64,000 nucleotides of DNA from positions 5,518,001 to 5,582,000 of the forward strand of contig OZ241829.1 in the NCBI GenBank assembly GCA_965202585.1, read 5' to 3'. This DNA is from Thalia democratica. Taxonomy: Eukaryota. Below the pieces are notes generated by a model. It was not told the DNA's origin. It was given only the letters and a program-made list of their open reading frames with translations, and made no database searches. How positions within the stretch are numbered: position 1 is the first letter of the stretch; each line of letters starts with the position of its first letter. The position numbers and the translations under genes are program-made. Below, in pieces: positions 1-64,000 of this stretch.

Positions 1-799
1 CATTTAAATGTTTGAGTTAAAAAATTCTAATTTATTTTACTAGAATTTTGAATAAAGTATTACAAGTGCATCTCCTAAAGAATAATCAAAAAGAAATTTA
101 GAAATGAAGTACTAGATAATTGGTACTAACTTTTCTTTAGTTTAATTATAATGGTAAATTTAAAATATGTTTTGTTTTTAATTACAAAAGCTAACAAAAG
201 TTTTTAACCTTTATCTTATCTACAATAATGCAATATTTAATATTAAACTAACTTTTTTAGTTAATTAATCCATTTACTCACAAATACAAAATATTAAAAA
301 AAATGATTTAAAAAGTATAAATAGAAAATTTTTAAAACCTTAGTTACAGTTTTAAAAAAATTATATAGTTACAACTTTTATAAATGAACCATAAATTAAG
401 ACATGTTTTAGGTGAAAGTGTTTATTTTACCTTGTTGTGTAGTTTTTAACGAACACGTAAAAATGATTGGCTTATCATAAGGATTAAAATAAATGTCTAA
501 AAAGAAAGTATTTAGTTTTCTTATTATTCGAAAAACAAACAAGCGGTAGCTGTTTTTAACGCACAAAATTAAAGAGACCCAACTAATATTCAACATTATA
601 CATGATATACATTATACATGTTTGTAAAGTGAAAACAGAATTATTTGCGTTACAGAGATTTTTTATTAAGTATAGATTAGTTTTTATAATTAATAATATC
701 AAATTTTAAATTGAATCATTAGATATGGAGCTCATTATGAACTAGGTTATTAAAAACAGTTCATGGTAGGTAGTCATTAAGTTTATTGTCCTGGACAAG

Positions 800-900
800 A
801 AGTTAAAAGGTATCCAAGATTTGTATGACCCGATAACCGAAATGCACTTCGTGCACGAGGTCCTAGGACTAATTATTTCGAGCGCTTTTTTGTCGTTTAA
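800..900 (-). repeat. Copy of a short dispersed (SINE-like) repeat family
   Basis: Reverse complement TTAAACGACAAAAAAGCGCTC...AGGACCTCGTGCACGAA...TTCGGTTATCGG resembles the copies at ~14600, ~18205, ~31285 and ~58240 (core AAGGACCTGG...TCGGTCATCGAG). Confidence 0.4.
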
Positions 901-1188
901 TAAACAATAACAAGATTTGATGATGCTGTAAATATAATTTTTTTTACAAAACTATTTGCATTAGGTAGTTACAATATCATTAGTTTCAAGTTTTTTTTTG
1001 TTTAAAATAAGTTGCTTTAATCATATAATAGAGTGAAATAGTATGCTCTACTGTGAACCTAGAAATATTTTATTGAAGTTTTAATTTTAAGTATTTAAGA
1101 GTTTAAAATAAAGCTATTTAGCACGAATAGTTAAGCTTACAAAGTATTATACAACAACATATTACTTTAAACTAGATTCGTTTAAAAT

Positions 1189-1608
1189 GGAAACGGGTCA
1201 AAATTGCACGAAGAAAAAATTGCAAAAAGGGTTAATTTTGCACGAAGACAAATTTGCACAAGGGTAAAATTTTGCACGAAAGTAAAAAAAAAAAACTAAA
1301 ACAGAAAAAAAACTAAGAGAAAAGTTAACAAAAAAACGAAAAGAAAAAAAAGCTACCGACCGAGGGTAAGGGTTAGGGATAACAGTGATAGTAAAAGTAA
1401 TTGAAAAAAAAATTATACAAAAAAATAACAAGTTAATGACCGATGGTAAGGGTTAGGGGTAATAGTGATAGTAAAAAATTAAAAAAATCCAAAAAAAAGA
1501 ATTAATTTAAGGTTAGAATAAAATAATAAAAAATTTAAATAATAAAAAATTCAACCCGTGCAAAAATTTCCTTACAAAGTTCTTAGTCGTGCATTATCAC
1601 ACCTACCC
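1189..1608. mobile_element. Non-autonomous MULE/foldback-like element (copy A)
   Basis: Ends GGAAACGGGTCAAAATTGCACGA ... TCGTGCATTATCACACCTACCC; 9-bp flanking duplication GTTTAAAAT (1180-1188) / GTTTAAAAC (1609-1617); subterminal TTTGCACGA repeats; two internal GGTAAGGGTTAGGG units. 9-bp TSDs with G-starting TIRs are typical of the Mutator superfamily. Confidence 0.75.
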
Positions 1609-1870
1609 GTTTAAAACAGTTATAGTTTTTATACTTCGTTAAATATTTAAAAAATAAAGATTTAAAGAAAATACGATAGTTTATTTTATGAATTTGTATA
1701 CTAATGTTGTAGAAGCTTTTATTTGAAGTTTCACCTAAATACTAAGAGTAACTCATAAAATCTCAGAATAGCTTTTTATGGTTTAATAAAATTTGTAGGT
1801 TAAACTTTTGGTATTCTAATACTGTTACTCATATTTAAAATATGTTTAACTTGATTGCAAGACCTTAAAT

Positions 1871-1950
1871 AAAAGGGTTGATCATGCCAATTCGATCATC
1901 AGACCACAAACTTGTAGTCTGATGATCGAATTGGCATGATCAACCCTTTT
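1871..1950. repeat. Perfect 34-bp inverted repeat (hairpin) with 12-nt loop
   Basis: 1871-1904 AAAAGGGTTGATCATGCCAATTCGATCATCAGAC is the exact reverse complement of 1917-1950. Confidence 0.95.
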
Positions 1951-2027
1951 GTTAAACTTGAGCTTGTCTCACGGCAAACGAAAATCCGGACTTCCGTTCT
2001 GCAGACTTTCGCTGATGTTTTTTGTTG
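1874..2027. mobile_element. ~155-bp GC-richer insertion flanked by a 14-bp direct repeat; probable retroelement fragment
   Basis: AGACCTTAAATAAA at 1860-1873 and 2028-2041 brackets the hairpin plus a GC-richer tail. Confidence 0.55.
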
Positions 2028-5000
2028 AGACCTTAAATAAATTAAATTAAATTATAAGTAGGCTTAGAAGTAGAAAATAAAAACAAAATACCTAAAAGAT
2101 TAAAACCTAAACGTTCAAAAATATTTTTAACGAAACTTTAATAAACTTAAAACAAAGTATAAATCCGTCTTGACTTAACAAACAAATCTAATATTTTATT
2201 CTATTTTACTTTCATCATGGTAGCTATAATGGGTAAATTTAAATGTTAGTTTAGCTTAAATAATTTGAAATGACCGTATAACACTTGGTGAACCTTCATT
2301 AAATAAAAATTTTAAAACGTTTAATCTTGGGGTTATTTTATTTAGAAATTTTTGAGATTATTATACAAAAGTTATTAACTTACTTAAGCAAACTGCGACT
2401 AGCGGGCTTTTAAAACAAAAAATTGCAGCAAACGATTTATTTCTTTAGCAGAAAAAATTTGTTTTGATAATTTACCCAAATATAATAAACAAAACCATAC
2501 AGTTAAGCTCTTTAGTAAATATTTGTTAATTACTTTTATTATTTAAAAATTACTTCATTACATACTTCTTTTAAAAAGCTACTTGTTTAAAATTATTACA
2601 TTCATTTGAAACAAATATAGTCCGCGTTTCATAAAAAGCTAACAAAAGTTTATTAAAGCTTCCAAGCCTTTTAGATAATTTTTGAGTGAAACTGACATGT
2701 CTCAGTATTTTTTACCGTTTTAGCTTTGGTGTTACGTCATTTTTATTTATTTTAATTTCTAAACATTTTCAAAAGGCAGTGTGTACCGCACTTTGTTAAA
2801 AGAAACAAATATTAAATGAATTTTGCTTATAAAGTGTATTAGAATGTTTATTATATATTATTATTTAGGTTAGACAAGAAAAAACTTTTACTAACATTTT
2901 TATTTCTATACTATATTCTAGTTGTACTCTACTTATTATTTAATTTTAAAACTTAAAAAGAAAATATAATTTCATTAAAAGAAAGTAAATGTTAAAATAA
3001 TGTTTTATAGCGATTGAACAAAATAAAAAACGTTTTACTTATATTAAATATATGAATTTAAGTTAATGGTTTAAAAAATAAAAGCATTGTCTTTGTAACT
3101 TAGTTTTTACAAATTTGCTTGCAGCCATGACGTTTTTGAGCAGAACTTGAGAAAAATCTTGAAATGCCAGTGGCACTCAAAAGTGTTTCAATTGACTGAT
3201 TGTAGACGCAAAATAGTTGTTGTTCCCGCGCTTTTAAGTGTTGAATTTTCTTCATAAATTTTTAATGATCTGAAAAATATTTTTCTCTATGAAGCAAATT
3301 AAATTTCTCAACGTGTATAGATGTTTTATAGTCAAAATTAAAATAACACTTTTTCTTGATCAATACTTAGTTTAAAATAAAATAACTCTTATTGTATATA
3401 TATTTGACTCTATATATTTCGTTTTATTTTAACAATTTTAAAGTTTAAATTGAATAGTTCTGAGAAAAATAATTTTAAAAGGCACTTTCAAAAACTTATA
3501 GGTGTTATTTAATGATTTCAAATTACTGCAGAATATTTAAACTTTCTTAATTTTGAAATACCTGTGTACTTTTTGTAGTACTTCATAAATAAACATTATT
3601 AATAAAATCAAATTAACTGATTTAAATTTAAAATAACCATTTAAAATTTTTTATAGTTAATAGTTTACTTAGATTAAAAATATAAACGTTATTTACTGTT
3701 ATTAATATTTAAATAATATTTGCTCAACAATTTTATTAATATACGTTGGTTTATGTTAAAAAATGGTAATTTTACAAAAAAAGAACGACTTAGATATTAC
3801 AGAATTTTAAAATTTTAGTATGTAAAAGCTTCTCAAAGCTTTAAAAATTCAATACAAGCAGAAAATTTATTTCAAAGCTTACAATAAATATATCCATTGC
3901 ATATTTATACTTCAAGTTCAAACGCATTGTCACATCATTTTAATTTCAATTCACTAGAGGCGTTCTTTAAAGCAGTTTTCTATTTCTTAAAACAAAACAT
4001 TAATAAATTTTTATCTTATTTTCTATTATTTTCCTTAGCTATTTAAATTTTGATTAATTGCAAAATTTTTACGTAGTAATATACGCAATTTAATAATTTT
4101 TTTTTAACAGTTTTTAAACATTTAATTAAATTTATTTTTAACTGTTAGCTTTAAATAAATACAGTTTTGTATTAAATGACTAACTATTTAGAACTGTTGT
4201 GCTGTTTAAAAGGATATTAATTTTTAACATTATTAAAACAAGTACATAAGAAGTATACTTATTAGTAACATTGAGTTAGGGAGTTTATTTAAAATTATTG
4301 AAGAAATGTATACAAAAAACAAAAAAAAAAAAAACACTTTTAAAACTGGTAGTTAACAATGTTATGAAAATTTTTGTGAATGTTATACATAACTTGTATA
4401 TAAGAACCGAGTTGAAATGTTTATAACATAAAGTATATTATTTTGAGAACAGTTTTTGCTGTTTAGTTTTGAACTAAGTTTTAAGTAAAAAAAAAACAGT
4501 TTATTTATGCAATGGTTTTTTTATGTGTTTACTTATACATCTCAAAATTAATGCGAACTTCAACCACATTAGTATATAAGCATTCCATAAATTAAAATCA
4601 AATCTCAAGCATTAAGATTGTTTTTTATAACCGAATTCCGGTTGTAAAGCACTGTATATGGTTTTAGAAAAAAAATTATCGCAGTCGTAATTTTGTTTCA
4701 AAGTTAATCGCAAAGATTTTAAGATGTTATTGATCAATTGTTTGTTTTTGTAAATTCTATTTTCATTTTTAATTTGTGGCGTGAGATGTACCTGGAATGC
4801 TAAAGTTGTTATTCATTTTTTTTAAACAGCTGTTATTACATTTTACATCGCTAGATAGTGCATATTAATTCTTAAGCACACAGATTCATGCTAACATCGA
4901 ACAACGACTTAACAAACAAACAGGGCAACAACTAAACTGTGCTGACTTTCTGCCTTTTTTATACTTTATGTAGAAACTGCCTGTGATACATTTGTTTAAA

Positions 5001-5460
5001 AAAATTGTGTTAACAATTTTAACTATTGTTTTAATTACAATTTGTTAGTTTGTTGTTATCGCAAATGATGCTTCATGATTAAAGTGAACTTAAACAAAGT
5101 GACTTTTATGTCTTAAATTCGTAACTTAGTTTTGAATTAAAGTTTTTAATTTTTTTTCCAAAATTAAGTCAGACGATCCAATTTTAAGAGTGTATGAATT
5201 ATCGAGTACGCAAGGATAATTTTTACCCGTAAACATAAGATAACATTTAATAAAAGGAGTTTGATTATAAATAGATGAGTATTTTGAAAGAACTGTTGTT
5301 AAACTCGATTTTTTACAGATTCAAACGGAAATAAAAAAGTAAAGGTTTTAAAGTTGTTAAAAAAATTGTTATTAAAAAGTAGAAATATAAATTGTATCAA
5401 GACAGAGGTATGTTACTCAATAATAATTTTTTGGACTAACTACACTTTTATGTATCTAAG

Positions 5461-5590
5461 AGTGACTAAAACTAAAAGTCCTACTAAAACTAAAACTGAA
5501 TAAAAGTAAAACTCTGAACAAAATTAAAGTTCTAAATAAAACTAAATGTAAAAAATTTGAAATGCCTGACTAAATCTAAAACTGTGGCCT
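5461..5590. repeat. Degenerate GACTAAAA-rich subterminal repeat tract, probable DNA-transposon remnant
   Basis: Repeated (GT)GACTAAAAC/CTAAAA motifs ending in CTGACTAA...ACTGTGGC; a similar tract with the same ending lies at ~13630-13755. Confidence 0.4.
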
Positions 5591-5783
5591 TATAAAGTCT
5601 TAAGTGTCTATTTTTGTCCCCAGTTATCAATCGCCTGCCGATTCCTAGAAACTAGTAGGTCAGATTAATAAAACTAACGGAAAATCAAAGATCCTAAAAA
5701 CAAGCTTAGGGGGCTTAGAATATCAAGCTACAATCAATGCACAGTAACAATTCACTAGACGATTTCGACTTAAAAGAATGTCT

Positions 5784-5916
5784 GAGACGTCACCACTTTA
5801 TTACGTTAGTTACGTCACCACTTTATCACGTTCGTGACGTCACTATTTTATCATGTTTGTGACGTCATTACTTTATCACGTTCGTGACGTCACTATTTTA
5901 TCATTTTTGTGATGTC
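5784..5916. repeat. 25-bp tandem array (~5 units) containing CRE palindromes
   Basis: Unit ~GTGACGTCAC(C/T)A(C/T)TTTATCA(C/T)GTT(C/T); perfect TGACGTCA at 5835, 5860 and 5885; 50-bp higher-order pairing of units. Confidence 0.9.
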
Positions 5917-6874
5917 TTGACTTTGAGCTGAGACAAGCTAAAACAACAGTTGTTAGTGATGTTTAGCTTGAAGCTTCGTATGAATTTATGGTGAACGGGT
6001 CAGTGCCGTTCTTTCAAAAGACTGATTAAACCGATTTTGTTGTAAACAAAGATACATGAAGGAAATACAATTTTGTTTATTCATGAAACTTTGAAGCTAG
6101 CGTTTGCGGCTGAGTGCAATGACATCATCAAAAGTGAATGATAATAAAAAAGTAGATCAAGTCAAGCGTGAAGTTTTTGAAAAACTAGATTAGCTTTTAA
6201 GAAACACTAATATAAAACATAATTAAAAAAAAATAAAGTGTTACAAATGTTAACGGTTTGCTCAACATCAAGCAATAATAAGACATAAAGTGATATTTAC
6301 ATAATGGCTTTGTATTTTGCTACAATTTAACAATAATAAAACCTTGTATAACTATCTGTATTTTATACAGATAGTTAAACAAGAAAGAACATACATTAGT
6401 TATAAACATGATAGTAAAATATAAGTTGTCAAACTATAAACCATATATAAGAAGTTATAACAAGTTAGTAAACATTTGGAAAATTGTTCAAGCTTAAGAG
6501 CTAACTTTAGTAATTGTTAGCAATAAAAATTTATTTTGAAAAGACTTTGAAATTTCTAATTTTAACATAAATTATTTGAAATTTTAATAATGAATTAAGG
6601 CTTTGTCTTCTTGACACTCAAAGTTCTGCAAAAAAAATAAGATGTTAGAAAACACAATCACAAATTTTTACTTAAAGTGGGATTTTTTAATATCAATAGA
6701 TCTTAAAAACCATTATAAACCTTTTATGTTATTAAAGTATGTAAAAAAGGTTATATAAATAAGACTTAGTAAAAGAAAATGCAATGTACATTATTCTACG
6801 ATGAAGTTGTATTCTAATCATTAAATTGTAAAAAATAACTTATTGTCGATTTTTTTAGTATCTATAGTTATTAT

Positions 6875-7559
6875 CAGTGGCGTCGCGTGGTATTTTTCTT
6901 GGGTGGTGCAGAAAAAAAATTCCGAGTTGCCAGTTCTCGAATTGCCAGTGATCGATTTACCCTACTTGAGTTGTCCCTGCTCGAGTTGCTTCTGCTTGAG
7001 TAGCCTCTGCTCGAGTTGCTTCTGTTCGAGTTGATTCTGCTCGAGTTGCTTCTGCTCGAGTTGCTTCTGCTCGAATCGCCTCTGCTTGTGTTGCTTCTGC
7101 TCGAATTGCCAGTGATCGATTTACCCCTACTTGAGTTGTCCCTGCTCGAGTTGCTTCTGCTCGATTCACCTCTGCTCGAGTTGCTTCTGCTCGAGCTGCT
7201 TCTGCTCAAATCGCCTCTGCTTGTGTTGTTACTGCTCAAATTGCCTGTGCTCGAGTTGCTGGTGATCGAGTTGCCTTTGCTCGAGTACTGTTTTAGGGAA
7301 TTTTCAACTTAGCTTACTTACCACAAGATATTGATACTGCGGTAATTCTTAAAGAAATTTTGGCTTTTTGAATTCATTTGCGGCAGTCTGCTAAGAGATT
7401 GCGGCAGTGTAGTGAGCAAAATAATCGTTTTTTAAATTGGAGTTTTATGAGAGATTTTGTTCTAAAAAATAACTAAAACGTTGTAATTACTTAATATTTT
7501 CTTACAAAATTTTAAGGTGGTGCAATTGCGGCAGTGCAACACCTCACGCGACGCCCCTG
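6875..7559. mobile_element. hAT-superfamily MITE with internal 15-bp tandem array
   Basis: TIRs CAGTGGCGTCGCGTG / CACGCGACGCCCCTG (14/15 match); perfect 8-bp TSD GTTATTAT at 6867-6874 and 7560-7567; internal CTCGAGTTGCTTCTG array at ~6921-7290 with a 164-165-bp higher-order repeat. Confidence 0.92.
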
Positions 7560-9089
7560 GTTATTATTCTCATAATTTCTATCCATAACCTAAATATTGG
7601 TTTTTAACTAAAATATATTTCTCCGAAGAACTGTTGTTATACAAATCAAAAAATGTAAGAAGCCTTTATAACCAAAATACTTGCTTCAAAAAATTAGATA
7701 TCAACAATTTCAAACAAAGTCAAGCGAAAAAAAAAACTTTTGCACATTACCATTTTTTAATTATCTAATGTTAACTTTTAAGTCATAATATGTATATTTC
7801 AAAGTATTTATGATTTTGCCAGATACATTTAATTTTGGTTTGATAGTAGGAGCAAGAAGCAATAAAAAAACTATTAGTAAATTAAATAAAAACAATTAGT
7901 GTTTAAAAAACAGTGGTATGTTGCTTATTTTATAATAAATAAAAAACGGAAAAATAGTCATTTGAAGGTTTAGCTTAAGAATTAAAGAAAATGTTGTGGT
8001 TGAATTTTACTTTTAAAGACTTGTTAAATTATTTATTTTTTAGGTAAAAGACTATTAAATAATAATTTTTCATACTTTACTAAAATCATCTCTTTTTTGT
8101 TATCAAAGTTCGAAATTTGTGAATATATATTAACTTCTTTAATAGTGGTTTAGGCTTAGTATTAAACCTTATATTTGATAAATTTTGATAATGATGAAAA
8201 GTAGAGAACATTCTTGTGCTGCATGTTTAGAAACTCTAAAGTTACACCTGGTAGGTTGTTGTGGTAACTAGAGTTAGTATGTTGAAAACTTAAGTTTTTT
8301 TTTTGAAATTTTTGCCCTTACACATTTTCAAATCAAACTTTTGGTTTTAATGTTCTTTTGTTGTAGAGAATAAACGTTAAGCTCGGTTTAGGTGCACATT
8401 GCGTATAAATACAAAAAGTGAATTTAAAAAAAAATTACTAAAGAAAAAATAACAACATATGATTTTAAAGAAACTCAAACAATTTAATTATAAATTAAAA
8501 GTCTAATGGCAGAACTTAAGTTTTAGACTTAGCGTTTGGACGATTCAATCTCCAATTTAAGTCCAGACAAGTAAAGTTAAAAATAATTTGACGAATTTCG
8601 AACCCTAAGGATTCATCAATTAATTGACTTGATTTTAAAACAAGTTATGATATAAATTTACTGGAAACAACAAACATTAATCGTAAAATTAATGATAAAA
8701 CTCTGAATATACATCCAAATTTATTCATAAACTAACGCGTAATTGAAAGTCTGAAGCCGTTTTACAAGATCTCATAGTAATGCCAACTCCATAAAATTAT
8801 AAGAGTTGTTTTTTTAGTACTCGTTTTTGTAAAATAATTGAAATTAGTTTATTTCCATAACAATTTTTGGCTAAATAATTTCTTTTTAAAAGTATTAAAA
8901 ACTGTATTTGTGGTTTAACGAGCAGCGAGAGAAACGGGTTAGCATTCGTTATTTTAAATTTTGTTTATTTTTTTATATTTGGAAAACCATTGTTCTTAGT
9001 TTTAATTTTTTGTTGTTTTCATTGTGTTAAAGCAATTAACTCTACAGTTTATAAAATGCTCAATATAAACTTATGCTAATGACTAACTG

Positions 9090-11280
9090 CACTTGTTTAT
9101 AAGAAGCTAGTAGAAAATCAAAACATAAAGTATAACATTTAAGAAAAATTTAACAGTTTTTGCTATTTAGTTAAATAAGGTTTTAAGTAAAAAAAAAAGT
9201 TTATTTATGCAATTGATTTTTTTTCTGTTTACCTATACATCTTTAAACTTATCGCAAATTTAAACTACATTAGTTTATAAGCATTTCATAAATCAAAATC
9301 AAATCTAAAGCATAAAGATTGATATTTAAAATCGAGTTCTTGATATTAAGCACTTTATATGGTTTTAGAAACAAATGTTTCTCACAATAGTAATTTTGTT
9401 TCAAAATCCAAATCATAGTTTTAACATTTTATAGATCAATTGCTTTTTTTTTGTAAATGTTAATCATATTTGTAAAGCTGTGGCGTAAGACGCATAAAAA
9501 GTTCTAAACTTGCTACTAGGTTTTTATATTCTAAACAGGTGTTCTAATATGTACAGCCCAAAGTGGTGCGTTTTTATTTTTCAACACATAGATTCATCGA
9601 GCCAAAACTCAACAAATGGAAAATATAAAATTTCTCCAAATTACCGTACTGACTTTTAGTTTTTCATATTATTTGTCAAAACTACCTGCGATACAGTTTA
9701 CTGGCAAAAATTGTCTAAATAAATTTAACTTTTACATTCAGTATGTTTTGTAAGTTTCCTTTCTCGCAGGCAACGCTTCTTGAGTTATCAAGCAATCATG
9801 TTAAATAAGTCTGTTTCATAAATTCATAACTTAGCGCTTTAGATGAGTAACAAAGCTTTTATTATTTACAATAGTTTGAGGAGAACCAACTTTTATGAGA
9901 GTAGAAGTTATTAAGTACACAAAGATAACTTTTTATAGTTCAAATTCACAAAACATATAATAAAATGAGTTTTATTATAAAAAATGTACCTAAAACTATT
10001 TAAAACTTGTTTTAACAAATACTTAGATTAAATTAATAAGTTAAAATTGTTAAGTTAAGAAAAAAAATAAGTAGAGATATAAATTTTATAAAAAAAAGTA
10101 TGAAATTCAACGGTAGGATTTTATACCTATTATTTATTTTAAGAGTTATCGGTAAACAAAAGAAAAGAACGAAAATAATCCTGCTTTCATAATTAAAGTT
10201 TTAACTACAAAATACCAAAAGCCAACAAGCTACAATAAGAAATAAAATAAAACATACAACAGAAATCATTTATGCACGAGGAGACATTTCTGCACGCAGG
10301 GTCAAAAAGTATCGTTGTGCAAAAGTATCGTTGTGCAACGATTCTCCATAAAAAAATGTCTTCTCTTGCAAAAACGACTCCGTGCATAAGTGTCTCCTTG
10401 TGCAAAAAAGACGCCGTGCAAAAGAGTCACCTCGTGCCAAAGTGACCCTCCGTGCAAAAAAAATCGTTGTGCAACAAAGCTGCCGTAAAAAATTGTCATC
10501 GTTAAAAAATGTTGCCGTGCAAAAGTGTCTCCTCGTGCAAAAATTATGCCGTGCAAAAATGACCCTGCGTGCAGAAATGTCTCCTCGTGCATAAATGACG
10601 CCGTGCAAAAGTGACGACCGTTCAAAGGTGTCTCCTCGTGCAAAAGTGACGCCGTGCAAAAGTGTCCCTTCGTGCAAAAGTGTCCCCTCGTGCTAAAGTG
10701 ACGACCGTGCAAAAGTGACGCCGTGCAAATGTTTTCCCACGTGCTAAAGTGACCCTGCGTGCAAAAATGATGCCGTGCAAAAGTGTTCCTTCGTGCAAAA
10801 ATGACGCTCGTGCTAAAGTGACCCGTTCCCACTTAATAAGCGTCTGTCAGTTTAAAATTTAGTTGTCACACTAAAGTAAAACTTACAAAATGATGAAAAA
10901 AGGGCAAACTTTACAGTCATCATTTTGAACCAAGTATGAGCTTATGTAAACGGGTTGATACCGTTTTAAAAATTGTTTTTTTAAAGTTAAAAACATCGAA
11001 CGTGTTTACAGTAATAGTATTTTGTTTATTTATAATACTTTTAAACCAGCGTTTGCAGTAAGCAGGAAATGACGTCATAAAAGGAGAATGAAAATAAGAA
11101 CGTAAATTTTATGAAGCGTGAAGCTTGTACAGATTTTATTTAGTTTTTTAAACTAACTTATATAAATATAACTATCTTTTTATCACGTGTTATAAATATA
11201 AAAGTTTAATTTTACTCAATATTATAAAACCACTCATAACAGTCAGTACGTGTTTGTACTTTAGAAACTATTATTTAAAA
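9090..11280 (+). repeat. Old direct segmental duplication, copy 2 (interrupted by MULE-like element D)
   Basis: Homologous to 4390-6330; similarity breaks at 10110 and resumes after 10830. Confidence 0.7.
10111..10830. mobile_element. MULE-like element (copy D) with expanded 19-20-bp CGTGCAAAA subterminal array
   Basis: Right end GTGACCCGTTCCC matches the family TIR (GGAACGGGTC); degenerate left end CGGTAGG at ~10111; tandem (C)GTGCAAAAGTG... units at 10266-10820. Confidence 0.7.
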
Positions 11281-13629
11281 AAAGCTGTGTTTAAATATAT
11301 TTCTTTGATGAAACAAAATACAATAACCATCGAGTGTTTTTAACGCTGAATAATAAATCAAACAACTAGCATTTTAAATTATATTAAGCTAGTTTAGCTT
11401 ATGCATATCTTTTTCAAGCTTTTTATTATACCATAAATATGTATAATATACCAGAAAGTATTTAAAACACTTTAAAACAATCTTAAGTAAAAAGTTTGAA
11501 AGTGTAGTTACAATAATAGTTAATTAAATTTCATATTAGCCACATTTAAAGATGCAGAAAAAACATTAAAATACGAAGAAAAACACAAATGCACTTAAAC
11601 TTATTGGTTTGTTTTATAGTTTTATCACAAATATAAGCTAAAATAACCAGAAAATAAGTATCACTTTATCTTTTTTTTACTTTAACTATCAAATACTTTT
11701 TATTTTATTTTAAGGGATAATTACGACTTTGACGTACGTAGAAGATGCTTTTTGGCCTTCAGTTGTGTTTTTAGAAAATTTTATAAACTGGTTCAGCATT
11801 TAAGTGACTTGTAAATTTAGATCTCTGAAATAACTCAGCATTACGATGTGAGCTTTTTTTAAACATTCAATTCGTCAAACCAAATACAATGTTAGTTGAC
11901 TTTTTATTTATTGGTATTTTTTTTAAACTGTTATAAACAAATTTTTTTTTTAAACTAATACATACTGTTAATTGTAAAACTGTTTTTGTAATTTGTATAT
12001 ATAACTACTAAGTTATTTATATTAATAAAATACATGGAAACGATAATAATTGTTACCTTTTATAATCTAAATACTATTAAGTTAACTGTAAAAAATGCAA
12101 ACACTAATTTAGCATCACAGTATTCCAATTTTAGGCTTTTTTAAGCACACTCCATACATTTGTGTTTTACACCATACTATATTTATCTCGTTTATTTTTC
12201 AAGTAATAAAATTGAGTTAAGATATATTAACTTACACAAAAATATATAAAAACAAAAACTGTTCTTGTGTGAGTTGTTCCAATTTGTACAAAAGTATATT
12301 TAATTTTATTTCAATCGAATACAAATCAATTTGTATCGAGATTGGTGAGGATTACAGCAATTTAGATAGAATTAAAAGTATAATAACTATGATGGAATAT
12401 GATTTGATTTTTTTATGAATAAGTATTTGTGTTGATCAGAAATGGCTGGAATATATATTAAATTTTATGGTTTGAAATTAAAAGCAAAAAAAGGTCGTAA
12501 GCACTAATTACCGAAGCTTTTAAAATTACACTAGTTTTAATTAAAAATCAAGTCATACAAAAATTTTATTTTGTCTCCATAAATTGAATAACTGTGTTAT
12601 TTTTGTGAATAGAATGAAGTTTAAGTTCTTCGGCCTGTCAAGGACTAGACTTTTCCACATCTGCCTAACTAATTTAAAGTGCTGTTTACTCCTGGTTTAT
12701 AAAAACTTAGTAATTTAAAAAATAAATAAAGCATTAATCCTAAATGTTTTAAAACTAGTTATTGGTTAAAAAAATACTAAATTTTAAAAGAAACATTTTT
12801 AACAGTCGTAAATTTGTTTTGAAATTCAAAGAGTGGTTTCAAATATCTAGATAAATTGGACAGTTCTTTGTGATTGCAAATTTTATTTATTAAGTTATTA
12901 ATTGAGGTGTAAAAAATGTAACATTCTATCCAGTTTTCATTTCCGAAAACATTTTTATTCATACTTTTACTTCCTAAAATACAAAAATGATGAGATTTCA
13001 TTGATTTGCACATAGACTCAAGCTAACACAGCATCGAAACCATGACTTAATAAACGGTTAGTCTAAAATTTACTAAATTAATGACTTTTTGTTTCTGTTA
13101 GTACTTGTCAAACTGCCTGTAAAACGTAATGTTTTACTAAGTTGATTAAGAAATTTTACAACTGTATTCAATAAATTTCAAGTTTTTTTTATACATTTCT
13201 CTCTTTATATCATACAGTGATTTTAAAAAGTTATTCATCATACAGCCTAAGGTTTCTAATTTAGCGTTTCGGCTAAGTAATAGAGCTTTTATTTTCGACA
13301 ACTTTTGCAAAACTTTTATTTAAGCACTTCAAGTGAACAAAAAAAAAAGAGGTTGATTAATAAAAAAATTATTTTTGTATTTTAAACTTTATTTTTCGGT
13401 ATTAAGTGTTATCAAAAAAAAAACAGTAATTTATAAAAAGAGATAGCACTACAGAAAATAGTAGCAGATAGGTATTCTAGTCAATTTTTATTTTTAAGAC
13501 CAAAAACGCGACTTTCCTTCAACAGACGAGCTATGATATGTATAAATACGTATAGCTAAAACATATATATATAGATATTATATATAAACATAGATAAAAC
13601 ATCTATACAAATACATATAGATAAACTTA

Positions 13630-13755
13630 AAAATAAGACTAAAACAAATCTGTCTAACACTAAAAATATTAATAAAACATAAATGTGACTAAAACAAAAA
13701 ATGTGACTATAAATAAAATGTGACTAAAATTAGAAGTCTGACTAATACTGTGGCG
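13630..13755. repeat. Degenerate GTGACTAAAA repeat tract, probable DNA-transposon remnant
   Basis: ATGTGACTAAAA x3 then CTGACTAATACTGTGGC; same family as 5461-5590. Confidence 0.4.
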
Positions 13756-14599
13756 ATGATGATTATATTTTTCTGCCTTGGCCCTGATCTTTGATAACTT
13801 AGATTTTAAAAACTTTTTTAAGAATCGGTAGCTGATTTATCTAACAGCAAGGGACAACGCAAGTTGATATAAGAGATTTTTTTTTCAAAAGTTCTTGGAA
13901 AAATATTTTGGTAAGCTACGATAAATTTACCTGTTTTGCCAGACCGGCTGAATTTAAAACCACAGCAAGAAATATAAGCAGACAAATATTAATTATATAA
14001 AAAACAATGTTTTTTGTAAATGTTTACACTTAGCGGTAAGTTGTGTTTTAAATTTTTAATTCTATAAATATAAAAAAGTACTGACAGTTTTCTAATATAT
14101 ATTTCAAATATCATCATTATTTCTATCCTTAAATACGAATATTGGTTGAAACTAAAAAATGCTTTTCCTAAGAGTTATTGCTACACATAACAAAATAAAA
14201 TTAAAAAAACTTGTTTTTAAAACCACTTTTTTGTTTCGAATAAAATATAAATAGCTTTAAACAAAACCAAACAGAATAAAATCGAATAGCAAGAACTTAT
14301 ACGTCAAATATATAATATGTAATATTTGTTTGACTTGTCCAATTATATATATTTTGCTTTGAAAATAGTTGTTAGTAGCATTAATTCAAAATTTATTCAA
14401 ATTTAGATACAAAATCAGATAATTTTAAACATATTTTTCTGTTTTAAACATGTATAGTTTTATATGTTTATATATAAAAACTAGTAACAAGTAAACTAAA
14501 TTACAAAAATAGGAAGGTGCAAACGTAATCATTTTACAACGTAGCTTTAATTTTATTTAACTATTTATAGTTTTTATTAACTGTAAAAAATGGAGTCAT

Positions 14600-14680
14600 T
14601 GCTCAAGTTTTTTGGTAATTTAAGGATAAGGACCTGGATACGCAAAAAGACTTCTCGGTCATCGAGTAATGTTATATTTA
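14600..14680 (+). repeat. Short dispersed (SINE-like) repeat copy
   Basis: AAGGACCTGGATACGCAAAAAGACTTCTCGGTCATCGAGT is near-identical to 31321-31370 and to the reverse complement of 58280-58325. Confidence 0.7.
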
Positions 14681-15117
14681 TTGATTTATCATAAAAAGTT
14701 TTAGTATAAACTGAACTTCACCACAAAACCAACAACATGATGGCCAAATAAGTTATATTGATAATTAAGAAAATAAAAAATCAATTACAAAAAAAAAAGA
14801 AAAAAAAAGCAAAATAAACTATAAATTTGTTTGCTCAACTTGGTCATTAATACTTATTAATTTTATAAAAAAAATCAATAAAATAAGCCGTGTTACGACC
14901 TTTGGTTAGTAGTTTATTAAAAAAAAATCATTAGAAACAACTATATTGTATAGTTCTAGTTATAGATCTACTATTATTTTTAATTGTATACTAATTTAAA
15001 TTATTGAAAACGCAAAAAATATTTTTTCAACAATATTTTGTATTATGTCGATTATTTTGGCTAATGTTATGAAATATTTTAAATAACGACATAATTAGAA
15101 AAATATTGTATATAAAT

Positions 15118-15619
15118 GGGATCTGGTCTAAATTGCACGAAGTGACTAAATTGAACGAGTGAACAAAATAGCACAAAGCCAAATTTGCTCGAGAGCACAA
15201 AACTGCACGAGGGAACAAAATTGCACGAATACGATTTTCACCAAGGGTCAATTTTGCATCAGAGTAAAAAAACACAGAAACGATACAATATAAATATACA
15301 GAAAAAAAAAAAGTTACTGACCGAGGGTAAGGGTTAGGGGTAACAATGACAGTAAAAAAAAGAATAACTAATAATAAAAATAAAAAAAAGTTAAAAATAA
15401 AGCTACCGACCGATGGTATGGGTTAGGGGTACCAGTGATAGTAATAAAAAATAAAAATTAGATTAATAAAATTGATAAAAATAATAAAAAAATTTAAAAA
15501 AAAACTTAGGCCGTGCCAAATTGTCTCCGTGCAAAATTATCTGCTCGAGCAAAAGTGTCTTCGTTCAATTTTATCCCCTTGTGCAATTTTGTACGCTCGT
15601 GTTATTTAGACAGCTTCCC
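15118..15619. mobile_element. MULE-like element (copy B)
   Basis: TIRs GGGATCTGGTCTAAATTGCACGA / TCGTGTTATTTAGACAGCTTCCC; GCACGA subterminal repeats; two internal AGGGTTAGGGG-type units; TSD degenerate in A-rich flanks. Confidence 0.75.
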
Positions 15620-18600
15620 ATAAAAAATTGCTTTATTTAAAAATTAAATGTAATAAAATAATACAGAAACATTTGATAGTTAAAGGTACAGACTAGGTTT
15701 TACGAAATATATTGGTGAAAATAGTATTTTCACACTATACTAGCAACCGGTAAAATGTAAAAAAAAAGGTTTGATTATCTATAGAAGATTCCAACATGCA
15801 TTTAAGCTTCTTATTTTAATTTATTTGTACAATACAAGCACACTTTAAACTAACTAAAACAAACTCTTAATTTTACTAAAATTTATAATTATACACTGTT
15901 AACATTAATTTTTGGTTTTATTGCAGAGTTATATAAAAAGTTTAAATGTCAGTAAGCATCATTCTTATTTGTAAAGTCTTTATTAATTCTTTGTAGACTA
16001 AAAAAACCAGGCTTTCATTAAAGCAAGTTACCGCTCATATTTCAACTTTTGTTATTTATCTTGAAGTTTTTTTTGTTTTTGCATCAGTATATATGTCAAA
16101 AAAAAACTTATTCAATCTAATTAAAAAAAAGTAAAGTCAAACTATAAAGTTAAACAATTTAATCTCTGTAAGCCTTCAATAATCTTTAAAACAAAAAATT
16201 AAATTAATTCAGGGAGACAGCTAAGTTGTAAATGGAATAAATTTGAGGTGTATAAAAGGTTAACATTTTAAATGACAACAATACTTTTTTAGTGAGCAAC
16301 TAAGATCTTTTAAATGTCAAGGTTGTTGAAAGAAAACAAAAACAATAAAATTAAGTTATGAAACTAAAAAATGTGATTTAATAAGTTCTAATAAAAATTA
16401 AATTATAAATTAATTTGTGTAATATTTTATTGTTATCTAACTAAACTATTTTACAGAGTATTAATATTACAGTTATAATTTTTTTACAAATATTTCTGGT
16501 TTTGAGAATAAATTTTATTAGGTATTAGTTATAAGATAGTAGAATTAGCTTTATAAACTTTTAACTTGTATTAAAATTTAGCCTCTTAGCGGTTTTAAAT
16601 AAACTTTCACAATAGTTAATAAATTTAAAACAACTTAAAATTCAATTTTACGTATTAGTAAATACTAAAATTAAAACCCTATAAAATTTTTTTTTAAATT
16701 TTTCTCTAAAAACTAGAAGTATAAACTGAAATATAATTTTGTCTATATTAAATAAACATTTTAAAGAGTTTATAAAACAAAATGACAAATTTTTCGAAAT
16801 ATTAAGAAATTTTATAAGTACTTTTTAGATCTAGTTGAGAGGTAGCAAAAATTAAACTATTTTAATGCGATAAAGGGTGTGTAAATCCGTAAATCAATTT
16901 GATAAAGTTATATAACAATTTTATTTAGATTTTAATCAGTTAATTCATCAAAATTATATCTAAAAAGAGATTAATTTTTATAATATAAAACCAATCTTAC
17001 AACATTATAAAAATTAACAGCCAAAGTTGCAAAATTAGAATTTCAAACCAAAAGACAAAGTCTTTGTATTAAAAGTAGTATGCAGCTAGCAAAAAAATTA
17101 AAAACAAAACTTTTTGTTTAGTTTAATATTTTCTGTCTGTTACAGAACTTAAAAATCAATTGAAAAATAAACACGTTGATATTCTGTTTTGTATAATATA
17201 GATCTAAATGATTAGAAATACAAACAAAAACTATTTTTATTAAGGTTTAGCTAACAATTTATAAAATAATTTTAAATGCAAGAATATTTACATTCTGACA
17301 ATTAAGAATCTGAAACTTAAAGTTTTAATTTATTTAATTTTTTTTTAATTATAGGAGCTATTTTATCATCATATCATTAAAATTTAAACCTACAGAGACG
17401 TCTCCTTGCTTCTTGAGCTACTTTGGAATTTGATCATGTCATATTCATATTATATTTAAACAAAAAAAAAACCTAACAAGGAAGACATAAATCAGAAATC
17501 CTTTAAGAAGTTATAAAAAGTTAAGGGATAAAAGTAACTATTTAAACTCCAGTATGGTATCAGCTTGTCATACATTTTAAATAGTTTAACTTTGACTGGA
17601 CTATTCTATTATGTATTAAGCGATGTTTTTTAAATTTTGCTGACTAACATTTTACATTTTAGAGTTCGACTTGAGGTTTGTCAAAAATTACTTTCAAGTA
17701 GCAAGTAAGACATTTACTTAAAGCTTCTTAGTTCAGAAAACCTAATTAGGAAGACAATAGTTTTAAAATTACCAGATTGATATAATTTGCATAACTTTGG
17801 CGACTGTAGTGTACAAAACTAATGTAATCTATTAGATTTATTAGTAATTTAAACTGGTTTTAACGTCTTTAAATTTTTATTTACTGCATTTTTTTGATCT
17901 GTTGTAAATTGCATCTTTAGTGGTTTGTTTAAACTAAAGGAAGTAGGGAATTTTTTTAGCTGGTTGGCAAGATATGGGAACCTGTGGTCTAGGCAAGCAA
18001 AAGAACTTTTTTTATTTTGGAAAATGCGAATTTACAAATTAATATTAATAATTAAGTTATTTTGATTCTACTAACCTGGGCTTGATTATCAATAAAATAT
18101 TACATGTTAATAGTTTATAACAAAGAAGTAATACAAAAAATCAAATTAGTTTAAAATATCAATTTATTAAAGAGACAAAAACACAAAAAGTATAACAGTT
18201 AATTAAGCGACAAAAAAGCGCTCAATCGATTTGGTTCAAGGACATGGTGTACGAATTTTTTTTTATTATACATTGTTTATTCAAATTTTAATGCATTTTA
18301 ATTGTTAACAGTTTTTACAATTTTAAATTAAATATTTTACTTTTCATTTAAATATATTAATCAATTTTAAAACTTTACAAATACAGCTCACTTAATATTT
18401 TGTTACGTGAACTTTAAAAGGCAGAAGTTATTAAACAAAACTTTTTTGATTAAATCTTTTTTTTTTACAAAAAAATATTTTTCAGCCCTGATTTAGATGA
18501 AAATTAGTTGAATAGAAAGTTTCTGTGAAAAGTCTAAAATTTTGTTGTACAACTGCTGCTTATTAAATATGTTATGTCCTGAAAAGTTCAAAAATTATTA

Positions 18601-19108
18601 AAGCATTAATTTAACTAGTACAGACAGCTTCATAAATTTTCGATCCAACTCTATTCTATAATTAAACTGTCAGTTTATGTAGTTTTTTATTTTTATCATA
18701 AAACTTTTTAACTTTCACTCTATTTTTATGAATATTCAAAATTTATTTATGACTGCTATTAAGAAAAGTTTAGTTGTTCAATAATGTTTTATGTCACTAA
18801 ATTGGTAAGATTTAATTTTTACATAAACAATACTTAGTGTTAAAAAATTAACTTAATGGTAAAAAAAAACAACTAAAGTCAAACTTTTAATCTATATCTA
18901 TGAAAAGTTTTTTAATAATTTATTTTAAAAACTGAAGTACATCAATTAAAAATATCCTGTTGCAGCTAAGAACGATTAACTAAATATCTCCTGTTTCACG
19001 TGAAAAATTAGTTCCTCAAACCATTGATTCATCTCATAAACTTTTTATTTAGTTTTAAACAAATACAATTTTTCTTAATAGCATATATACTAGTACAGCA
19101 AATTAAAA

Positions 19109-21018
19109 ATGTCTTCAGCGCCTGTTAATAAAGAACTACCTCAAAAAGTAAATGAGGATCCTCAAGTTTTCGAAGAAGATCCCGACTTTGATGACGACCA
19201 TTATGATTACACTGATGTTTTCCACAAAGAGGTATGAATATTTTCCGTAAAAATAATCTTTATATGTCAGCTAATAAAAGACATGTGTTTTCTAGTTAAA
19301 ATAAATGTAGTTTTACAGGAAAAATATCTGAGTTTGAGCTAATTTACTTTTTTTTGTTGTTTTATTTTCGGAACTAGCTTTTAAACATTCACTTTTGTTA
19401 CGCTTTTAATAAAATTGGTTTGAAGTTATATAGTTTTTTTTTTGACATGTGATACATTTCACTGTTGTTTTCACTGTACTACATAAATAATCACATTAAA
19501 TAACGTATTAAGCACAAAAACATAAAAATTACCGAGGCACTAACGTTCTAACTAATTTATAGATTAAAGAAATATACGAATTCTTCATAATTGATAATCC
19601 TGCCGGCTTCGTTCGTCTTGTAAAAACGAGGTTGAACTACTATATTGTTATAAATAACTAATAATAAACTAAATAAAAAACTTTTTGCTACTTAACATGA
19701 GTAAACTGTCAATCTTCCATTATTTTATATATTTCAAACAGATTTTCTTAAAGGTGTACAGTACATTTGTCAAAAATAAAGCCAAATTAAATTTTTGCTA
19801 AAAACTGAATTTAAATTAACTATAATAAAAATATTTAAAAAATAAAGACAACTAAATAAATTGATAGTTAATATAAAAAAGTATTATTAGTTTAACCTGC
19901 CCAAAAAAAAGCCACGTTTTTGTTGCTTCTTTTTTATAATAGCATAAAAAAAACTCAAACAGAATATATATATTTTAATAAAACAGTCCCTACCCCAACA
20001 CGTGGCAGCCACCTAGTGTACTTCCACCCGGAATTAGATTGGCGCCACTTCAACTACCGCACCGGCACCTTTGAACCCGATCACGTGAATGAAGCTTGGA
20101 AGGGACAAGTGGATTCCGGAAGTAAGGGAAAAGTTTGAGAAGAAACGACGTGAGTTTGAGAGAAGGTATGTGATTTAAATAGTTTTGTTACAAATATTTT
20201 TTATTTGTTTTGTATTTGGTCTGACGTCGGTACGAGGCAAGAGTAGCTTTGACATCATCCTCATACTTCTGCTTTTTGATTGGTTCAAGTTCCTTTACTG
20301 TTTTCATATCCGTGGTAACATATAAGATCCAATGTTATATTTAGTAAAAAACATGTCGAACCCCCATATGCCATTAAGCCTTTTAAACACTTCTCATGTT
20401 AATATCACAAATTTAGAACATGTTTGCAAATTTATATGCATATACTAACAGTTAATTATATATCATTATTTAGGTCGAATCTCCTGCAAAAAAGGGTAGA
20501 AAAAAAGATTCAAAATCCAGGAATGGGTCTGTGGAGTCCAAGGGAGTTAGTACATTGGAACAAAGGCAACATTAAAGGTAAACTTTTATTTATTTATCAA
20601 GTTATTAAACTTATTTACTACATACATTTAATTAACATAAATACTGATCAGAGGTTTAGTTTTATAAACATTTTATTTATTTTTACTAGTTTAGTGCCAC
20701 ACTTAGATCAAAACTTGAAAGTATTTTAACATTTTAAATGATTAAAATGATTAAAGGATATTTTTGCTTACCTTATAAAAAACCTGTTGACCAAAAGGTA
20801 TCAATGTAAAATGTTCATAAAAAAGCTGTTAATTTTTTTCGTATCGTCAAATATAAAAATATTAGCTTGTGCTTTTTAAAAAGGGATAGTTCCCAGCGGA
20901 AAGACTACACCGGATAAATCCAAGTACGTCAACCAGTACAACAACAATAAAAGAGGCAGAAAAAGAAAGATTACGGAATAAGCTATTAGAAGGCCTCGCT
21001 AAACTTCCTAAAAAGTAA
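19109..21018 (+). CDS. Unidentified 5-exon gene or pseudogene (~190 aa if the exon-3 frame break is repaired)
   Basis: GC-rich exon candidates with GT/AG ends: 19109-19231 (MSSAPVNKEL...DVFHKE), 19563-19630 (IKEIYEFFIIDNPAGFVRLVKT), 19987 or 20009-20165, 20474-20577 (SNLLQKRVEKKIQNPGMGLWSPRELVHW), 20884-20981/21018; AATAAA follows at ~21031. Exon 3 cannot be read through in one frame. Confidence 0.5.
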
Positions 21019-21578
21019 TTTTAGTTTTCAAATAAACATTTTATGATGTATAAAATGTCAGTTTTGTTCTATAACTATTGCTTTAGTGTTTGAATATTAT
21101 TATATTCAACTATTTTTCAAGTTATCTATTAAATATAACTACGTGGTACGTAGTACTTGATAAAATATTTTTATGTTGTTAATGTAAAATTTTAAGATAT
21201 GTTATGTAAAACGTAAATTTCAGAATATGTTTTTCCTGATTGATTGTTTTTCATACTTCCAGCTGCCAACATGTTTCCCATCATACCTCAAAATGGTTTC
21301 TTAAATATGAAACTCCTGCTTCAATTAATTTTTCCAATTTAGACTGGTTGTTTGGACCGCTAGTTTCTTTCTTTAGTTCAAATAATAATTTGATATAACA
21401 AATGAGTTAAATAATAAAAAAAAATAATCTGAAATAAAGACTTGTTGTTTATTTGATCGATAAAAGTAATTAACTTATAATCTTAACGTATCTGAAATAA
21501 GTATAGTCTGTGTTTGTTAATATAATTTCTAATAGAAAGTTATATGAAGTAAATGTTTATCATACTTGAAGATTTCAT
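20188..21578 (-). CDS. Unidentified minus-strand multi-exon gene interleaved with the plus-strand gene
   Basis: Phase-compatible exons 21566-21578 (ATG), 21287-21366 and 20772-20825 give MKSSKTSGPNNQSKLEKLIEAGVSYLRNHFELFYEHFTLIPFGQQVFYK; a coding-like terminal stretch MKTVKELEPIKKQKYEDDVKATLASYRRQTKYKTNKKYL* ends at 20188 (junction unresolved); candidate UTR exons at 22309-22359 and one ending at 24702 (CTG|GTAAAC). Confidence 0.45.
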
Positions 21579-24500
21579 TAATGTTGTTATTTAAGTGAAA
21601 CATTTTTGTAAGCAAATTCATGAAATAACAAGATTGCAAAGTTTAGTTCCTAATATTAGTATAAGCTAAATCGTTCCCTGCTTATAGTTTTATAGTTTCT
21701 ACGTAAATCAAAGTTGTTGGAGTGCTAATGTTGCCAAATTAAGACTTAGTATCAAGTTAAAAATGTTTGATCTACTAAAATGTCGTGCTTATGTTTTATG
21801 TGACTTAAACTCGTTGATTTCTAGTACTCCTGATACAAAGTACTGTTTATTTTATCACAACTTAAGAATAATTATTTAAAAAAATGTGTTTATCAATACA
21901 TTAAATTTTATAAAGTACTTTAAAATAATTAGTTTTTCGATTAAAAATGAAGAAATCTCTTTCAAAAAAAAATCTTTAATTTTTTTTAAATATTAGTTAT
22001 GTATCAAATCATAATTATTATATCGTTAACTTGATTTAAATATTTTTTAAACATTTTTGTGTTTAAACAGTAGTTTTAAAAGAGATTTATTAAACTTAGA
22101 AATAAATAACATTTCAAGTTGCAGTTTTACTAAAAAAAGTTTTCGTTTTTATATGATACTTAATGTTCTAATCGACTTTAAAAAAAAGCTCTTTGTATTG
22201 ATGGTATCGTAATCACAGATTAAAAACCTTATGAATTGATTAAAACCAAGTGAACAGCACATAAACAAAAAAATATGTTAAAAATGCATTTTATAAGCAG
22301 TAAATTACCAACGCAGTTCTAAGATGAAAGTTTCAGGAAATTATCTCCCAATTGCATTCCTGAAAATTAAATAGTGGTCTTGAATTTTTAATTGAGAACT
22401 TTATCTGCAGAATAGAACTCGGCTCGTCAAGCAAGAGTATATAACTCACTTAAAACTTAGCTTGAAAATACATATTACAAAAAATAATACAACATTTACA
22501 AGTCGATAGAATATTTTATAAATAAAAATTACAGTACTTTGTCTGTACATGATAGTGTTTAATAAATGGTTTATTATCTGCATTTGCAAGATTAATTTTA
22601 GGTATTATTACAAAGTCTATGAAAACTGTTTATTACTATTCAGGCGTACAAAATATTATTAAATTATTTTGCTACAAAATATTTTTTGCAAAACGTTTGT
22701 TACTAAAATAAGATATACTAATTAAAAAACTAAACATTACATGGACTCAAGTTTGATTTAAACAGTTTTTTGTAACAGCTTACAAAAGAATAAAAATTAT
22801 ATTTTGTTATTATGATTTTTAATTAAAACATTAAAAAAAAAGTTATTTTAAAGTTTATTATATTTATAGTTATTATTTCGACGGTGGGTAAAAAGATAAA
22901 TTTCAAGTTTTAAAATCCAGTGATGTTTAAACAATCGGACAATATTGTAATTATTTTTTATCTAATTTAAAGCATAAAAAGGTAACTTTTTATATATTTT
23001 TTAATATACTTGAATTTTAAATACTAATGTTAAGTAAAATTACAAAACTCAAGTACTAAACAATAAAACTCAAGCGCTAAACCTATAGTTTGATATACAT
23101 AACTTATGACTAAAACGATTGTTTATAATATTATCTTCACTAGTGATAGTGTTAGTTGTAGTGTATTTGTTTAATGGAATTAAAATATTGATACCACATA
23201 ATAAATCTAATTTATATCAACTAACATTGTACAAATCAGAATTCCCATAAAGTAATAGTTTTTCGCGTCTAAGTTAAGAATTAAAGTTATTAGTGTGGTT
23301 AAAGTGCCTATTCTTAAATTGTGATTAAATTTATTGAACTTTTTAAATAATTTTTTGTCAAAACTAGCTAATTATTCATATACTAAAAAAGGGTTTCACG
23401 TTTATCTAAACGCTTCGTTTTAAGTTATAAAACTTTTAGTACAGTTTTAGTATAAAACCGGTTTTTATAGAGGTTTCAAATAGAATTAAATTGTTTAAAA
23501 TTCAATTTTTTTGTCGTTGTCAATCATTGAACAAAATGCATCCAATAATTACGAACATTGTATAGTTTTATAACAGTCGGATTTAACATTAAGTATTTTA
23601 CCTATTATTAACTATTAACCTTTAAAAATTTGTGGTAAATTATTTTATTTTAATTTTAATGAAAATATGTATACACCTACTTTACTCTATGCTTCTATTC
23701 TCATATTACAGTAATTATTTTTTACAGAACCCAGTTGAAGTGTGTTGATTAGTTAACACACAGAAACATATTAGTACAATAAAGGAAGATTACTGTACAA
23801 TTTGTTTTTATTTATATTCCAGTGAACTTGTTTCACTAGGATCTTTTATTAGCAAACAAATCTATATTTTGAACAGTTATGTAAAGTATTTCTAAATCAT
23901 AAACAAAAATTTATAACTGTAAAATTCTATCAAATAGGATAGATAAACTAAAAATTAATATACAAACTAACTCGGATTATAAGAAAAAAAGTTTTCTTTC
24001 CACTTCTTAACCTTTTTTACAGCGAGTATAAATAAAAAACTCTTGTATATAAACTTATACTAGCGCGTAAAAAACTGTTTAAACAAAATAGTTGTGATTG
24101 TATACATAAGTGTAAAACATTTTATTTTTTTCCTACCTTGACGCGGGTTTATCAAATACTGTTATAAGTAAACAGTTTTCAGCAATTTTATTATTAAAAA
24201 GCAAACAAATATGTTTAATTTTTTATAGAATTTTTATTTTCGTTGAAATGTTGACAGTACTTAATCTTCTACGCTGGTAGTAAAAGAAGTTAGTTCAGTG
24301 TAAAATAAATAAATACTTTTTTATCTTTCAATATCTTTTTGTTATAACAAAGTTTTGTTGATGTGCAATAGCATCAGTGAAATAAAATATGATTTAGACT
24401 TTGTTATAATTACCTATTTTTCAATAATGGTTTTCAATTATACTTCAGAATATTTCATAAATTAAACATTTTGTATAAGTTAATAGGAAAGGTTAAAGGT

Positions 24501-25062
24501 AATCATAAGTTATAGTATTAACCAAATAATAACAACACGGCAAATAAAAACGGTTGTGAACACATGAGTAGGTTTAACATAAAACAAAATAAAAAATTTA
24601 ATATATAATAAGTTACATATTTCATTGTATCTACAAAAAGACCCAAAAGCAACTTTTACAATAATAAGTTAATATCTTAAGAAAAATAAATACAAGTTTA
24701 CCAGCTTGCTTTCGCGCTGATTCAAAGCTAAGTTATGCAACAAATAAAATAAAAAGAAAGGTTAAGAAAAATATATTGTTACTGATTTAAAAAAAAATGT
24801 ACAAAAGAATATTTTTTTCGTGTTGCATTGCAAATCATCAAGTGACACTTTTTCAAACATAATTTTGTTTTTCACACTGGTTTAAAGCTAAGCAGACTAA
24901 GTTTAAGAAACTTACTTTTTATAAAACCGTTCAGTTCATTGTAGCTGTCTTTTGTACAAAATATGAAAAATAACCTGCTTGTTATTCAAAACGTTGAACA
25001 GTAGCTGTTTAAAAAAACCGTTGAAAACTCATTTTTATAAAAAAAAATTCTGCACGTTTTTA

Positions 25063-25410
25063 TGACATCACTTCCTGTATTGCAGTTTCGCAATAACTCT
25101 TCTGTTATTTGTGTGGGAAATTTCAATAAGCAGTTAAAAACACCTTTAAAACAGTTATACTGTACACCTTGGATTTTTTTCCACTCTCAAAATGTAAGCT
25201 GGCAGAAAGAAAATTCCATTTATTTTTACATCTTGTGTGTTAAGCTTAGTGTTAATCATTTCAGGATATTTGTTGCTAAAAATTTTCTGGCAAGCTTCCT
25301 AAGTATTTTTGGGCGGCTTTAATAATTTTCTTAAGTTCTTTTGATTAAGCTTTAACTTCCTGCATTACATTTTTGCAACAACTCGTCTATTATTTGTGTG
25401 GGAAGTTTAT
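25063..25410 (+). promoter_or_regulatory. Probable ETS-gene promoter with a duplicated ETS-site + CSL/Su(H)-site module
   Basis: ACTTCCTG at 25070 and 25355; TGTGGGAA at 25112 and 25397; TGACATCA overlaps the first ETS core; 5'-UTR-type donor AAAT|GTAAGC at ~25195. Confidence 0.45.
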
Positions 25411-26631
25411 ATAAAACAATACTGTATATAGTAATAATGTACTAGTATAAGTCATTTTTAATTTAATATTTTGTACGTTCTAGCCTAGTGGGCCTAGTGT
25501 TTTGTTTTCAGTTTGTTATTTAGTTACTAAAGTTCTACTGGTAATGTTTTCCTTACATATTTTAAGCAGCTTTTAACTTCTAAAACTCAAGTAATTTTGA
25601 AAATTTTTGCAGTTTTTGATTTAGAACTCTATACTGTCTAAGTGTATTTATTTTAGTGAACTTATTTAGTTTATCAAAACTAGATAACTGCTGTTTATTG
25701 TTGATACATTGGGAAACAATTTCTAAATTTTATATAACTCCTTGTTTATGCTAAGTATTTAAATATACTTGTCTTAGCTTTTTTTTAATTATACCTAAGT
25801 GTATGACTTGTTATTTTGCTAATTTTTTGAACTTAGAATTTTGCTATGCACAAATTTTATTTTAACATTGTTTAGTGATAACGCCGTAATTAAAATATCG
25901 ATTTTCAGGAGTTGAAAAACTTTATCAATAACAATAGTTATCTTACTAATAAGAATCAAAACTTTATAATCATTAAATGTTTAGCTAGCTAAGTGGTTCT
26001 CTCTTGCTATAAGGACGCTAGTTATAAAATAAATGAGTTTTTACTTTCAGTTTGTTTTTTATTTAGGATCAATTTGTTAGTTCATTTTAGATCTCAAAAT
26101 ACCATCAAAATGTCTAGTTAAAGGTATAAACTAGAATATATTGACTAAAACAGCAGTTTTAAAACTTTTTTTTCATGTTTTATCCTTTACATATGGTAGT
26201 TACTTACATTGTTTAAATATTAAGAAATAACAATCTAACACTATCTTAGAATTAAACTATGTTTTATAAAATTATATTTTATACTTTTTGTTATTAGCTT
26301 AGTTTTTTATTCTAAAATCTAGATAGTGATTTCTATTCTAACTTCGTTTTATTAAAAAAATGGTAATATATGACAATGTTTAAGCAGTTTGGTACTCAGA
26401 TTATTGAAAAAATTAAACTGTATATTTTCAATTCTTTTTCCGCACGAAACAATTTAAAGAAAAAATAATAAAAAGTGTTTTACAGTAAATTTAAACTTTA
26501 TAATTGTGGAACTTAGTTTATATTCTTAATTTAATTCAAAATCATAGCATACATTTTACTTCGTTAACAACTGAAGTCTTCTAAAAAACACAATATACCA
26601 TAAGCTTGGTTAAATAAAAAATACTTTATAG

Positions 26632-29600
26632 ATGAGTCTAATAGATAGCAACTTACAAACTTTTCCAAATCCTGGGTATGCAGGGAACTTTCAAGATGTG
26701 AACTCAAACTATCATCTCACAAACCAGGCAAGTTATCCTGAAAATCTTCAAACCGATAACTTGTTGCAAGATGAGGGCACAGAACAGAAGTTACCAAGTT
26801 CTTCACCGACTAGTGATGGTAAATGCGTATAAAACTACAAAGTTTTATATCAATATGTCGATTATGATATTTTAGTCGTTGCTCAGTTACTTTTAAACTT
26901 GTAACCTATAGAGAAAATCAACTTTAAAAAATATCGTTTAGAGAAACTTAGATTATTCTCCATAATAAAGATCAAACGTTTAAAATAAGCATTTTTTCAA
27001 GTTATTGTTGTTTTTGTAAACATGCTAATATACTATATAGATAAATTTTGTTAACAAAAGGTATAACCAATTTTATTTTAAATGTCATTTTCTAGTAGTC
27101 TATAGATTGACCACTATGTTTTGTATTACGCACAAAGTTAAGAAAAAATAACTTGATAATATAGTTTAAAAATTTTGTTAAAGCTTTATAGTAATTGAAG
27201 ATATATTTTCTGAAAACTAAAAAGTGATCAACTTAAAAAAAATAAAAGCTTCTTAGGGCTGTAAAAAATTGTACTTTAAATTTATGATATTGATTTCTAC
27301 CACACTAGTTTGAAAATTTGGCGCTAGAGAACATTAATGTTTTCTTTTAAATTAGTGTTATTAGTTGTTACATAACTTTGTTACTGTATGTTTTGCACTG
27401 CTTTCTTAAATACATATTATTGAACACAACTGCTAATAGAGTGTTATGTATATTGGGCATTATTTGTATTTATAAAGTAAAAGTAATCCCTTAACCCAGA
27501 TCAAAGGTTACAATGCATCTATGTTAATTAACATCAAAACTCGCGATACTTCAACGACAATATTTTAAATAAGACTAATAGATGTTTTAATATTACTGAC
27601 AAATATATTTAGGTTTTTATTGGTTTCTTGACAACTAAAAAACCACTAAACACAGAAAAGAATACTTGTGAAAGCAACAGTACACAACACAACCAATATG
27701 TAGATTATGTAGGTAGCTCCACTTTACCTTATCAACACCACATCCCAATCGGCCATAACAATTTTAATAAAAACGATGGAGGTCAAAGTAGTAACAACAA
27801 CGGGTTATTTTTTTCATTATCCACATAATTAAACTAAATATTTTTAAAGTGCATATTTTGTACCAATTTTTTTCTTAATATTATTGTTGGTTTTATTTAG
27901 AACATTACCAATTTAAAAAATAAGATTTTTATAAGTTGGCTGTATAAAAATACAGTGTTTTTAGAATATTTTTTTTTTTTAAATAACAGTTTATTCATTT
28001 ATTAAATTTTATTAGGGCAAACTTTTACCGAATGACAAAATTATTTTTATTCTTACTTTCAACTAACATGCAACTTAGCTATTATTGTTTTAGTAAGTTG
28101 TAGTAAACGTAAAAAAATTCTTAGTTTTAGTTTCTAATCTTACCAATACTATTCGAAAAATTGTTACAAACTTGCAATGTTTTAAAAACAAACTTATCAA
28201 CAGAATTGCTTCTTCTGATTATGCTAACCAGAATACAAATAATCAAGAACTACAAGTAATACCACTTATGTTTATTATATTATAAATATACAAGTTGTTT
28301 AATGAAGTTTAGGCTGTAGTTAGCTAGTGTTTTGTAAAAGCGTTCTATAAACTATTTTTTTTTGTTCGAAACAAATTAATTAATACAAATAGTAGCTTTA
28401 TAAAACTTGTATATTATTTTTTAAAGACAACGTAAATAACAATATATAAATACATTTTATAACAACGACTATTCTCTAACGTTTAAGTAAAAACTTACAT
28501 CTTGCATTAATACATCTGTTATAGACAGATTTAGTAAGTTATTTAACTTAGGAGCACGTAAAACCTATTTATTAACGCTAATAACATACTTAACATATTT
28601 AGATACAGGGATACCAACAGCCATCTACTAGTATGCACTTCCCACCAACTAGCTTTATACCAACCCAACAAATGGAGAGATATAATTGGACCACAGGTAG
28701 GTCGAACATGACAGATTACAACCAATTACAACAGAGTAATCCTCCTCAGAATATCGCTAGCACCTGTTCTACTAACTTGATAAATCATTATCAACAGCTG
28801 AGGTACTTGTTTTGAAAATAAAACATAACAGTTTTAAAAATTCCCTTTAAAATTGTTTTTTATTTCGCAGTGTTTTATATAGGTTTCGAACTTTTTATTA
28901 TTTCTTTCACCAAAATAAACTTTATTGATACTTAACTTTTTATAACAAAGTCAATAAAAGTTTATTTGGGATACAAAGAAAAATCAGGGTTTAAATTAAA
29001 AATATTTTTATTTCTTGTTTAGTTTAATTAAAAACGAATAATTTAAAAACTTCTTATGCAAGTGCATTTATTCCTTTTAAATTAATTGATTTATTTTTTT
29101 AAAGTGACTCAGCATTTGAAACAACGACGTATCCGCAACAAGATAATAGACAAAGTCCAGTAGAAGAACAAGAAAATAATGTGGATCAAAGTCCTGTAAA
29201 AGAAGAAAGTCAACAGGAAGATGATGATGAAAATAAGAGAATAAAAGTTATTGTCCCTGCCGGTTAGAATCAATTATTCAAGTTAATTTTTGACATAAAA
29301 ACATTGATAAAATAGTTGCATTGTACATATACACATATATAGTGTATATATACTAGTGAAATATACTACTATATAGCTAGTGAAATATACTTTAACTACA
29401 TTAAATGACTGTTTGAAAAAATTTTATATATTTTTTTAATAGTTTTAAACGATTTAAAATATACTTTTGCACAATTTGTTTTTTAAACATAATAACACAA
29501 AAATTCAAATAAAAATTTATTTAGTTTTCAATACGACTTAATGTTAAACTTTTTATTCAAAATTTAACCAAGACTATTTGTACAATTTGCGTTGCAAGGG

Positions 29601-32600
29601 ATCCAAAAGTTCTTAACAACAGTAACGTAATACCCCCTGTAAAAATTGATCAATACAATCCAGCAATTTGCAATCAAGGTAATTTTATGTAAACAATTTA
29701 ATGTAATCAAATGCAACTACTGCCATACTACCCTTTCTATAACGTAACTCCCCTGGTAATTTAAATTTGATTCCTAACTTCTTAAATGACCTAAAAAGTA
29801 TTTATTCATTGGACAACATATGCAAAATAAGCATTTTCCACAACTGTATAAGACAAAATTTTCCAAAGAATACTCAAGTTTTACTCAAAAACATAAGTAA
29901 AGTTTCCTAATTTTCAACTTAATTTAGTTGTTTTTTATTAACACATAACTTTTACTTTCAATTAGTATTAATAGTTTGGAAAAACGTCATCTAAAACTTT
30001 TTAAAAGTAATTAATGTTAAAATTGAACTTTTTTTTTAATTCAAACTTAATAAAAAAAATATTTTTAATTAAAAAAATTTTATAAGTCTTAATGTTTGTA
30101 ACACATAAACTAGAAACTATTTAAAACTTGCTATTAACCTTTTTATTTAACTTTACTATTATTACTTTTCTTATACGCTTTACCTTTACTTAAAACGTCA
30201 GTTCTAGATTTAAAACTTCTTTTTTTTAAACAAACATCTAGAAATTAATCCAAATGCTGTGACAAACTGTCAGAAGGAGCAGCATAAGTACCCAATAAAA
30301 AATAATGAGTTACATCAGGCTTCAAGTAAGTTACGTATTTATCTTCATTTGTAAGATTAATAGTTGTAAAAGATATAGTTTCATTCAGATATTCCTATAA
30401 TATTTAAGAAAATTAAAATTTTGTTAATAAGTGGCAAAAAGTTTTTCCAGGATATTCTTTTCATGCTTTTTTAAAACAGATCTTTCAACATAACCAAAAC
30501 TGCGGAGTGAAGAACATATAAATAAACTTTTTGTTTGAAGAAGAAATCATATTAAAATTTTTAATAGAACCAGAACTGTGGAGTGAGGAACACGTCAGAG
30601 CGTGGGTTGATTGGGTCATCGTGGAGTACGATCTACGTAATATGACGTCACAATTGTTTGAAGGTTTTGTCGGGGAGAGTTTGTGCGAACTGACAAAAGA
30701 TGATTTTATTGATATTACAAAAGATGAGAGGTCGGGAAAAATTTTTATTGATCATCTGAATTTTTTGAGAGGAGTTGAGAAAACAAGTAAGTTGTAGTTA
30801 TAATTAAAAATCAATAAGTTAAAGCTTTTAATGTGCAAATGTGTGAATAAGAGTTTTTGAGGTTTTTTTTTTGCAATAGGAAAAAGTTTATTATGTAGCC
30901 AAAGGTACTTTTGTACTGTACAATTATGTAAACTAGATGGTTTGCATGAAAGTACAGATAGTAGCATTTTAATAGTTTAAGAAAGTGACGAAATGTAACT
31001 TGTTTCAGATATAACAACAAAGCAACAATCTCTTCCAAGTTCATCACCTGCAATTTCACATCTTCAAAATCTAGTTGAGCGGAGATTTAGCGCATTTACA
31101 CCGGTTTCAAGCAAGGGAAATTCCCTTAATTGTTACCAAGACTCTGTAGCGAGAAGCAGAGTGGTCAATGGAAACTTAAGTTAGTGTTTTAATTAACAAG
31201 TATACGAAAAAATTGAAAATCCGCATGTTTTTGTTTGCGTGTTAAACAAACTTTTAAATTCTTAGTGCACTGTAGTGGTTTATTGAACAAAAACGAAAAA
31301 TTGCTCAAAATGTTTTGGTCAAGGATCTAGATACGCAAAAAGACCTCTCGGTCATCGAGTTGCAAATTTATAATGAGCTACAAATGAAAAAAAAAAGAAA
31401 AAATCTTTACAGTAAAAATTTAGACGACTCTTAAACGAAAAACTCTTTCTAAAATGAGACCATTAAACTTTAAAACTAAATTATAAAAAAATTATTTAAA
31501 TATCAACAAAAAATTTAAAATAATTTATATACCAGAGGCGTGTCTAGACATTTTTCAAAGGGGATTCACAATTTTTTTGTTTTAAATTTTCCACTTAAGT
31601 ATGCACTACCAGTTAAGTACGCATTGTGCGTACTACGCAGTATTTAGCCGAAAAGTTATGTTTTTAAAATGTTTTTTTCTGCTTAGAAATAAAAAAATAT
31701 ATATAAGTAGTATAAGAAAAATGTTATATTTTTATATATTATACTGTATTAAACTTAGATAAATTGAAACTAAAAGAATCAGATAAAAGTAATGAACTTA
31801 CAAATTGTATAATAAAACTCGTACCCGTTATTTAAGACAAATATATTAAATACAGTTCATTTAATTAACGAAAGTGGTATTATGATGAATATAGGTAATT
31901 AAAGATCAAAACTTACAGGTATTTTTAGTATATTATAATCATTGATTTAAACTTTGAAAAAAAAACAAATAAATCTATTGAATAATACAAAACTCAATAA
32001 AAAACCTTTAATATTTGTCGAAAATAAAATTGCAAATCAGTCAAATAAAACAATTGAAAGTATAATTTTTACGAGCATTATCATTAATTTTTATATTTTG
32101 TTTGGAGCTGAGTTAATAAAAAGCACAGCTGGAATAAAATTTTCTACGGTAAAAAAACACTTTTAAATTTTCAACTATCTAAAAATAACAGTAAAACAGA
32201 ATGTAAAATCTTGATAATAAATCATTTTTCATATTTTTTAGTAAAACATAAACCTAAGCTCTGTGCTGTTACTCCATACAATGTAAAAAAAATCCTTACA
32301 TTATTGAGCTAACATGTGAAATGAAAACTTTTTTATTTACGATACTATAAAAAAAATTATTTAAAATTAGTAATACACTTGTCTAAATAATAGACAAATA
32401 TGCTCAATGATATATTAACAAACTACCTACTTAAATAGTTTCAGTCAAAATAATCAAGATAATAACTATAATGAGAGTAAATAAAAAATGAATTAAAATT
32501 AAATTTAAGAAACTAAGCCAAGTTCTAAATTTGTTACTACTTAAAGATGTATTTTATAACAATGCATCACCAAGAAAATCAAAGTTCTTGAAAATATTTT

Positions 32601-35600
32601 AAAATTAAAAGTTACTAAAACTTGTAAAATAAACTAAATTAAACTTTTAGAAATAAAAGCCTTTAAATTTTTTAGCTAAACTAAGTTAATTAACAAACAC
32701 AAAGTAATATTCTGAAGTATATATGTACAAATTTTTTTATAAATATTAACTCCATGCTACTTGAAGTTTTTCAAATGATTACTTAGTAAATCTTAATAAA
32801 AAGTTTCCCAGAAAAAAAATGGTACTTTAAAACTTTTACCTATTATCACGTCACAATTAAAAATTTATTTTAAATCTATTTCAACTGGGCAAAAACGAGC
32901 AGTTTTGTTACGGAAACTTATAATCTTTCAGTGTTATAAATTTAACATTCATTATTCAAAGTTTATCAAATAACCGAAACAAAGTGAATAAACAACGATT
33001 TTAGTGATATTCTAAAAATCTTTTTTTACTTTTTTCTTTTTCTTTTTTTCAGGGGGTTCACAGGAAACAGGAAACCAGTCAAAACACGCCCCTGCTATGA
33101 ACACACATATATTTAACATTGTATACACATAAAGCATAAAATATATATTGTACTGTACTCAGTATAGTTCTGAGTTAATAAGGTTTTGTTTTTATACTAA
33201 TGTTTTAACTATAAATTTCTTCCATATCTACTTAACACAAGTTGTAACCCATTTTGAAAAACTCAGTGTCTTGTTGCTTTACATTGAGTTGGGTTTTTTT
33301 ATATTGCTAAAACACCAGTAACTTTAAAGTTTTTTTGGATTTATTGAACAAGTGGTCTGCATAAGTTGAAATGTTTAAATGAAACAAACTACATAATGTA
33401 ATAAAACTAATACACACTTTATGATTTTTTTTTGTAACAGATAATACCGCTCAACAAACAAAATGTAGTTCAGCAAGTTTGTTGAACTATGATTCGGAAG
33501 TTGATGATTACGCTAAATTCAAGCACACTGGTATGTTTGACATAAAAAGACTATTTACAGAATCCATAAAATTGTATAACTAATTACATATGTTTTGCTG
33601 TCCAAATAAATTTTTACGTTAAAACTACTTTGATTTTTTGAATAAATACACTGTATGTAAAAAAAATGAGTTTTTCTCTAGCTGTAGGGGCATAAAATGA
33701 CTTAAGATAACTATTGTTCTTTATCTTTTTTAAACTTAGAATCTCTAATTAACTTATAAAATCTTACTTTCAACTGATGATAATTTTTTTTTTCATTTTG
33801 ACGATTTGTTTTATTTTATTTGCACAAAAACATAAATAAAGCAATTTTGTAAAACAGTTAGAAGATTTAGCAACAAAGGAAATGCTCAGATACAGTTGTG
33901 GCAATTTTTACTTGAGCTTTTGAGTGATCCATCTAACTCATCTTCTATCGCTTGGGAAGGTAAATATATTTTTAATTGTTTTTAAATTACTATTAAAGTA
34001 ACTATTTTTTATTTACAAATTCCGTAAAAGTGTATGCGACATTAGTTCTATATTTTTTCCTTTAAAAAGTACAATGATCTTCTTTTTTAATACTCTCTTA
34101 TTGTGTAGTCTTTTTTGCTAAATAAAGTTTTCTAATAGTCTAATCTTGATTTCTTCTTCAGCTTACTTAATTTTATTTTACTAAAGTTTATCAACTACAC
34201 AAGTACTTACATATAATTAAAGATAATCCAAATTTTTTTTTTGAATATAATTTTATCTAATTTAGATTTTTTATTTAAACAGGAATGGACGGTGAATTCA
34301 AGATACATGATCCTATGGATGTTGCAAAAAGATGGGGAGAGAAAAAGAAAAGACCGAATATGAATTACGAAAAGCTTAGCAGGGCTTTGAGGTTAACATA
34401 TAAGCTTTATATTGTAATAATAATCTGTAATACTCCTGCTGTTTTACAAAAATGTATACAACGCATACAATATAGATTACTAATTTTATATGATCATATA
34501 TAATGTAAACATTTGTTATGTATGATATGTTTTATTAAACAAACGTTGTATTAACTGATTGATGATAAACTGATTAGAGGTAAAAATGAAATCACAAACT
34601 AATAAAATTATTTTTAGTGTAAATTTTACGAAACTAAGATAAACATTTAAAAAAATAACTTTGTCTGTTTAAAAATTTTGATCAAAGTAAAATTTAATAA
34701 TAAATATCTAGAACAGTTTTATTCTCGTAAAAAATTTTGAGCTGTATAAATACATAAAACTATATACATTGTCACAATTTTTATGTAGATTTACGAAATT
34801 GTTAAAAAAAACAAAAAAGTTATAGAATCTTTACTTTATTTGCAAATAAAAATCACACCCAAAAAGTGAAATAACACTTAAAACTTTTAGTTTTCATTAT
34901 TATTTTTTAATACTTTTTATTTTAAATGTTATATTTTTGTTCGATCTAGCCTATATAGATGTTCTATAAATTTAAATAAATTAATTACTGGGTAAATAGT
35001 TTAAACAAATGATTAATAAACCAAGATTATATATAACTAAATATATATTTATATATATATACTAATTACATAAAAAAAGGTTTATACCAACGTTTCGTAT
35101 GTGAGATACATTACCTGATATACTCATCGGTAAAGTTTCATCTTTTTGTGTTCGCGGCTTAATTTTACTTTGATTTAATATACAATTAAACTTAAACTAC
35201 GAACATTTCTAATACAACTTTTCAAAACTTTTCAAAATACATACATAAATTATAAAATTAACAAGATCAGTGTATTTTTCAAACTTAACTTGCTGTACAA
35301 AAACTTTCATTATTATAACGTCATAATACTAATAAAATTTTCTAATTCTAAATTTCTGGTAAAAATTGTTTATAAATTTTAGCTATACTGAAGAGCATAT
35401 GAGGTAATGTATCTCATGTACGAAACGGTGGTATAAACCTATTGTTTATTTATATAACCAAATAAATACTTAGCTCCAATTCAAATTGTCGAGTGCTATT
35501 GAACAAAACTTAAAAAAAAAACTAGTTATATTTAATTAATAGAGATAAATATAATATATAAAGTTATTAATACTTTAACATACAACTTGTAATCTCATAA

Positions 35601-36154
35601 AGCATATAAAAACGTTATAAAAATCACACTAAAAATATTTTAGGTACTACTACGACAAAGGCATTATGACGAAAGTAACTAGAAAGCGGTACACATACAA
35701 ATTCAATTTCAACACAATAACTATGCTACCTTCTGTTGGTGGGAATACAAGTAACCAACACAACGATGATCACATGTATAATTACTCATTGACTAATGCT
35801 TACAACTATCATGAGTTTGTCAAGCAGTCCTTGTTAGCGAGCTCTCAAGGTTATAATACAAGCAGTATGTCTGCAGGTACGTATTTTTTTTAATTTTAGA
35901 ACTTTGTGTCTCGGTTTTTCTACAACCCTATTTTCAGTGTTGCAACTGAAACAATAAACTTTCCAACAGGCTACAAACCAAGTAGCTTCCGAGGGTATTT
36001 CCCTAGAGTAGAAAGTGACCAATTAGGAGGTATAGGAGGTAGGGAGCAAGTAGGAGTGAAAGGAGGACAAATAGGAGTAAACGGAGGACAAGTGAAGTTA
36101 TTGGAGGGCAGTACATTTTACCCACAACTTCTTAGTAAAACTGATATTAGCTGA
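26632..36154 (+). CDS. ERG: ERG/FLI1-subfamily ETS transcription factor (PNT/SAM + ETS domains), 12 coding exons, 617 aa
   Basis: Exons 26632-26818, 27656-27803, 28204-28255, 28603-28802, 29105-29262, 30568-30786, 31009-31179, 33441-33530, 33858-33959, 34283-34391, 35644-35876, 35970-36154 all have GT-AG ends and matching phases, summing to 1854 nt. Motifs [22 protein letters not shown] (PNT) and [72 protein letters not shown] match ERG/FLI1. The symbol denotes the ERG/FLI1 group; N-terminal exon boundaries are less certain. Confidence 0.92.
30242..30325 (+). other. Candidate 84-nt symmetric (phase 1-1) cassette exon of the ETS gene
   Basis: CTAG| acceptor, open frame (E)[27 protein letters not shown], strong A|GTAAGT donor; same phases as the flanking introns. 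Confidence 0.5.
30568..30786 (+). CDS. ERG: PNT (pointed/SAM) domain exon of the ETS gene
   Basis: [22 protein letters not shown]...[17 protein letters not shown]...[10 protein letters not shown]; AG/GTAAGT boundaries. Confidence 0.92.
31285..31400 (+). repeat. Short dispersed (SINE-like) repeat copy with A-rich tail
   Basis: GGTCAAGGATCTAGATACGCAAAAAGACCTCTCGGTCATCGAGT...ATGAAAAAAAAAAG; mirrored at ~58240-58355. Confidence 0.65.
31516..32260. mobile_element. ~745-bp segment present only in the left arm, with a hAT-like end
   Basis: The right arm joins TCAACAAAAAAATT directly to CTGTGCTGTT; the segment has CAGAGGCGTGTCTAG at 31533, resembling hAT termini; no second TIR or TSD found. Confidence 0.5.
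33858..35876 (+). CDS. ERG: ETS DNA-binding domain, split over exons 33858-33959, 34283-34391 and 35644-35876
   Basis: [14 protein letters not shown]...[16 protein letters not shown] and KRYTYKF signatures. Confidence 0.95.
35078..35440. mobile_element. Intronic MITE-like element with ~60-bp imperfect TIRs
   Basis: AGGTTTATACCAACGTTTCGTATGTGAGATACATTACCT... is inverted relative to ...AGGTAATGTATCTCATGTACGAAACGGTGGTATAAACCT; mirrored at 54988-55338, so it predates the duplication. Superfamily not determined. Confidence 0.75.
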
Positions 36155-37651
36155 ATATTTTGAAAACGTGTACAAAAAAGTTTATGCTTTACTTAAAAAT
36201 AGGCCAATTTAGAAAGACTTTGGATATTTCACAAGTAGTCAATTTTTTTTTCTTTTAGGAAATACTTAACTAATTACAAAATGTAGCTTTAGAAAATTAT
36301 CATGTTTTAAACTTCTCAATAAAATTGAATTTTCCTCTGTAGTTAGATGATATAGAATATTGTAAGGTATTAGACAAATTGGGTTTAATAAAAGCACAAT
36401 ACTTTTAAAACTTTTGTCGTGAATATAATCTCAACTTATAGTCCTGATGTAAACAAGTTTAAAAAGTTATTGTTTAAGTTTAAATTCTAGCTTACTTTTG
36501 TTACAAACTAAGAATTATTTCGTTTATTTAAAAGAATTTTATAGCTACTGTCAAGTTATATTCATTTCTTAAAATATTGACATGTATGCATAACTTACTA
36601 ATAGATTTGAATTTTCCTGTTCGTTTTTTTTTTTCAGATAGTAATGTGTTATACTTGTTTTAAACATAATATATTGATGACGAAGATTAAATGATTCGTT
36701 AGTTGAGTGTTTGCTAAAAAATATGTTAAAAATGTAAATTATCAAAAATATTTTTTCTTGAACTTCTAAAAACATTTTAGCTATAGGTTCATTTTATTGA
36801 CTTAATTTTTGTGCAAACTATGAAACAAATATATAACATAGTTTGTTGGTTGACCTTATGTAATTGTTTTGTCTTTAAGTTTAAATTAACATAAGTCTTC
36901 GATTTTCTTTACATATATTTAATATGTTGCTAGATAATAAATATTATGACAAATACTTTACAAAAAAAATTTTTTAATGATTAAAATAAAATCAAAACAT
37001 TTTTAAAGATACTTAAGTTATGTAAAAAAGACTTGTTATCAACAAGAATCTAAAACACTTGTTAATAAACTTTTATTTCAAAGTGATAGATACCAAAAGA
37101 TTTCTAGTTTCAATGATAAGTTGACTCCTTTGTTGATGAAAAATAAGTACACTCTAATAAATCAGTGTAATATTTGTATTTGCTAAGCGGTCAGCGTTTA
37201 TAATTTTTTTTATAACATTAAACTAATAATTTTTTTTCATTCGAAATAAAATATTTGTACTTATAAGAGTTATTCTATTTGTGTTTTATAATATATTTTA
37301 ATACATTTAATTGTCCTTTTTTAGTATGAGGTAGTCACTTTTGTAAGTCTTTATAGCTGTTAAGACTCAACTTATAACTTTAGACTTTGAAATAGTGTCG
37401 ATAAACCTGTAGTGGTCAACACTTTTTAAGGAGTCGGCGAGTAAGCAAATTTTATAGATCTTGTTTTCATTTATTTTTTTTAATTCCTTTACCCCTAACC
37501 TACCTTACCCAAACATATTAAAAGCTAATAAATAATTTTATTGTAAATTAATTTAAATAAATTATGAAAATATAAGTATTTGCTGAATCAGCATATATTA
37601 GGAGAATCCCTTAACATTTCAGAAAGACTCCATTTTTTAACTGTCGATACA

Positions 37652-38252
37652 GGAACGGGTCAAAATTGCACGACGAAAAAATCGCAAAAGGGCACAAAAT
37701 TGCACGAAAATGCTTTTGCACAAAGCCAAATTTGAAACATGGGTCACGAGTTAAAATTTTTGCACGAGTTACAATTTTGCACGGAGGGTCATTTTTGCAC
37801 GAGAGAAAATATATGAAAAAAAGCAAAAAAAAAAAAAACTAAAAGATAAATAAAATATTAAAAAGAAAAAAAATTACTGATCGAGGGTAAGGGTTAGGGG
37901 TGAAAATCATAATAAAAATGAAAATAAAAATAACTAATAAAAATTATTATTATTATTATTATTATTTAAAAAAATAAATAAAAACTAATTAATTTAAAAG
38001 AAAAAAAGCTACCGAACGAGGGTACGGGTTAGAGGTATTAGTGAAAGTAAAAAAAAACATTAACATATAAAAATAAGTTATCGACCGAGGGTAAGGGCTA
38101 AGGGTAACAGTGATAATAAAAAAACCTTAACATAAAAAAAAGTCAAAAAAAAAAATCAACTCGTGAAAAAGTTTCTCCAAGAAATTTTGTCCCCGCGTGC
38201 AATTTTGTCCCTCGTACAATTTTGTACGCTCGTGCAAATTTGACAGCTACCC
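37652..38252. mobile_element. MULE-like element (copy C)
   Basis: Perfect 9-bp TSD GTCGATACA (37643-37651 / 38253-38261); TIRs GGAACGGGTCAAAATTGCACGA / TCGTGCAAATTTGACAGCTACCC; three internal GAGGGTA(A/C)GGG(T/C)TA units. Confidence 0.9.
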
Positions 38253-38550
38253 GTCGATACATATGAAATAATGTAAGTTTAAAATCACGAAAGCCAAATA
38301 AAAACTTCGTGATAATTTACAGTATATTTTAAACGACAATAAAATTTTAGTTTATTACAGTAGCAACGCTTGGAGTTTGTTAGGAAGTGCAAAGAATTTA
38401 GAGTTATCAAAAGACTCTTAATTTGTATTTTTAGAAACTTATTTAAAAAAACAGAAATTAAATATTTACAAAAAATCATTTGTAAACTAGCGTTTATTAC
38501 AAGAAAAAATTAACAGCTTTATATTATAACTATGTTTATTTAGTTTTTAT

Positions 38551-38577
38551 GTGCTCCACCCCACGCGACGCCCCTAG
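38551..38577. mobile_element. Solo TIR remnant of the hAT MITE family
   Basis: CCACGCGACGCCCCTAG matches the right TIR of 6875-7559; decayed mirror copy at ~53311-53338. Confidence 0.45.
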
Positions 38578-39879
38578 TTGTTAATAGTTGTTTTTATGCG
38601 CAGGAAATGGCTTTTTTTTAATACATTATCAAAATATACAAACTATTCACTTTTAAATTTGTGCAGTTAAAAGTTAAGAACAATTTAATTACCTACTATA
38701 ATTTAAAACTAGTTACTGACGTTTACATAACGTTACAAATATTATCTTTCCTTAATTGTTTTATCAGTTTTTTTAATAAATTTTTAAAATGGATTTAAAA
38801 AATAAATTTACATACTTATTATGACTTTTAAAAACTTAAATGTTTTCTACGAAAAAGTTATTCTGTTTTAATTGTAAATTGACAATCATTTATAAACAGT
38901 TCAATTTAAACATAATGATCTGTATTTATTTTTTTTTAATTAGCAAATTCCTAAGAAATCTGGTTTTAGACAAACAAACTGTATGTCATTCATTATAGCA
39001 TAGTGCAAATGTAATTTTAGTTACATAAACTTAATAGTATCAACCTTTATACATTTTAAAGTAGTCTAGATAAAATACTTAATTGTTTTAAATATTTGTT
39101 TTTGTTGTATTCAGTTAATTAATATCATTTGGAAAATAAATAATTTGATATCACTCTTTACTTAAACTTTATAATCTATAGAGTAACTAAATTTTATTTC
39201 TTAAACATTAGATGAATAATAGTTTTGTCTATAAAAAAGTTACAAATCATTTAGGTAATAAACAGAAAAAAATTTGTTGTTTTGTTTAATTTTGCTTTTT
39301 ATCATTATAAAACAAACTAAAGATTTATTTATTTAATATGTTACTAATTTGTAATTAATTTCTAAGTTCAACAGTTTTTGTTTTCAGTTATGCATTTGAT
39401 TAAGTTTTTATAAATTTAACTTGTAGTTTTGAAATTTTAGGCATGGAAAAATAATAAAGTTGAAAACACTTAAAGTATTATTTAGTTTAGACCAAAGTTG
39501 TAACTAACTTATAGAGTATTATAATAGTTACTCTAATTTTAGACGGTTTAATGCAATTAAATAATGAATGCTACTTTTTAAATAAAATCAAAAACTCTGG
39601 TTTAATTATAAGTTATTTTCAGTTATTTACTGAAAAATGCTTAAACAGCTTCTTGTAAAATATATTTGTCAAATTTAAGATTTCAATAAGATAGTACTTC
39701 AATAACATAGTGATCTTTTACTTAAAATTATTGTAGCTCTGATAAAATTCCAGTATGTCTTTTGTTTTATATTACTGAGTTACTTTAAAAACGTTTTTGA
39801 AACTATTTATTTGTGTATCAAAAGTTACATACAGCCCATACATTTTTTTAGCATCTTCATTTACTCTGAAACAACAAAA

Positions 39880-40761
39880 ATGTCTGCAATGTCTTCAGAT
39901 GAGCAGTGCAAAGAATCAAACAAAATATTTGCCGAAATTTCCGACAGAAAGTTCTACCGACTGCTGGACAGAATGGATGGATTTTCATATCAAGATCCTG
40001 AATATAAAGCTGCAATGTTACCAAATAAACATTCAGAGCTTTATAAGGATGCTGAAAAGGTGTGGAATGAAATTCGTGATTCAATCTTTTCAGAGGAAGA
40101 AAAACTATCAGGAAATACTGATCAACTACAAGTAGCTAACAGAAATTCTGGTCTAGAAGAGGACTTTTCTGAACAATCTGACGATACAGAAGAAAATCGA
40201 ACTTTTGTAGATGCTCCGCTTATTAATGATGATCTAGAAGATGTTCTTCCGGTTAAAAAAGATGATGAAATTAAAGGGCTTCTCGAGTTAATTGATTTCA
40301 TAGAGAATAAAAACAATCTGACTACATCATTTGACATTATTCGGAATGAAGATGAAAATACCATCATTGGTGAAACAACAAGAAAAAAATGTACCCGGAA
40401 AATATTAGCTAAATCCAATTCAAATGTACTTTTAAAAGTAAAAGGTAATGTTAAGAAATCAGAAACAAAATTCAAAGTCAAAGCAAATTCTGCAAGAATA
40501 AATTGTGCTGATAGAAATATTAATGCAGCTACGGAAAATCGAATGACAAATCTTGACCTTGATGGTATGTTAGAGACACTTCCAAATGAAAGAAAAGATG
40601 CAGCAATTGAAGCACTCAAATACTTAGTTAGCTACTTGAAAACTAAAAACAATTGCACTATTTCTATTGACTGTTCCAAACAAAAGTATTCAGTTTTTCG
40701 AAACACTACATTGAAAAAATTGTACGAAAAAATGTCATTAAAAGCTAAGGTGACTGAATAA
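39880..40761 (+). CDS. Intronless orphan ORF, 293 aa (290 aa from the second ATG at 39889), acidic middle, basic C-terminal half
   Basis: Long open frame in ~80% AT DNA, AAAAATG context, upstream TTTTTTTAG acceptor-like site; open in both arms; no recognisable domain. Confidence 0.75.
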   Translation: MSAMSSDEQCKESNKIFAEISDRKFYRLLDRMDGFSYQDPEYKAAMLPNKHSELYKDAEKVWNEIRDSIFSEEEKLSGNTDQLQVANRNSGLEEDFSEQSDDTEENRTFVDAPLINDDLEDVLPVKKDDEIKGLLELIDFIENKNNLTTSFDIIRNEDENTIIGETTRKKCTRKILAKSNSNVLLKVKGNVKKSETKFKVKANSARINCADRNINAATENRMTNLDLDGMLETLPNERKDAAIEALKYLVSYLKTKNNCTISIDCSKQKYSVFRNTTLKKLYEKMSLKAKVTE

Positions 40762-41724
40762 ATGTTGCAAGCGCTAGACTGTTAAAAATTTTTTAATTTT
40801 ATGTTTATAAATTTGTAAGTAAAAAGTTATACTTATTCAGATAAAAATGACTGCAACAAAAAATATACAGAAACCTTTTATAACTTCTACTAGTTTTTGT
40901 TACCATGCATTAAGCATTAATTTACTCAATTGTCGATGATTTATAATCTAAGTTTTTAACTTTAATTTAACTTGAATTTTTTGTTTATGGAAGTATTTGG
41001 TTTCTTAACTTTCTTTTTATGGTTATTTTAAGGTTTCTTTTTATAACTTGTCATTGTTATATTTGAAAGATTGTACATCACTTGTGTTCGTTAAAATGTA
41101 ACATGTAATTTTAAAATTAACACAAAGTAAAATGCACATTTATATGTTGTATATATTTATGTTAACAATAAATTACAACCTGTGTAGAAAAAAACTGAAT
41201 TTTATTAAAAGTAGTAATTGAAAGTTTACAAAACTATATAAATGCATATTAAACAAAACAATTTTTTTTCTTATTAGCATATTTATTAATTATTAGTAAG
41301 ATATAAATATGATCTAAGTTTAATATTTGTATGATGATCGGGAAACATCGTTCTTATACTACAAACACCTTGTTTTTTTTATATAAACATTTACTTTTTG
41401 TTTATCCACTTCTAGCGAGAAAAATTAATGATTTGGTTTTTTTTTGTCTAATGGCTCTGTTTCATTAACAAATCTTTTTATTCGGCAGTAAAATGTAATA
41501 AATAAATTTAGTACGATTATAAATTAAACATGTTACATCTTTATCACATGTTTGCTCAACATAAATTAATATTAAAGGTTAAATTAAAGGTTAATTGAAA
41601 TTCAAAAAACGCTAAAATAAAGTATGAAAAAGGAAATGTTTTTGCTGTATTTAAATTTAAAGTTGTTTAGTACGCAGTTAGAACTTATTACGTAAACTAT
41701 TTTTTTAATTCTGTTATATTCTAT

Positions 41725-41855
41725 ACCAGTGACCGTCAAGGTGTCACTGGTGTACACTAGTGTACACTAGTGTACCAGTGTCCAATACAAACTATTTTTG
41801 GCGTGCACGAAATTTTAAGGGTACGCGAAACTCATTTAAGGGTGCACGAAATTTT
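41725..41855. repeat. Hairpin + TGTACACTAG tandem palindromes + GTGCACGAAA repeats; probable transposon end
   Basis: 9-bp stem ACCAGTGAC/GTCACTGGT (41725-41751), CTAG at 41757 and 41767, three ~19-21-bp repeats; mirrored at ~50088-50212. Confidence 0.6.
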
Positions 41856-44800
41856 GATTAACAAATTTATTTACAATTTTTCCTTAACTTGGTTTAAATT
41901 GTATTACAAACTACAACAAGTTTTTAAAAACAAAAATTTTCAAAGTTTTTTTTTTAATTTCAAAAATTGTTATTTTTTCGAACTACCTAATTAGCATAGT
42001 AAATTTTTGGAATGTACTTGTTTTTATAAACATTTGAAAGAAGTATTTTAAACGTGTATGCTATTTGAATTAGACAAACAGTATCAAAGAGATAAATAAT
42101 TCAACTAGTAATGTAATACTTTATCCTGTTAAAATCGTATTTTAAAGCACTTTACAAACAACATATGGGTTTTAAACAATTTATTTAGTCACAATCAAAT
42201 GCTGTCACATCCAAAATACATTAAAGGTAACAACATATCCGTCAGAATATATAAACTTAATCAGAAATAAAACACTTGCAAAAGTGCCGATAATAAATCT
42301 TATTTTTGTTATTATTGCTAAATTTTTGGTTTCTCATTGTTTTTAAATACAAAGTTTCGATTTAGGGAATATTCTCAAACCGGGCGGCACTTTCCCCAAA
42401 CTTTTCGGTACGGTTGCATTAAAACCTCAATGAAATTAATATTTTTATAAAAAAAAGATATTTTAATTTTCAAAACAATGCTCTGCTGTATTTTCTTCTT
42501 ATAGCTTGCATTTTACAGACTAACTCATTGCAGTTATAACAAGTCAGATCATAGCTAATTTATGAAAGGGCAAACAGCTTTGTATCAATAAGATTTTTTT
42601 GTATTTTAGCTTGGAAGCTAACACGGCTTGAAAATATTGATAAGTTTTTATTAGTATAAACATCAGTTTTGTATTCATTAAAAAAAAACAACTTGGCATT
42701 TAATATATATCATATGTAGATTATAATTTTATATATGTTAAATTAACTGATATGTGTTATAACTATAATAACTAGAAAACCCTTTACTAGATAAATTTCA
42801 AAAGTTTTAAATGTGCCTAAACTAAATTTACTGTATTTACTTTTAGCGTTTTTTGTCATGTCTGAAATAATGAAAACAAAAAGTTAACAAGAAAAGTGTT
42901 AAAAATGTTTACTATTATCATTTACTTTTCTTACGAAAATTAACATAGACCGACCGAAATCATAAATAAACTAATAAACTTTATAAAGCCTTAAACAAAA
43001 ACAAGAAAAAAAAAGTTAATGCTTGCGCGATGGTTGGTAAGTTTTAATATAAGTGATGAGATAATAAAACAAGTTGTAACAAACTAAGTCTAATTTTCAC
43101 AGTCATAGCACTTAATATTTTTTCTATAAATATTTGACACTTTTTTTATAAGATGTTATATATTTTTTTAAGGCTAGATCTAGGTCAGCGTCTGTAGATT
43201 GTTGTAGATTACGGTACAGTTTTTCTTAGAAAAAATACTCACATAAAAATGTAAATTTAAACCTTTTTTTTTAATGGGACTATTTTTTGACGCAAACTTG
43301 TAGTTAAAACATCTTTTAAAAAACTGTTTGTTATAGTTTTATTATCTTTTAAATAACTGATACGCTAGAAGCATTTTTTCAAATATTCAATAAAACTATA
43401 ATATTTTCATTAACATTTTTTAACCTAGAAATACGTCACAAGCCACATAGTTCCGGTCAGATTCGATCTGCGGGCAAGGTTTTTGATTACTACTGTATAC
43501 AAAGCTGTATAAATATTTATATTAGAATTCAATTCATCAAAACACTTTAAAAAAAAAACTTAAGCTTACTCGATTAGATTTTGAGTTTAAAAATTTTGAA
43601 CTCAAGCAGAATGTTTTAGTGGTCTTATATAACAACAACTTTGTGAATAACATTTGATTGGTGAAAGATATTTTACAAACTTAATCTGATATATACTATT
43701 TTAGTTAAGAAATGATTTACTTATTGAAAGTATGCAACTTATAGACTTATTAATTATAATTTAAAATGAATTATGTTTACTAAAAGATAAATTTGGTTTG
43801 TATATGTGTATTAGAACTGCCTGATTAAGATATCTTATTAAAAGTTTATAAACGCTAATTTTTCGAAGACTTGAGTGTTTAATGACATAAAAAACAGCCT
43901 TGTACCAATTGGAAACTATAAGAAAGACTTGTAAAATCCTCTGTAATCTTTATACACTTATTTTTTCTACTTAGAAGAGATTCATCAATGCAGAAAAAAT
44001 CAATATTTAAATTGAACAAAACTTTCTCTTATAAGAATGATCTATCAGCATAGTTTGTTAACTTGTCCAACTAAAAAGTAATTTAAATAAACCACATGTG
44101 AAAAAGCTTGTTTACTAAGCTGAACAACTAATGGTAATTTTTTTTAAATACCTGACAGTAGAGTACAATGAAAGAAAAAAGGTATAAAAGTCAAAGAGTT
44201 TGTAAATTTAAAGTAAGCCAAAATTGCTTACTTTATTTATTATTATTATCATATTATTTACTTTATTTACTAAGATTGCTAGCTACTTTTAACTCTAAAA
44301 GAAAACAATTAGGTTCGTCAATGATTGAAATGGTCTACCTATGTCTTGGTGATGAACAACTTTTTTACTAATTCCATGAACTTTAATCTATTTTGACTGC
44401 CTTCATGCCTGTCTGATGAGGATGAGTCGACAATTATTTTTAAGAGGTCTATGCTTTTTGTTACGTCATAAAGCAAGTATGTTAACCTTTTCACACATAA
44501 ATAAAAACGTTAACTAGCGTTAACTTTGTTTTTGTTTCAATAACCAAAATTATAAACATTATAATTTTGCTTACTTATTAATGTGAAATAACAACATTTA
44601 TAGTATGATTAAGAATGTAAAATGAAGTGGTTTACATTTATTTTTCCTAAAATTTAATATTCTACACTTAGTTGTTACTATGAACTTTATTTACTTTCTA
44701 TTAATAGAAAAAACCAAACTTTCTTTTTAAGTTACTGTTCACCTTATATACAGACAACACGTATACACTAGAGTGAAATTTATTAAAATCACTAATATAG

Positions 44801-45304
44801 CTAACACTTTATCAAGACATATAAATAAAAACAACATAGATAACACATTTAAGCAATCGGCTTGTGTAAAACGGAGTCTGTGAAGAAAAATAACCTAAAT
44901 AAAAAAAAAATGCTGAAGATATTTTCAACTGAACGTAAATATTTAAAAAAAATCATTATTTGTCATTCGAACTCTAAGAAATTAAATTAAAAGATAAACG
45001 TCTAAATAATCAGCACTTTTGTTTTAACAAAAAGTTACATTTGAAACTACATTCAATAAAACAAAACAATTTGTTGCAAACTGTATTGTTAATATATTTT
45101 CAAAAAATTTTATTACTTTAATTTGTTATTAGTTTAGAATAAGAAGTAATCGAAATGTAGCATAAAAACAAAATAGAAATAGAACGACTTCAGCAAATTC
45201 ATAACACACGAAGTTTACACATGGTGAAACCTAGACTGATGAAAATCAAACAAGGCAACAACAAAGTACCATGTCTCTTTTGTAGTTGTATAGATTTCTA
45301 TCAC

Positions 45305-46140
45305 TTATAAGTTTACAGGTAAATTTACGCAGGAAAACCTCGCAATATTACTTGTTGCATAACAGCTTTTTTCTGACCATTCATCGATTTCAAGGTCGTA
45401 AACCATAACTTTACCTCCGTGGCAAAAAACAAACAACTTGCTACCAACTGTGATTGCTTCGATAGCATTGCTAAACACGCTAAAACAATTTTGGTAATGT
45501 TCTATCAACAAAGTAAATACTTCAGTATTGGAATCAAAAACTTCACAATTGTTTAAACCACCAATTTGAAACAGTTTGTTTTTTACTGCAACTGATTTGT
45601 GATGGTGTCTTCTTTCAACCATACTCGGCATTCTTGACCATGTACGAGCCGCATGGTCATATGCTTCTACAGTGTTTAGTGTTACATTACCATTCCGTCC
45701 ACCAGATACGACAATTCTCCCTTCAAACACGGAACTAGCTGAAAACTTTCTTGCATCGTTCATATTGGTGATTTCTTCCCATTCATAGGTTTTCGTACTA
45801 AATTTTACACTCGTAGCTGTAGATGAAAAACTAATAGATCCGCCAACAATATAAACACTTTCCATAAACGAACAAGTGGAAAAATAGAGACAATCATCAT
45901 ACATGTCAGATATGTGTTCCCAAGCTTTAGTAAGAGGGGAGTATTTTTCAACTGGCATTATGCAATTTAAACGAAGATCAATTCCACCGAACACATAAAT
46001 TTCACCTTTAACACAAACTACTCCATAATTTTCTCGGGCTATTTTCATTCGCCGCAAATACTTCATATCACGAAATTTGGTATTCTTAATATGTTTTACT
46101 TCACTAACGGTGTTAAATGTATTTATATTTTGCCCAGTTA
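45305..46140 (-). pseudogene. 5'-truncated intronless kelch-repeat gene (near-complete beta-propeller, no BTB/BACK); possibly still translatable from ATG 46066 (253 aa)
   Basis: Repeats GEIYVFGG..VEKYSP..W, ESVYIVGG, GRIVVSGG..TVEAYD..W, NKLFQIGG and SKLFVF..G..W; the frame is open from the palindrome junction to the stop at 45305; upstream sequence is replaced by the inverted arm. Confidence 0.85.
45745..46140. other. 396-bp unique spacer (loop) of the inverted duplication
   Basis: Mirror homology TTTCAGCTAGTTCCGTGTTTGAAG begins exactly at 46141, pairing with 45744. Confidence 0.9.
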
Positions 46141-46571
46141 TTTCAGCTAGTTCCGTGTTTGAAGGAAGAATTATCGTATCTGGTGGACGGAATGGTAATG
46201 TAACACTAAACACTGTAGAAGCATATGACCATGCGGCTCGTACATGGTCAAGAATGCCGAGTATGGTTGAAAGAAGACACCATCACAAATCAGTTGCACT
46301 AAAAAACAAACTGTTTCAAATTGGTGGTTTAAACAATTGTGAAGTTTTTGATTCCAATACTGAAGTGTTTACTTTGTTGATAGAACATTACCAAAATTGT
46401 TTTAGCATGTTTAGCAATGCTATCGAAGCGATCACAGTTGGTAGCAAGTTATTTGTTTTTTGCCACGGAGGTAAAGTTATGGTTTACGACCTTGAAATCG
46501 ATGAATGGTCAGAAAAAAGCTGTTTTGCAACAAGAAATATTGCGAGGTTTTCCTGCATAAATCACCTGTGA
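46141..46571 (+). pseudogene. Inverted partial copy of the kelch gene (C-terminal ~3.5 repeats)
   Basis: SASSVFEGRIIVSGG...WSEKSCFATRNIARFSCINHL*; near-identical to the left copy, with a 1-bp deletion near the C-terminus. Confidence 0.9.
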
Positions 46572-49500
46572 ACTTATAAGTGATAGAAATCTATACAACT
46601 ACAAAAAAGACATGGTACTTTGTTGTTGCCTTGTTTGATTTTCATCAGTCTGAGCTTCACAATGTGTAAACTTCGTGTGTAATGAATTTGCTGAAGTCGT
46701 TCTATTTCTATTTTGTTTTTATGCTACATTTCGATTACTTCTTATTCTAAACTAATAACAAAATTAAAGTAATAAAATTCCTTGAAAATATATTAACAAT
46801 ACAGATTGCAACAAATTGTTTTGTTTTATTTAATGTAGTTTTAAATGCAACTTTTTGTTAAAACACAAGTGCTGATTAAATGGACGTTTATCTTTTAATT
46901 TAATTTCTTAGAGTTCGAATGACTAATAATGATTTTTTTAAATCTTTACGTTCAGTTGAAAATGTCTTCAGCATTTTTTTCTTTTATTTAGGTTATTTTT
47001 CTTCACAGACTCCGTTTTACACAAGCCGATTGCTAAAATGTGTTGTCTATGTTGTTTTTATTTATATGTCTTGATAAAGTGTTAGCTATATTAGTGATTT
47101 TAATAAATTTCACTCTAGTGTATACGTGTTGTCTGTATATAAGGTGAACAGTAACTTAAAAAGAAAGTTTGGATTTTTCTATTAATAGAAAGTAAATAAA
47201 GTTCATAGTAACAACTAAGTGTAGAATATTAAATTTTAGGAAAAATAAATGTAAACCACTTCATTTTACATTCTTAATCATACTATAAATGTTGTTATTT
47301 CACATTAATAAGTAAGCAAAATTATAATGTTTATAATTTTGGTTATTGAAACAAAAACAAAGTTAACGCTAGTTAACGTTTTTATTTATGTGTGAAAAGG
47401 TTAACATACTTGCTTTATGACGTAACAAAAAGCATGGACCTCTTAAAAATAATTGTCGACTCATCCTCATCAGACAGGCATGAAGGCAGTCAAAATAATT
47501 AAAGTTCATGGAATTAGTAAAAAAATTGTTCATCACCAAGACATAGGTAGACCATTTCAATCATTGACGAACCTAATTGTTTTCTTTTAGAGTTAAAAGT
47601 AGCTAGCAATCTTAGTAAATAAAGTAAATAATATGATAATAATAATAAATAAAGTAAGCAATTATAGCTTACTTTAAATTTACAAACTCTTTGACTTTTA
47701 TAGCTTTTTTCTTTCATTATACTCTACTGTCAGGTATTTAATTAAAATTACCATTAGTTGTTCAGCTTAGCAAACAAGCTTTTTCACTAGTGGTTTATTT
47801 AAATTACTTTTTAGTTGGACAAGTTAACAAACTATGCTGATAGATCATTCTTATAAGAGAAAGTTTTGTTCAATTTAAATATTGATTTTTTCTGCATTGA
47901 TTAATCTCTTCTAAGTAGAAAAAATAAGTGTATAAAGATTACAGAGGATTTTACAAGTCTTTCTTATTTTTCCAATTGGTACAAGGCTGTTTTTTATGTC
48001 ATTAAACACTCAAGTCTTCGAAAAATTAGCGTTTAAAAACTTTTAATAAGCTATCTTAATTAGGCAGTTCTACTACATATACAAACCAAATTTATCTTTT
48101 AGTAAACATAATTCATTTTAAATTATAATTAATAAGTCTATAAGTTGCATACTTTCAATAAGTAAATCATTTCTTAACTAAAATAGTATATATCAGATTA
48201 AGAGTTCTTGTTATCAGTTAAAGTTTGTAAAATATCATTCACCAAGCAAATGTTGTTCACAAAGTTATTTTTATATAAGACCACTAAAACATTCTCCTTG
48301 ATTTCAAAATTTTAAAACTCAAAATCTAGTCGAGTAAACTTAAGTTTTTTTTTAAAGTGTTTTGATGAATTGAATTCTAATATAAATATAAAAGCTTTGT
48401 ATACAGTAGTAATCAAAAACCTTGCCCGCAGATCGAATCTGACCCGACCGGAACTATGTGGCTTGTGACGTATTTTTAGGTTAAAAAATGTTAATGAAAA
48501 TATTACAGTTTTATCGCATGTTTGAAAAAATGCTTCTAGTGTATCAGTTATTTAAAAGATAATAAAACTACAACAAACAGTTTTTTAAAAGATGTTTTAA
48601 CTACAAGTTTGCGTCAAAAAATAGTCCCATTAAAAAAAAAGGTTTAAATTTACATTGTTATGTGAGTATTTTTTCTAAGAAAAACTGTACCGTAATCTAC
48701 AACAATCTACAGACGCTGACCTAGATCTAGTCTTATAAAAATATATAACATCTTATAAAAGAAAATTGTCAAATATTTATAGAAAAAATATTAAATGCTA
48801 TGACTGTGAAAATTATACTTAGTTTTTAACAATTTGTTTTATTATCTCATAACTTATATTAAAACTTACCAACCATCGCGCAAGCATTAACTTTTTTTTT
48901 TGTTGTTTTTGTTTAAGGCTTTATAAAGTTTATTAGTTTATTTATGATTTCGGTCGGTCTATGTTAATTTTCGTAAGAAAAGTAAATGATAATAGTAAAC
49001 ATTTTTAACACTTTTCTTGTTAACTTTTTGTTTTCATTATTTCAGACATGACAAAAAACGCTAAAAGTAAATACAATAAATTTAGTTTAGGCACATTTAA
49101 AACTTTTGAAATTTATCTAGTAAAGGGTTTTCTAGTTATTATAATTATAACACGTATCAGTTAACTTAACGTATATCAAATTATAATCTACATATGATAT
49201 ATATTGAATGCCAAGTTGTTTTTTTTTTAATGAATACAAAACTGATGTTTATACTAATAAAAACTTATCAATATTTTTCAAGCCGTGTTAGCCTCCAAGC
49301 TAAAATACAAAAAAATCTTATTGATACAAAGCTGTACAATTTTTTTTATAAGGTACAAAGCTGTTTGCCCTTTCATAAATTAGCTATGATCTGGCTTGTT
49401 ATAACTGCAATGAGTTAGTCTGTAAAATGCAAGCTATAAAAGAAAATACAGCAGGCCGTTGATTTTAAAAATAAAACCATCTTTTGTTATAAAAACATTA

Positions 49501-51151
49501 ATTTCATTGAGGTTTTTACGCAAATGTACCGAAAAGTTTGGGGAAATCACCGCCCGGTTTGAGAATATTCCCTGAATCGAAACTTTATATTTAAAACTAA
49601 TGAGAAACTATTCATTTAGCACTAAAAACGAAAATAAGACTTATTATCGGCACTTTTGCAAATGTTTAATTTCTGATTAAGTTTATATATTCTGACGGAT
49701 ATGTTGTTACTTTTAATGTACTTTAGATGTGACAGCATCTGATTGTGACTAAATAAGTTATTCAAAACTCATATGTTGTTTGTAAAGTGCTTTAGAATAC
49801 GATTTTAACAGCGTAAAGTATTACACTACTATTTGAATTATTTATCTTTTTGATACTATTTGTCTAATTCAAATAGCATACACGTTTAAAATACTTCTTT
49901 CAAATGTTTATAAAAACACGTACATTCCAAAAATTTACTATGCTAATTAGGTAGTTCGAAAAAATAACAACTTTTGAAATTAAAAAAAAAACTTTGAAAA
50001 TTTTTGTTTTTAAAAACTTGTTGTAGTTTGTAATACAATTTAAACCAAGTTTAGGAAAAATTGTAAATAAATTTATTAATCAAAATTTTGTGCACCCTTA
50101 AATGAGTTTCGCGTATCCTTAAAATTTCGTGCACGCCATAAATAGTTTGAATTGGACACTGGTACACTAGTGTACACTAGTGTGCACCAGTGACACCTTG
50201 ACGGTCACTGGTATAGAATATAACAGAATTAAAAAAATAGTTAACGTAATAAGATCTAACTGCGTACTAAACAACTTTAAATTTAAATACAGCAAAAACA
50301 TTTCCTTTTTCATACTTTATTTTAGCGTTTTTTGAATTTCAATTAACCTTTAATTTAACCTTTAATATTAATTTATGTTGAGCAAACATGTGATAAAGAT
50401 GTAACATAATTAATTTATAATCGTACTAAATTTATTTATTACATTTTACTGCCGAATATAAAGATTTGTTAATGAAACAGAAGCCATTAGACAAAAAAAA
50501 AACCAAATCATTAATTTTTCTTGCTAGAAGTGGATAAACAAAAAGTAAATGTTTATATAAAAAAAACAAGGTGTTTGTAGTATAATAACGATGTTTTCCG
50601 ATCATCATGCAAATATTAAACTTAGATCATATTTATATCTTGCTAAAAATTAGTAAATATGCTAATAAGAAAAAAAATTGTTTTATTTAATATGCATTTA
50701 TATAGTTTTGTAAACTTTCAATTACTACTTTTAATAAAATTCAGTTTTTTTTTACACAGGTTGTAATTTATTGTTAACATAAATATATACAACATATAAA
50801 TGTGCATTTTACTTTGTGTTAGTTTTAAAATTACATGTTACATTTTAACGAACACAAGTGATGTACAATATTTCAAGTATAACAATGACAAGTTATAAAC
50901 TAGTTAAGAAACCAAATACTTCCATAAACAAAAAAATCAAGTTAAATTCAAGTTAAAAACTTAGATTATAAATCATCGACAATTGAGTAAATTAATGCTT
51001 AATGCATGGTAACAAAAACTAGTAGAAGTTATAAATGTTTTTCTGTATATTTTTTGTTGCAGTCATTTTTATCTGAATAAGTATAACTTTTTACTTACAA
51101 ATTTATAAACATAAAATTTAAAAATGTTTAACAGTCTAGCGCTTGCAACAT

Positions 51152-52024
51152 TTATTCAGTCACCTTAGCTTTTAATGACATTTTTTCGTACAATTTTTTC
51201 AATGTAGTGTTTCGAAAAACTGAATACTTTTGTTTGGAACAGTCAATAGAAATAGTGCAATTGTTTTTAGTTTTCAAGTAGCTAACTAAGTATTTGAGTG
51301 CTTCAATTGCTGCATCTTTTCTTTCATTTGGAAGTGTCTCTAACATACCATCAAGGTCAAGATTTGTCATTCGATTTTCCGTAGCTGCATTAATATTTCT
51401 ATCAGCACAATTTATTCTTGCAGAATTTGCTTTGACTTTTAATTTTGTTTCTGATTTCTTAACATTACCTTTTACTTTTAAAAGTACATTTGAATTGGAT
51501 TTAGCTAATATTTTCCGGGTATATTTTTTTCTTGTTGTTTCACCAATAATGGTATTTTCATCTTCATTCGGAATAATGTCAAATGATATAGTCAGATTGT
51601 TTTTATTCTCTATGAAATCAATTAATTTGAGAAGCCCTTTAATTTCATCATCTTTTTTAACCGGAAGAACATCTTCTAGATCATCATTAATAAGCGGAGC
51701 ATCTACAAAAGTTCGATTTTCTTCTGTATCGTCAGATTGTTCAGAAAAGTCCTCTTCTAGACCAGAATTTCTGTTAGCTACTTGTAGTTGATCAGTATTT
51801 CCTGATAGTTTTTCTTCCTCTGAAAAGATTGAGTCACGAATTTCATTCCACACCTTTTCAGCATCCTTATAATGCTCTGAATGTTTATTTGGTAACATTG
51901 CAGCTTTATATTCAGGATCTTGATATGAAAATCCATCCATTCTGTCCAGCAGTCGGTAAAACTTTCTGTCGGAAATTTCGGCAAATATTTTGTTTGATTC
52001 TTTGCACTGCTCATCTGAAGACAT
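51152..52024 (-). CDS. Second copy of the orphan ORF (290 aa from MSSDEQ)
   Basis: Open frame with six amino-acid differences from the left copy; the first ATG is mutated to ATT, the second is retained. Confidence 0.7.
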   Translation of the reverse strand: MSSDEQCKESNKIFAEISDRKFYRLLDRMDGFSYQDPEYKAAMLPNKHSEHYKDAEKVWNEIRDSIFSEEEKLSGNTDQLQVANRNSGLEEDFSEQSDDTEENRTFVDAPLINDDLEDVLPVKKDDEIKGLLKLIDFIENKNNLTISFDIIPNEDENTIIGETTRKKYTRKILAKSNSNVLLKVKGNVKKSETKLKVKANSARINCADRNINAATENRMTNLDLDGMLETLPNERKDAAIEALKYLVSYLKTKNNCTISIDCSKQKYSVFRNTTLKKLYEKMSLKAKVTE

Positions 52025-53635
52025 TGCAGAAATTTTTGTTATTTCAGAGTAAATGAAGATGCTATGAAAATGTATGGACTGTATGTAACTTTTGATACAC
52101 AAATAAATAACTTCAAAAACGTTTCAAAGTAAGTCAGTAATATAAAACAAAAGACATACCGGAATTTTATCAGAGCTATAAAAATTTCAAATAAAAGATC
52201 ACTCTTTTATTGAAATACTATGGTATTGAAATCTTAAATTTGACAAATATATTTAACAACAAGCTGTTTAAGCATCTTTTTGTAAATAACTGAACATATC
52301 TTATAAATAAACCAGAGTTTTTAATTTTATTTAAAAAGTAGCATTCATTATTTAATTGCATTAAAACCGTCTAAAATTAGACTAACTGTTATAATATTCT
52401 ATGAGTTAGTTAGTACTTTGGTCTAAACTAAACACTACTTAAAGTGTTTTCAACTTTATTATTTTTCCGTGCCTAAAATAGTTAAATTTACAAATACTTG
52501 ATCAAATGCATAACTGATAACAAAACTGTTGAACCTAGAAATGAATTACAAATTAAATAAATAAGTCTTTAGTTTATTTTATAAAATAATAAAAAGCAAA
52601 ATTTAACAACACAAAAACTATTTTGTTGTTGTTTATTACCCAAATGATTTGTAATTTTTTTTATACAAAACTACTATTTACCTAATGTTTAAGAAATAAA
52701 ATTTTAGATACTATATTGATTATAAAGTTGAAGTATAGAGTGATATCAAACTATTTATTTTCCAAATGATTTTCATTAACTGAATACAACAAAAACAAAT
52801 ACTAAAAACAATTAAATATATTATCTAGACTACTTTAAAATGTATAAACGTTTATACTATTAAGTTTATGTAACTAAAAACAACATTTGCACTATGCTAT
52901 AATGAATGACGTACAGTTTGTTTGTCTAAAGCCAGGTTTCTGTAGAATTTGATAGTTTTTAAGAAAACATTTAAATACAGATTATTTTGTTCAAATTGAA
53001 CTGTTTATAAACGATTGTCAATTTTTAATTAAAACGGAATAACCCATCCGTAGCAAACATTTAAGTGTTTGATAGTAATAATAAGTATGTAAATTCACTT
53101 TTAAAATTTTAAAAAGAAAACTAATAAAACAATTAAAGAAAGACGATGTTTGTAACGTTATGTAAATGTCAATAACTCGTTTTAAATTTTAGTAGGTAAT
53201 TAAATTGTTGTACACTTTTAACTGCACAAATTTAAAAGTAATTATTTTGTATACTCTTATAATGTATTGAAAAGAGGTCACTCCCTGGGCATAAGAACAG
53301 TTATTAACAACCAGGAGCATCGCGTGGGATAGAGCACGTAAAAAATTAATAAACATAATTATAATATAAACCTGTTATTTTTTTAATAAACGCTAGTTTA
53401 CAAATGATTTTTAGTAAGTATATTATATCTGTTATTTTAGATTACTTTTTAAAAATACAAACTAAGGGATTTTTTTGATAACTCTAAATTTTTGCACTAC
53501 CTAACAAACACCAAGCGTTGCTACTATAATAAACTACAATTTTATTGTCGTTTAATATATACTATAAATTATTACATAGTTTTTATTTGCCTTTCGTTCT
53601 AACTAACATTGTTTAATATGTTCATATGTATCGAC

Positions 53636-54074
53636 GGGTAGCTGTCAAATTTGTATGAGCGTACAAAATTTTACGAGGGACAAAATTGCTTAGAAAATAT
53701 TTTTTACGAGTTGATTTTTCTTTTTTTTATGTTTAGTTTTTTTTTATCATCACTATTAACTTTAGCCCTTACCCTCGTTCGATAACTTATTTTTAAATGT
53801 TTAATTTTTTTTACACTTTCACTGATACCTCTAACCCTTACCCTCGATCGGTAGCTTTTGATTTCTTTTATTTAATTAGTTATTTTTTATTGTTTTTTTT
53901 TATTAATAATATATTTTATTAGTTTTTTTTTTAATTTCATTTTTACTATCACTTTTACCCCTTACCTTTACCCTCGATCAGTAACTTTTTTTCTTTTTAA
54001 TGTTTTGTTTATTCATCTTTTTTTTTACACATATTTTCTCTCGTGGAAAAATGACCCTCTGTGCAAATTTGTAA
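53636..54074. mobile_element. Mirror of MULE-like copy C, truncated by a ~1.4-kb deletion
   Basis: One TIR and the TSD (TGTATCGAC, 53627-53635) are retained; the other end is fused to the ETS 3' region. Confidence 0.8.
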
Positions 54075-54270
54075 TATAACAAATATAACTAAAAAGGAAA
54101 ATTCTATATCATTGAGAAGTTTAAAACATTATAATTTTCTAAAGCTACATTTTGTAATTAGTAAAGTATTTCCTAAATTAAAAAATTGACTACTTGTGAT
54201 TTATAAGTCTTTTTAAATTGGCCTACTTTTAAATAAAGCATAAACTTTTTTGAACACGTTTTCAAAATAT

Positions 54271-57200
54271 TCAGCTAATATCAGTTGTATTAAAAAGTTG
54301 TGGGTAAAATGTACTGCCTTCCATTAACTTCACTTGTCCTCCTTTAACTCCTACTTGTCCTCCGTTAACTCCTACTTGGTCCCTACCTCCTAAATGGTCA
54401 CTTTCTACTCTAGGGAAATACCCGTATGAGTCTCGGAAACCACTTGGTTTGAAGCCTGTTGAAAAATTTATTGTTTCAGTTGCAACACTGAAAATAGGGT
54501 TGTAGAAAACCGATACACGAAGTTTCAAAATTAAAAAAATATATACGTACCTGCAGACATACTGCTTCTATTATAACCTTGAGAGCTCGCTAATAAGGAC
54601 TGCTTGGCAAACTCATGATAGTTGTAAGAATTAATATACGGGTAATTGTACATGTTATCATGATTGTGTTGGTTACTAGTATTCCCACCAACAGAAGGTA
54701 GCACAAATATTGTGTTGAAATTGAATTTGTATGTGTACCGCTTTCTGGTTACTTTCGTCATAATGCCTTTGTCGTAGTAGTACCTGAAAACATTTTTAGT
54801 GCAAATTTTATAACGTTTCTATATGCTTTATGACATTACAAGTTGTATGTTAAAGTATTAATATCTTTATATAATATAGACATCTGTATAAATTAAATAT
54901 AACTAGTTTTTTTTTTAAGTTTTGTTCAACAGCACTAGACAATTTGAATTGGAGCTAAGTATTTATTTGGTTATATAAATAAACAATAGGTTTATACCAC
55001 CGTTTCGTACATGAGATACATTACCTCATATACTCATCAGTAAAGCTAAAGTTTATTAACAATGTTTAACAGAAATTTAGAATTAGAAAATTTTGTTAGT
55101 ATTATGACGTAGTAATAATGAAAGTTTTTGTACAGCAAGTTAAGTTTGAAAAATACACTGATCTTTGAAAAGTATTGAAAGATTGTATTAGAAAAATTAT
55201 TAAACTGTTCGTGTGCGTGGTTTAATTTTAATTAAAACACTAAATCAAAATAAAATTAAGCCGCAAACACATAAGTAAAACTTTTCTGATGAGTACATAA
55301 GGTAATGTATCTCACATACGAAACGGTGGTATGAACCTTTTTTTATATAATTTAAATATATATATATATATTTAGTTATATATAATCTTGGTTAATTAAC
55401 CATTTTTTTTAAACTGTTTACACAGTAATTAACTTCATTCAAATTTACAAAACATCTTTATAGGCTAGATCGAACAAAAATATAATAATTAAAATAAAAA
55501 GTGTTGACAAATAATAATGAAAACTAAAAAAGTTATTTTACTTTTAGGGTGTGATTTTTATTTGCAAATAAAGTGAAAATTCTATAAATTTATTTTTAAA
55601 CAACTTTGGAAATCTACATAAAAATTATAAATATGTATATAGTTTTATATATTTTTACAGCTCAAAATTTTCTATGAGCATAAAACTGTTGTAGATTTTT
55701 ATTGTTAAATTTTACTTTGATCAAAATTTGTAAATAGACAAAGTTCTTCATTAACATGTTTATCTTAGTTTTGCAAAATTTACATCAAAAATAATTTTAT
55801 AACTTTGTTATTTCCTTTTTACCTCTAATCAATTTATCATCAATCAGTTAATACAACGTTTGTTCACTAAAATATATCATACATAACAAATGTTTACCTT
55901 ATATATGATCATATAAAATTAGCTATCTATATTGTGTACGTTGTATACATTTTTGTAAAACAGCAGGAGTATCACCGATTATTATTACAATATAAAGCTT
56001 ATATGTTAACCTCAAAGCTCTGCTAAGCTTTTCATAATTCATATTGGGTTTTTTCTTCTTCTCTCCCTAACTTTTTGCAACATCCTCAGGATCATGTATC
56101 TTGAACTCACCGTCTATTCCTGTTTAAATAAAGAAACTAAATTAGGTAAAAAAAATTTAGAAAAAATATTTGGATCTGATATCTTTAATTGTATGTAAGT
56201 ACTTGTGTAGTTGATAAACTTTAGTAAAATAAAATTAAGTTAGCTGAAAAAGAAATCAAGATTAGACTATTAGAAAACTTTTTCAGCAAAATAGCCTACA
56301 TAATAAGAGGGTATTTAAAAAAAAGATCATTGTACTTTTAAAAGGAAAAAGAAATAGAAATAATGTCGCATGCACTTTTATGGAATTTGTAAATAAAAAA
56401 TAGTTGCTTTAATAATAGTACAAAAACAATCAAAAATTTAATTACCTTCCCAAGCTATAGAAGATGAGTTAGACGGATCGCTCAAAAGTTCCAGTAAAAA
56501 TTGCCACAATTGTATCTGAGCATTTCCTTTGTTGCTAAATCTTCTATCTGTTTAACAAAATTGCTTTCTTTATGTTTTTGTGCAAACCAAATAAAACAAA
56601 TCGTCAAAATGAACAAATAATTTTATCATCAAGTTCAAAGTAAGATTTTAAAAGTTAATTTGAGATTTTAAGTTTAAAAAAGATAAAGAACAATAATTAT
56701 CTTAAGTTATTTTATGCTCCTATCGCTATAGAAAAACTATTTTTTTTACATACACCGTATTTATTCAAAAATAAAAGTAGTTTAGTTTTAACGTAAAAAA
56801 TTTATTTAGACAGCAAAAAATATTTAATTAGTTATACAATTTTATGGATTTTTTAAAGTAGTCTTTTTATATCAAACATACCAGTGTGTTTGAATTTAGC
56901 GTAAGCATCAACTTCCAAATCCTTGTTCAACAAATTTGCTGAACTACATTTTGTTTGTTGAGCGGTATTATCTGTTACAAAAAACATCATAAAGTGTGTA
57001 TTGGCTTTATTACATTATGTAGTTTGTTTCATTTAAACATTTCCACTTATGCAGACCACTTGTTCAATAAATCCAAAAAAAAAATTAAAGTTACTGGTGT
57101 TTTAGCGATATAAAAAAACCCAACTCAATGTGAAGCAACAAGGCACTATGTTTTTTAAAATGGGTTACAACTTGTGTTAAGTAGATATGGAAGGCAATTT

Positions 57201-58998
57201 ATAGTTTGAACATTAGTATAAAAACAAAACCTTATTAACTCAGAACTATACTAAGTAGAGTTCAATATATATTTTAATTTGATACAATGTTAGATAGATG
57301 TGTGTATATAACAGGGGCGTGTTTTGACTGGTTTCCTGTGAACCCCCTGAAAAAAATGAAAAAAAATGAAAAAACGATTCTTAGAATATCACTAAAAACG
57401 TTCTTTATTGACTTTGGTCGGTTTTTTGATAAACTTTGAATAATGAATGTTGAATTTATAACACTTAAAGGTTATAATTTTTTATAACAAAAATTCTCGT
57501 TTTTCCCCAGCTAAAATCGATTTCAAATAAAATTTTAATTGTGACGTGATAATAGGTAAAAGTTTTTAAGTACCATATTTTTTCTGGAAAACTTTTTATT
57601 ACGATTTACTAAGTCAATCATTTGAGAAGTATATATTATATTTCTACATAAGTTTGTACATATATACTTCATAATATTACTTTGTGTTTGTTAATTAACT
57701 CAGTTTAGCTAAAAAATGTAAAGGCTTTTATTTTTAACAGTTTAAATTAGTTTATTTTACAAGTTTTAGTAAGTTTTAATTTTAAAATCTTTTTAAAAAC
57801 TTTGATTTTTATATTGATCCATTGTTATAAAATACATCTTTAATTGGTTACAAATTTAGAACTTGGCTTAGTTTGTTAATGTTAATTGTTATTAATTTTT
57901 CATTTGCTCTCGTTATAATTATTAGCTTGACTATTTTGACTGGAACTATTTAACTAGGTAATTTGTTATCATTGAGCATACTTTTCTATTATTTAGACAA
58001 GTTTGTTACTAATTTTAAGTGGTTCTATTTTCTTTAGTATCTTAAGTAAAAAAGCTTTCATTCCACATGTTAGCTCCATAATGTAAGGAATTTTTCTTAC
58101 ATTGTATATAATAACAGCACAGAATTTTTTTGTTGATGTATAAATATATTTTTTTTCAAATATTTTAGTTGTAAAGTTTAATTGTCTCATTTTAGATAGA
58201 ATTTTTCATTTTAGAGTCTAAATTTTGACTGTAATTTTTTTTTTCTTTTTTTTTCATTTGTAACTCATTATAAATTCGCAACTCAATGATCGAGAAGTCT
58301 TTTTGCGTATCCAGGTCCTTAAACCAAAACATTTTGAGCAATTTTTCGTTTTTGCTCAATAAACCACTACTGTCCATTAAGCATTTAAAAGTTTTTCTGA
58401 CACACAAACAAAAACATGCGGATTTTTTATTTTTTCGTATACGTGTTATTTAAAACACTAACTGTAGTTTCCATTGACCACTCTGCTTCTCTCTACAGAA
58501 TTTTGGTAACAACTTAGGGAATTTCCCTTGCTTGAAACCGGTGTAAATGCGCTAAATCTCCGCTCAACTAGACTTTGAAGATGTGAAATTGCAGGTGATG
58601 AATTTGGAAGAAATTGTTGCTTTGTTGTTATATCTTAAACAAGTTACATTTTGTTACTTTCTTAAACTATTAAAATGCTACTACCTGTATTTTTATGCAA
58701 ACTATCTAGTTTATATAATTGTACAGTACAAAAGAACTTTTGGCTACATAACAAATTTTTTCCTATTGGAAAAAAAAATCTCAAAAACTCTTATTTACAC
58801 ATTTGCACATTAGAAGCTAAAAGTTATTAATTTTTAATTATAACTACAACTTACTTGATTTCTCAACTCCTCTCAAAAAATTCAGATGATCAACAAAAAT
58901 TCTTCCCGACTTCTCATCTTTGGTGATATCAATAAAATCTTCTTTTGTCAATTCGCACAAACTCTCCCCGACAAAACCTTCAAACAATTGTGATGTCA
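54271..58998 (-). pseudogene. 5'-truncated ERG/FLI1-like paralog with a nonsense codon in the ETS domain
   Basis: Exons 58855-58998 (half PNT), 58463-58633, 56882-56971, 56446-56547, 56011-56119, 54551-54783 and 54271-54455 retain splice sites; KRWG became KS*G (TAG at 56067-56069); N-terminal exons are absent from the window. Confidence 0.88.
54988..55338. mobile_element. Mirror copy of the intronic MITE
   Basis: Same ~60-bp TIR pair as 35078-35440. Confidence 0.7.
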
Positions 58999-59213
58999 AT
59001 TAAACTTCAGTTGACTATGAAAAGAGAGACTACTAAAGTCTGATAGATTTTTTTCAAACAGAGATGGCCATCTAGAAAGAGTTTTTTTTTACCAAAACCT
59101 GATTTAAACACTTTAAACGGCCAAACTTTAGAACTTAAAATTAAAAATGGGAATCTGAAATGAGAAACAGTGATACCCTAAAAAAATATTTTTTTAAATG
59201 CATCTAGCCCCTG
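58999..59213 (-). mobile_element. Single hAT-like element end abutting the outer palindrome breakpoint
   Basis: The minus strand begins CAGGGGCTAGATGC at 59213, resembling hAT termini seen here (CAGGGGCG, CAGAGGCG), and runs 215 bp into the mid-PNT breakpoint; no partner TIR. Confidence 0.35.
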
Positions 59214-59248
59214 ACCACTTAAAGGGTAAAGTAAAAGAAATTTTAAGT

Positions 59249-62200
59249 TTAGATATTAATAGTTTCAAACACCATTGCAGAAATAATTGTTATGCAGATC
59301 AGCACTACACAAAGGAAGTAGCTAGAAATATGAGCTGTAGTAATTTCAGATATAATAAACAAAGGTCTAAACCAAACTACTTTTATAAGAACCAAGGACA
59401 TATTGATCCAAACCAAAATACTTTCCCACATGAAGGTAATAATAGAACAGTAAAACACTGTAATTTTGCAAACAAAAAAAACTTTTTCAGTTCATTCAAC
59501 CAGAAAGGCACTAAAATTCTAATATGGCACTAAAATAATATTGTAGCTAATGTAAGTGCACATTACAAAGAATAGATTAAGACTAGTTGTAATATGCTGA
59601 CAAGATGTTTTAAATAAAAAATTAAATAATATTATTACATGAAGAGAAAATATTGAGTTTATGAAAGTTCTGGTAGCTCTAACAAGTAAGTTGCAATGAA
59701 GGATTTAAAAGAAAAGACAAGCTTAAATAAAATTAGTGAGAGTTATACATGCGATAAAACTTTAGGAAATTTTTTTTTTATTTCCAACTCAATTTTTTTA
59801 ATTTTTTTTATTAAGTTTGAAAATGTTAAACATTTTTAGACAAACATTAATTATTAACTGTTTATATATTTACTAACAATAAGTTCACTGCAAAATTTAT
59901 TTCATAAAAGAAAACACATTTTTAGTTATGAGCGGTTTATGTCTTTGTGCTAGGATAATTTTTTATTTAAGCCATACTTGAGTTTACAGGTAGCTGATTA
60001 CTTTTATTTGAAACATTTATGACACAATAAGAAAGGCCATAATTTTCAAAGATGTAAATTGGTTTATATGTATACTAAATAAAAACATACCAACGGATAA
60101 TTAAACAAAAAGGTTCTGTAAAATTTTTGAGTTAAAATGCAAGTTAAAAAACTCATACAACAATTGTCAAAACTATGTATGAAATTATTTAAATAGGTAC
60201 AAAAAAATTAAAAAAAAAAAATGGCAATAAGTATATTTTAAACATTCGACAAAATAGTTACTTAGTTTTGCATTTTTATAATTTATTTGAAATTGAAATA
60301 ATATCAGCAAAAACTAAAAATCTGTTACATTTGCTAGGCAAAACTTAGTTTTGTTATAAAAAATGCTCAATACTTCTGTAAAATAGAACAAAATTCATAA
60401 AAAACAAAGCTGTAATGATAACAAATTTTGAAAAAATAATAATGTTTGTATAATATAATTGAACAAACTAACTTTTTCCCATGGAAAAATACAATGTTCA
60501 CTTGTTGGTTTAATGGAAGTATTTTATACCTGTGAGTAATTAGCATATTATTAGATTAATTTACTTAAGTAGATCTCACATTAAAATATGAGCAGAAAAT
60601 TTTAAAACAAATTAATATTTAAGTAGAAACAATCACAAATTATTTAATATTTATAATAGCAAGCATGAAAATTTTACTCTTATTAGTAATATTTTTATTT
60701 ATGTAAAAACTTTTTTGAAAGTCTATATACAAAATCTTCACCACAAAAAAGTAAGTATTCTATGTTGTTACAAACTTTAAAAATGTTTAACTTTCAATTA
60801 ACATATTTGCTACACTTTTTTTGCAACAGATGATGCATGAAGTATTTTACAAATGAATAGTTTTTTAAAACCATTAATAATATAACTACCTACTGATGCG
60901 TGTATAATTAGATTATATTGATATCCTACTACAAAAATAAAACACTAACATAGAAAAGTATTGAACATGTAAAATAATTAAAAATATTAAGTTTTTTGAT
61001 AATTTTTTACTTTAGTTTTTATTAACAGCAGATGGTGCATGAACTTTTTAATAAATGAATAATTTTTTAAACAGTATAAAATTTATTTACCTACTGATGT
61101 GTGTATAATTGGATTATATTGATATCCGACTACAAAAACCAAACAATAACATATTAAAAGAAAATGTAACGGAGTTTTTTGTTATAAAGATTTTCTTATA
61201 AACTTTATAATGGTTTAAACGTACAAAAAAACATTATTGTGTAAAACAGGAATTTTAAATTCACTGCATTAAGTAATATGATAACCTTATTTTATATTAT
61301 AACTTGTAAATCTTATAGCTTTTGATACAATTTATTTAAACAATGGTCTATTTTGTATATTTATAACAATTAAATTAACAAAATAAACTAAAGATTAAGC
61401 GTTAAAAAATGTGTTAAAACAACAATATTTTAGTTGAAACTAAAAAAAAAATTGCACAAAAATTTTAACATAAATACTTACCAAAGTAAAATTAAAATAG
61501 CATTAGTGCACTTTGAAGACTACAAACTAATATTTCTTTTGTCGGATTGATTTTGTTATATATAAGCTACGTATATGGTTTCTCCTTATAATCTCTTTAA
61601 ACTTTTTTATTATTATAACCTAAGGGCTTACTATAAAAAGTTGAACAAATACGGCTATAGGTAATGATAAGAAAAATACTAAATATATATATTTTTTTCT
61701 TCTTTTATTTTTCATTCAACTATTTATTTTTATCTTTAAATAAGTTTTTGTGAACATACAATAAAAATCTTTGAAAAATAGCTTATGAAAAGTATAATAC
61801 TCTATAGTTTGCTGTAAACTAAAGGCTTACACAGCTTTTGGACGTTGGTTTTAATTATGACGAATGAAGTACATTTTTTATTTTGTATTAAAAGTTAGCA
61901 GCACTCGTTAGAACGTGTACAAAAAAACACTGTACAATGTTTAAAAAGTAAAATGTTAATTTTATTATAACTGTGCAAAAAAGGGTGTACTTTTTATATT
62001 TATAACAACAAAAGTAACAAAATAAACAAAATATTAAGCGTAAAAAACAGTTTAAGTTACATACCAAAGTTCAAGCTTAAAAAATAGTTAACAATTTTTC
62101 ACAAATATTTTAATGAAAGCTTATAAAAATAAATTTGATAGGTTTTACATAAAATAATGGTTACTTAGACATTAGGAAAAAAATCTTAAATAAGACTTAT

Positions 62201-63560
62201 TTCAAAACTACATTACATTATTTTTTTAAGAAGATTTTAACTCTTTGTATACTGGTAATACTAGTAAATTAAGTTTTAAAAACTGTTTTAAAACTGCACA
62301 TTTAGGTATTAAATTTAAAATTTAATAAGTTTTTTTGATTTAATAGATTACAGTAATACTAACAAATAAGGCTCCAAGTATATATATTGCTATTTCGTAA
62401 ACAGTTTTAAATGCTGATGCAACAACATATCCTAATAAAAAAGTAAAGAACTATTGAATTTGTTTATAAGTGTTTTTTATGTATAATAAATGGTCTGGTT
62501 ACATCAAAGCGAAAAAAGAGCAGTAGAAAATAAAATACAAAACTTAAATAAAAAATTTCAGCTAATGTAAGTGCATAATACCATAAAAATATTAACAGAG
62601 TTTTGATAATCTGACAAAATAATTTTAGTAAAGAATGAATCAATAAGATTACATGAAGAGAAAATATTGAGTTTTTGAAAGTTCTGGTAGCTTTAACAAG
62701 TAAGTTGCAATAAAGGATCTAAAAGAAAAGTTTTTAAAAACGAAGTAGTACTTTAAAACTGCAGTAAGTAATTTGATAGATTTATCTAATAAAAGAACTT
62801 GTAATTGTTATAGCTTTCAAAACAACTTATTTAAACAAGATTTAATTTGTATATCTGTAACTAACATAACAACAAAATAAGCAAAAGATTTAGCAAAAAA
62901 AAAACAGTTTAAACAACAATAGTTTAGTTCAAGCTTAAAAGTTAAGAAAAAAATTTTACAGAAATCTTTTGATAAAAACCATTACTAAAACACAAGTTAA
63001 AATAGCACTCTAGCATAAGAGACTACAAATTAATAAAGTTTTTTTTTTGAACTGGTATTTTTATATAGAAGCTACGTATATGGTTTCTTATTTCATCAGT
63101 TTATAAGCTCTATATAAATTTTTATTATCACTACCTTTGGGCTTAATGTTAAAAATTATAACACCGCTTATGGTAATGATTAAACATTTTTTTTTCTTTT
63201 CTTTTAGTTTTCATTCTATTATTTATTTTTAATTATTAAACAAATTTTTATGAACATATTTAAATGATTAAAATTACAGTGTAAGACTTAGAAAAACACT
63301 TATTGTAAACTATAAAATTCTATACTTTGCTGTAAAACAAAGGCTTATGCAGTCTTTGAAACTTGGTTTTAATTACAACGAATCAAATACAGCTTTTGTT
63401 CATCAATAAAAATTAGTAGCACACCTCAGTACATGAATATAAAAACGCTGTATAATTATAGATGGGGAAATAATGCTATAAGTACACAATGAAAATTATT
63501 GTTTAGTAACCTAATTTTACCATATGTACGAGGGTTGGAGCCATGAGAAAATGATATTGT
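59249..63560 (-). other. Candidate micro-exons of an unidentified minus-strand gene, possibly a membrane protein and possibly decaying
   Basis: AG/GT-bounded open segments 63521-63560, 62340-62431 (GYVVASAFKTVYEIAIYILGALF), 61091-61129 and 60890-60928 (GYQYNxIIHxSVG), plus a hydrophobic ORF at 59249-59458; no complete model could be built. Confidence 0.35.
59540..63460. repeat. Nested degenerate direct duplications
   Basis: 59540-59720 ~ 62560-62730; 61320-61960 ~ 62815-63460; 60825-60960 ~ 61025-61165. Confidence 0.75.
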
Positions 63561-64000
63561 CTATAACATTAGCAATTTAAAAAAAATAAAAATAAATTCC
63601 GTTAATAATTTTTAAGTAGAGTTTCTTGATAAAAATGTAAACAAAGTAATAATTTTTCATTTATTTAAATTACTGTACTTTTGAATTTATTTATAAATAT
63701 TTATTATAAATGCACTAAAATTAGTTTTTAAGTAAAAAATATGTATACATCAACGTTAGTTAATGAAAATTATCAACTCAAACTTTCGTTTTTTTAAACG
63801 AAGAAAAAAGGATTATATTTTGTTCTAGCATGGCTGGAATGCTACAAAACTCAATATACCATGTATATTTAAAAAATTCTTTGAAAAGAAGTATTATTTA
63901 TAACGAATTTTGGTTACAATTTAGTGCTATAGTTCAAATTTCTGTTTTAATTTAGTATTAATATTGGCAGAAAGAACATTATGACACAGCAAACAATTAC

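Follow-up and report, generated by a model that had tools for sequence, protein, structure and literature searches.

The locus described here is a 28-kb inverted duplication of host gene pieces in the very AT-rich genome of the salp Thalia democratica. Salps are planktonic tunicates, and the initial description of a non-bilaterian-type genome is not supported. The locus lies in a stretch of 64,000 nucleotides (assembly GCA_965202585.1, contig OZ241829.1, positions 5,518,001 to 5,582,000 of the forward strand; 25.4% G+C, zero N) that was analyzed as a whole and is hereafter called the window, in whose numbering all positions are given. A repeat search of the window returned inverted-repeat pairs running colinearly from 30643/58998 inward to 45744/46141, with the innermost arms 396 nt apart. 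Minus-strand self-BLAST produced four colinear blocks (30638-31516, 32260-36348, 37769-42584 and 42574-45744, against 59002-46141), each with E = 0, and global alignment of one arm against the other gave 93.2% identity over 12,706 aligned columns. All three approaches located the repeat where an initial annotation of this DNA had put it. Its parts are the following:

30638..45744, plus strand: left arm of 15,107 bp, the source copy, still in its original setting, continuous with upstream ETS 5' exons and, through the kelch ORF, with the spacer (repeat search, self-BLAST, alignment)
45745..46140, coding on the minus strand: single-copy spacer of 396 bp, 33% G+C, all of it coding, kelch blades 1-2 (homologues align up to 46135)
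46141..59002, minus strand: right arm (12,862 bp), inverted copy with both ends cut within exons (repeat search, self-BLAST, alignment)
31512..32255, no strand: left-arm-only block of 744 bp (arm alignment)
36349..37767, no strand: left-arm-only block of about 1,419 bp, abutting a region of dispersed short repeats (arm alignment)

In the global alignment, 2,163 of the 2,245 bp by which the arms differ in length fell in the two left-arm-only blocks, in agreement with the initial statement that arm-specific indels largely explain the difference. These blocks may be left-arm insertions or right-arm deletions. Terminal inverted repeats were looked for in the 744-bp block and none were found; a transposable-element nature was rejected for both blocks, which show no terminal inverted repeats and whose only copies in the window belong to the neighbouring short-repeat family. 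One dispersed repeat family occupies matching sites in both arms (37758-38150 and 53718-54010), with additional copies at 1236-1554 and 15266-15504, in partial support of the shared transposons described at the outset; no other further copies of arm sequence were found in the window. Homology between the arms ends at matched points (30638/59002, inside an exon), and the flanks on both sides are unrelated. A transposon with long terminal inverted repeats, such as a foldback element or a giant TIR element, was also considered and rejected, the arms being made of host exons and introns that are cut inside exons at both ends.

Three genes are involved in the repeat, represented by these features:

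26632..36150, plus strand: ERG/FLI-class ETS gene, apparently intact (exon ends from ORFs, not transcripts)
54274..59002, minus strand: truncated ETS copy without 5' exons, starting within the PNT exon (arm alignment with translations)
39880..40761, plus strand: left copy of a small lineage-restricted gene, 293 aa when counted from its first ATG (ORF; no Pfam family)
51152..52024, minus strand: small lineage-restricted gene, right copy, frame open (arm comparison)
45305..46140, minus strand: kelch ORF ending at the junction (Pfam Kelch, homologue alignment)
46141..46571, plus strand: the last ~3.5 kelch blades as copied in the right arm, frame still open, C-terminus altered (ORF, Pfam Kelch)

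The 5' exons of the ETS gene (26632-28812) are situated outside the arm, whose boundary at 30638 crosses the PNT exon (30522-30794); Ets exons, as read from the ORFs, follow at about 33860-33960, 34279-34392 and 35640-35890. Pfam matches comprised SAM_PNT at 30522-30794 and Ets at 34279-34500 and 35633-35890, together with a right-arm Ets match at 54534-54818. Alignment of the arms with their translations showed that, in the right-arm copy, a Trp codon of the Ets domain (56067-56069) has become a stop codon. The ETS 5' exons lie beside the left arm alone, on its left, and the kelch frame passes unbroken out of that arm and across the spacer. Left arm and spacer are therefore the original; the right arm arose secondarily, as an inverted copy of 30638-45744 whose inner end abuts position 46140, within a kelch coding exon. 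The ancestral order was ETS gene (plus strand), small lineage-specific gene (plus strand) and kelch gene (minus strand), and the right-arm copy was defective from the outset, having received only the second half of the ETS gene and the end of the kelch gene. The duplicated gene content listed in the initial annotation (half of an ERG/FLI gene, an orphan ORF and a kelch gene) was recovered, with Pfam matches for ETS and kelch, except that the kelch ORF is duplicated for its last ~145 residues only, the rest of it lying in the single-copy spacer.

The kelch ORF possesses the propeller, whereas the N-terminal ~175-180 residues of its homologues (the BACK part) are absent. Homologues with BACK and kelch domains start to align at their residue ~181, at position 46135, and a search of the whole window, 59003-64000 included, gave no match to their first ~175 residues. 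About a third of the original kelch gene, at the N-terminal end, has been lost. A simple insertion model, in which the copy landed in a kelch gene that otherwise stayed whole, was rejected within the window, since no BACK/BTB match turned up past the right arm. When proteins were searched for a full-length, nearly identical kelch relative, the best match reached only 53% identity, and the ancestral N-terminus was not recovered from it. The kelch family is multi-copy.

A Met-to-Ile change has removed the first ATG from the right copy of the small gene, the following ATG being three codons downstream. The two copies differ at 10 amino acids over a 316-aa ORF, being 97% identical in protein. No family was assigned to this ORF in the Pfam search, and homologues were present in marine metagenome assemblies with 82, 66, 59, 58 and 52% identity. 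The dN/dS between the copies, 0.45, derives from 11 changes only, too few for use.

The distribution of differences along the arms was not uniform. A change point at 39851 separated an outer part with 9.9% divergence from an inner part with 3.2%, defining three features:

30638-39850, no strand: outer zone of about 9 kb, 90.1% identical (alignment, change-point)
39851..45744, no strand, partner 46141-52062: inner high-identity zone of 5.9 kb, 96.8% identical (alignment, change-point)
42028..42628, no strand, partner about 49310-49909: 600-bp island of old-level divergence within the homogenised zone, 8.5% divergent (91.5% identity; scan statistic p < 0.0005)

The identity step starts at the small lineage-specific gene. 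Inner-zone divergence was 2.84% in non-coding and 1.75% in coding DNA, and the non-coding DNA was not more conserved than expected from the coding DNA. We read the identity step and the island as probable arm-to-arm gene conversion, which the pattern of differences between the two arms would fit. A two-step duplication was rejected as the source of the identity step, the arms being strictly colinear and the old-level island sitting inside the young zone. The initial view that the repeat is old, not fresh, is in line with the ~10% divergence of the outer arms, which also speaks against a fold-back artefact at the level of reads.

Reads bearing on the centre of the repeat were available through an index in which X1 and X3 represent one sample and X2 a second one, and which samples three of the 31-mers spanning this feature:

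46111..46170, no strand: centre junction 46140/46141, from spacer to right arm; every 31-mer of this 60-mer spans the junction (read index)

The read evidence consists of short k-mer contigs, for which a 97% likeness cut-off would hide more distant alleles. All three sampled junction words were present in the public run X1, so the join was not invented by the assembler, and the initial concern that nothing might span the centre junction is answered by these words. The only X1 contig across 45769-45889 differed from the window at six places, at full depth; X1 is therefore unlikely to be the haplotype that was assembled, and its junction words count as independent evidence of the join. X3, from the same sample as X1, held none of the sampled junction words, and X2 was not among the holders. 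Instead, an X3 contig covered 46014-46135 and then continued for 194 nt unlike the right arm, and X2 had the same spacer variants as this contig. A junction-less form of the spacer, marked by the variants 45869A, 45887A, 45989A, 46020G, 46026A and 46044C, which may be an allele or a paralogue, exists in the junction-bearing sample and in the second sample, so that the palindrome, initially described as stabilised, may be segregating and not fixed. Over 46843-48171 the X2 arm showed 23 differences from the right arm, compared with 30 between the two arms and about 37 between X2 and the left arm, distances that sit poorly with a simple duplication followed by clock-like drift. X2 contained a right-arm-like arm to about 48.5 kb with poor coverage of the left arm, a picture confounded by the 97% cut-off, bubble-popping and kelch paralogues. 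Word depths of the contigs were too uneven, and variants too dense, to separate one from two arm copies per spacer. A junction 25-mer had no match in JGI metagenome contigs, a result uninformative on the junction.

These data bear on several explanations of the locus. That the assembler joined head to head two haplotypes of one single-copy locus is hardly credible: the species is clearly polymorphic and X3 and X2 show no junction words, as such an artefact would have it, but junction-spanning 31-mers occur in an independent k-mer assembly of run X1, no gap or N is present, and homology stops at matched positions with unrelated flanks on either side, which a haplotype misjoin would not give. 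Moreover, the right-arm ETS copy, truncated and with a stop codon, is not an equally functional allele, and the 9.9% divergence of the outer zone is higher than that between samples. Polymorphism enters in another way if the repeat is a young segregating structural variant whose arms were two already-diverged haplotypes, brought together by template switch or exchange between homologues, the divergence then being old polymorphism and not a measure of the age of the palindrome. Consistent with this, the junction-less spacer occurs in the junction's own sample (X3 record 21, depth 40, versus a reference-like X1 contig, depth 62), its variants recur in X2, no run other than X1 yielded junction words, the distance from the X2 arm to the right arm is smaller than that between the two arms, and inner arm divergence, about 2.6%, is similar to the 1.7-2.6% between samples. 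We nevertheless regard this explanation as unlikely, since the outer 9 kb is 9.9% different, with many indels and two large blocks, against at most 2.6% between samples (a figure from which the 97% cut-off hides distant alleles), and the right-arm ETS copy is decayed and contains a stop codon. In addition, every contig without the junction falls within kelch coding sequence, where one 31-mer stretch has ~8-10 times the surrounding depth, and these contigs may thus belong to a paralogue.

Selection might keep the palindrome, either through conversion that preserves the intact pair of small genes, as in sex-chromosome palindromes, or through read-through transcripts whose long hairpin would be a source of small RNAs targeting the many kelch genes. 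In favour of this, the 316-aa ORF is uninterrupted in each arm and its two proteins are 97% identical, with homologues elsewhere, the identity step begins at this gene, and both kelch fragments remain open frames in a multi-copy family. However, the dN/dS value with its 11 changes proves nothing, the non-coding DNA of the inner zone was homogenised as well, and no RNA run was shown to hold the locus; we consider selection of this kind very improbable.

The explanation that we favour, and hold to be probable, is a genuine inverted segmental duplication, or quasi-palindrome, made by fold-back or template-switch copying and followed by drift and later arm-to-arm conversion. A single lesion in the kelch exon near 46140, either a break or a stalled fork, would have been repaired by fold-back or template switch onto the complementary strand 396 bp back, and about 15 kb would have been copied in reverse until the PNT exon was reached. 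Synthesis would then have rejoined DNA past the kelch 5' part, which would have been lost in the process. The arms may subsequently have drifted to about 10% divergence, and later conversion would have brought most of the inner 5.9 kb back to about 2.6%, leaving the 600-bp island unconverted. This explanation needs no function of the palindrome itself.

The literature on palindrome instability deals with near-perfect repeats with very short spacers. At this locus, the 396-bp spacer and the diverged arms would make hairpin or cruciform formation rare. For inverted Alu repeats, an increase of the spacer from 12 to 100 bp lowered recombination 300-fold, and divergence lowers recombination exponentially (PMC10164571). 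Since spacer length and divergence suppress instability, persistence is expected with a spacer of 396 bp and arms 3-10% divergent, and was not unusual as initially suggested; the rearrangement is of an ordinary kind and poses no stability puzzle.

In a single step, one inverted duplication would have produced an ETS copy that is dead, duplicated a young gene and deprived a kelch gene of its N-terminal part. The locus would also illustrate well how two arms can be homogenised in patches outside a sex chromosome, and the possible junction-less allele would let the breakpoints be read against ancestral sequence. It would matter more within a genome-wide pattern. Thaliaceans have been reported to be without XRCC4 and BRCA1 (PMC13746493). 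A speculative and rather doubtful extension is that short-spacer palindromes of ~30 kb are a regular mode of gene duplication in salps, where a lineage-specific loss of genes for double-strand-break repair would leave breaks to be mended by fold-back or template switching, with conversion afterwards, and that this locus is a possibly polymorphic member whose ancestral junction-less allele persists. If salps do have many such palindromes, and BRCA1 and classical end-joining are missing from their genomes, the loci would document in nature which repair pathway has taken over.

The palindromes of the human Y (P1-P8) and X chromosomes have arms more than 99.9% identical and carry intact gene pairs. 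Sex-chromosome and ampliconic palindromes resemble this locus in their long arms and short spacer, and the step and island seen here would fit conversion between arms as in those palindromes, but identity here is 93.2% overall, 90.1% in the outer and 96.8% in the inner zone, and two of the three genes are fragments, only the small gene being intact in both arms. FoSTeS/MMBIR refers to replicative inverted duplications produced by template switching, and the two sharp breakpoints in unrelated exons, the inverted copy beside its source and the possible small deletion are as in rearrangements of this type. Any microhomology at the junction would by now be hidden within the ends of the arms, which have since diverged by 3-10%. 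In human germline fold-back inverted duplications that have been sequenced, a deletion adjoins a single-copy ('disomic') spacer, which measures 766-70,466 bp (Hermetz et al. 2014, PMC3907307). The salp locus is like them in its two adjoining inverted arms, in a short unique spacer that continues the original arm (here in the kelch frame) and in the missing sequence past the spacer (here the kelch 5' part), comparable to their adjacent deletion. It differs from them in that its spacer, at 396 bp, is below their range, its arms measure 13-15 kb instead of hundreds of kb to Mb, and the event is interstitial and old, leaving no telomere or translocation junction and no microhomology to be read.

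A repeat search of the window (25.4% G+C, no N) returned inverted pairs running colinearly from 30643/58998 to 45744/46141, with 396 nt between the innermost arms. Self-BLAST gave four colinear minus-strand blocks (30638–45744 versus 59002–46141; E = 0 each), and global alignment of the left arm to the reverse complement of the right arm showed 93.2% identity over 12,706 aligned columns. The 28-kb gene-bearing palindrome proposed in the initial annotation (30643–58998) was thus recovered in place by all three procedures and is not a chance similarity; we hold it to be real with high confidence. The arm-specific indels to which the annotation largely attributed the unequal arm lengths do account for 2,163 of the 2,245 bp of difference, as two blocks present only in the left arm.

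30638–45744, left arm, 15,107 bp
45745–46140, spacer
46141–59002, right arm, inverted, 12,862 bp
31512–32255, left-arm-only block in the global alignment, 744 bp
36349–37767, left-arm-only block in the global alignment, about 1,419 bp

A dispersed short-repeat family has four copies with 75–87% identity (1236–1554, 15266–15504, 37758–38150 and 53718–54010), the last two occupying corresponding sites in the left and right arms; the left-arm-only block of ca. 1.4 kb terminates at one copy. Just outside the right arm, direct repeats of 72–82% identity (59531–59716/62549–62730 and 61263–61938/62758–63456) suggest that the DNA at the copy's outer junction is repeated or of transposon origin. Elsewhere, self-matches at 6877–7308 revealed internal repeats with units of ca. 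45–90 bp, crossed on both strands by long ORFs and Ser/Arg/Asn-rich; the stretch is a minisatellite or else a coding exon built of repeats. The internally repeated block at 10273–10846, with overlapping minus-strand ORFs of 140–176 aa rich in His/Phe/Cys/Thr/Arg motifs, is probably a tandem repeat rather than a gene.

The genes carried by the arms were examined for what the duplication had included. Domains and ORFs were located as follows.

30522–30794, ORF with SAM_PNT domain (Pfam)
34279–34500 and 35633–35890, left arm, Ets (Pfam)
54534–54818, right arm, Ets (Pfam)
39811–40761, plus strand, left arm, 316-aa ORF; small gene from its ATG, 39880–40761
51152–52102, minus strand, right arm, 316-aa ORF; small gene from its ATG, 51152–52024
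both central ORFs, Kelch repeats (Pfam)

Best matches of the Ets exon among solved structures were ERG, FLI1 and FEV, so that the name ERG/FLI given earlier is correct. A first Ets exon lies at ca. 33860–33960, and its right-arm counterpart translates identically. The arm boundary at 30638 cuts the PNT exon, and more open ETS exons are found beyond the palindrome at 26632–28812; of this gene the right arm therefore contains just the 3′ half, in agreement with the half-gene duplication originally described. In this right-arm copy a stop codon (56067–56069) replaces a conserved Trp of the Ets domain.

The kelch gene, also reported as duplicated, is so only for its last ca. 145 residues, the remainder of the ORF having no copy in the right arm. 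Its minus-strand frame runs through the left arm (from 45305) and the entire spacer to 46140. About 120 relatives with up to 53% identity were found in marine metagenome assemblies, mostly of ca. 360–485 aa with a BACK domain preceding the propeller. In tblastn these relatives align to the window from residue ca. 181 onward, from 46135 down to 45314, and their first ca. 175 residues have no match anywhere in the window, including 59003–64000. The kelch gene is beheaded by the 46140/46141 join; displacement of the missing part to just past the copy is ruled out by the lack of a match in 59003–64000. Since the ETS 5′ exons lie left of the left arm and the kelch frame crosses into the spacer, left arm and spacer are the native context and the copy is the right arm, cut within exons at both ends. 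Within the kelch coding sequence, ca. 30 bp at 45569–45602 reached a word depth of 740–1,050x in all three animal runs, about 8–10 times that of neighbouring bins (about 60–150x), and made up most of the stretch detected in X4, a run of marine metagenome; it is apparently a nucleotide-level motif common to many kelch paralogues.

The 316-aa ORF is open in both arms, with 10 of 316 residues differing, and matched no family in a Pfam search. In the right copy of the small gene the first ATG is gone and the next lies three codons on; a dN/dS of 0.45 was obtained from 11 changes only, too few to use. Its product is acidic and rich in Lys, Glu and Asn. The duplication of this ORF stands; its description as an orphan does not, as five relatives without a Pfam family (82, 66, 59, 58 and 52% identity; 181–297 aa) were found in marine metagenome assemblies. 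These homologues mark it as a genuine, lineage-restricted gene rather than an ORF arisen by chance.

Divergence between the arms is unevenly distributed. A likelihood change-point at left-arm position 39851 separates an outer zone with 680 mismatches in 6,850 columns (9.9%) from an inner, centre-adjacent zone with 186 in 5,856 (3.2%). Within the inner zone lies a 600-bp island (42028–42628) of 8.5% divergence; the densest 600-column window, 41883–42482, which overlaps it, holds 52 mismatches versus a permutation maximum of 39 (scan statistic, p < 0.0005). The zone also has a perfect run of 313 bp (p = 0.005). Inner non-coding sequence outside the island is 2.84% divergent versus 1.75% for coding sequence, so the step in identity does not stem from coding constraint. 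With arms that are strictly colinear, duplication in two steps cannot put an old island in a young zone. Gene conversion between the arms, across most of the inner 5.9 kb, would be the simplest reading of the alignment.

The annotation had allowed that the assembler might have joined two haplotypes, in which case support for the centre junction (46140/46141) would be missing. Contigs of four public runs were placed on 43000–48900 at a likeness cut-off of 97%, and the junction was searched as the 60-mer 46111–46170, all 31-mers of which cross it. All three sampled junction 31-mers were present in run X1, which also has a reference-like contig across 46044 (depth 62). The sole X1 contig over 45769–45889 (depth 97) shows six differences from the window; at three of them X3, a run of the same sample, has the same letter (depth 98). 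X1 probably represents a haplotype other than the assembled one, which places the junction in independently assembled reads. X3 contained none of the sampled junction words, and X2, from another sample with another organism label, was not among the runs returned for them. A mis-join is very unlikely: besides the X1 words, homology ends at matching positions, beyond which the flanks on either side are unrelated, and the right-arm ETS copy has decayed. The outer arms are moreover 9.9% apart versus visible sample-to-window differences of at most 2.6%, a weaker point given that the 97% cut-off hides distant alleles.

An X3 contig (record 21) covers 46014–46135 with variants 46020G, 46026A and 46044C and continues past 46135 for 194 letters that cannot be placed on the window; these variants recur in X2 record 9. 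Together they evidence a spacer form without the junction in two samples. This may be the ancestral allele, the palindrome then being polymorphic, or it may be a close paralogue, which is plausible because all such contigs lie in kelch coding sequence, as does the depth peak at 45569–45602. Of 30 arm-diagnostic places over 46843–48171, the X2 arm agrees with the right arm at about 22 and with the left arm at no fewer than seven, and it has about 15 private changes; it differs from the right arm at 23 places versus 30 between arms. This can mean that the X2 contig is orthologous to the right arm and the palindrome older than the split, or that both arms derived from different old haplotypes. 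Contig depths over 43000–48900 are uneven. The palindrome may be old and fixed in its entirety, or it may still segregate beside a junction-less allele. In X1 and X3, contigs link right-arm 48358 to mirror left-arm 43547 via 39 extra letters, and in X2 48833 to 43325 via 35, which looks like a small hairpin-like variant or an inverted-ended insert at matching arm positions.

The inverted copy adjoins its source, the single-copy spacer prolongs that source, both breakpoints are exonic and the sequence expected after the spacer is lost. We favour, with moderate confidence, an origin in one event of fold-back or template switching, after which the arms drifted apart and were partly converted. In this scenario a break or fork collapse at ca. 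46140 would have been followed by priming 396 bp back on the complementary strand, synthesis of ca. 15 kb up to the PNT exon, and a second switch or join to DNA past the kelch 5′ part. Persistence of such a structure had been called unusual, a view not sustained here, as the premise of instability concerns near-perfect repeats with very short spacers. For Alu inverted repeats in yeast, lengthening the spacer from 12 to 100 bp reduced recombination 300-fold, and divergence reduces it exponentially, one near-centre mismatch already counting (PMC10164571). With a 396-bp spacer and arms that diverge by 2–4% in most centre-adjacent windows and about 10% farther out, persistence requires no special explanation. 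If the genome is that of a salp, a planktonic tunicate, its description in the annotation as of non-bilaterian type is wrong. Repair genes reported to be missing from thaliaceans include XRCC4 and BRCA1 (PMC13746493), and one may speculate that this loss is tied to frequent fold-back duplications.

Taken singly, the locus is of a known type, an inverted segmental duplication, partly homogenised. It has the anatomy of fold-back or template-switch inverted duplications, namely inverted arms, a single-copy spacer and an adjacent loss. In sequenced human germline cases a single-copy spacer was present in 21 of 21, usually next to a deletion, and 13 of these junctions showed 2–8 bp of inverted microhomology (PMC3907307); their spacers span 766–70,466 bp (PMC3907307), whereas that of the present locus measures 396 bp.

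Follow-up and report, generated by a model that had tools for sequence, protein, structure and literature searches.

Truncation of a BACK-Kelch family member at the centre of a long palindrome in a marine animal genome

At the centre of a long inverted duplication in a marine animal genome, a Kelch gene is cut inside the first blade of its propeller, and an open reading frame is left behind. We lean towards the view that this ORF is young and non-functional, the 3′ end that is left of a gene from a lineage-specific BACK-Kelch family, a view to which we give somewhat better than even weight. Such a remnant would have no promoter of its own, and its frame would still be open since little time has passed after the present junction formed. 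Whether it is a relic of this kind or a truncated product that is maintained depends on the age of the junction.

Results

Architecture of the palindrome

The window (the whole stretch of 64,000 nucleotides that was analysed, C5:5518001-5582000) belongs to a genome of 802 Mb with about 25% G+C, and pieces of it are present in marine metagenomes. It holds an inverted duplication of 13-15 kb, which the repeat finder built into one palindrome from 44 inverted pairs. According to the repeat finder and direct comparison of the arms, the left arm (30638..45744; 15.1 kb) is the original copy, whose inner end holds the Kelch gene's 3′ part, and the right arm (46141..59002; 12.9 kb) is the inverted copy, with a spacer of 396 nt between them. 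Long inverted arms around a short spacer are also the form of the palindromes of the primate X/Y type that are maintained by gene conversion. The right arm is the shorter of the two and lacks the left-arm segments 31516-32260 and 36348-37769, while the innermost inverted pair, 45323-45744 and 46141-46562, is 98% identical and has the same 396 nt between its members.

The spacer (45745..46140, minus strand for the Kelch frame) is asymmetric and single-copy, and continues the left Kelch copy through the remainder of blade 1 and blades 2-3 into the beginning of blade 4. The initial annotation had described the frame as open across the spacer, and indeed its 396 nt form 132 codons with no stop. 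It was also right that conversion between the arms cannot repair this segment, given that blades 1-3 have no second copy outside the spacer.

The truncated Kelch frame

The minus-strand ORF at 45305..46213 has 302 aa by bacterial starts and contains ...ELAEITGQNINTFNTVSEV...; the complete open frame around it comprises 325 codons. The part derived from the parent gene (45305..46135, minus strand) amounts to 277 codons and a stop codon, with not one internal stop or frameshift, and encodes five complete blades and a blade 1 without strand B. Beyond it, at 46136..46213 (minus strand), the frame reads through into the antisense of the right arm for 24 codons that have no ATG and do not resemble the parent gene. 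Only at 46066 (cat at 46064-46066), codon 49 of the 302-codon frame, does an ATG first occur; the 47 open codons upstream of it contain none. From this ATG runs the longest ATG-initiated frame (45305..46066, minus strand), whose length of 253 aa agrees with the value first proposed, and which begins at the last strand of blade 1. On the plus strand, the right arm carries a second Kelch fragment (46141..46571), which consists of blades 4-6 only and is also open, being stop-free over 140 codons; three replacements in it are right-derived, and five codons from its end it has lost 1 nt.

By Pfam, the ORF matches Kelch_1 (E=1.4e-31) and Kelch_6 (E=6e-23), and its best relatives of solved structure are the propellers of KLHL20, KLHL17, KLHL12, KLHL3 and KEAP1 (E 1e-34 to 1e-22). 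The Pfam search gave no BTB match in the window ORF, and no BACK-like sequence was found within the window by blastn or tblastn.

An AlphaFold2 model of the 277 parent-derived residues, computed from an input of 46 family sequences together with these residues, has a pLDDT of 94 and a pTM of 0.90. It predicts five complete four-stranded blades, and a blade 1 in which strand B is reduced to a stub, strands C and D are present, and the C-terminal strand closes the blade. The ring of six blades is not closed: alignment to the paralogs places the cut within the NIVVCGG strand, and blade 1 is incomplete in the model. The ATG at 46066 corresponds to Met25 in the numbering of the model and sits at the start of strand D, the last strand of blade 1. 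Hence, the sole ATG-initiated product would be without most of blade 1, as its 253 aa are predicted to lose strand C in addition to strand B.

The parent family and its nearest paralogs

The genome contains at least 131 matches to the propeller (E-values between 1e-205 and 1e-63), most of which belong to arrays on C8 and C5. They typically lie in open frames of 465-515 codons, which have no ATG at their start and begin with a conserved ...FTEN/FTGN... motif. From 11 paralog loci we derived the structure of the intact gene: an ATG-initiated exon 1 of about 75 aa, an intron of 230-470 nt, and an exon 2 of 465-515 codons that encodes a linker, a BACK domain (E=7e-22 and 5e-21) and six Kelch repeats. 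Exon 1 of the intact paralogs has no Pfam domain; it is conserved at L013:320-661, L020:3305-3622 and other loci (M..KRNT...TRLEH.RQN...CPEFVML.KK.AF.KL...), and this N-terminal module stands in the place of the classical KLHL BTB domain. The BTB model PF00651 has 134 matches genome-wide, none of them inside the family arrays, and neither exon 1 nor exon 2 of the intact paralogs gives a BTB match. With BTB missing from both the arrays and the intact exons, the BACK-Kelch family is, by these searches, natively BTB-less. The initial annotation had attributed the lack of BTB to the truncation, a cause that falls away here, and with it goes the premise of the Cullin-3 logic behind its suggestion of a Kelch-only substrate decoy.

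By its propeller, the window copy is a member of this family: it is among the genomic matches, keeps the conserved columns, and has 45-53% amino-acid identity to intact members over the whole propeller. All that it has kept of the two-exon structure is the final 277 codons of exon 2. Its nearest copies are L002 (C5:14.82 Mb) and L003 (C5:14.97 Mb), with 87% amino-acid and 91-94% DNA identity; beyond these, the next copies are at 53% amino-acid identity, and no other family member exceeds 77% in DNA identity. No copy in the genome is closer to the window copy than 94%. In the protein database, within the 166-528 aa range, the nearest relative is 53% identical, and no near-identical intact ortholog was found there.

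Both L002 and L003 are pseudogenes, and both have TAG at an invariant Trp. L002 has 4 stops, while L003 has the shared stop, a frameshift and a 65-nt deletion. Nevertheless, the two keep the structure of the parent, with ...TRYCNQTSFNIVVCGG upstream and then the BACK domain; L002 reads ...BACK...TRYCNQTSFNIVVCGGQNINKFNTVSEV.... Among the 131 scored family matches, about 6 are short stop-free frames of 292-395 aa, so that partial, still-open copies are common in the family. Kelch copies on the unplaced contigs C107, C347 and C525, compared with C5:18.9-19.2 Mb, have the same match statistics as the chromosomal ones, and these and other unplaced contigs are probably alternative haplotigs; for the palindrome centre of the window no haplotig exists.

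The break point and the origin of the structure

Since L002 and L003 preserve the parent structure, alignment to these closest paralogs locates the break. The homology of the window to both ends at 46135/46136, inside the first blade, between the codons for VVCG and those for GQNIN (NIVVCG/GQNIN). The junction thus truncates the gene at the first blade, as had been noted; its site, given earlier as 46140/46141, is refined by five bases and lies inside the NIVVCGG strand, not before the propeller. The repeat finder puts the arm boundary at 46141, so that the inner junction is described by the interval 46135..46141, where parent homology extends to 46135 and the arm can be followed from 46136 with a 2-nt indel, or from 46141 in an ungapped comparison. 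Given that arm homology from 46136 requires only a 2-nt indel in a run of T, the join is blunt. It has no filler and no microhomology of 2 nt or more to the parent gene, the feature that the initial annotation had advised looking for. The one candidate, a 4-nt match offset by 2 nt, was discarded, as the 2-nt indel makes the join blunt.

In L003 (C5:14966639-14970466), the 3′ end of the 65-nt deletion, which arose independently, lies about 6 nt from the equivalent of the window junction (46129-46135), and both fall in the same A/T-rich GGGCAAAATATAAATA stretch. This may mark a recurrent break site, or it may be a coincidence at the level of approximately 2%.

What the window copy has lost is exon 1, the intron, BACK and one strand of blade 1. 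The flanks of L002 and L003 also match the arms, and 63999-59529 of the window, beyond the outer end of the right arm, corresponds collinearly to the region that lies 8.5-12.6 kb upstream of L002; 59529..63999 is the ancestral upstream region of the Kelch gene. As reconstructed from this collinearity, the ancestral order is the upstream region, about 8.5 kb including the 5′ part of the gene, the Kelch 3′ part, and the downstream region. Because the ancestral upstream DNA is found beyond the right arm, the right arm is an inverted copy put in the place of the gene's 5′ part. In the mechanism that we propose, the region downstream of the gene was copied in inverted orientation, and this copy would have replaced exon 1, the intron, BACK and the first propeller strand, and would have been joined blunt-ended at 46135/46136. 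The same end structure would result if a symmetric intermediate had later lost its centre by deletion, or from one-step template switching or fold-back repair. Two complete head-to-head Kelch genes, from which the centre would have been deleted in one of the two readings first offered, are not required, given where the ancestral upstream region lies.

Divergence of the arms and the age of the junction

The arms are about 97% identical over the inner 6 kb (39789..45744, mirrored at 46141-52124), 97-99% over the inner kilobases, and 87-92% further out, with about 90% over the outer 9 kb. In 100-nt windows, divergence in the inner region is fairly uniform at 2.3-2.7%, except for one block at 42100..42500 (mirror 49438-49837), where the arms differ by about 11%. 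Against the L002 locus as an outgroup, this block has 18 left-derived and 22 right-derived differences, so that both arms are equally distant. The even split indicates old arm-to-arm divergence that was spared homogenisation, and from this it follows that the palindrome already reached within 3.2 kb of its centre when the outer arms began to diverge. A recent one-shot copying of the inner 6 kb is disfavoured by this old, symmetric block. As an unconverted island, the block is also useful for dating the palindrome.

A 97% inner region with an embedded block of about 11% divergence and outer arms of about 90% identity is compatible with conversion or with a single centre-associated event. The homogenised stretch and the present junction could both stem from one such event: a centre-associated break repaired from the other arm would probably have made the junction and homogenised the inner 6 kb, at a time that would correspond to about 1.3% divergence per lineage. 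We infer this age, like the absence of function; observed are the layout of the locus and the position of its break, the structure of the parent gene, the course of identity along the arms and the counts of substitutions.

Two further features touch on the inner arms. An orphan ORF is present in both (39811-40761 on the plus strand and 51152-52102 on the minus strand), open in each and 97% identical between them. It is acidic, has about 290 aa from its ATG and is without a Pfam match; it has 9 genomic matches, most with stops, and its sole outside relatives are 5 proteins from ENA assemblies, the best at 82%. At its 5′ end it meets the outer limit (39789) of the inner 6 kb in which arm identity is high. 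Separately, a contig of the X2 run (organism B) over the right-arm Kelch fragment (46409-46606) is without the 1-nt deletion and has one left-arm state, 46451 A>G. Exchange between the arms thus appears to have had differing outcomes between individuals or species.

The inner arms also invite a reading in which the open frame is incidental: transcription through the centre would yield a long hairpin RNA, and from it small RNAs directed against the Kelch subfamily. What speaks for it is structural only, namely inverted arms of 97-99% identity (inner kilobases) around a 396-nt loop with Kelch coding sequence. The nearest possible targets, however, are the two pseudogenes at 91-94%, the rest of the family being no closer than 77% in DNA identity, and we regard this reading as very improbable.

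Selection or neutral decay

Neutral decay of the frame was simulated with the substitution spectrum and the frameshifting-indel rate (0.081 per substitution) of the non-coding arms. The probability that the frame would still be open is 0.27 at 1.3% per lineage, which is the inner-arm divergence, 0.05 at 3%, and 0.007 at 5%. The first of these values counts for a relic, as do the partial, still-open copies elsewhere in the family and the right-arm fragment, which is unable to function and yet is equally open over its 140 codons. The last applies to a junction that formed together with the palindrome, whose outer arms have diverged by about 10%, and it counts against a relic; so does the unconverted block 3.2 kb from the centre, by which the inner arms are old too.

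The low values at 3% and 5% favour the alternative that the truncated ORF is maintained. In that case, a partial propeller without BACK might be expressed from a fortuitous promoter or through a recruited 5′ exon, or the product might start at the internal ATG, and it might act as a binding module or in a dominant-negative manner on the targets of the family. We consider this unlikely, although several observations agree with it. None of the 277 codons carries a disabling mutation, compared with 3-4 such mutations in each sister pseudogene. In the arm part, 3 of the left-derived changes are nonsynonymous and 4 synonymous (one-sided P = 0.07 versus neutrality), as against 3 to 1 and the frameshifting 1-nt deletion in the right fragment. 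At family columns with at least 80% conservation, the remnant deviates at 7 of 94, resembling intact members with their mean of 6.9. Finally, the part that is retained is confidently predicted to be a propeller. The stricter proposition is that selection has kept the frame open ever since the palindrome formed, and that its product is a partial Kelch module that lacks exon 1 and BACK, or is expressed by way of a recruited 5′ exon; we hold it to be rather doubtful.

Several features weigh on the other side. Strand B of blade 1 is missing and a start at the first ATG removes strand C as well, the open codons upstream offer no other ATG, and the DNA upstream of the remnant is the antisense of the gene's own 3′ part. 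Moreover, as the family is without BTB, the Cullin-3 decoy logic fails as stated. The substitutions in the spacer, whose analysis the initial annotation had called for, are as expected under neutrality: relative to L002 and L003 where these agree, there are 14 nonsynonymous and 5 synonymous differences, for a neutral nonsynonymous share of 0.75. When replacements are polarised by the family consensus, 10 are derived in the window copy, 4 fall on the shared branch of L002 and L003, and 12 are ambiguous; 7 spacer replacements lead away from the residues preferred in the family. Pairwise NG86 dN/dS is 0.46-0.52 between the window copy and its paralogs. We rejected this as a sign of constraint, given that L002 versus L003, two pseudogenes with a shared stop that serve as the neutral control, give 0.29; low ratios therefore carry no weight here.

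We lean towards a relic because a strand is missing, there is no start, the changes in the spacer look neutral, and the dead right-arm fragment is just as open. The absence of any disabling mutation keeps the maintained product alive as an alternative.

Independent contigs

The centre was compared with contigs from two whole-genome runs (X1 and X2) and from two marine metagenomes; among the runs that contain this stretch, none is recorded as RNA. Among the contigs listed, none bridges 46136-46141, and the junction is known from the assembly, which the other contigs neither confirm nor contradict. This raises the question of whether the assembled centre is the common state, or whether the junction is an assembly error or a rare structural allele, with an untruncated gene on other chromosomes. 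Besides the lack of a bridging contig in both whole-genome sets, and of any other genome copy above 94%, one low-depth metagenome contig speaks for such an unrepresentative centre. It covers 45673-46135 at 96.8% identity, with 15 differences, and then continues for 13 letters that match the parent-like VVCG codons. It may come from an untruncated allele or ortholog, or from an L002-like paralog of another population; besides its 15 differences from the window it has at least 14 from L002. In the metagenome contigs from JGI, exact-pattern scans found neither the parent-like junction nor a conserved 22-mer 70 nt from it.

The X1 and X2 contigs over the spacer have 6-7 differences from the window per 280-290 nt, nearly all of them L002 or L003 states. 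Their switch points are 31-nt stretches common to the paralogs, and their depth is about 97, compared with about 38 for arm-specific contigs. Given these switch points and this depth, they are probably bubble-popped mixtures of the three loci; hence, although 97.6% identical to the window, they were set aside as candidates for an intact allele. A misjoin through a repeat was likewise rejected, as no sequence is common to both sides of the junction by which an assembler might have been misled. The arms, which differ by 2-12%, are both real. Furthermore, short contigs over the junction would fall outside the contigs listed. We thus judge it improbable that the assembled centre is unrepresentative.

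Discussion

Two kinds of known system bear on this locus. With the KLHL-type propellers (KLHL20, KLHL17, KLHL12, KLHL3 and KEAP1), the window copy shares the Kelch_1 and Kelch_6 repeats and a fold that is likewise predicted to be a Kelch propeller, with a C-terminal strand that closes blade 1. It differs from them in having no BTB, as do the intact paralogs, and further in having no BACK and one blade-1 strand fewer. Compared with the BACK-Kelch family of its own genome, it has the conserved columns in common, whereas everything upstream of the middle of blade 1 is here the inverted arm.

The second comparison is with primate sex-chromosome palindromes (PMC8327919). In primate X palindromes, instability is concentrated at the centres, and common deletions that span the spacer and the inner arm remove one gene copy (PMC8327919). 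The present palindrome resembles them in its arms of more than 8 kb, its short spacer, what looks like a patchy homogenisation of the arms, and a rearrangement at the centre that removed part of a gene copy. It differs in its arm identity, which reaches 99.99% in human X palindromes (PMC8327919) and here ranges from 87 to 99%, being high only in the 6 kb next to the centre, and in its host, a marine invertebrate in which C5 may be a sex chromosome or an autosome.

In a 15-kb mouse transgene palindrome, large asymmetric central deletions are described within one generation, in work cited in PMC8327919. Asymmetric central deletion (Akgun 1997) and the centre-break model (Cunningham 2003) are likewise known to us as they are cited in PMC8327919 and PMC10766186, and models for inverted copy-number variants invoke secondary end joining or break-induced replication at palindromes (PMC10766186). 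As in asymmetric central deletion, the spacer here is kept by one arm only, and the blunt junction is compatible with end joining; unlike in that model, a prior symmetric state with two full genes would be hypothetical here.

On the present evidence, the locus is most likely an ordinary young pseudogene fragment, and a new instance of the documented instability of palindrome centres, in a marine invertebrate and in a lineage-specific Kelch family. Should expression and conservation of the remnant come to light, palindrome instability would here have made a new, truncated gene, and a frame kept by selection would mean a gene born from a rearrangement at a palindrome centre inside a fast-evolving recognition family. 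A further correction concerns the premise by which these Kelch genes would be Cullin-3 adaptors minus BTB, as the family appears never to have had a BTB domain. On the reading of a young relic, which we favour, the destruction of a gene by a palindrome centre can be followed base by base, here in a large Kelch family of a marine invertebrate whose members turn over fast, and in a case that offers the structure of the parent gene, the two junctions and an identity profile with dates together.
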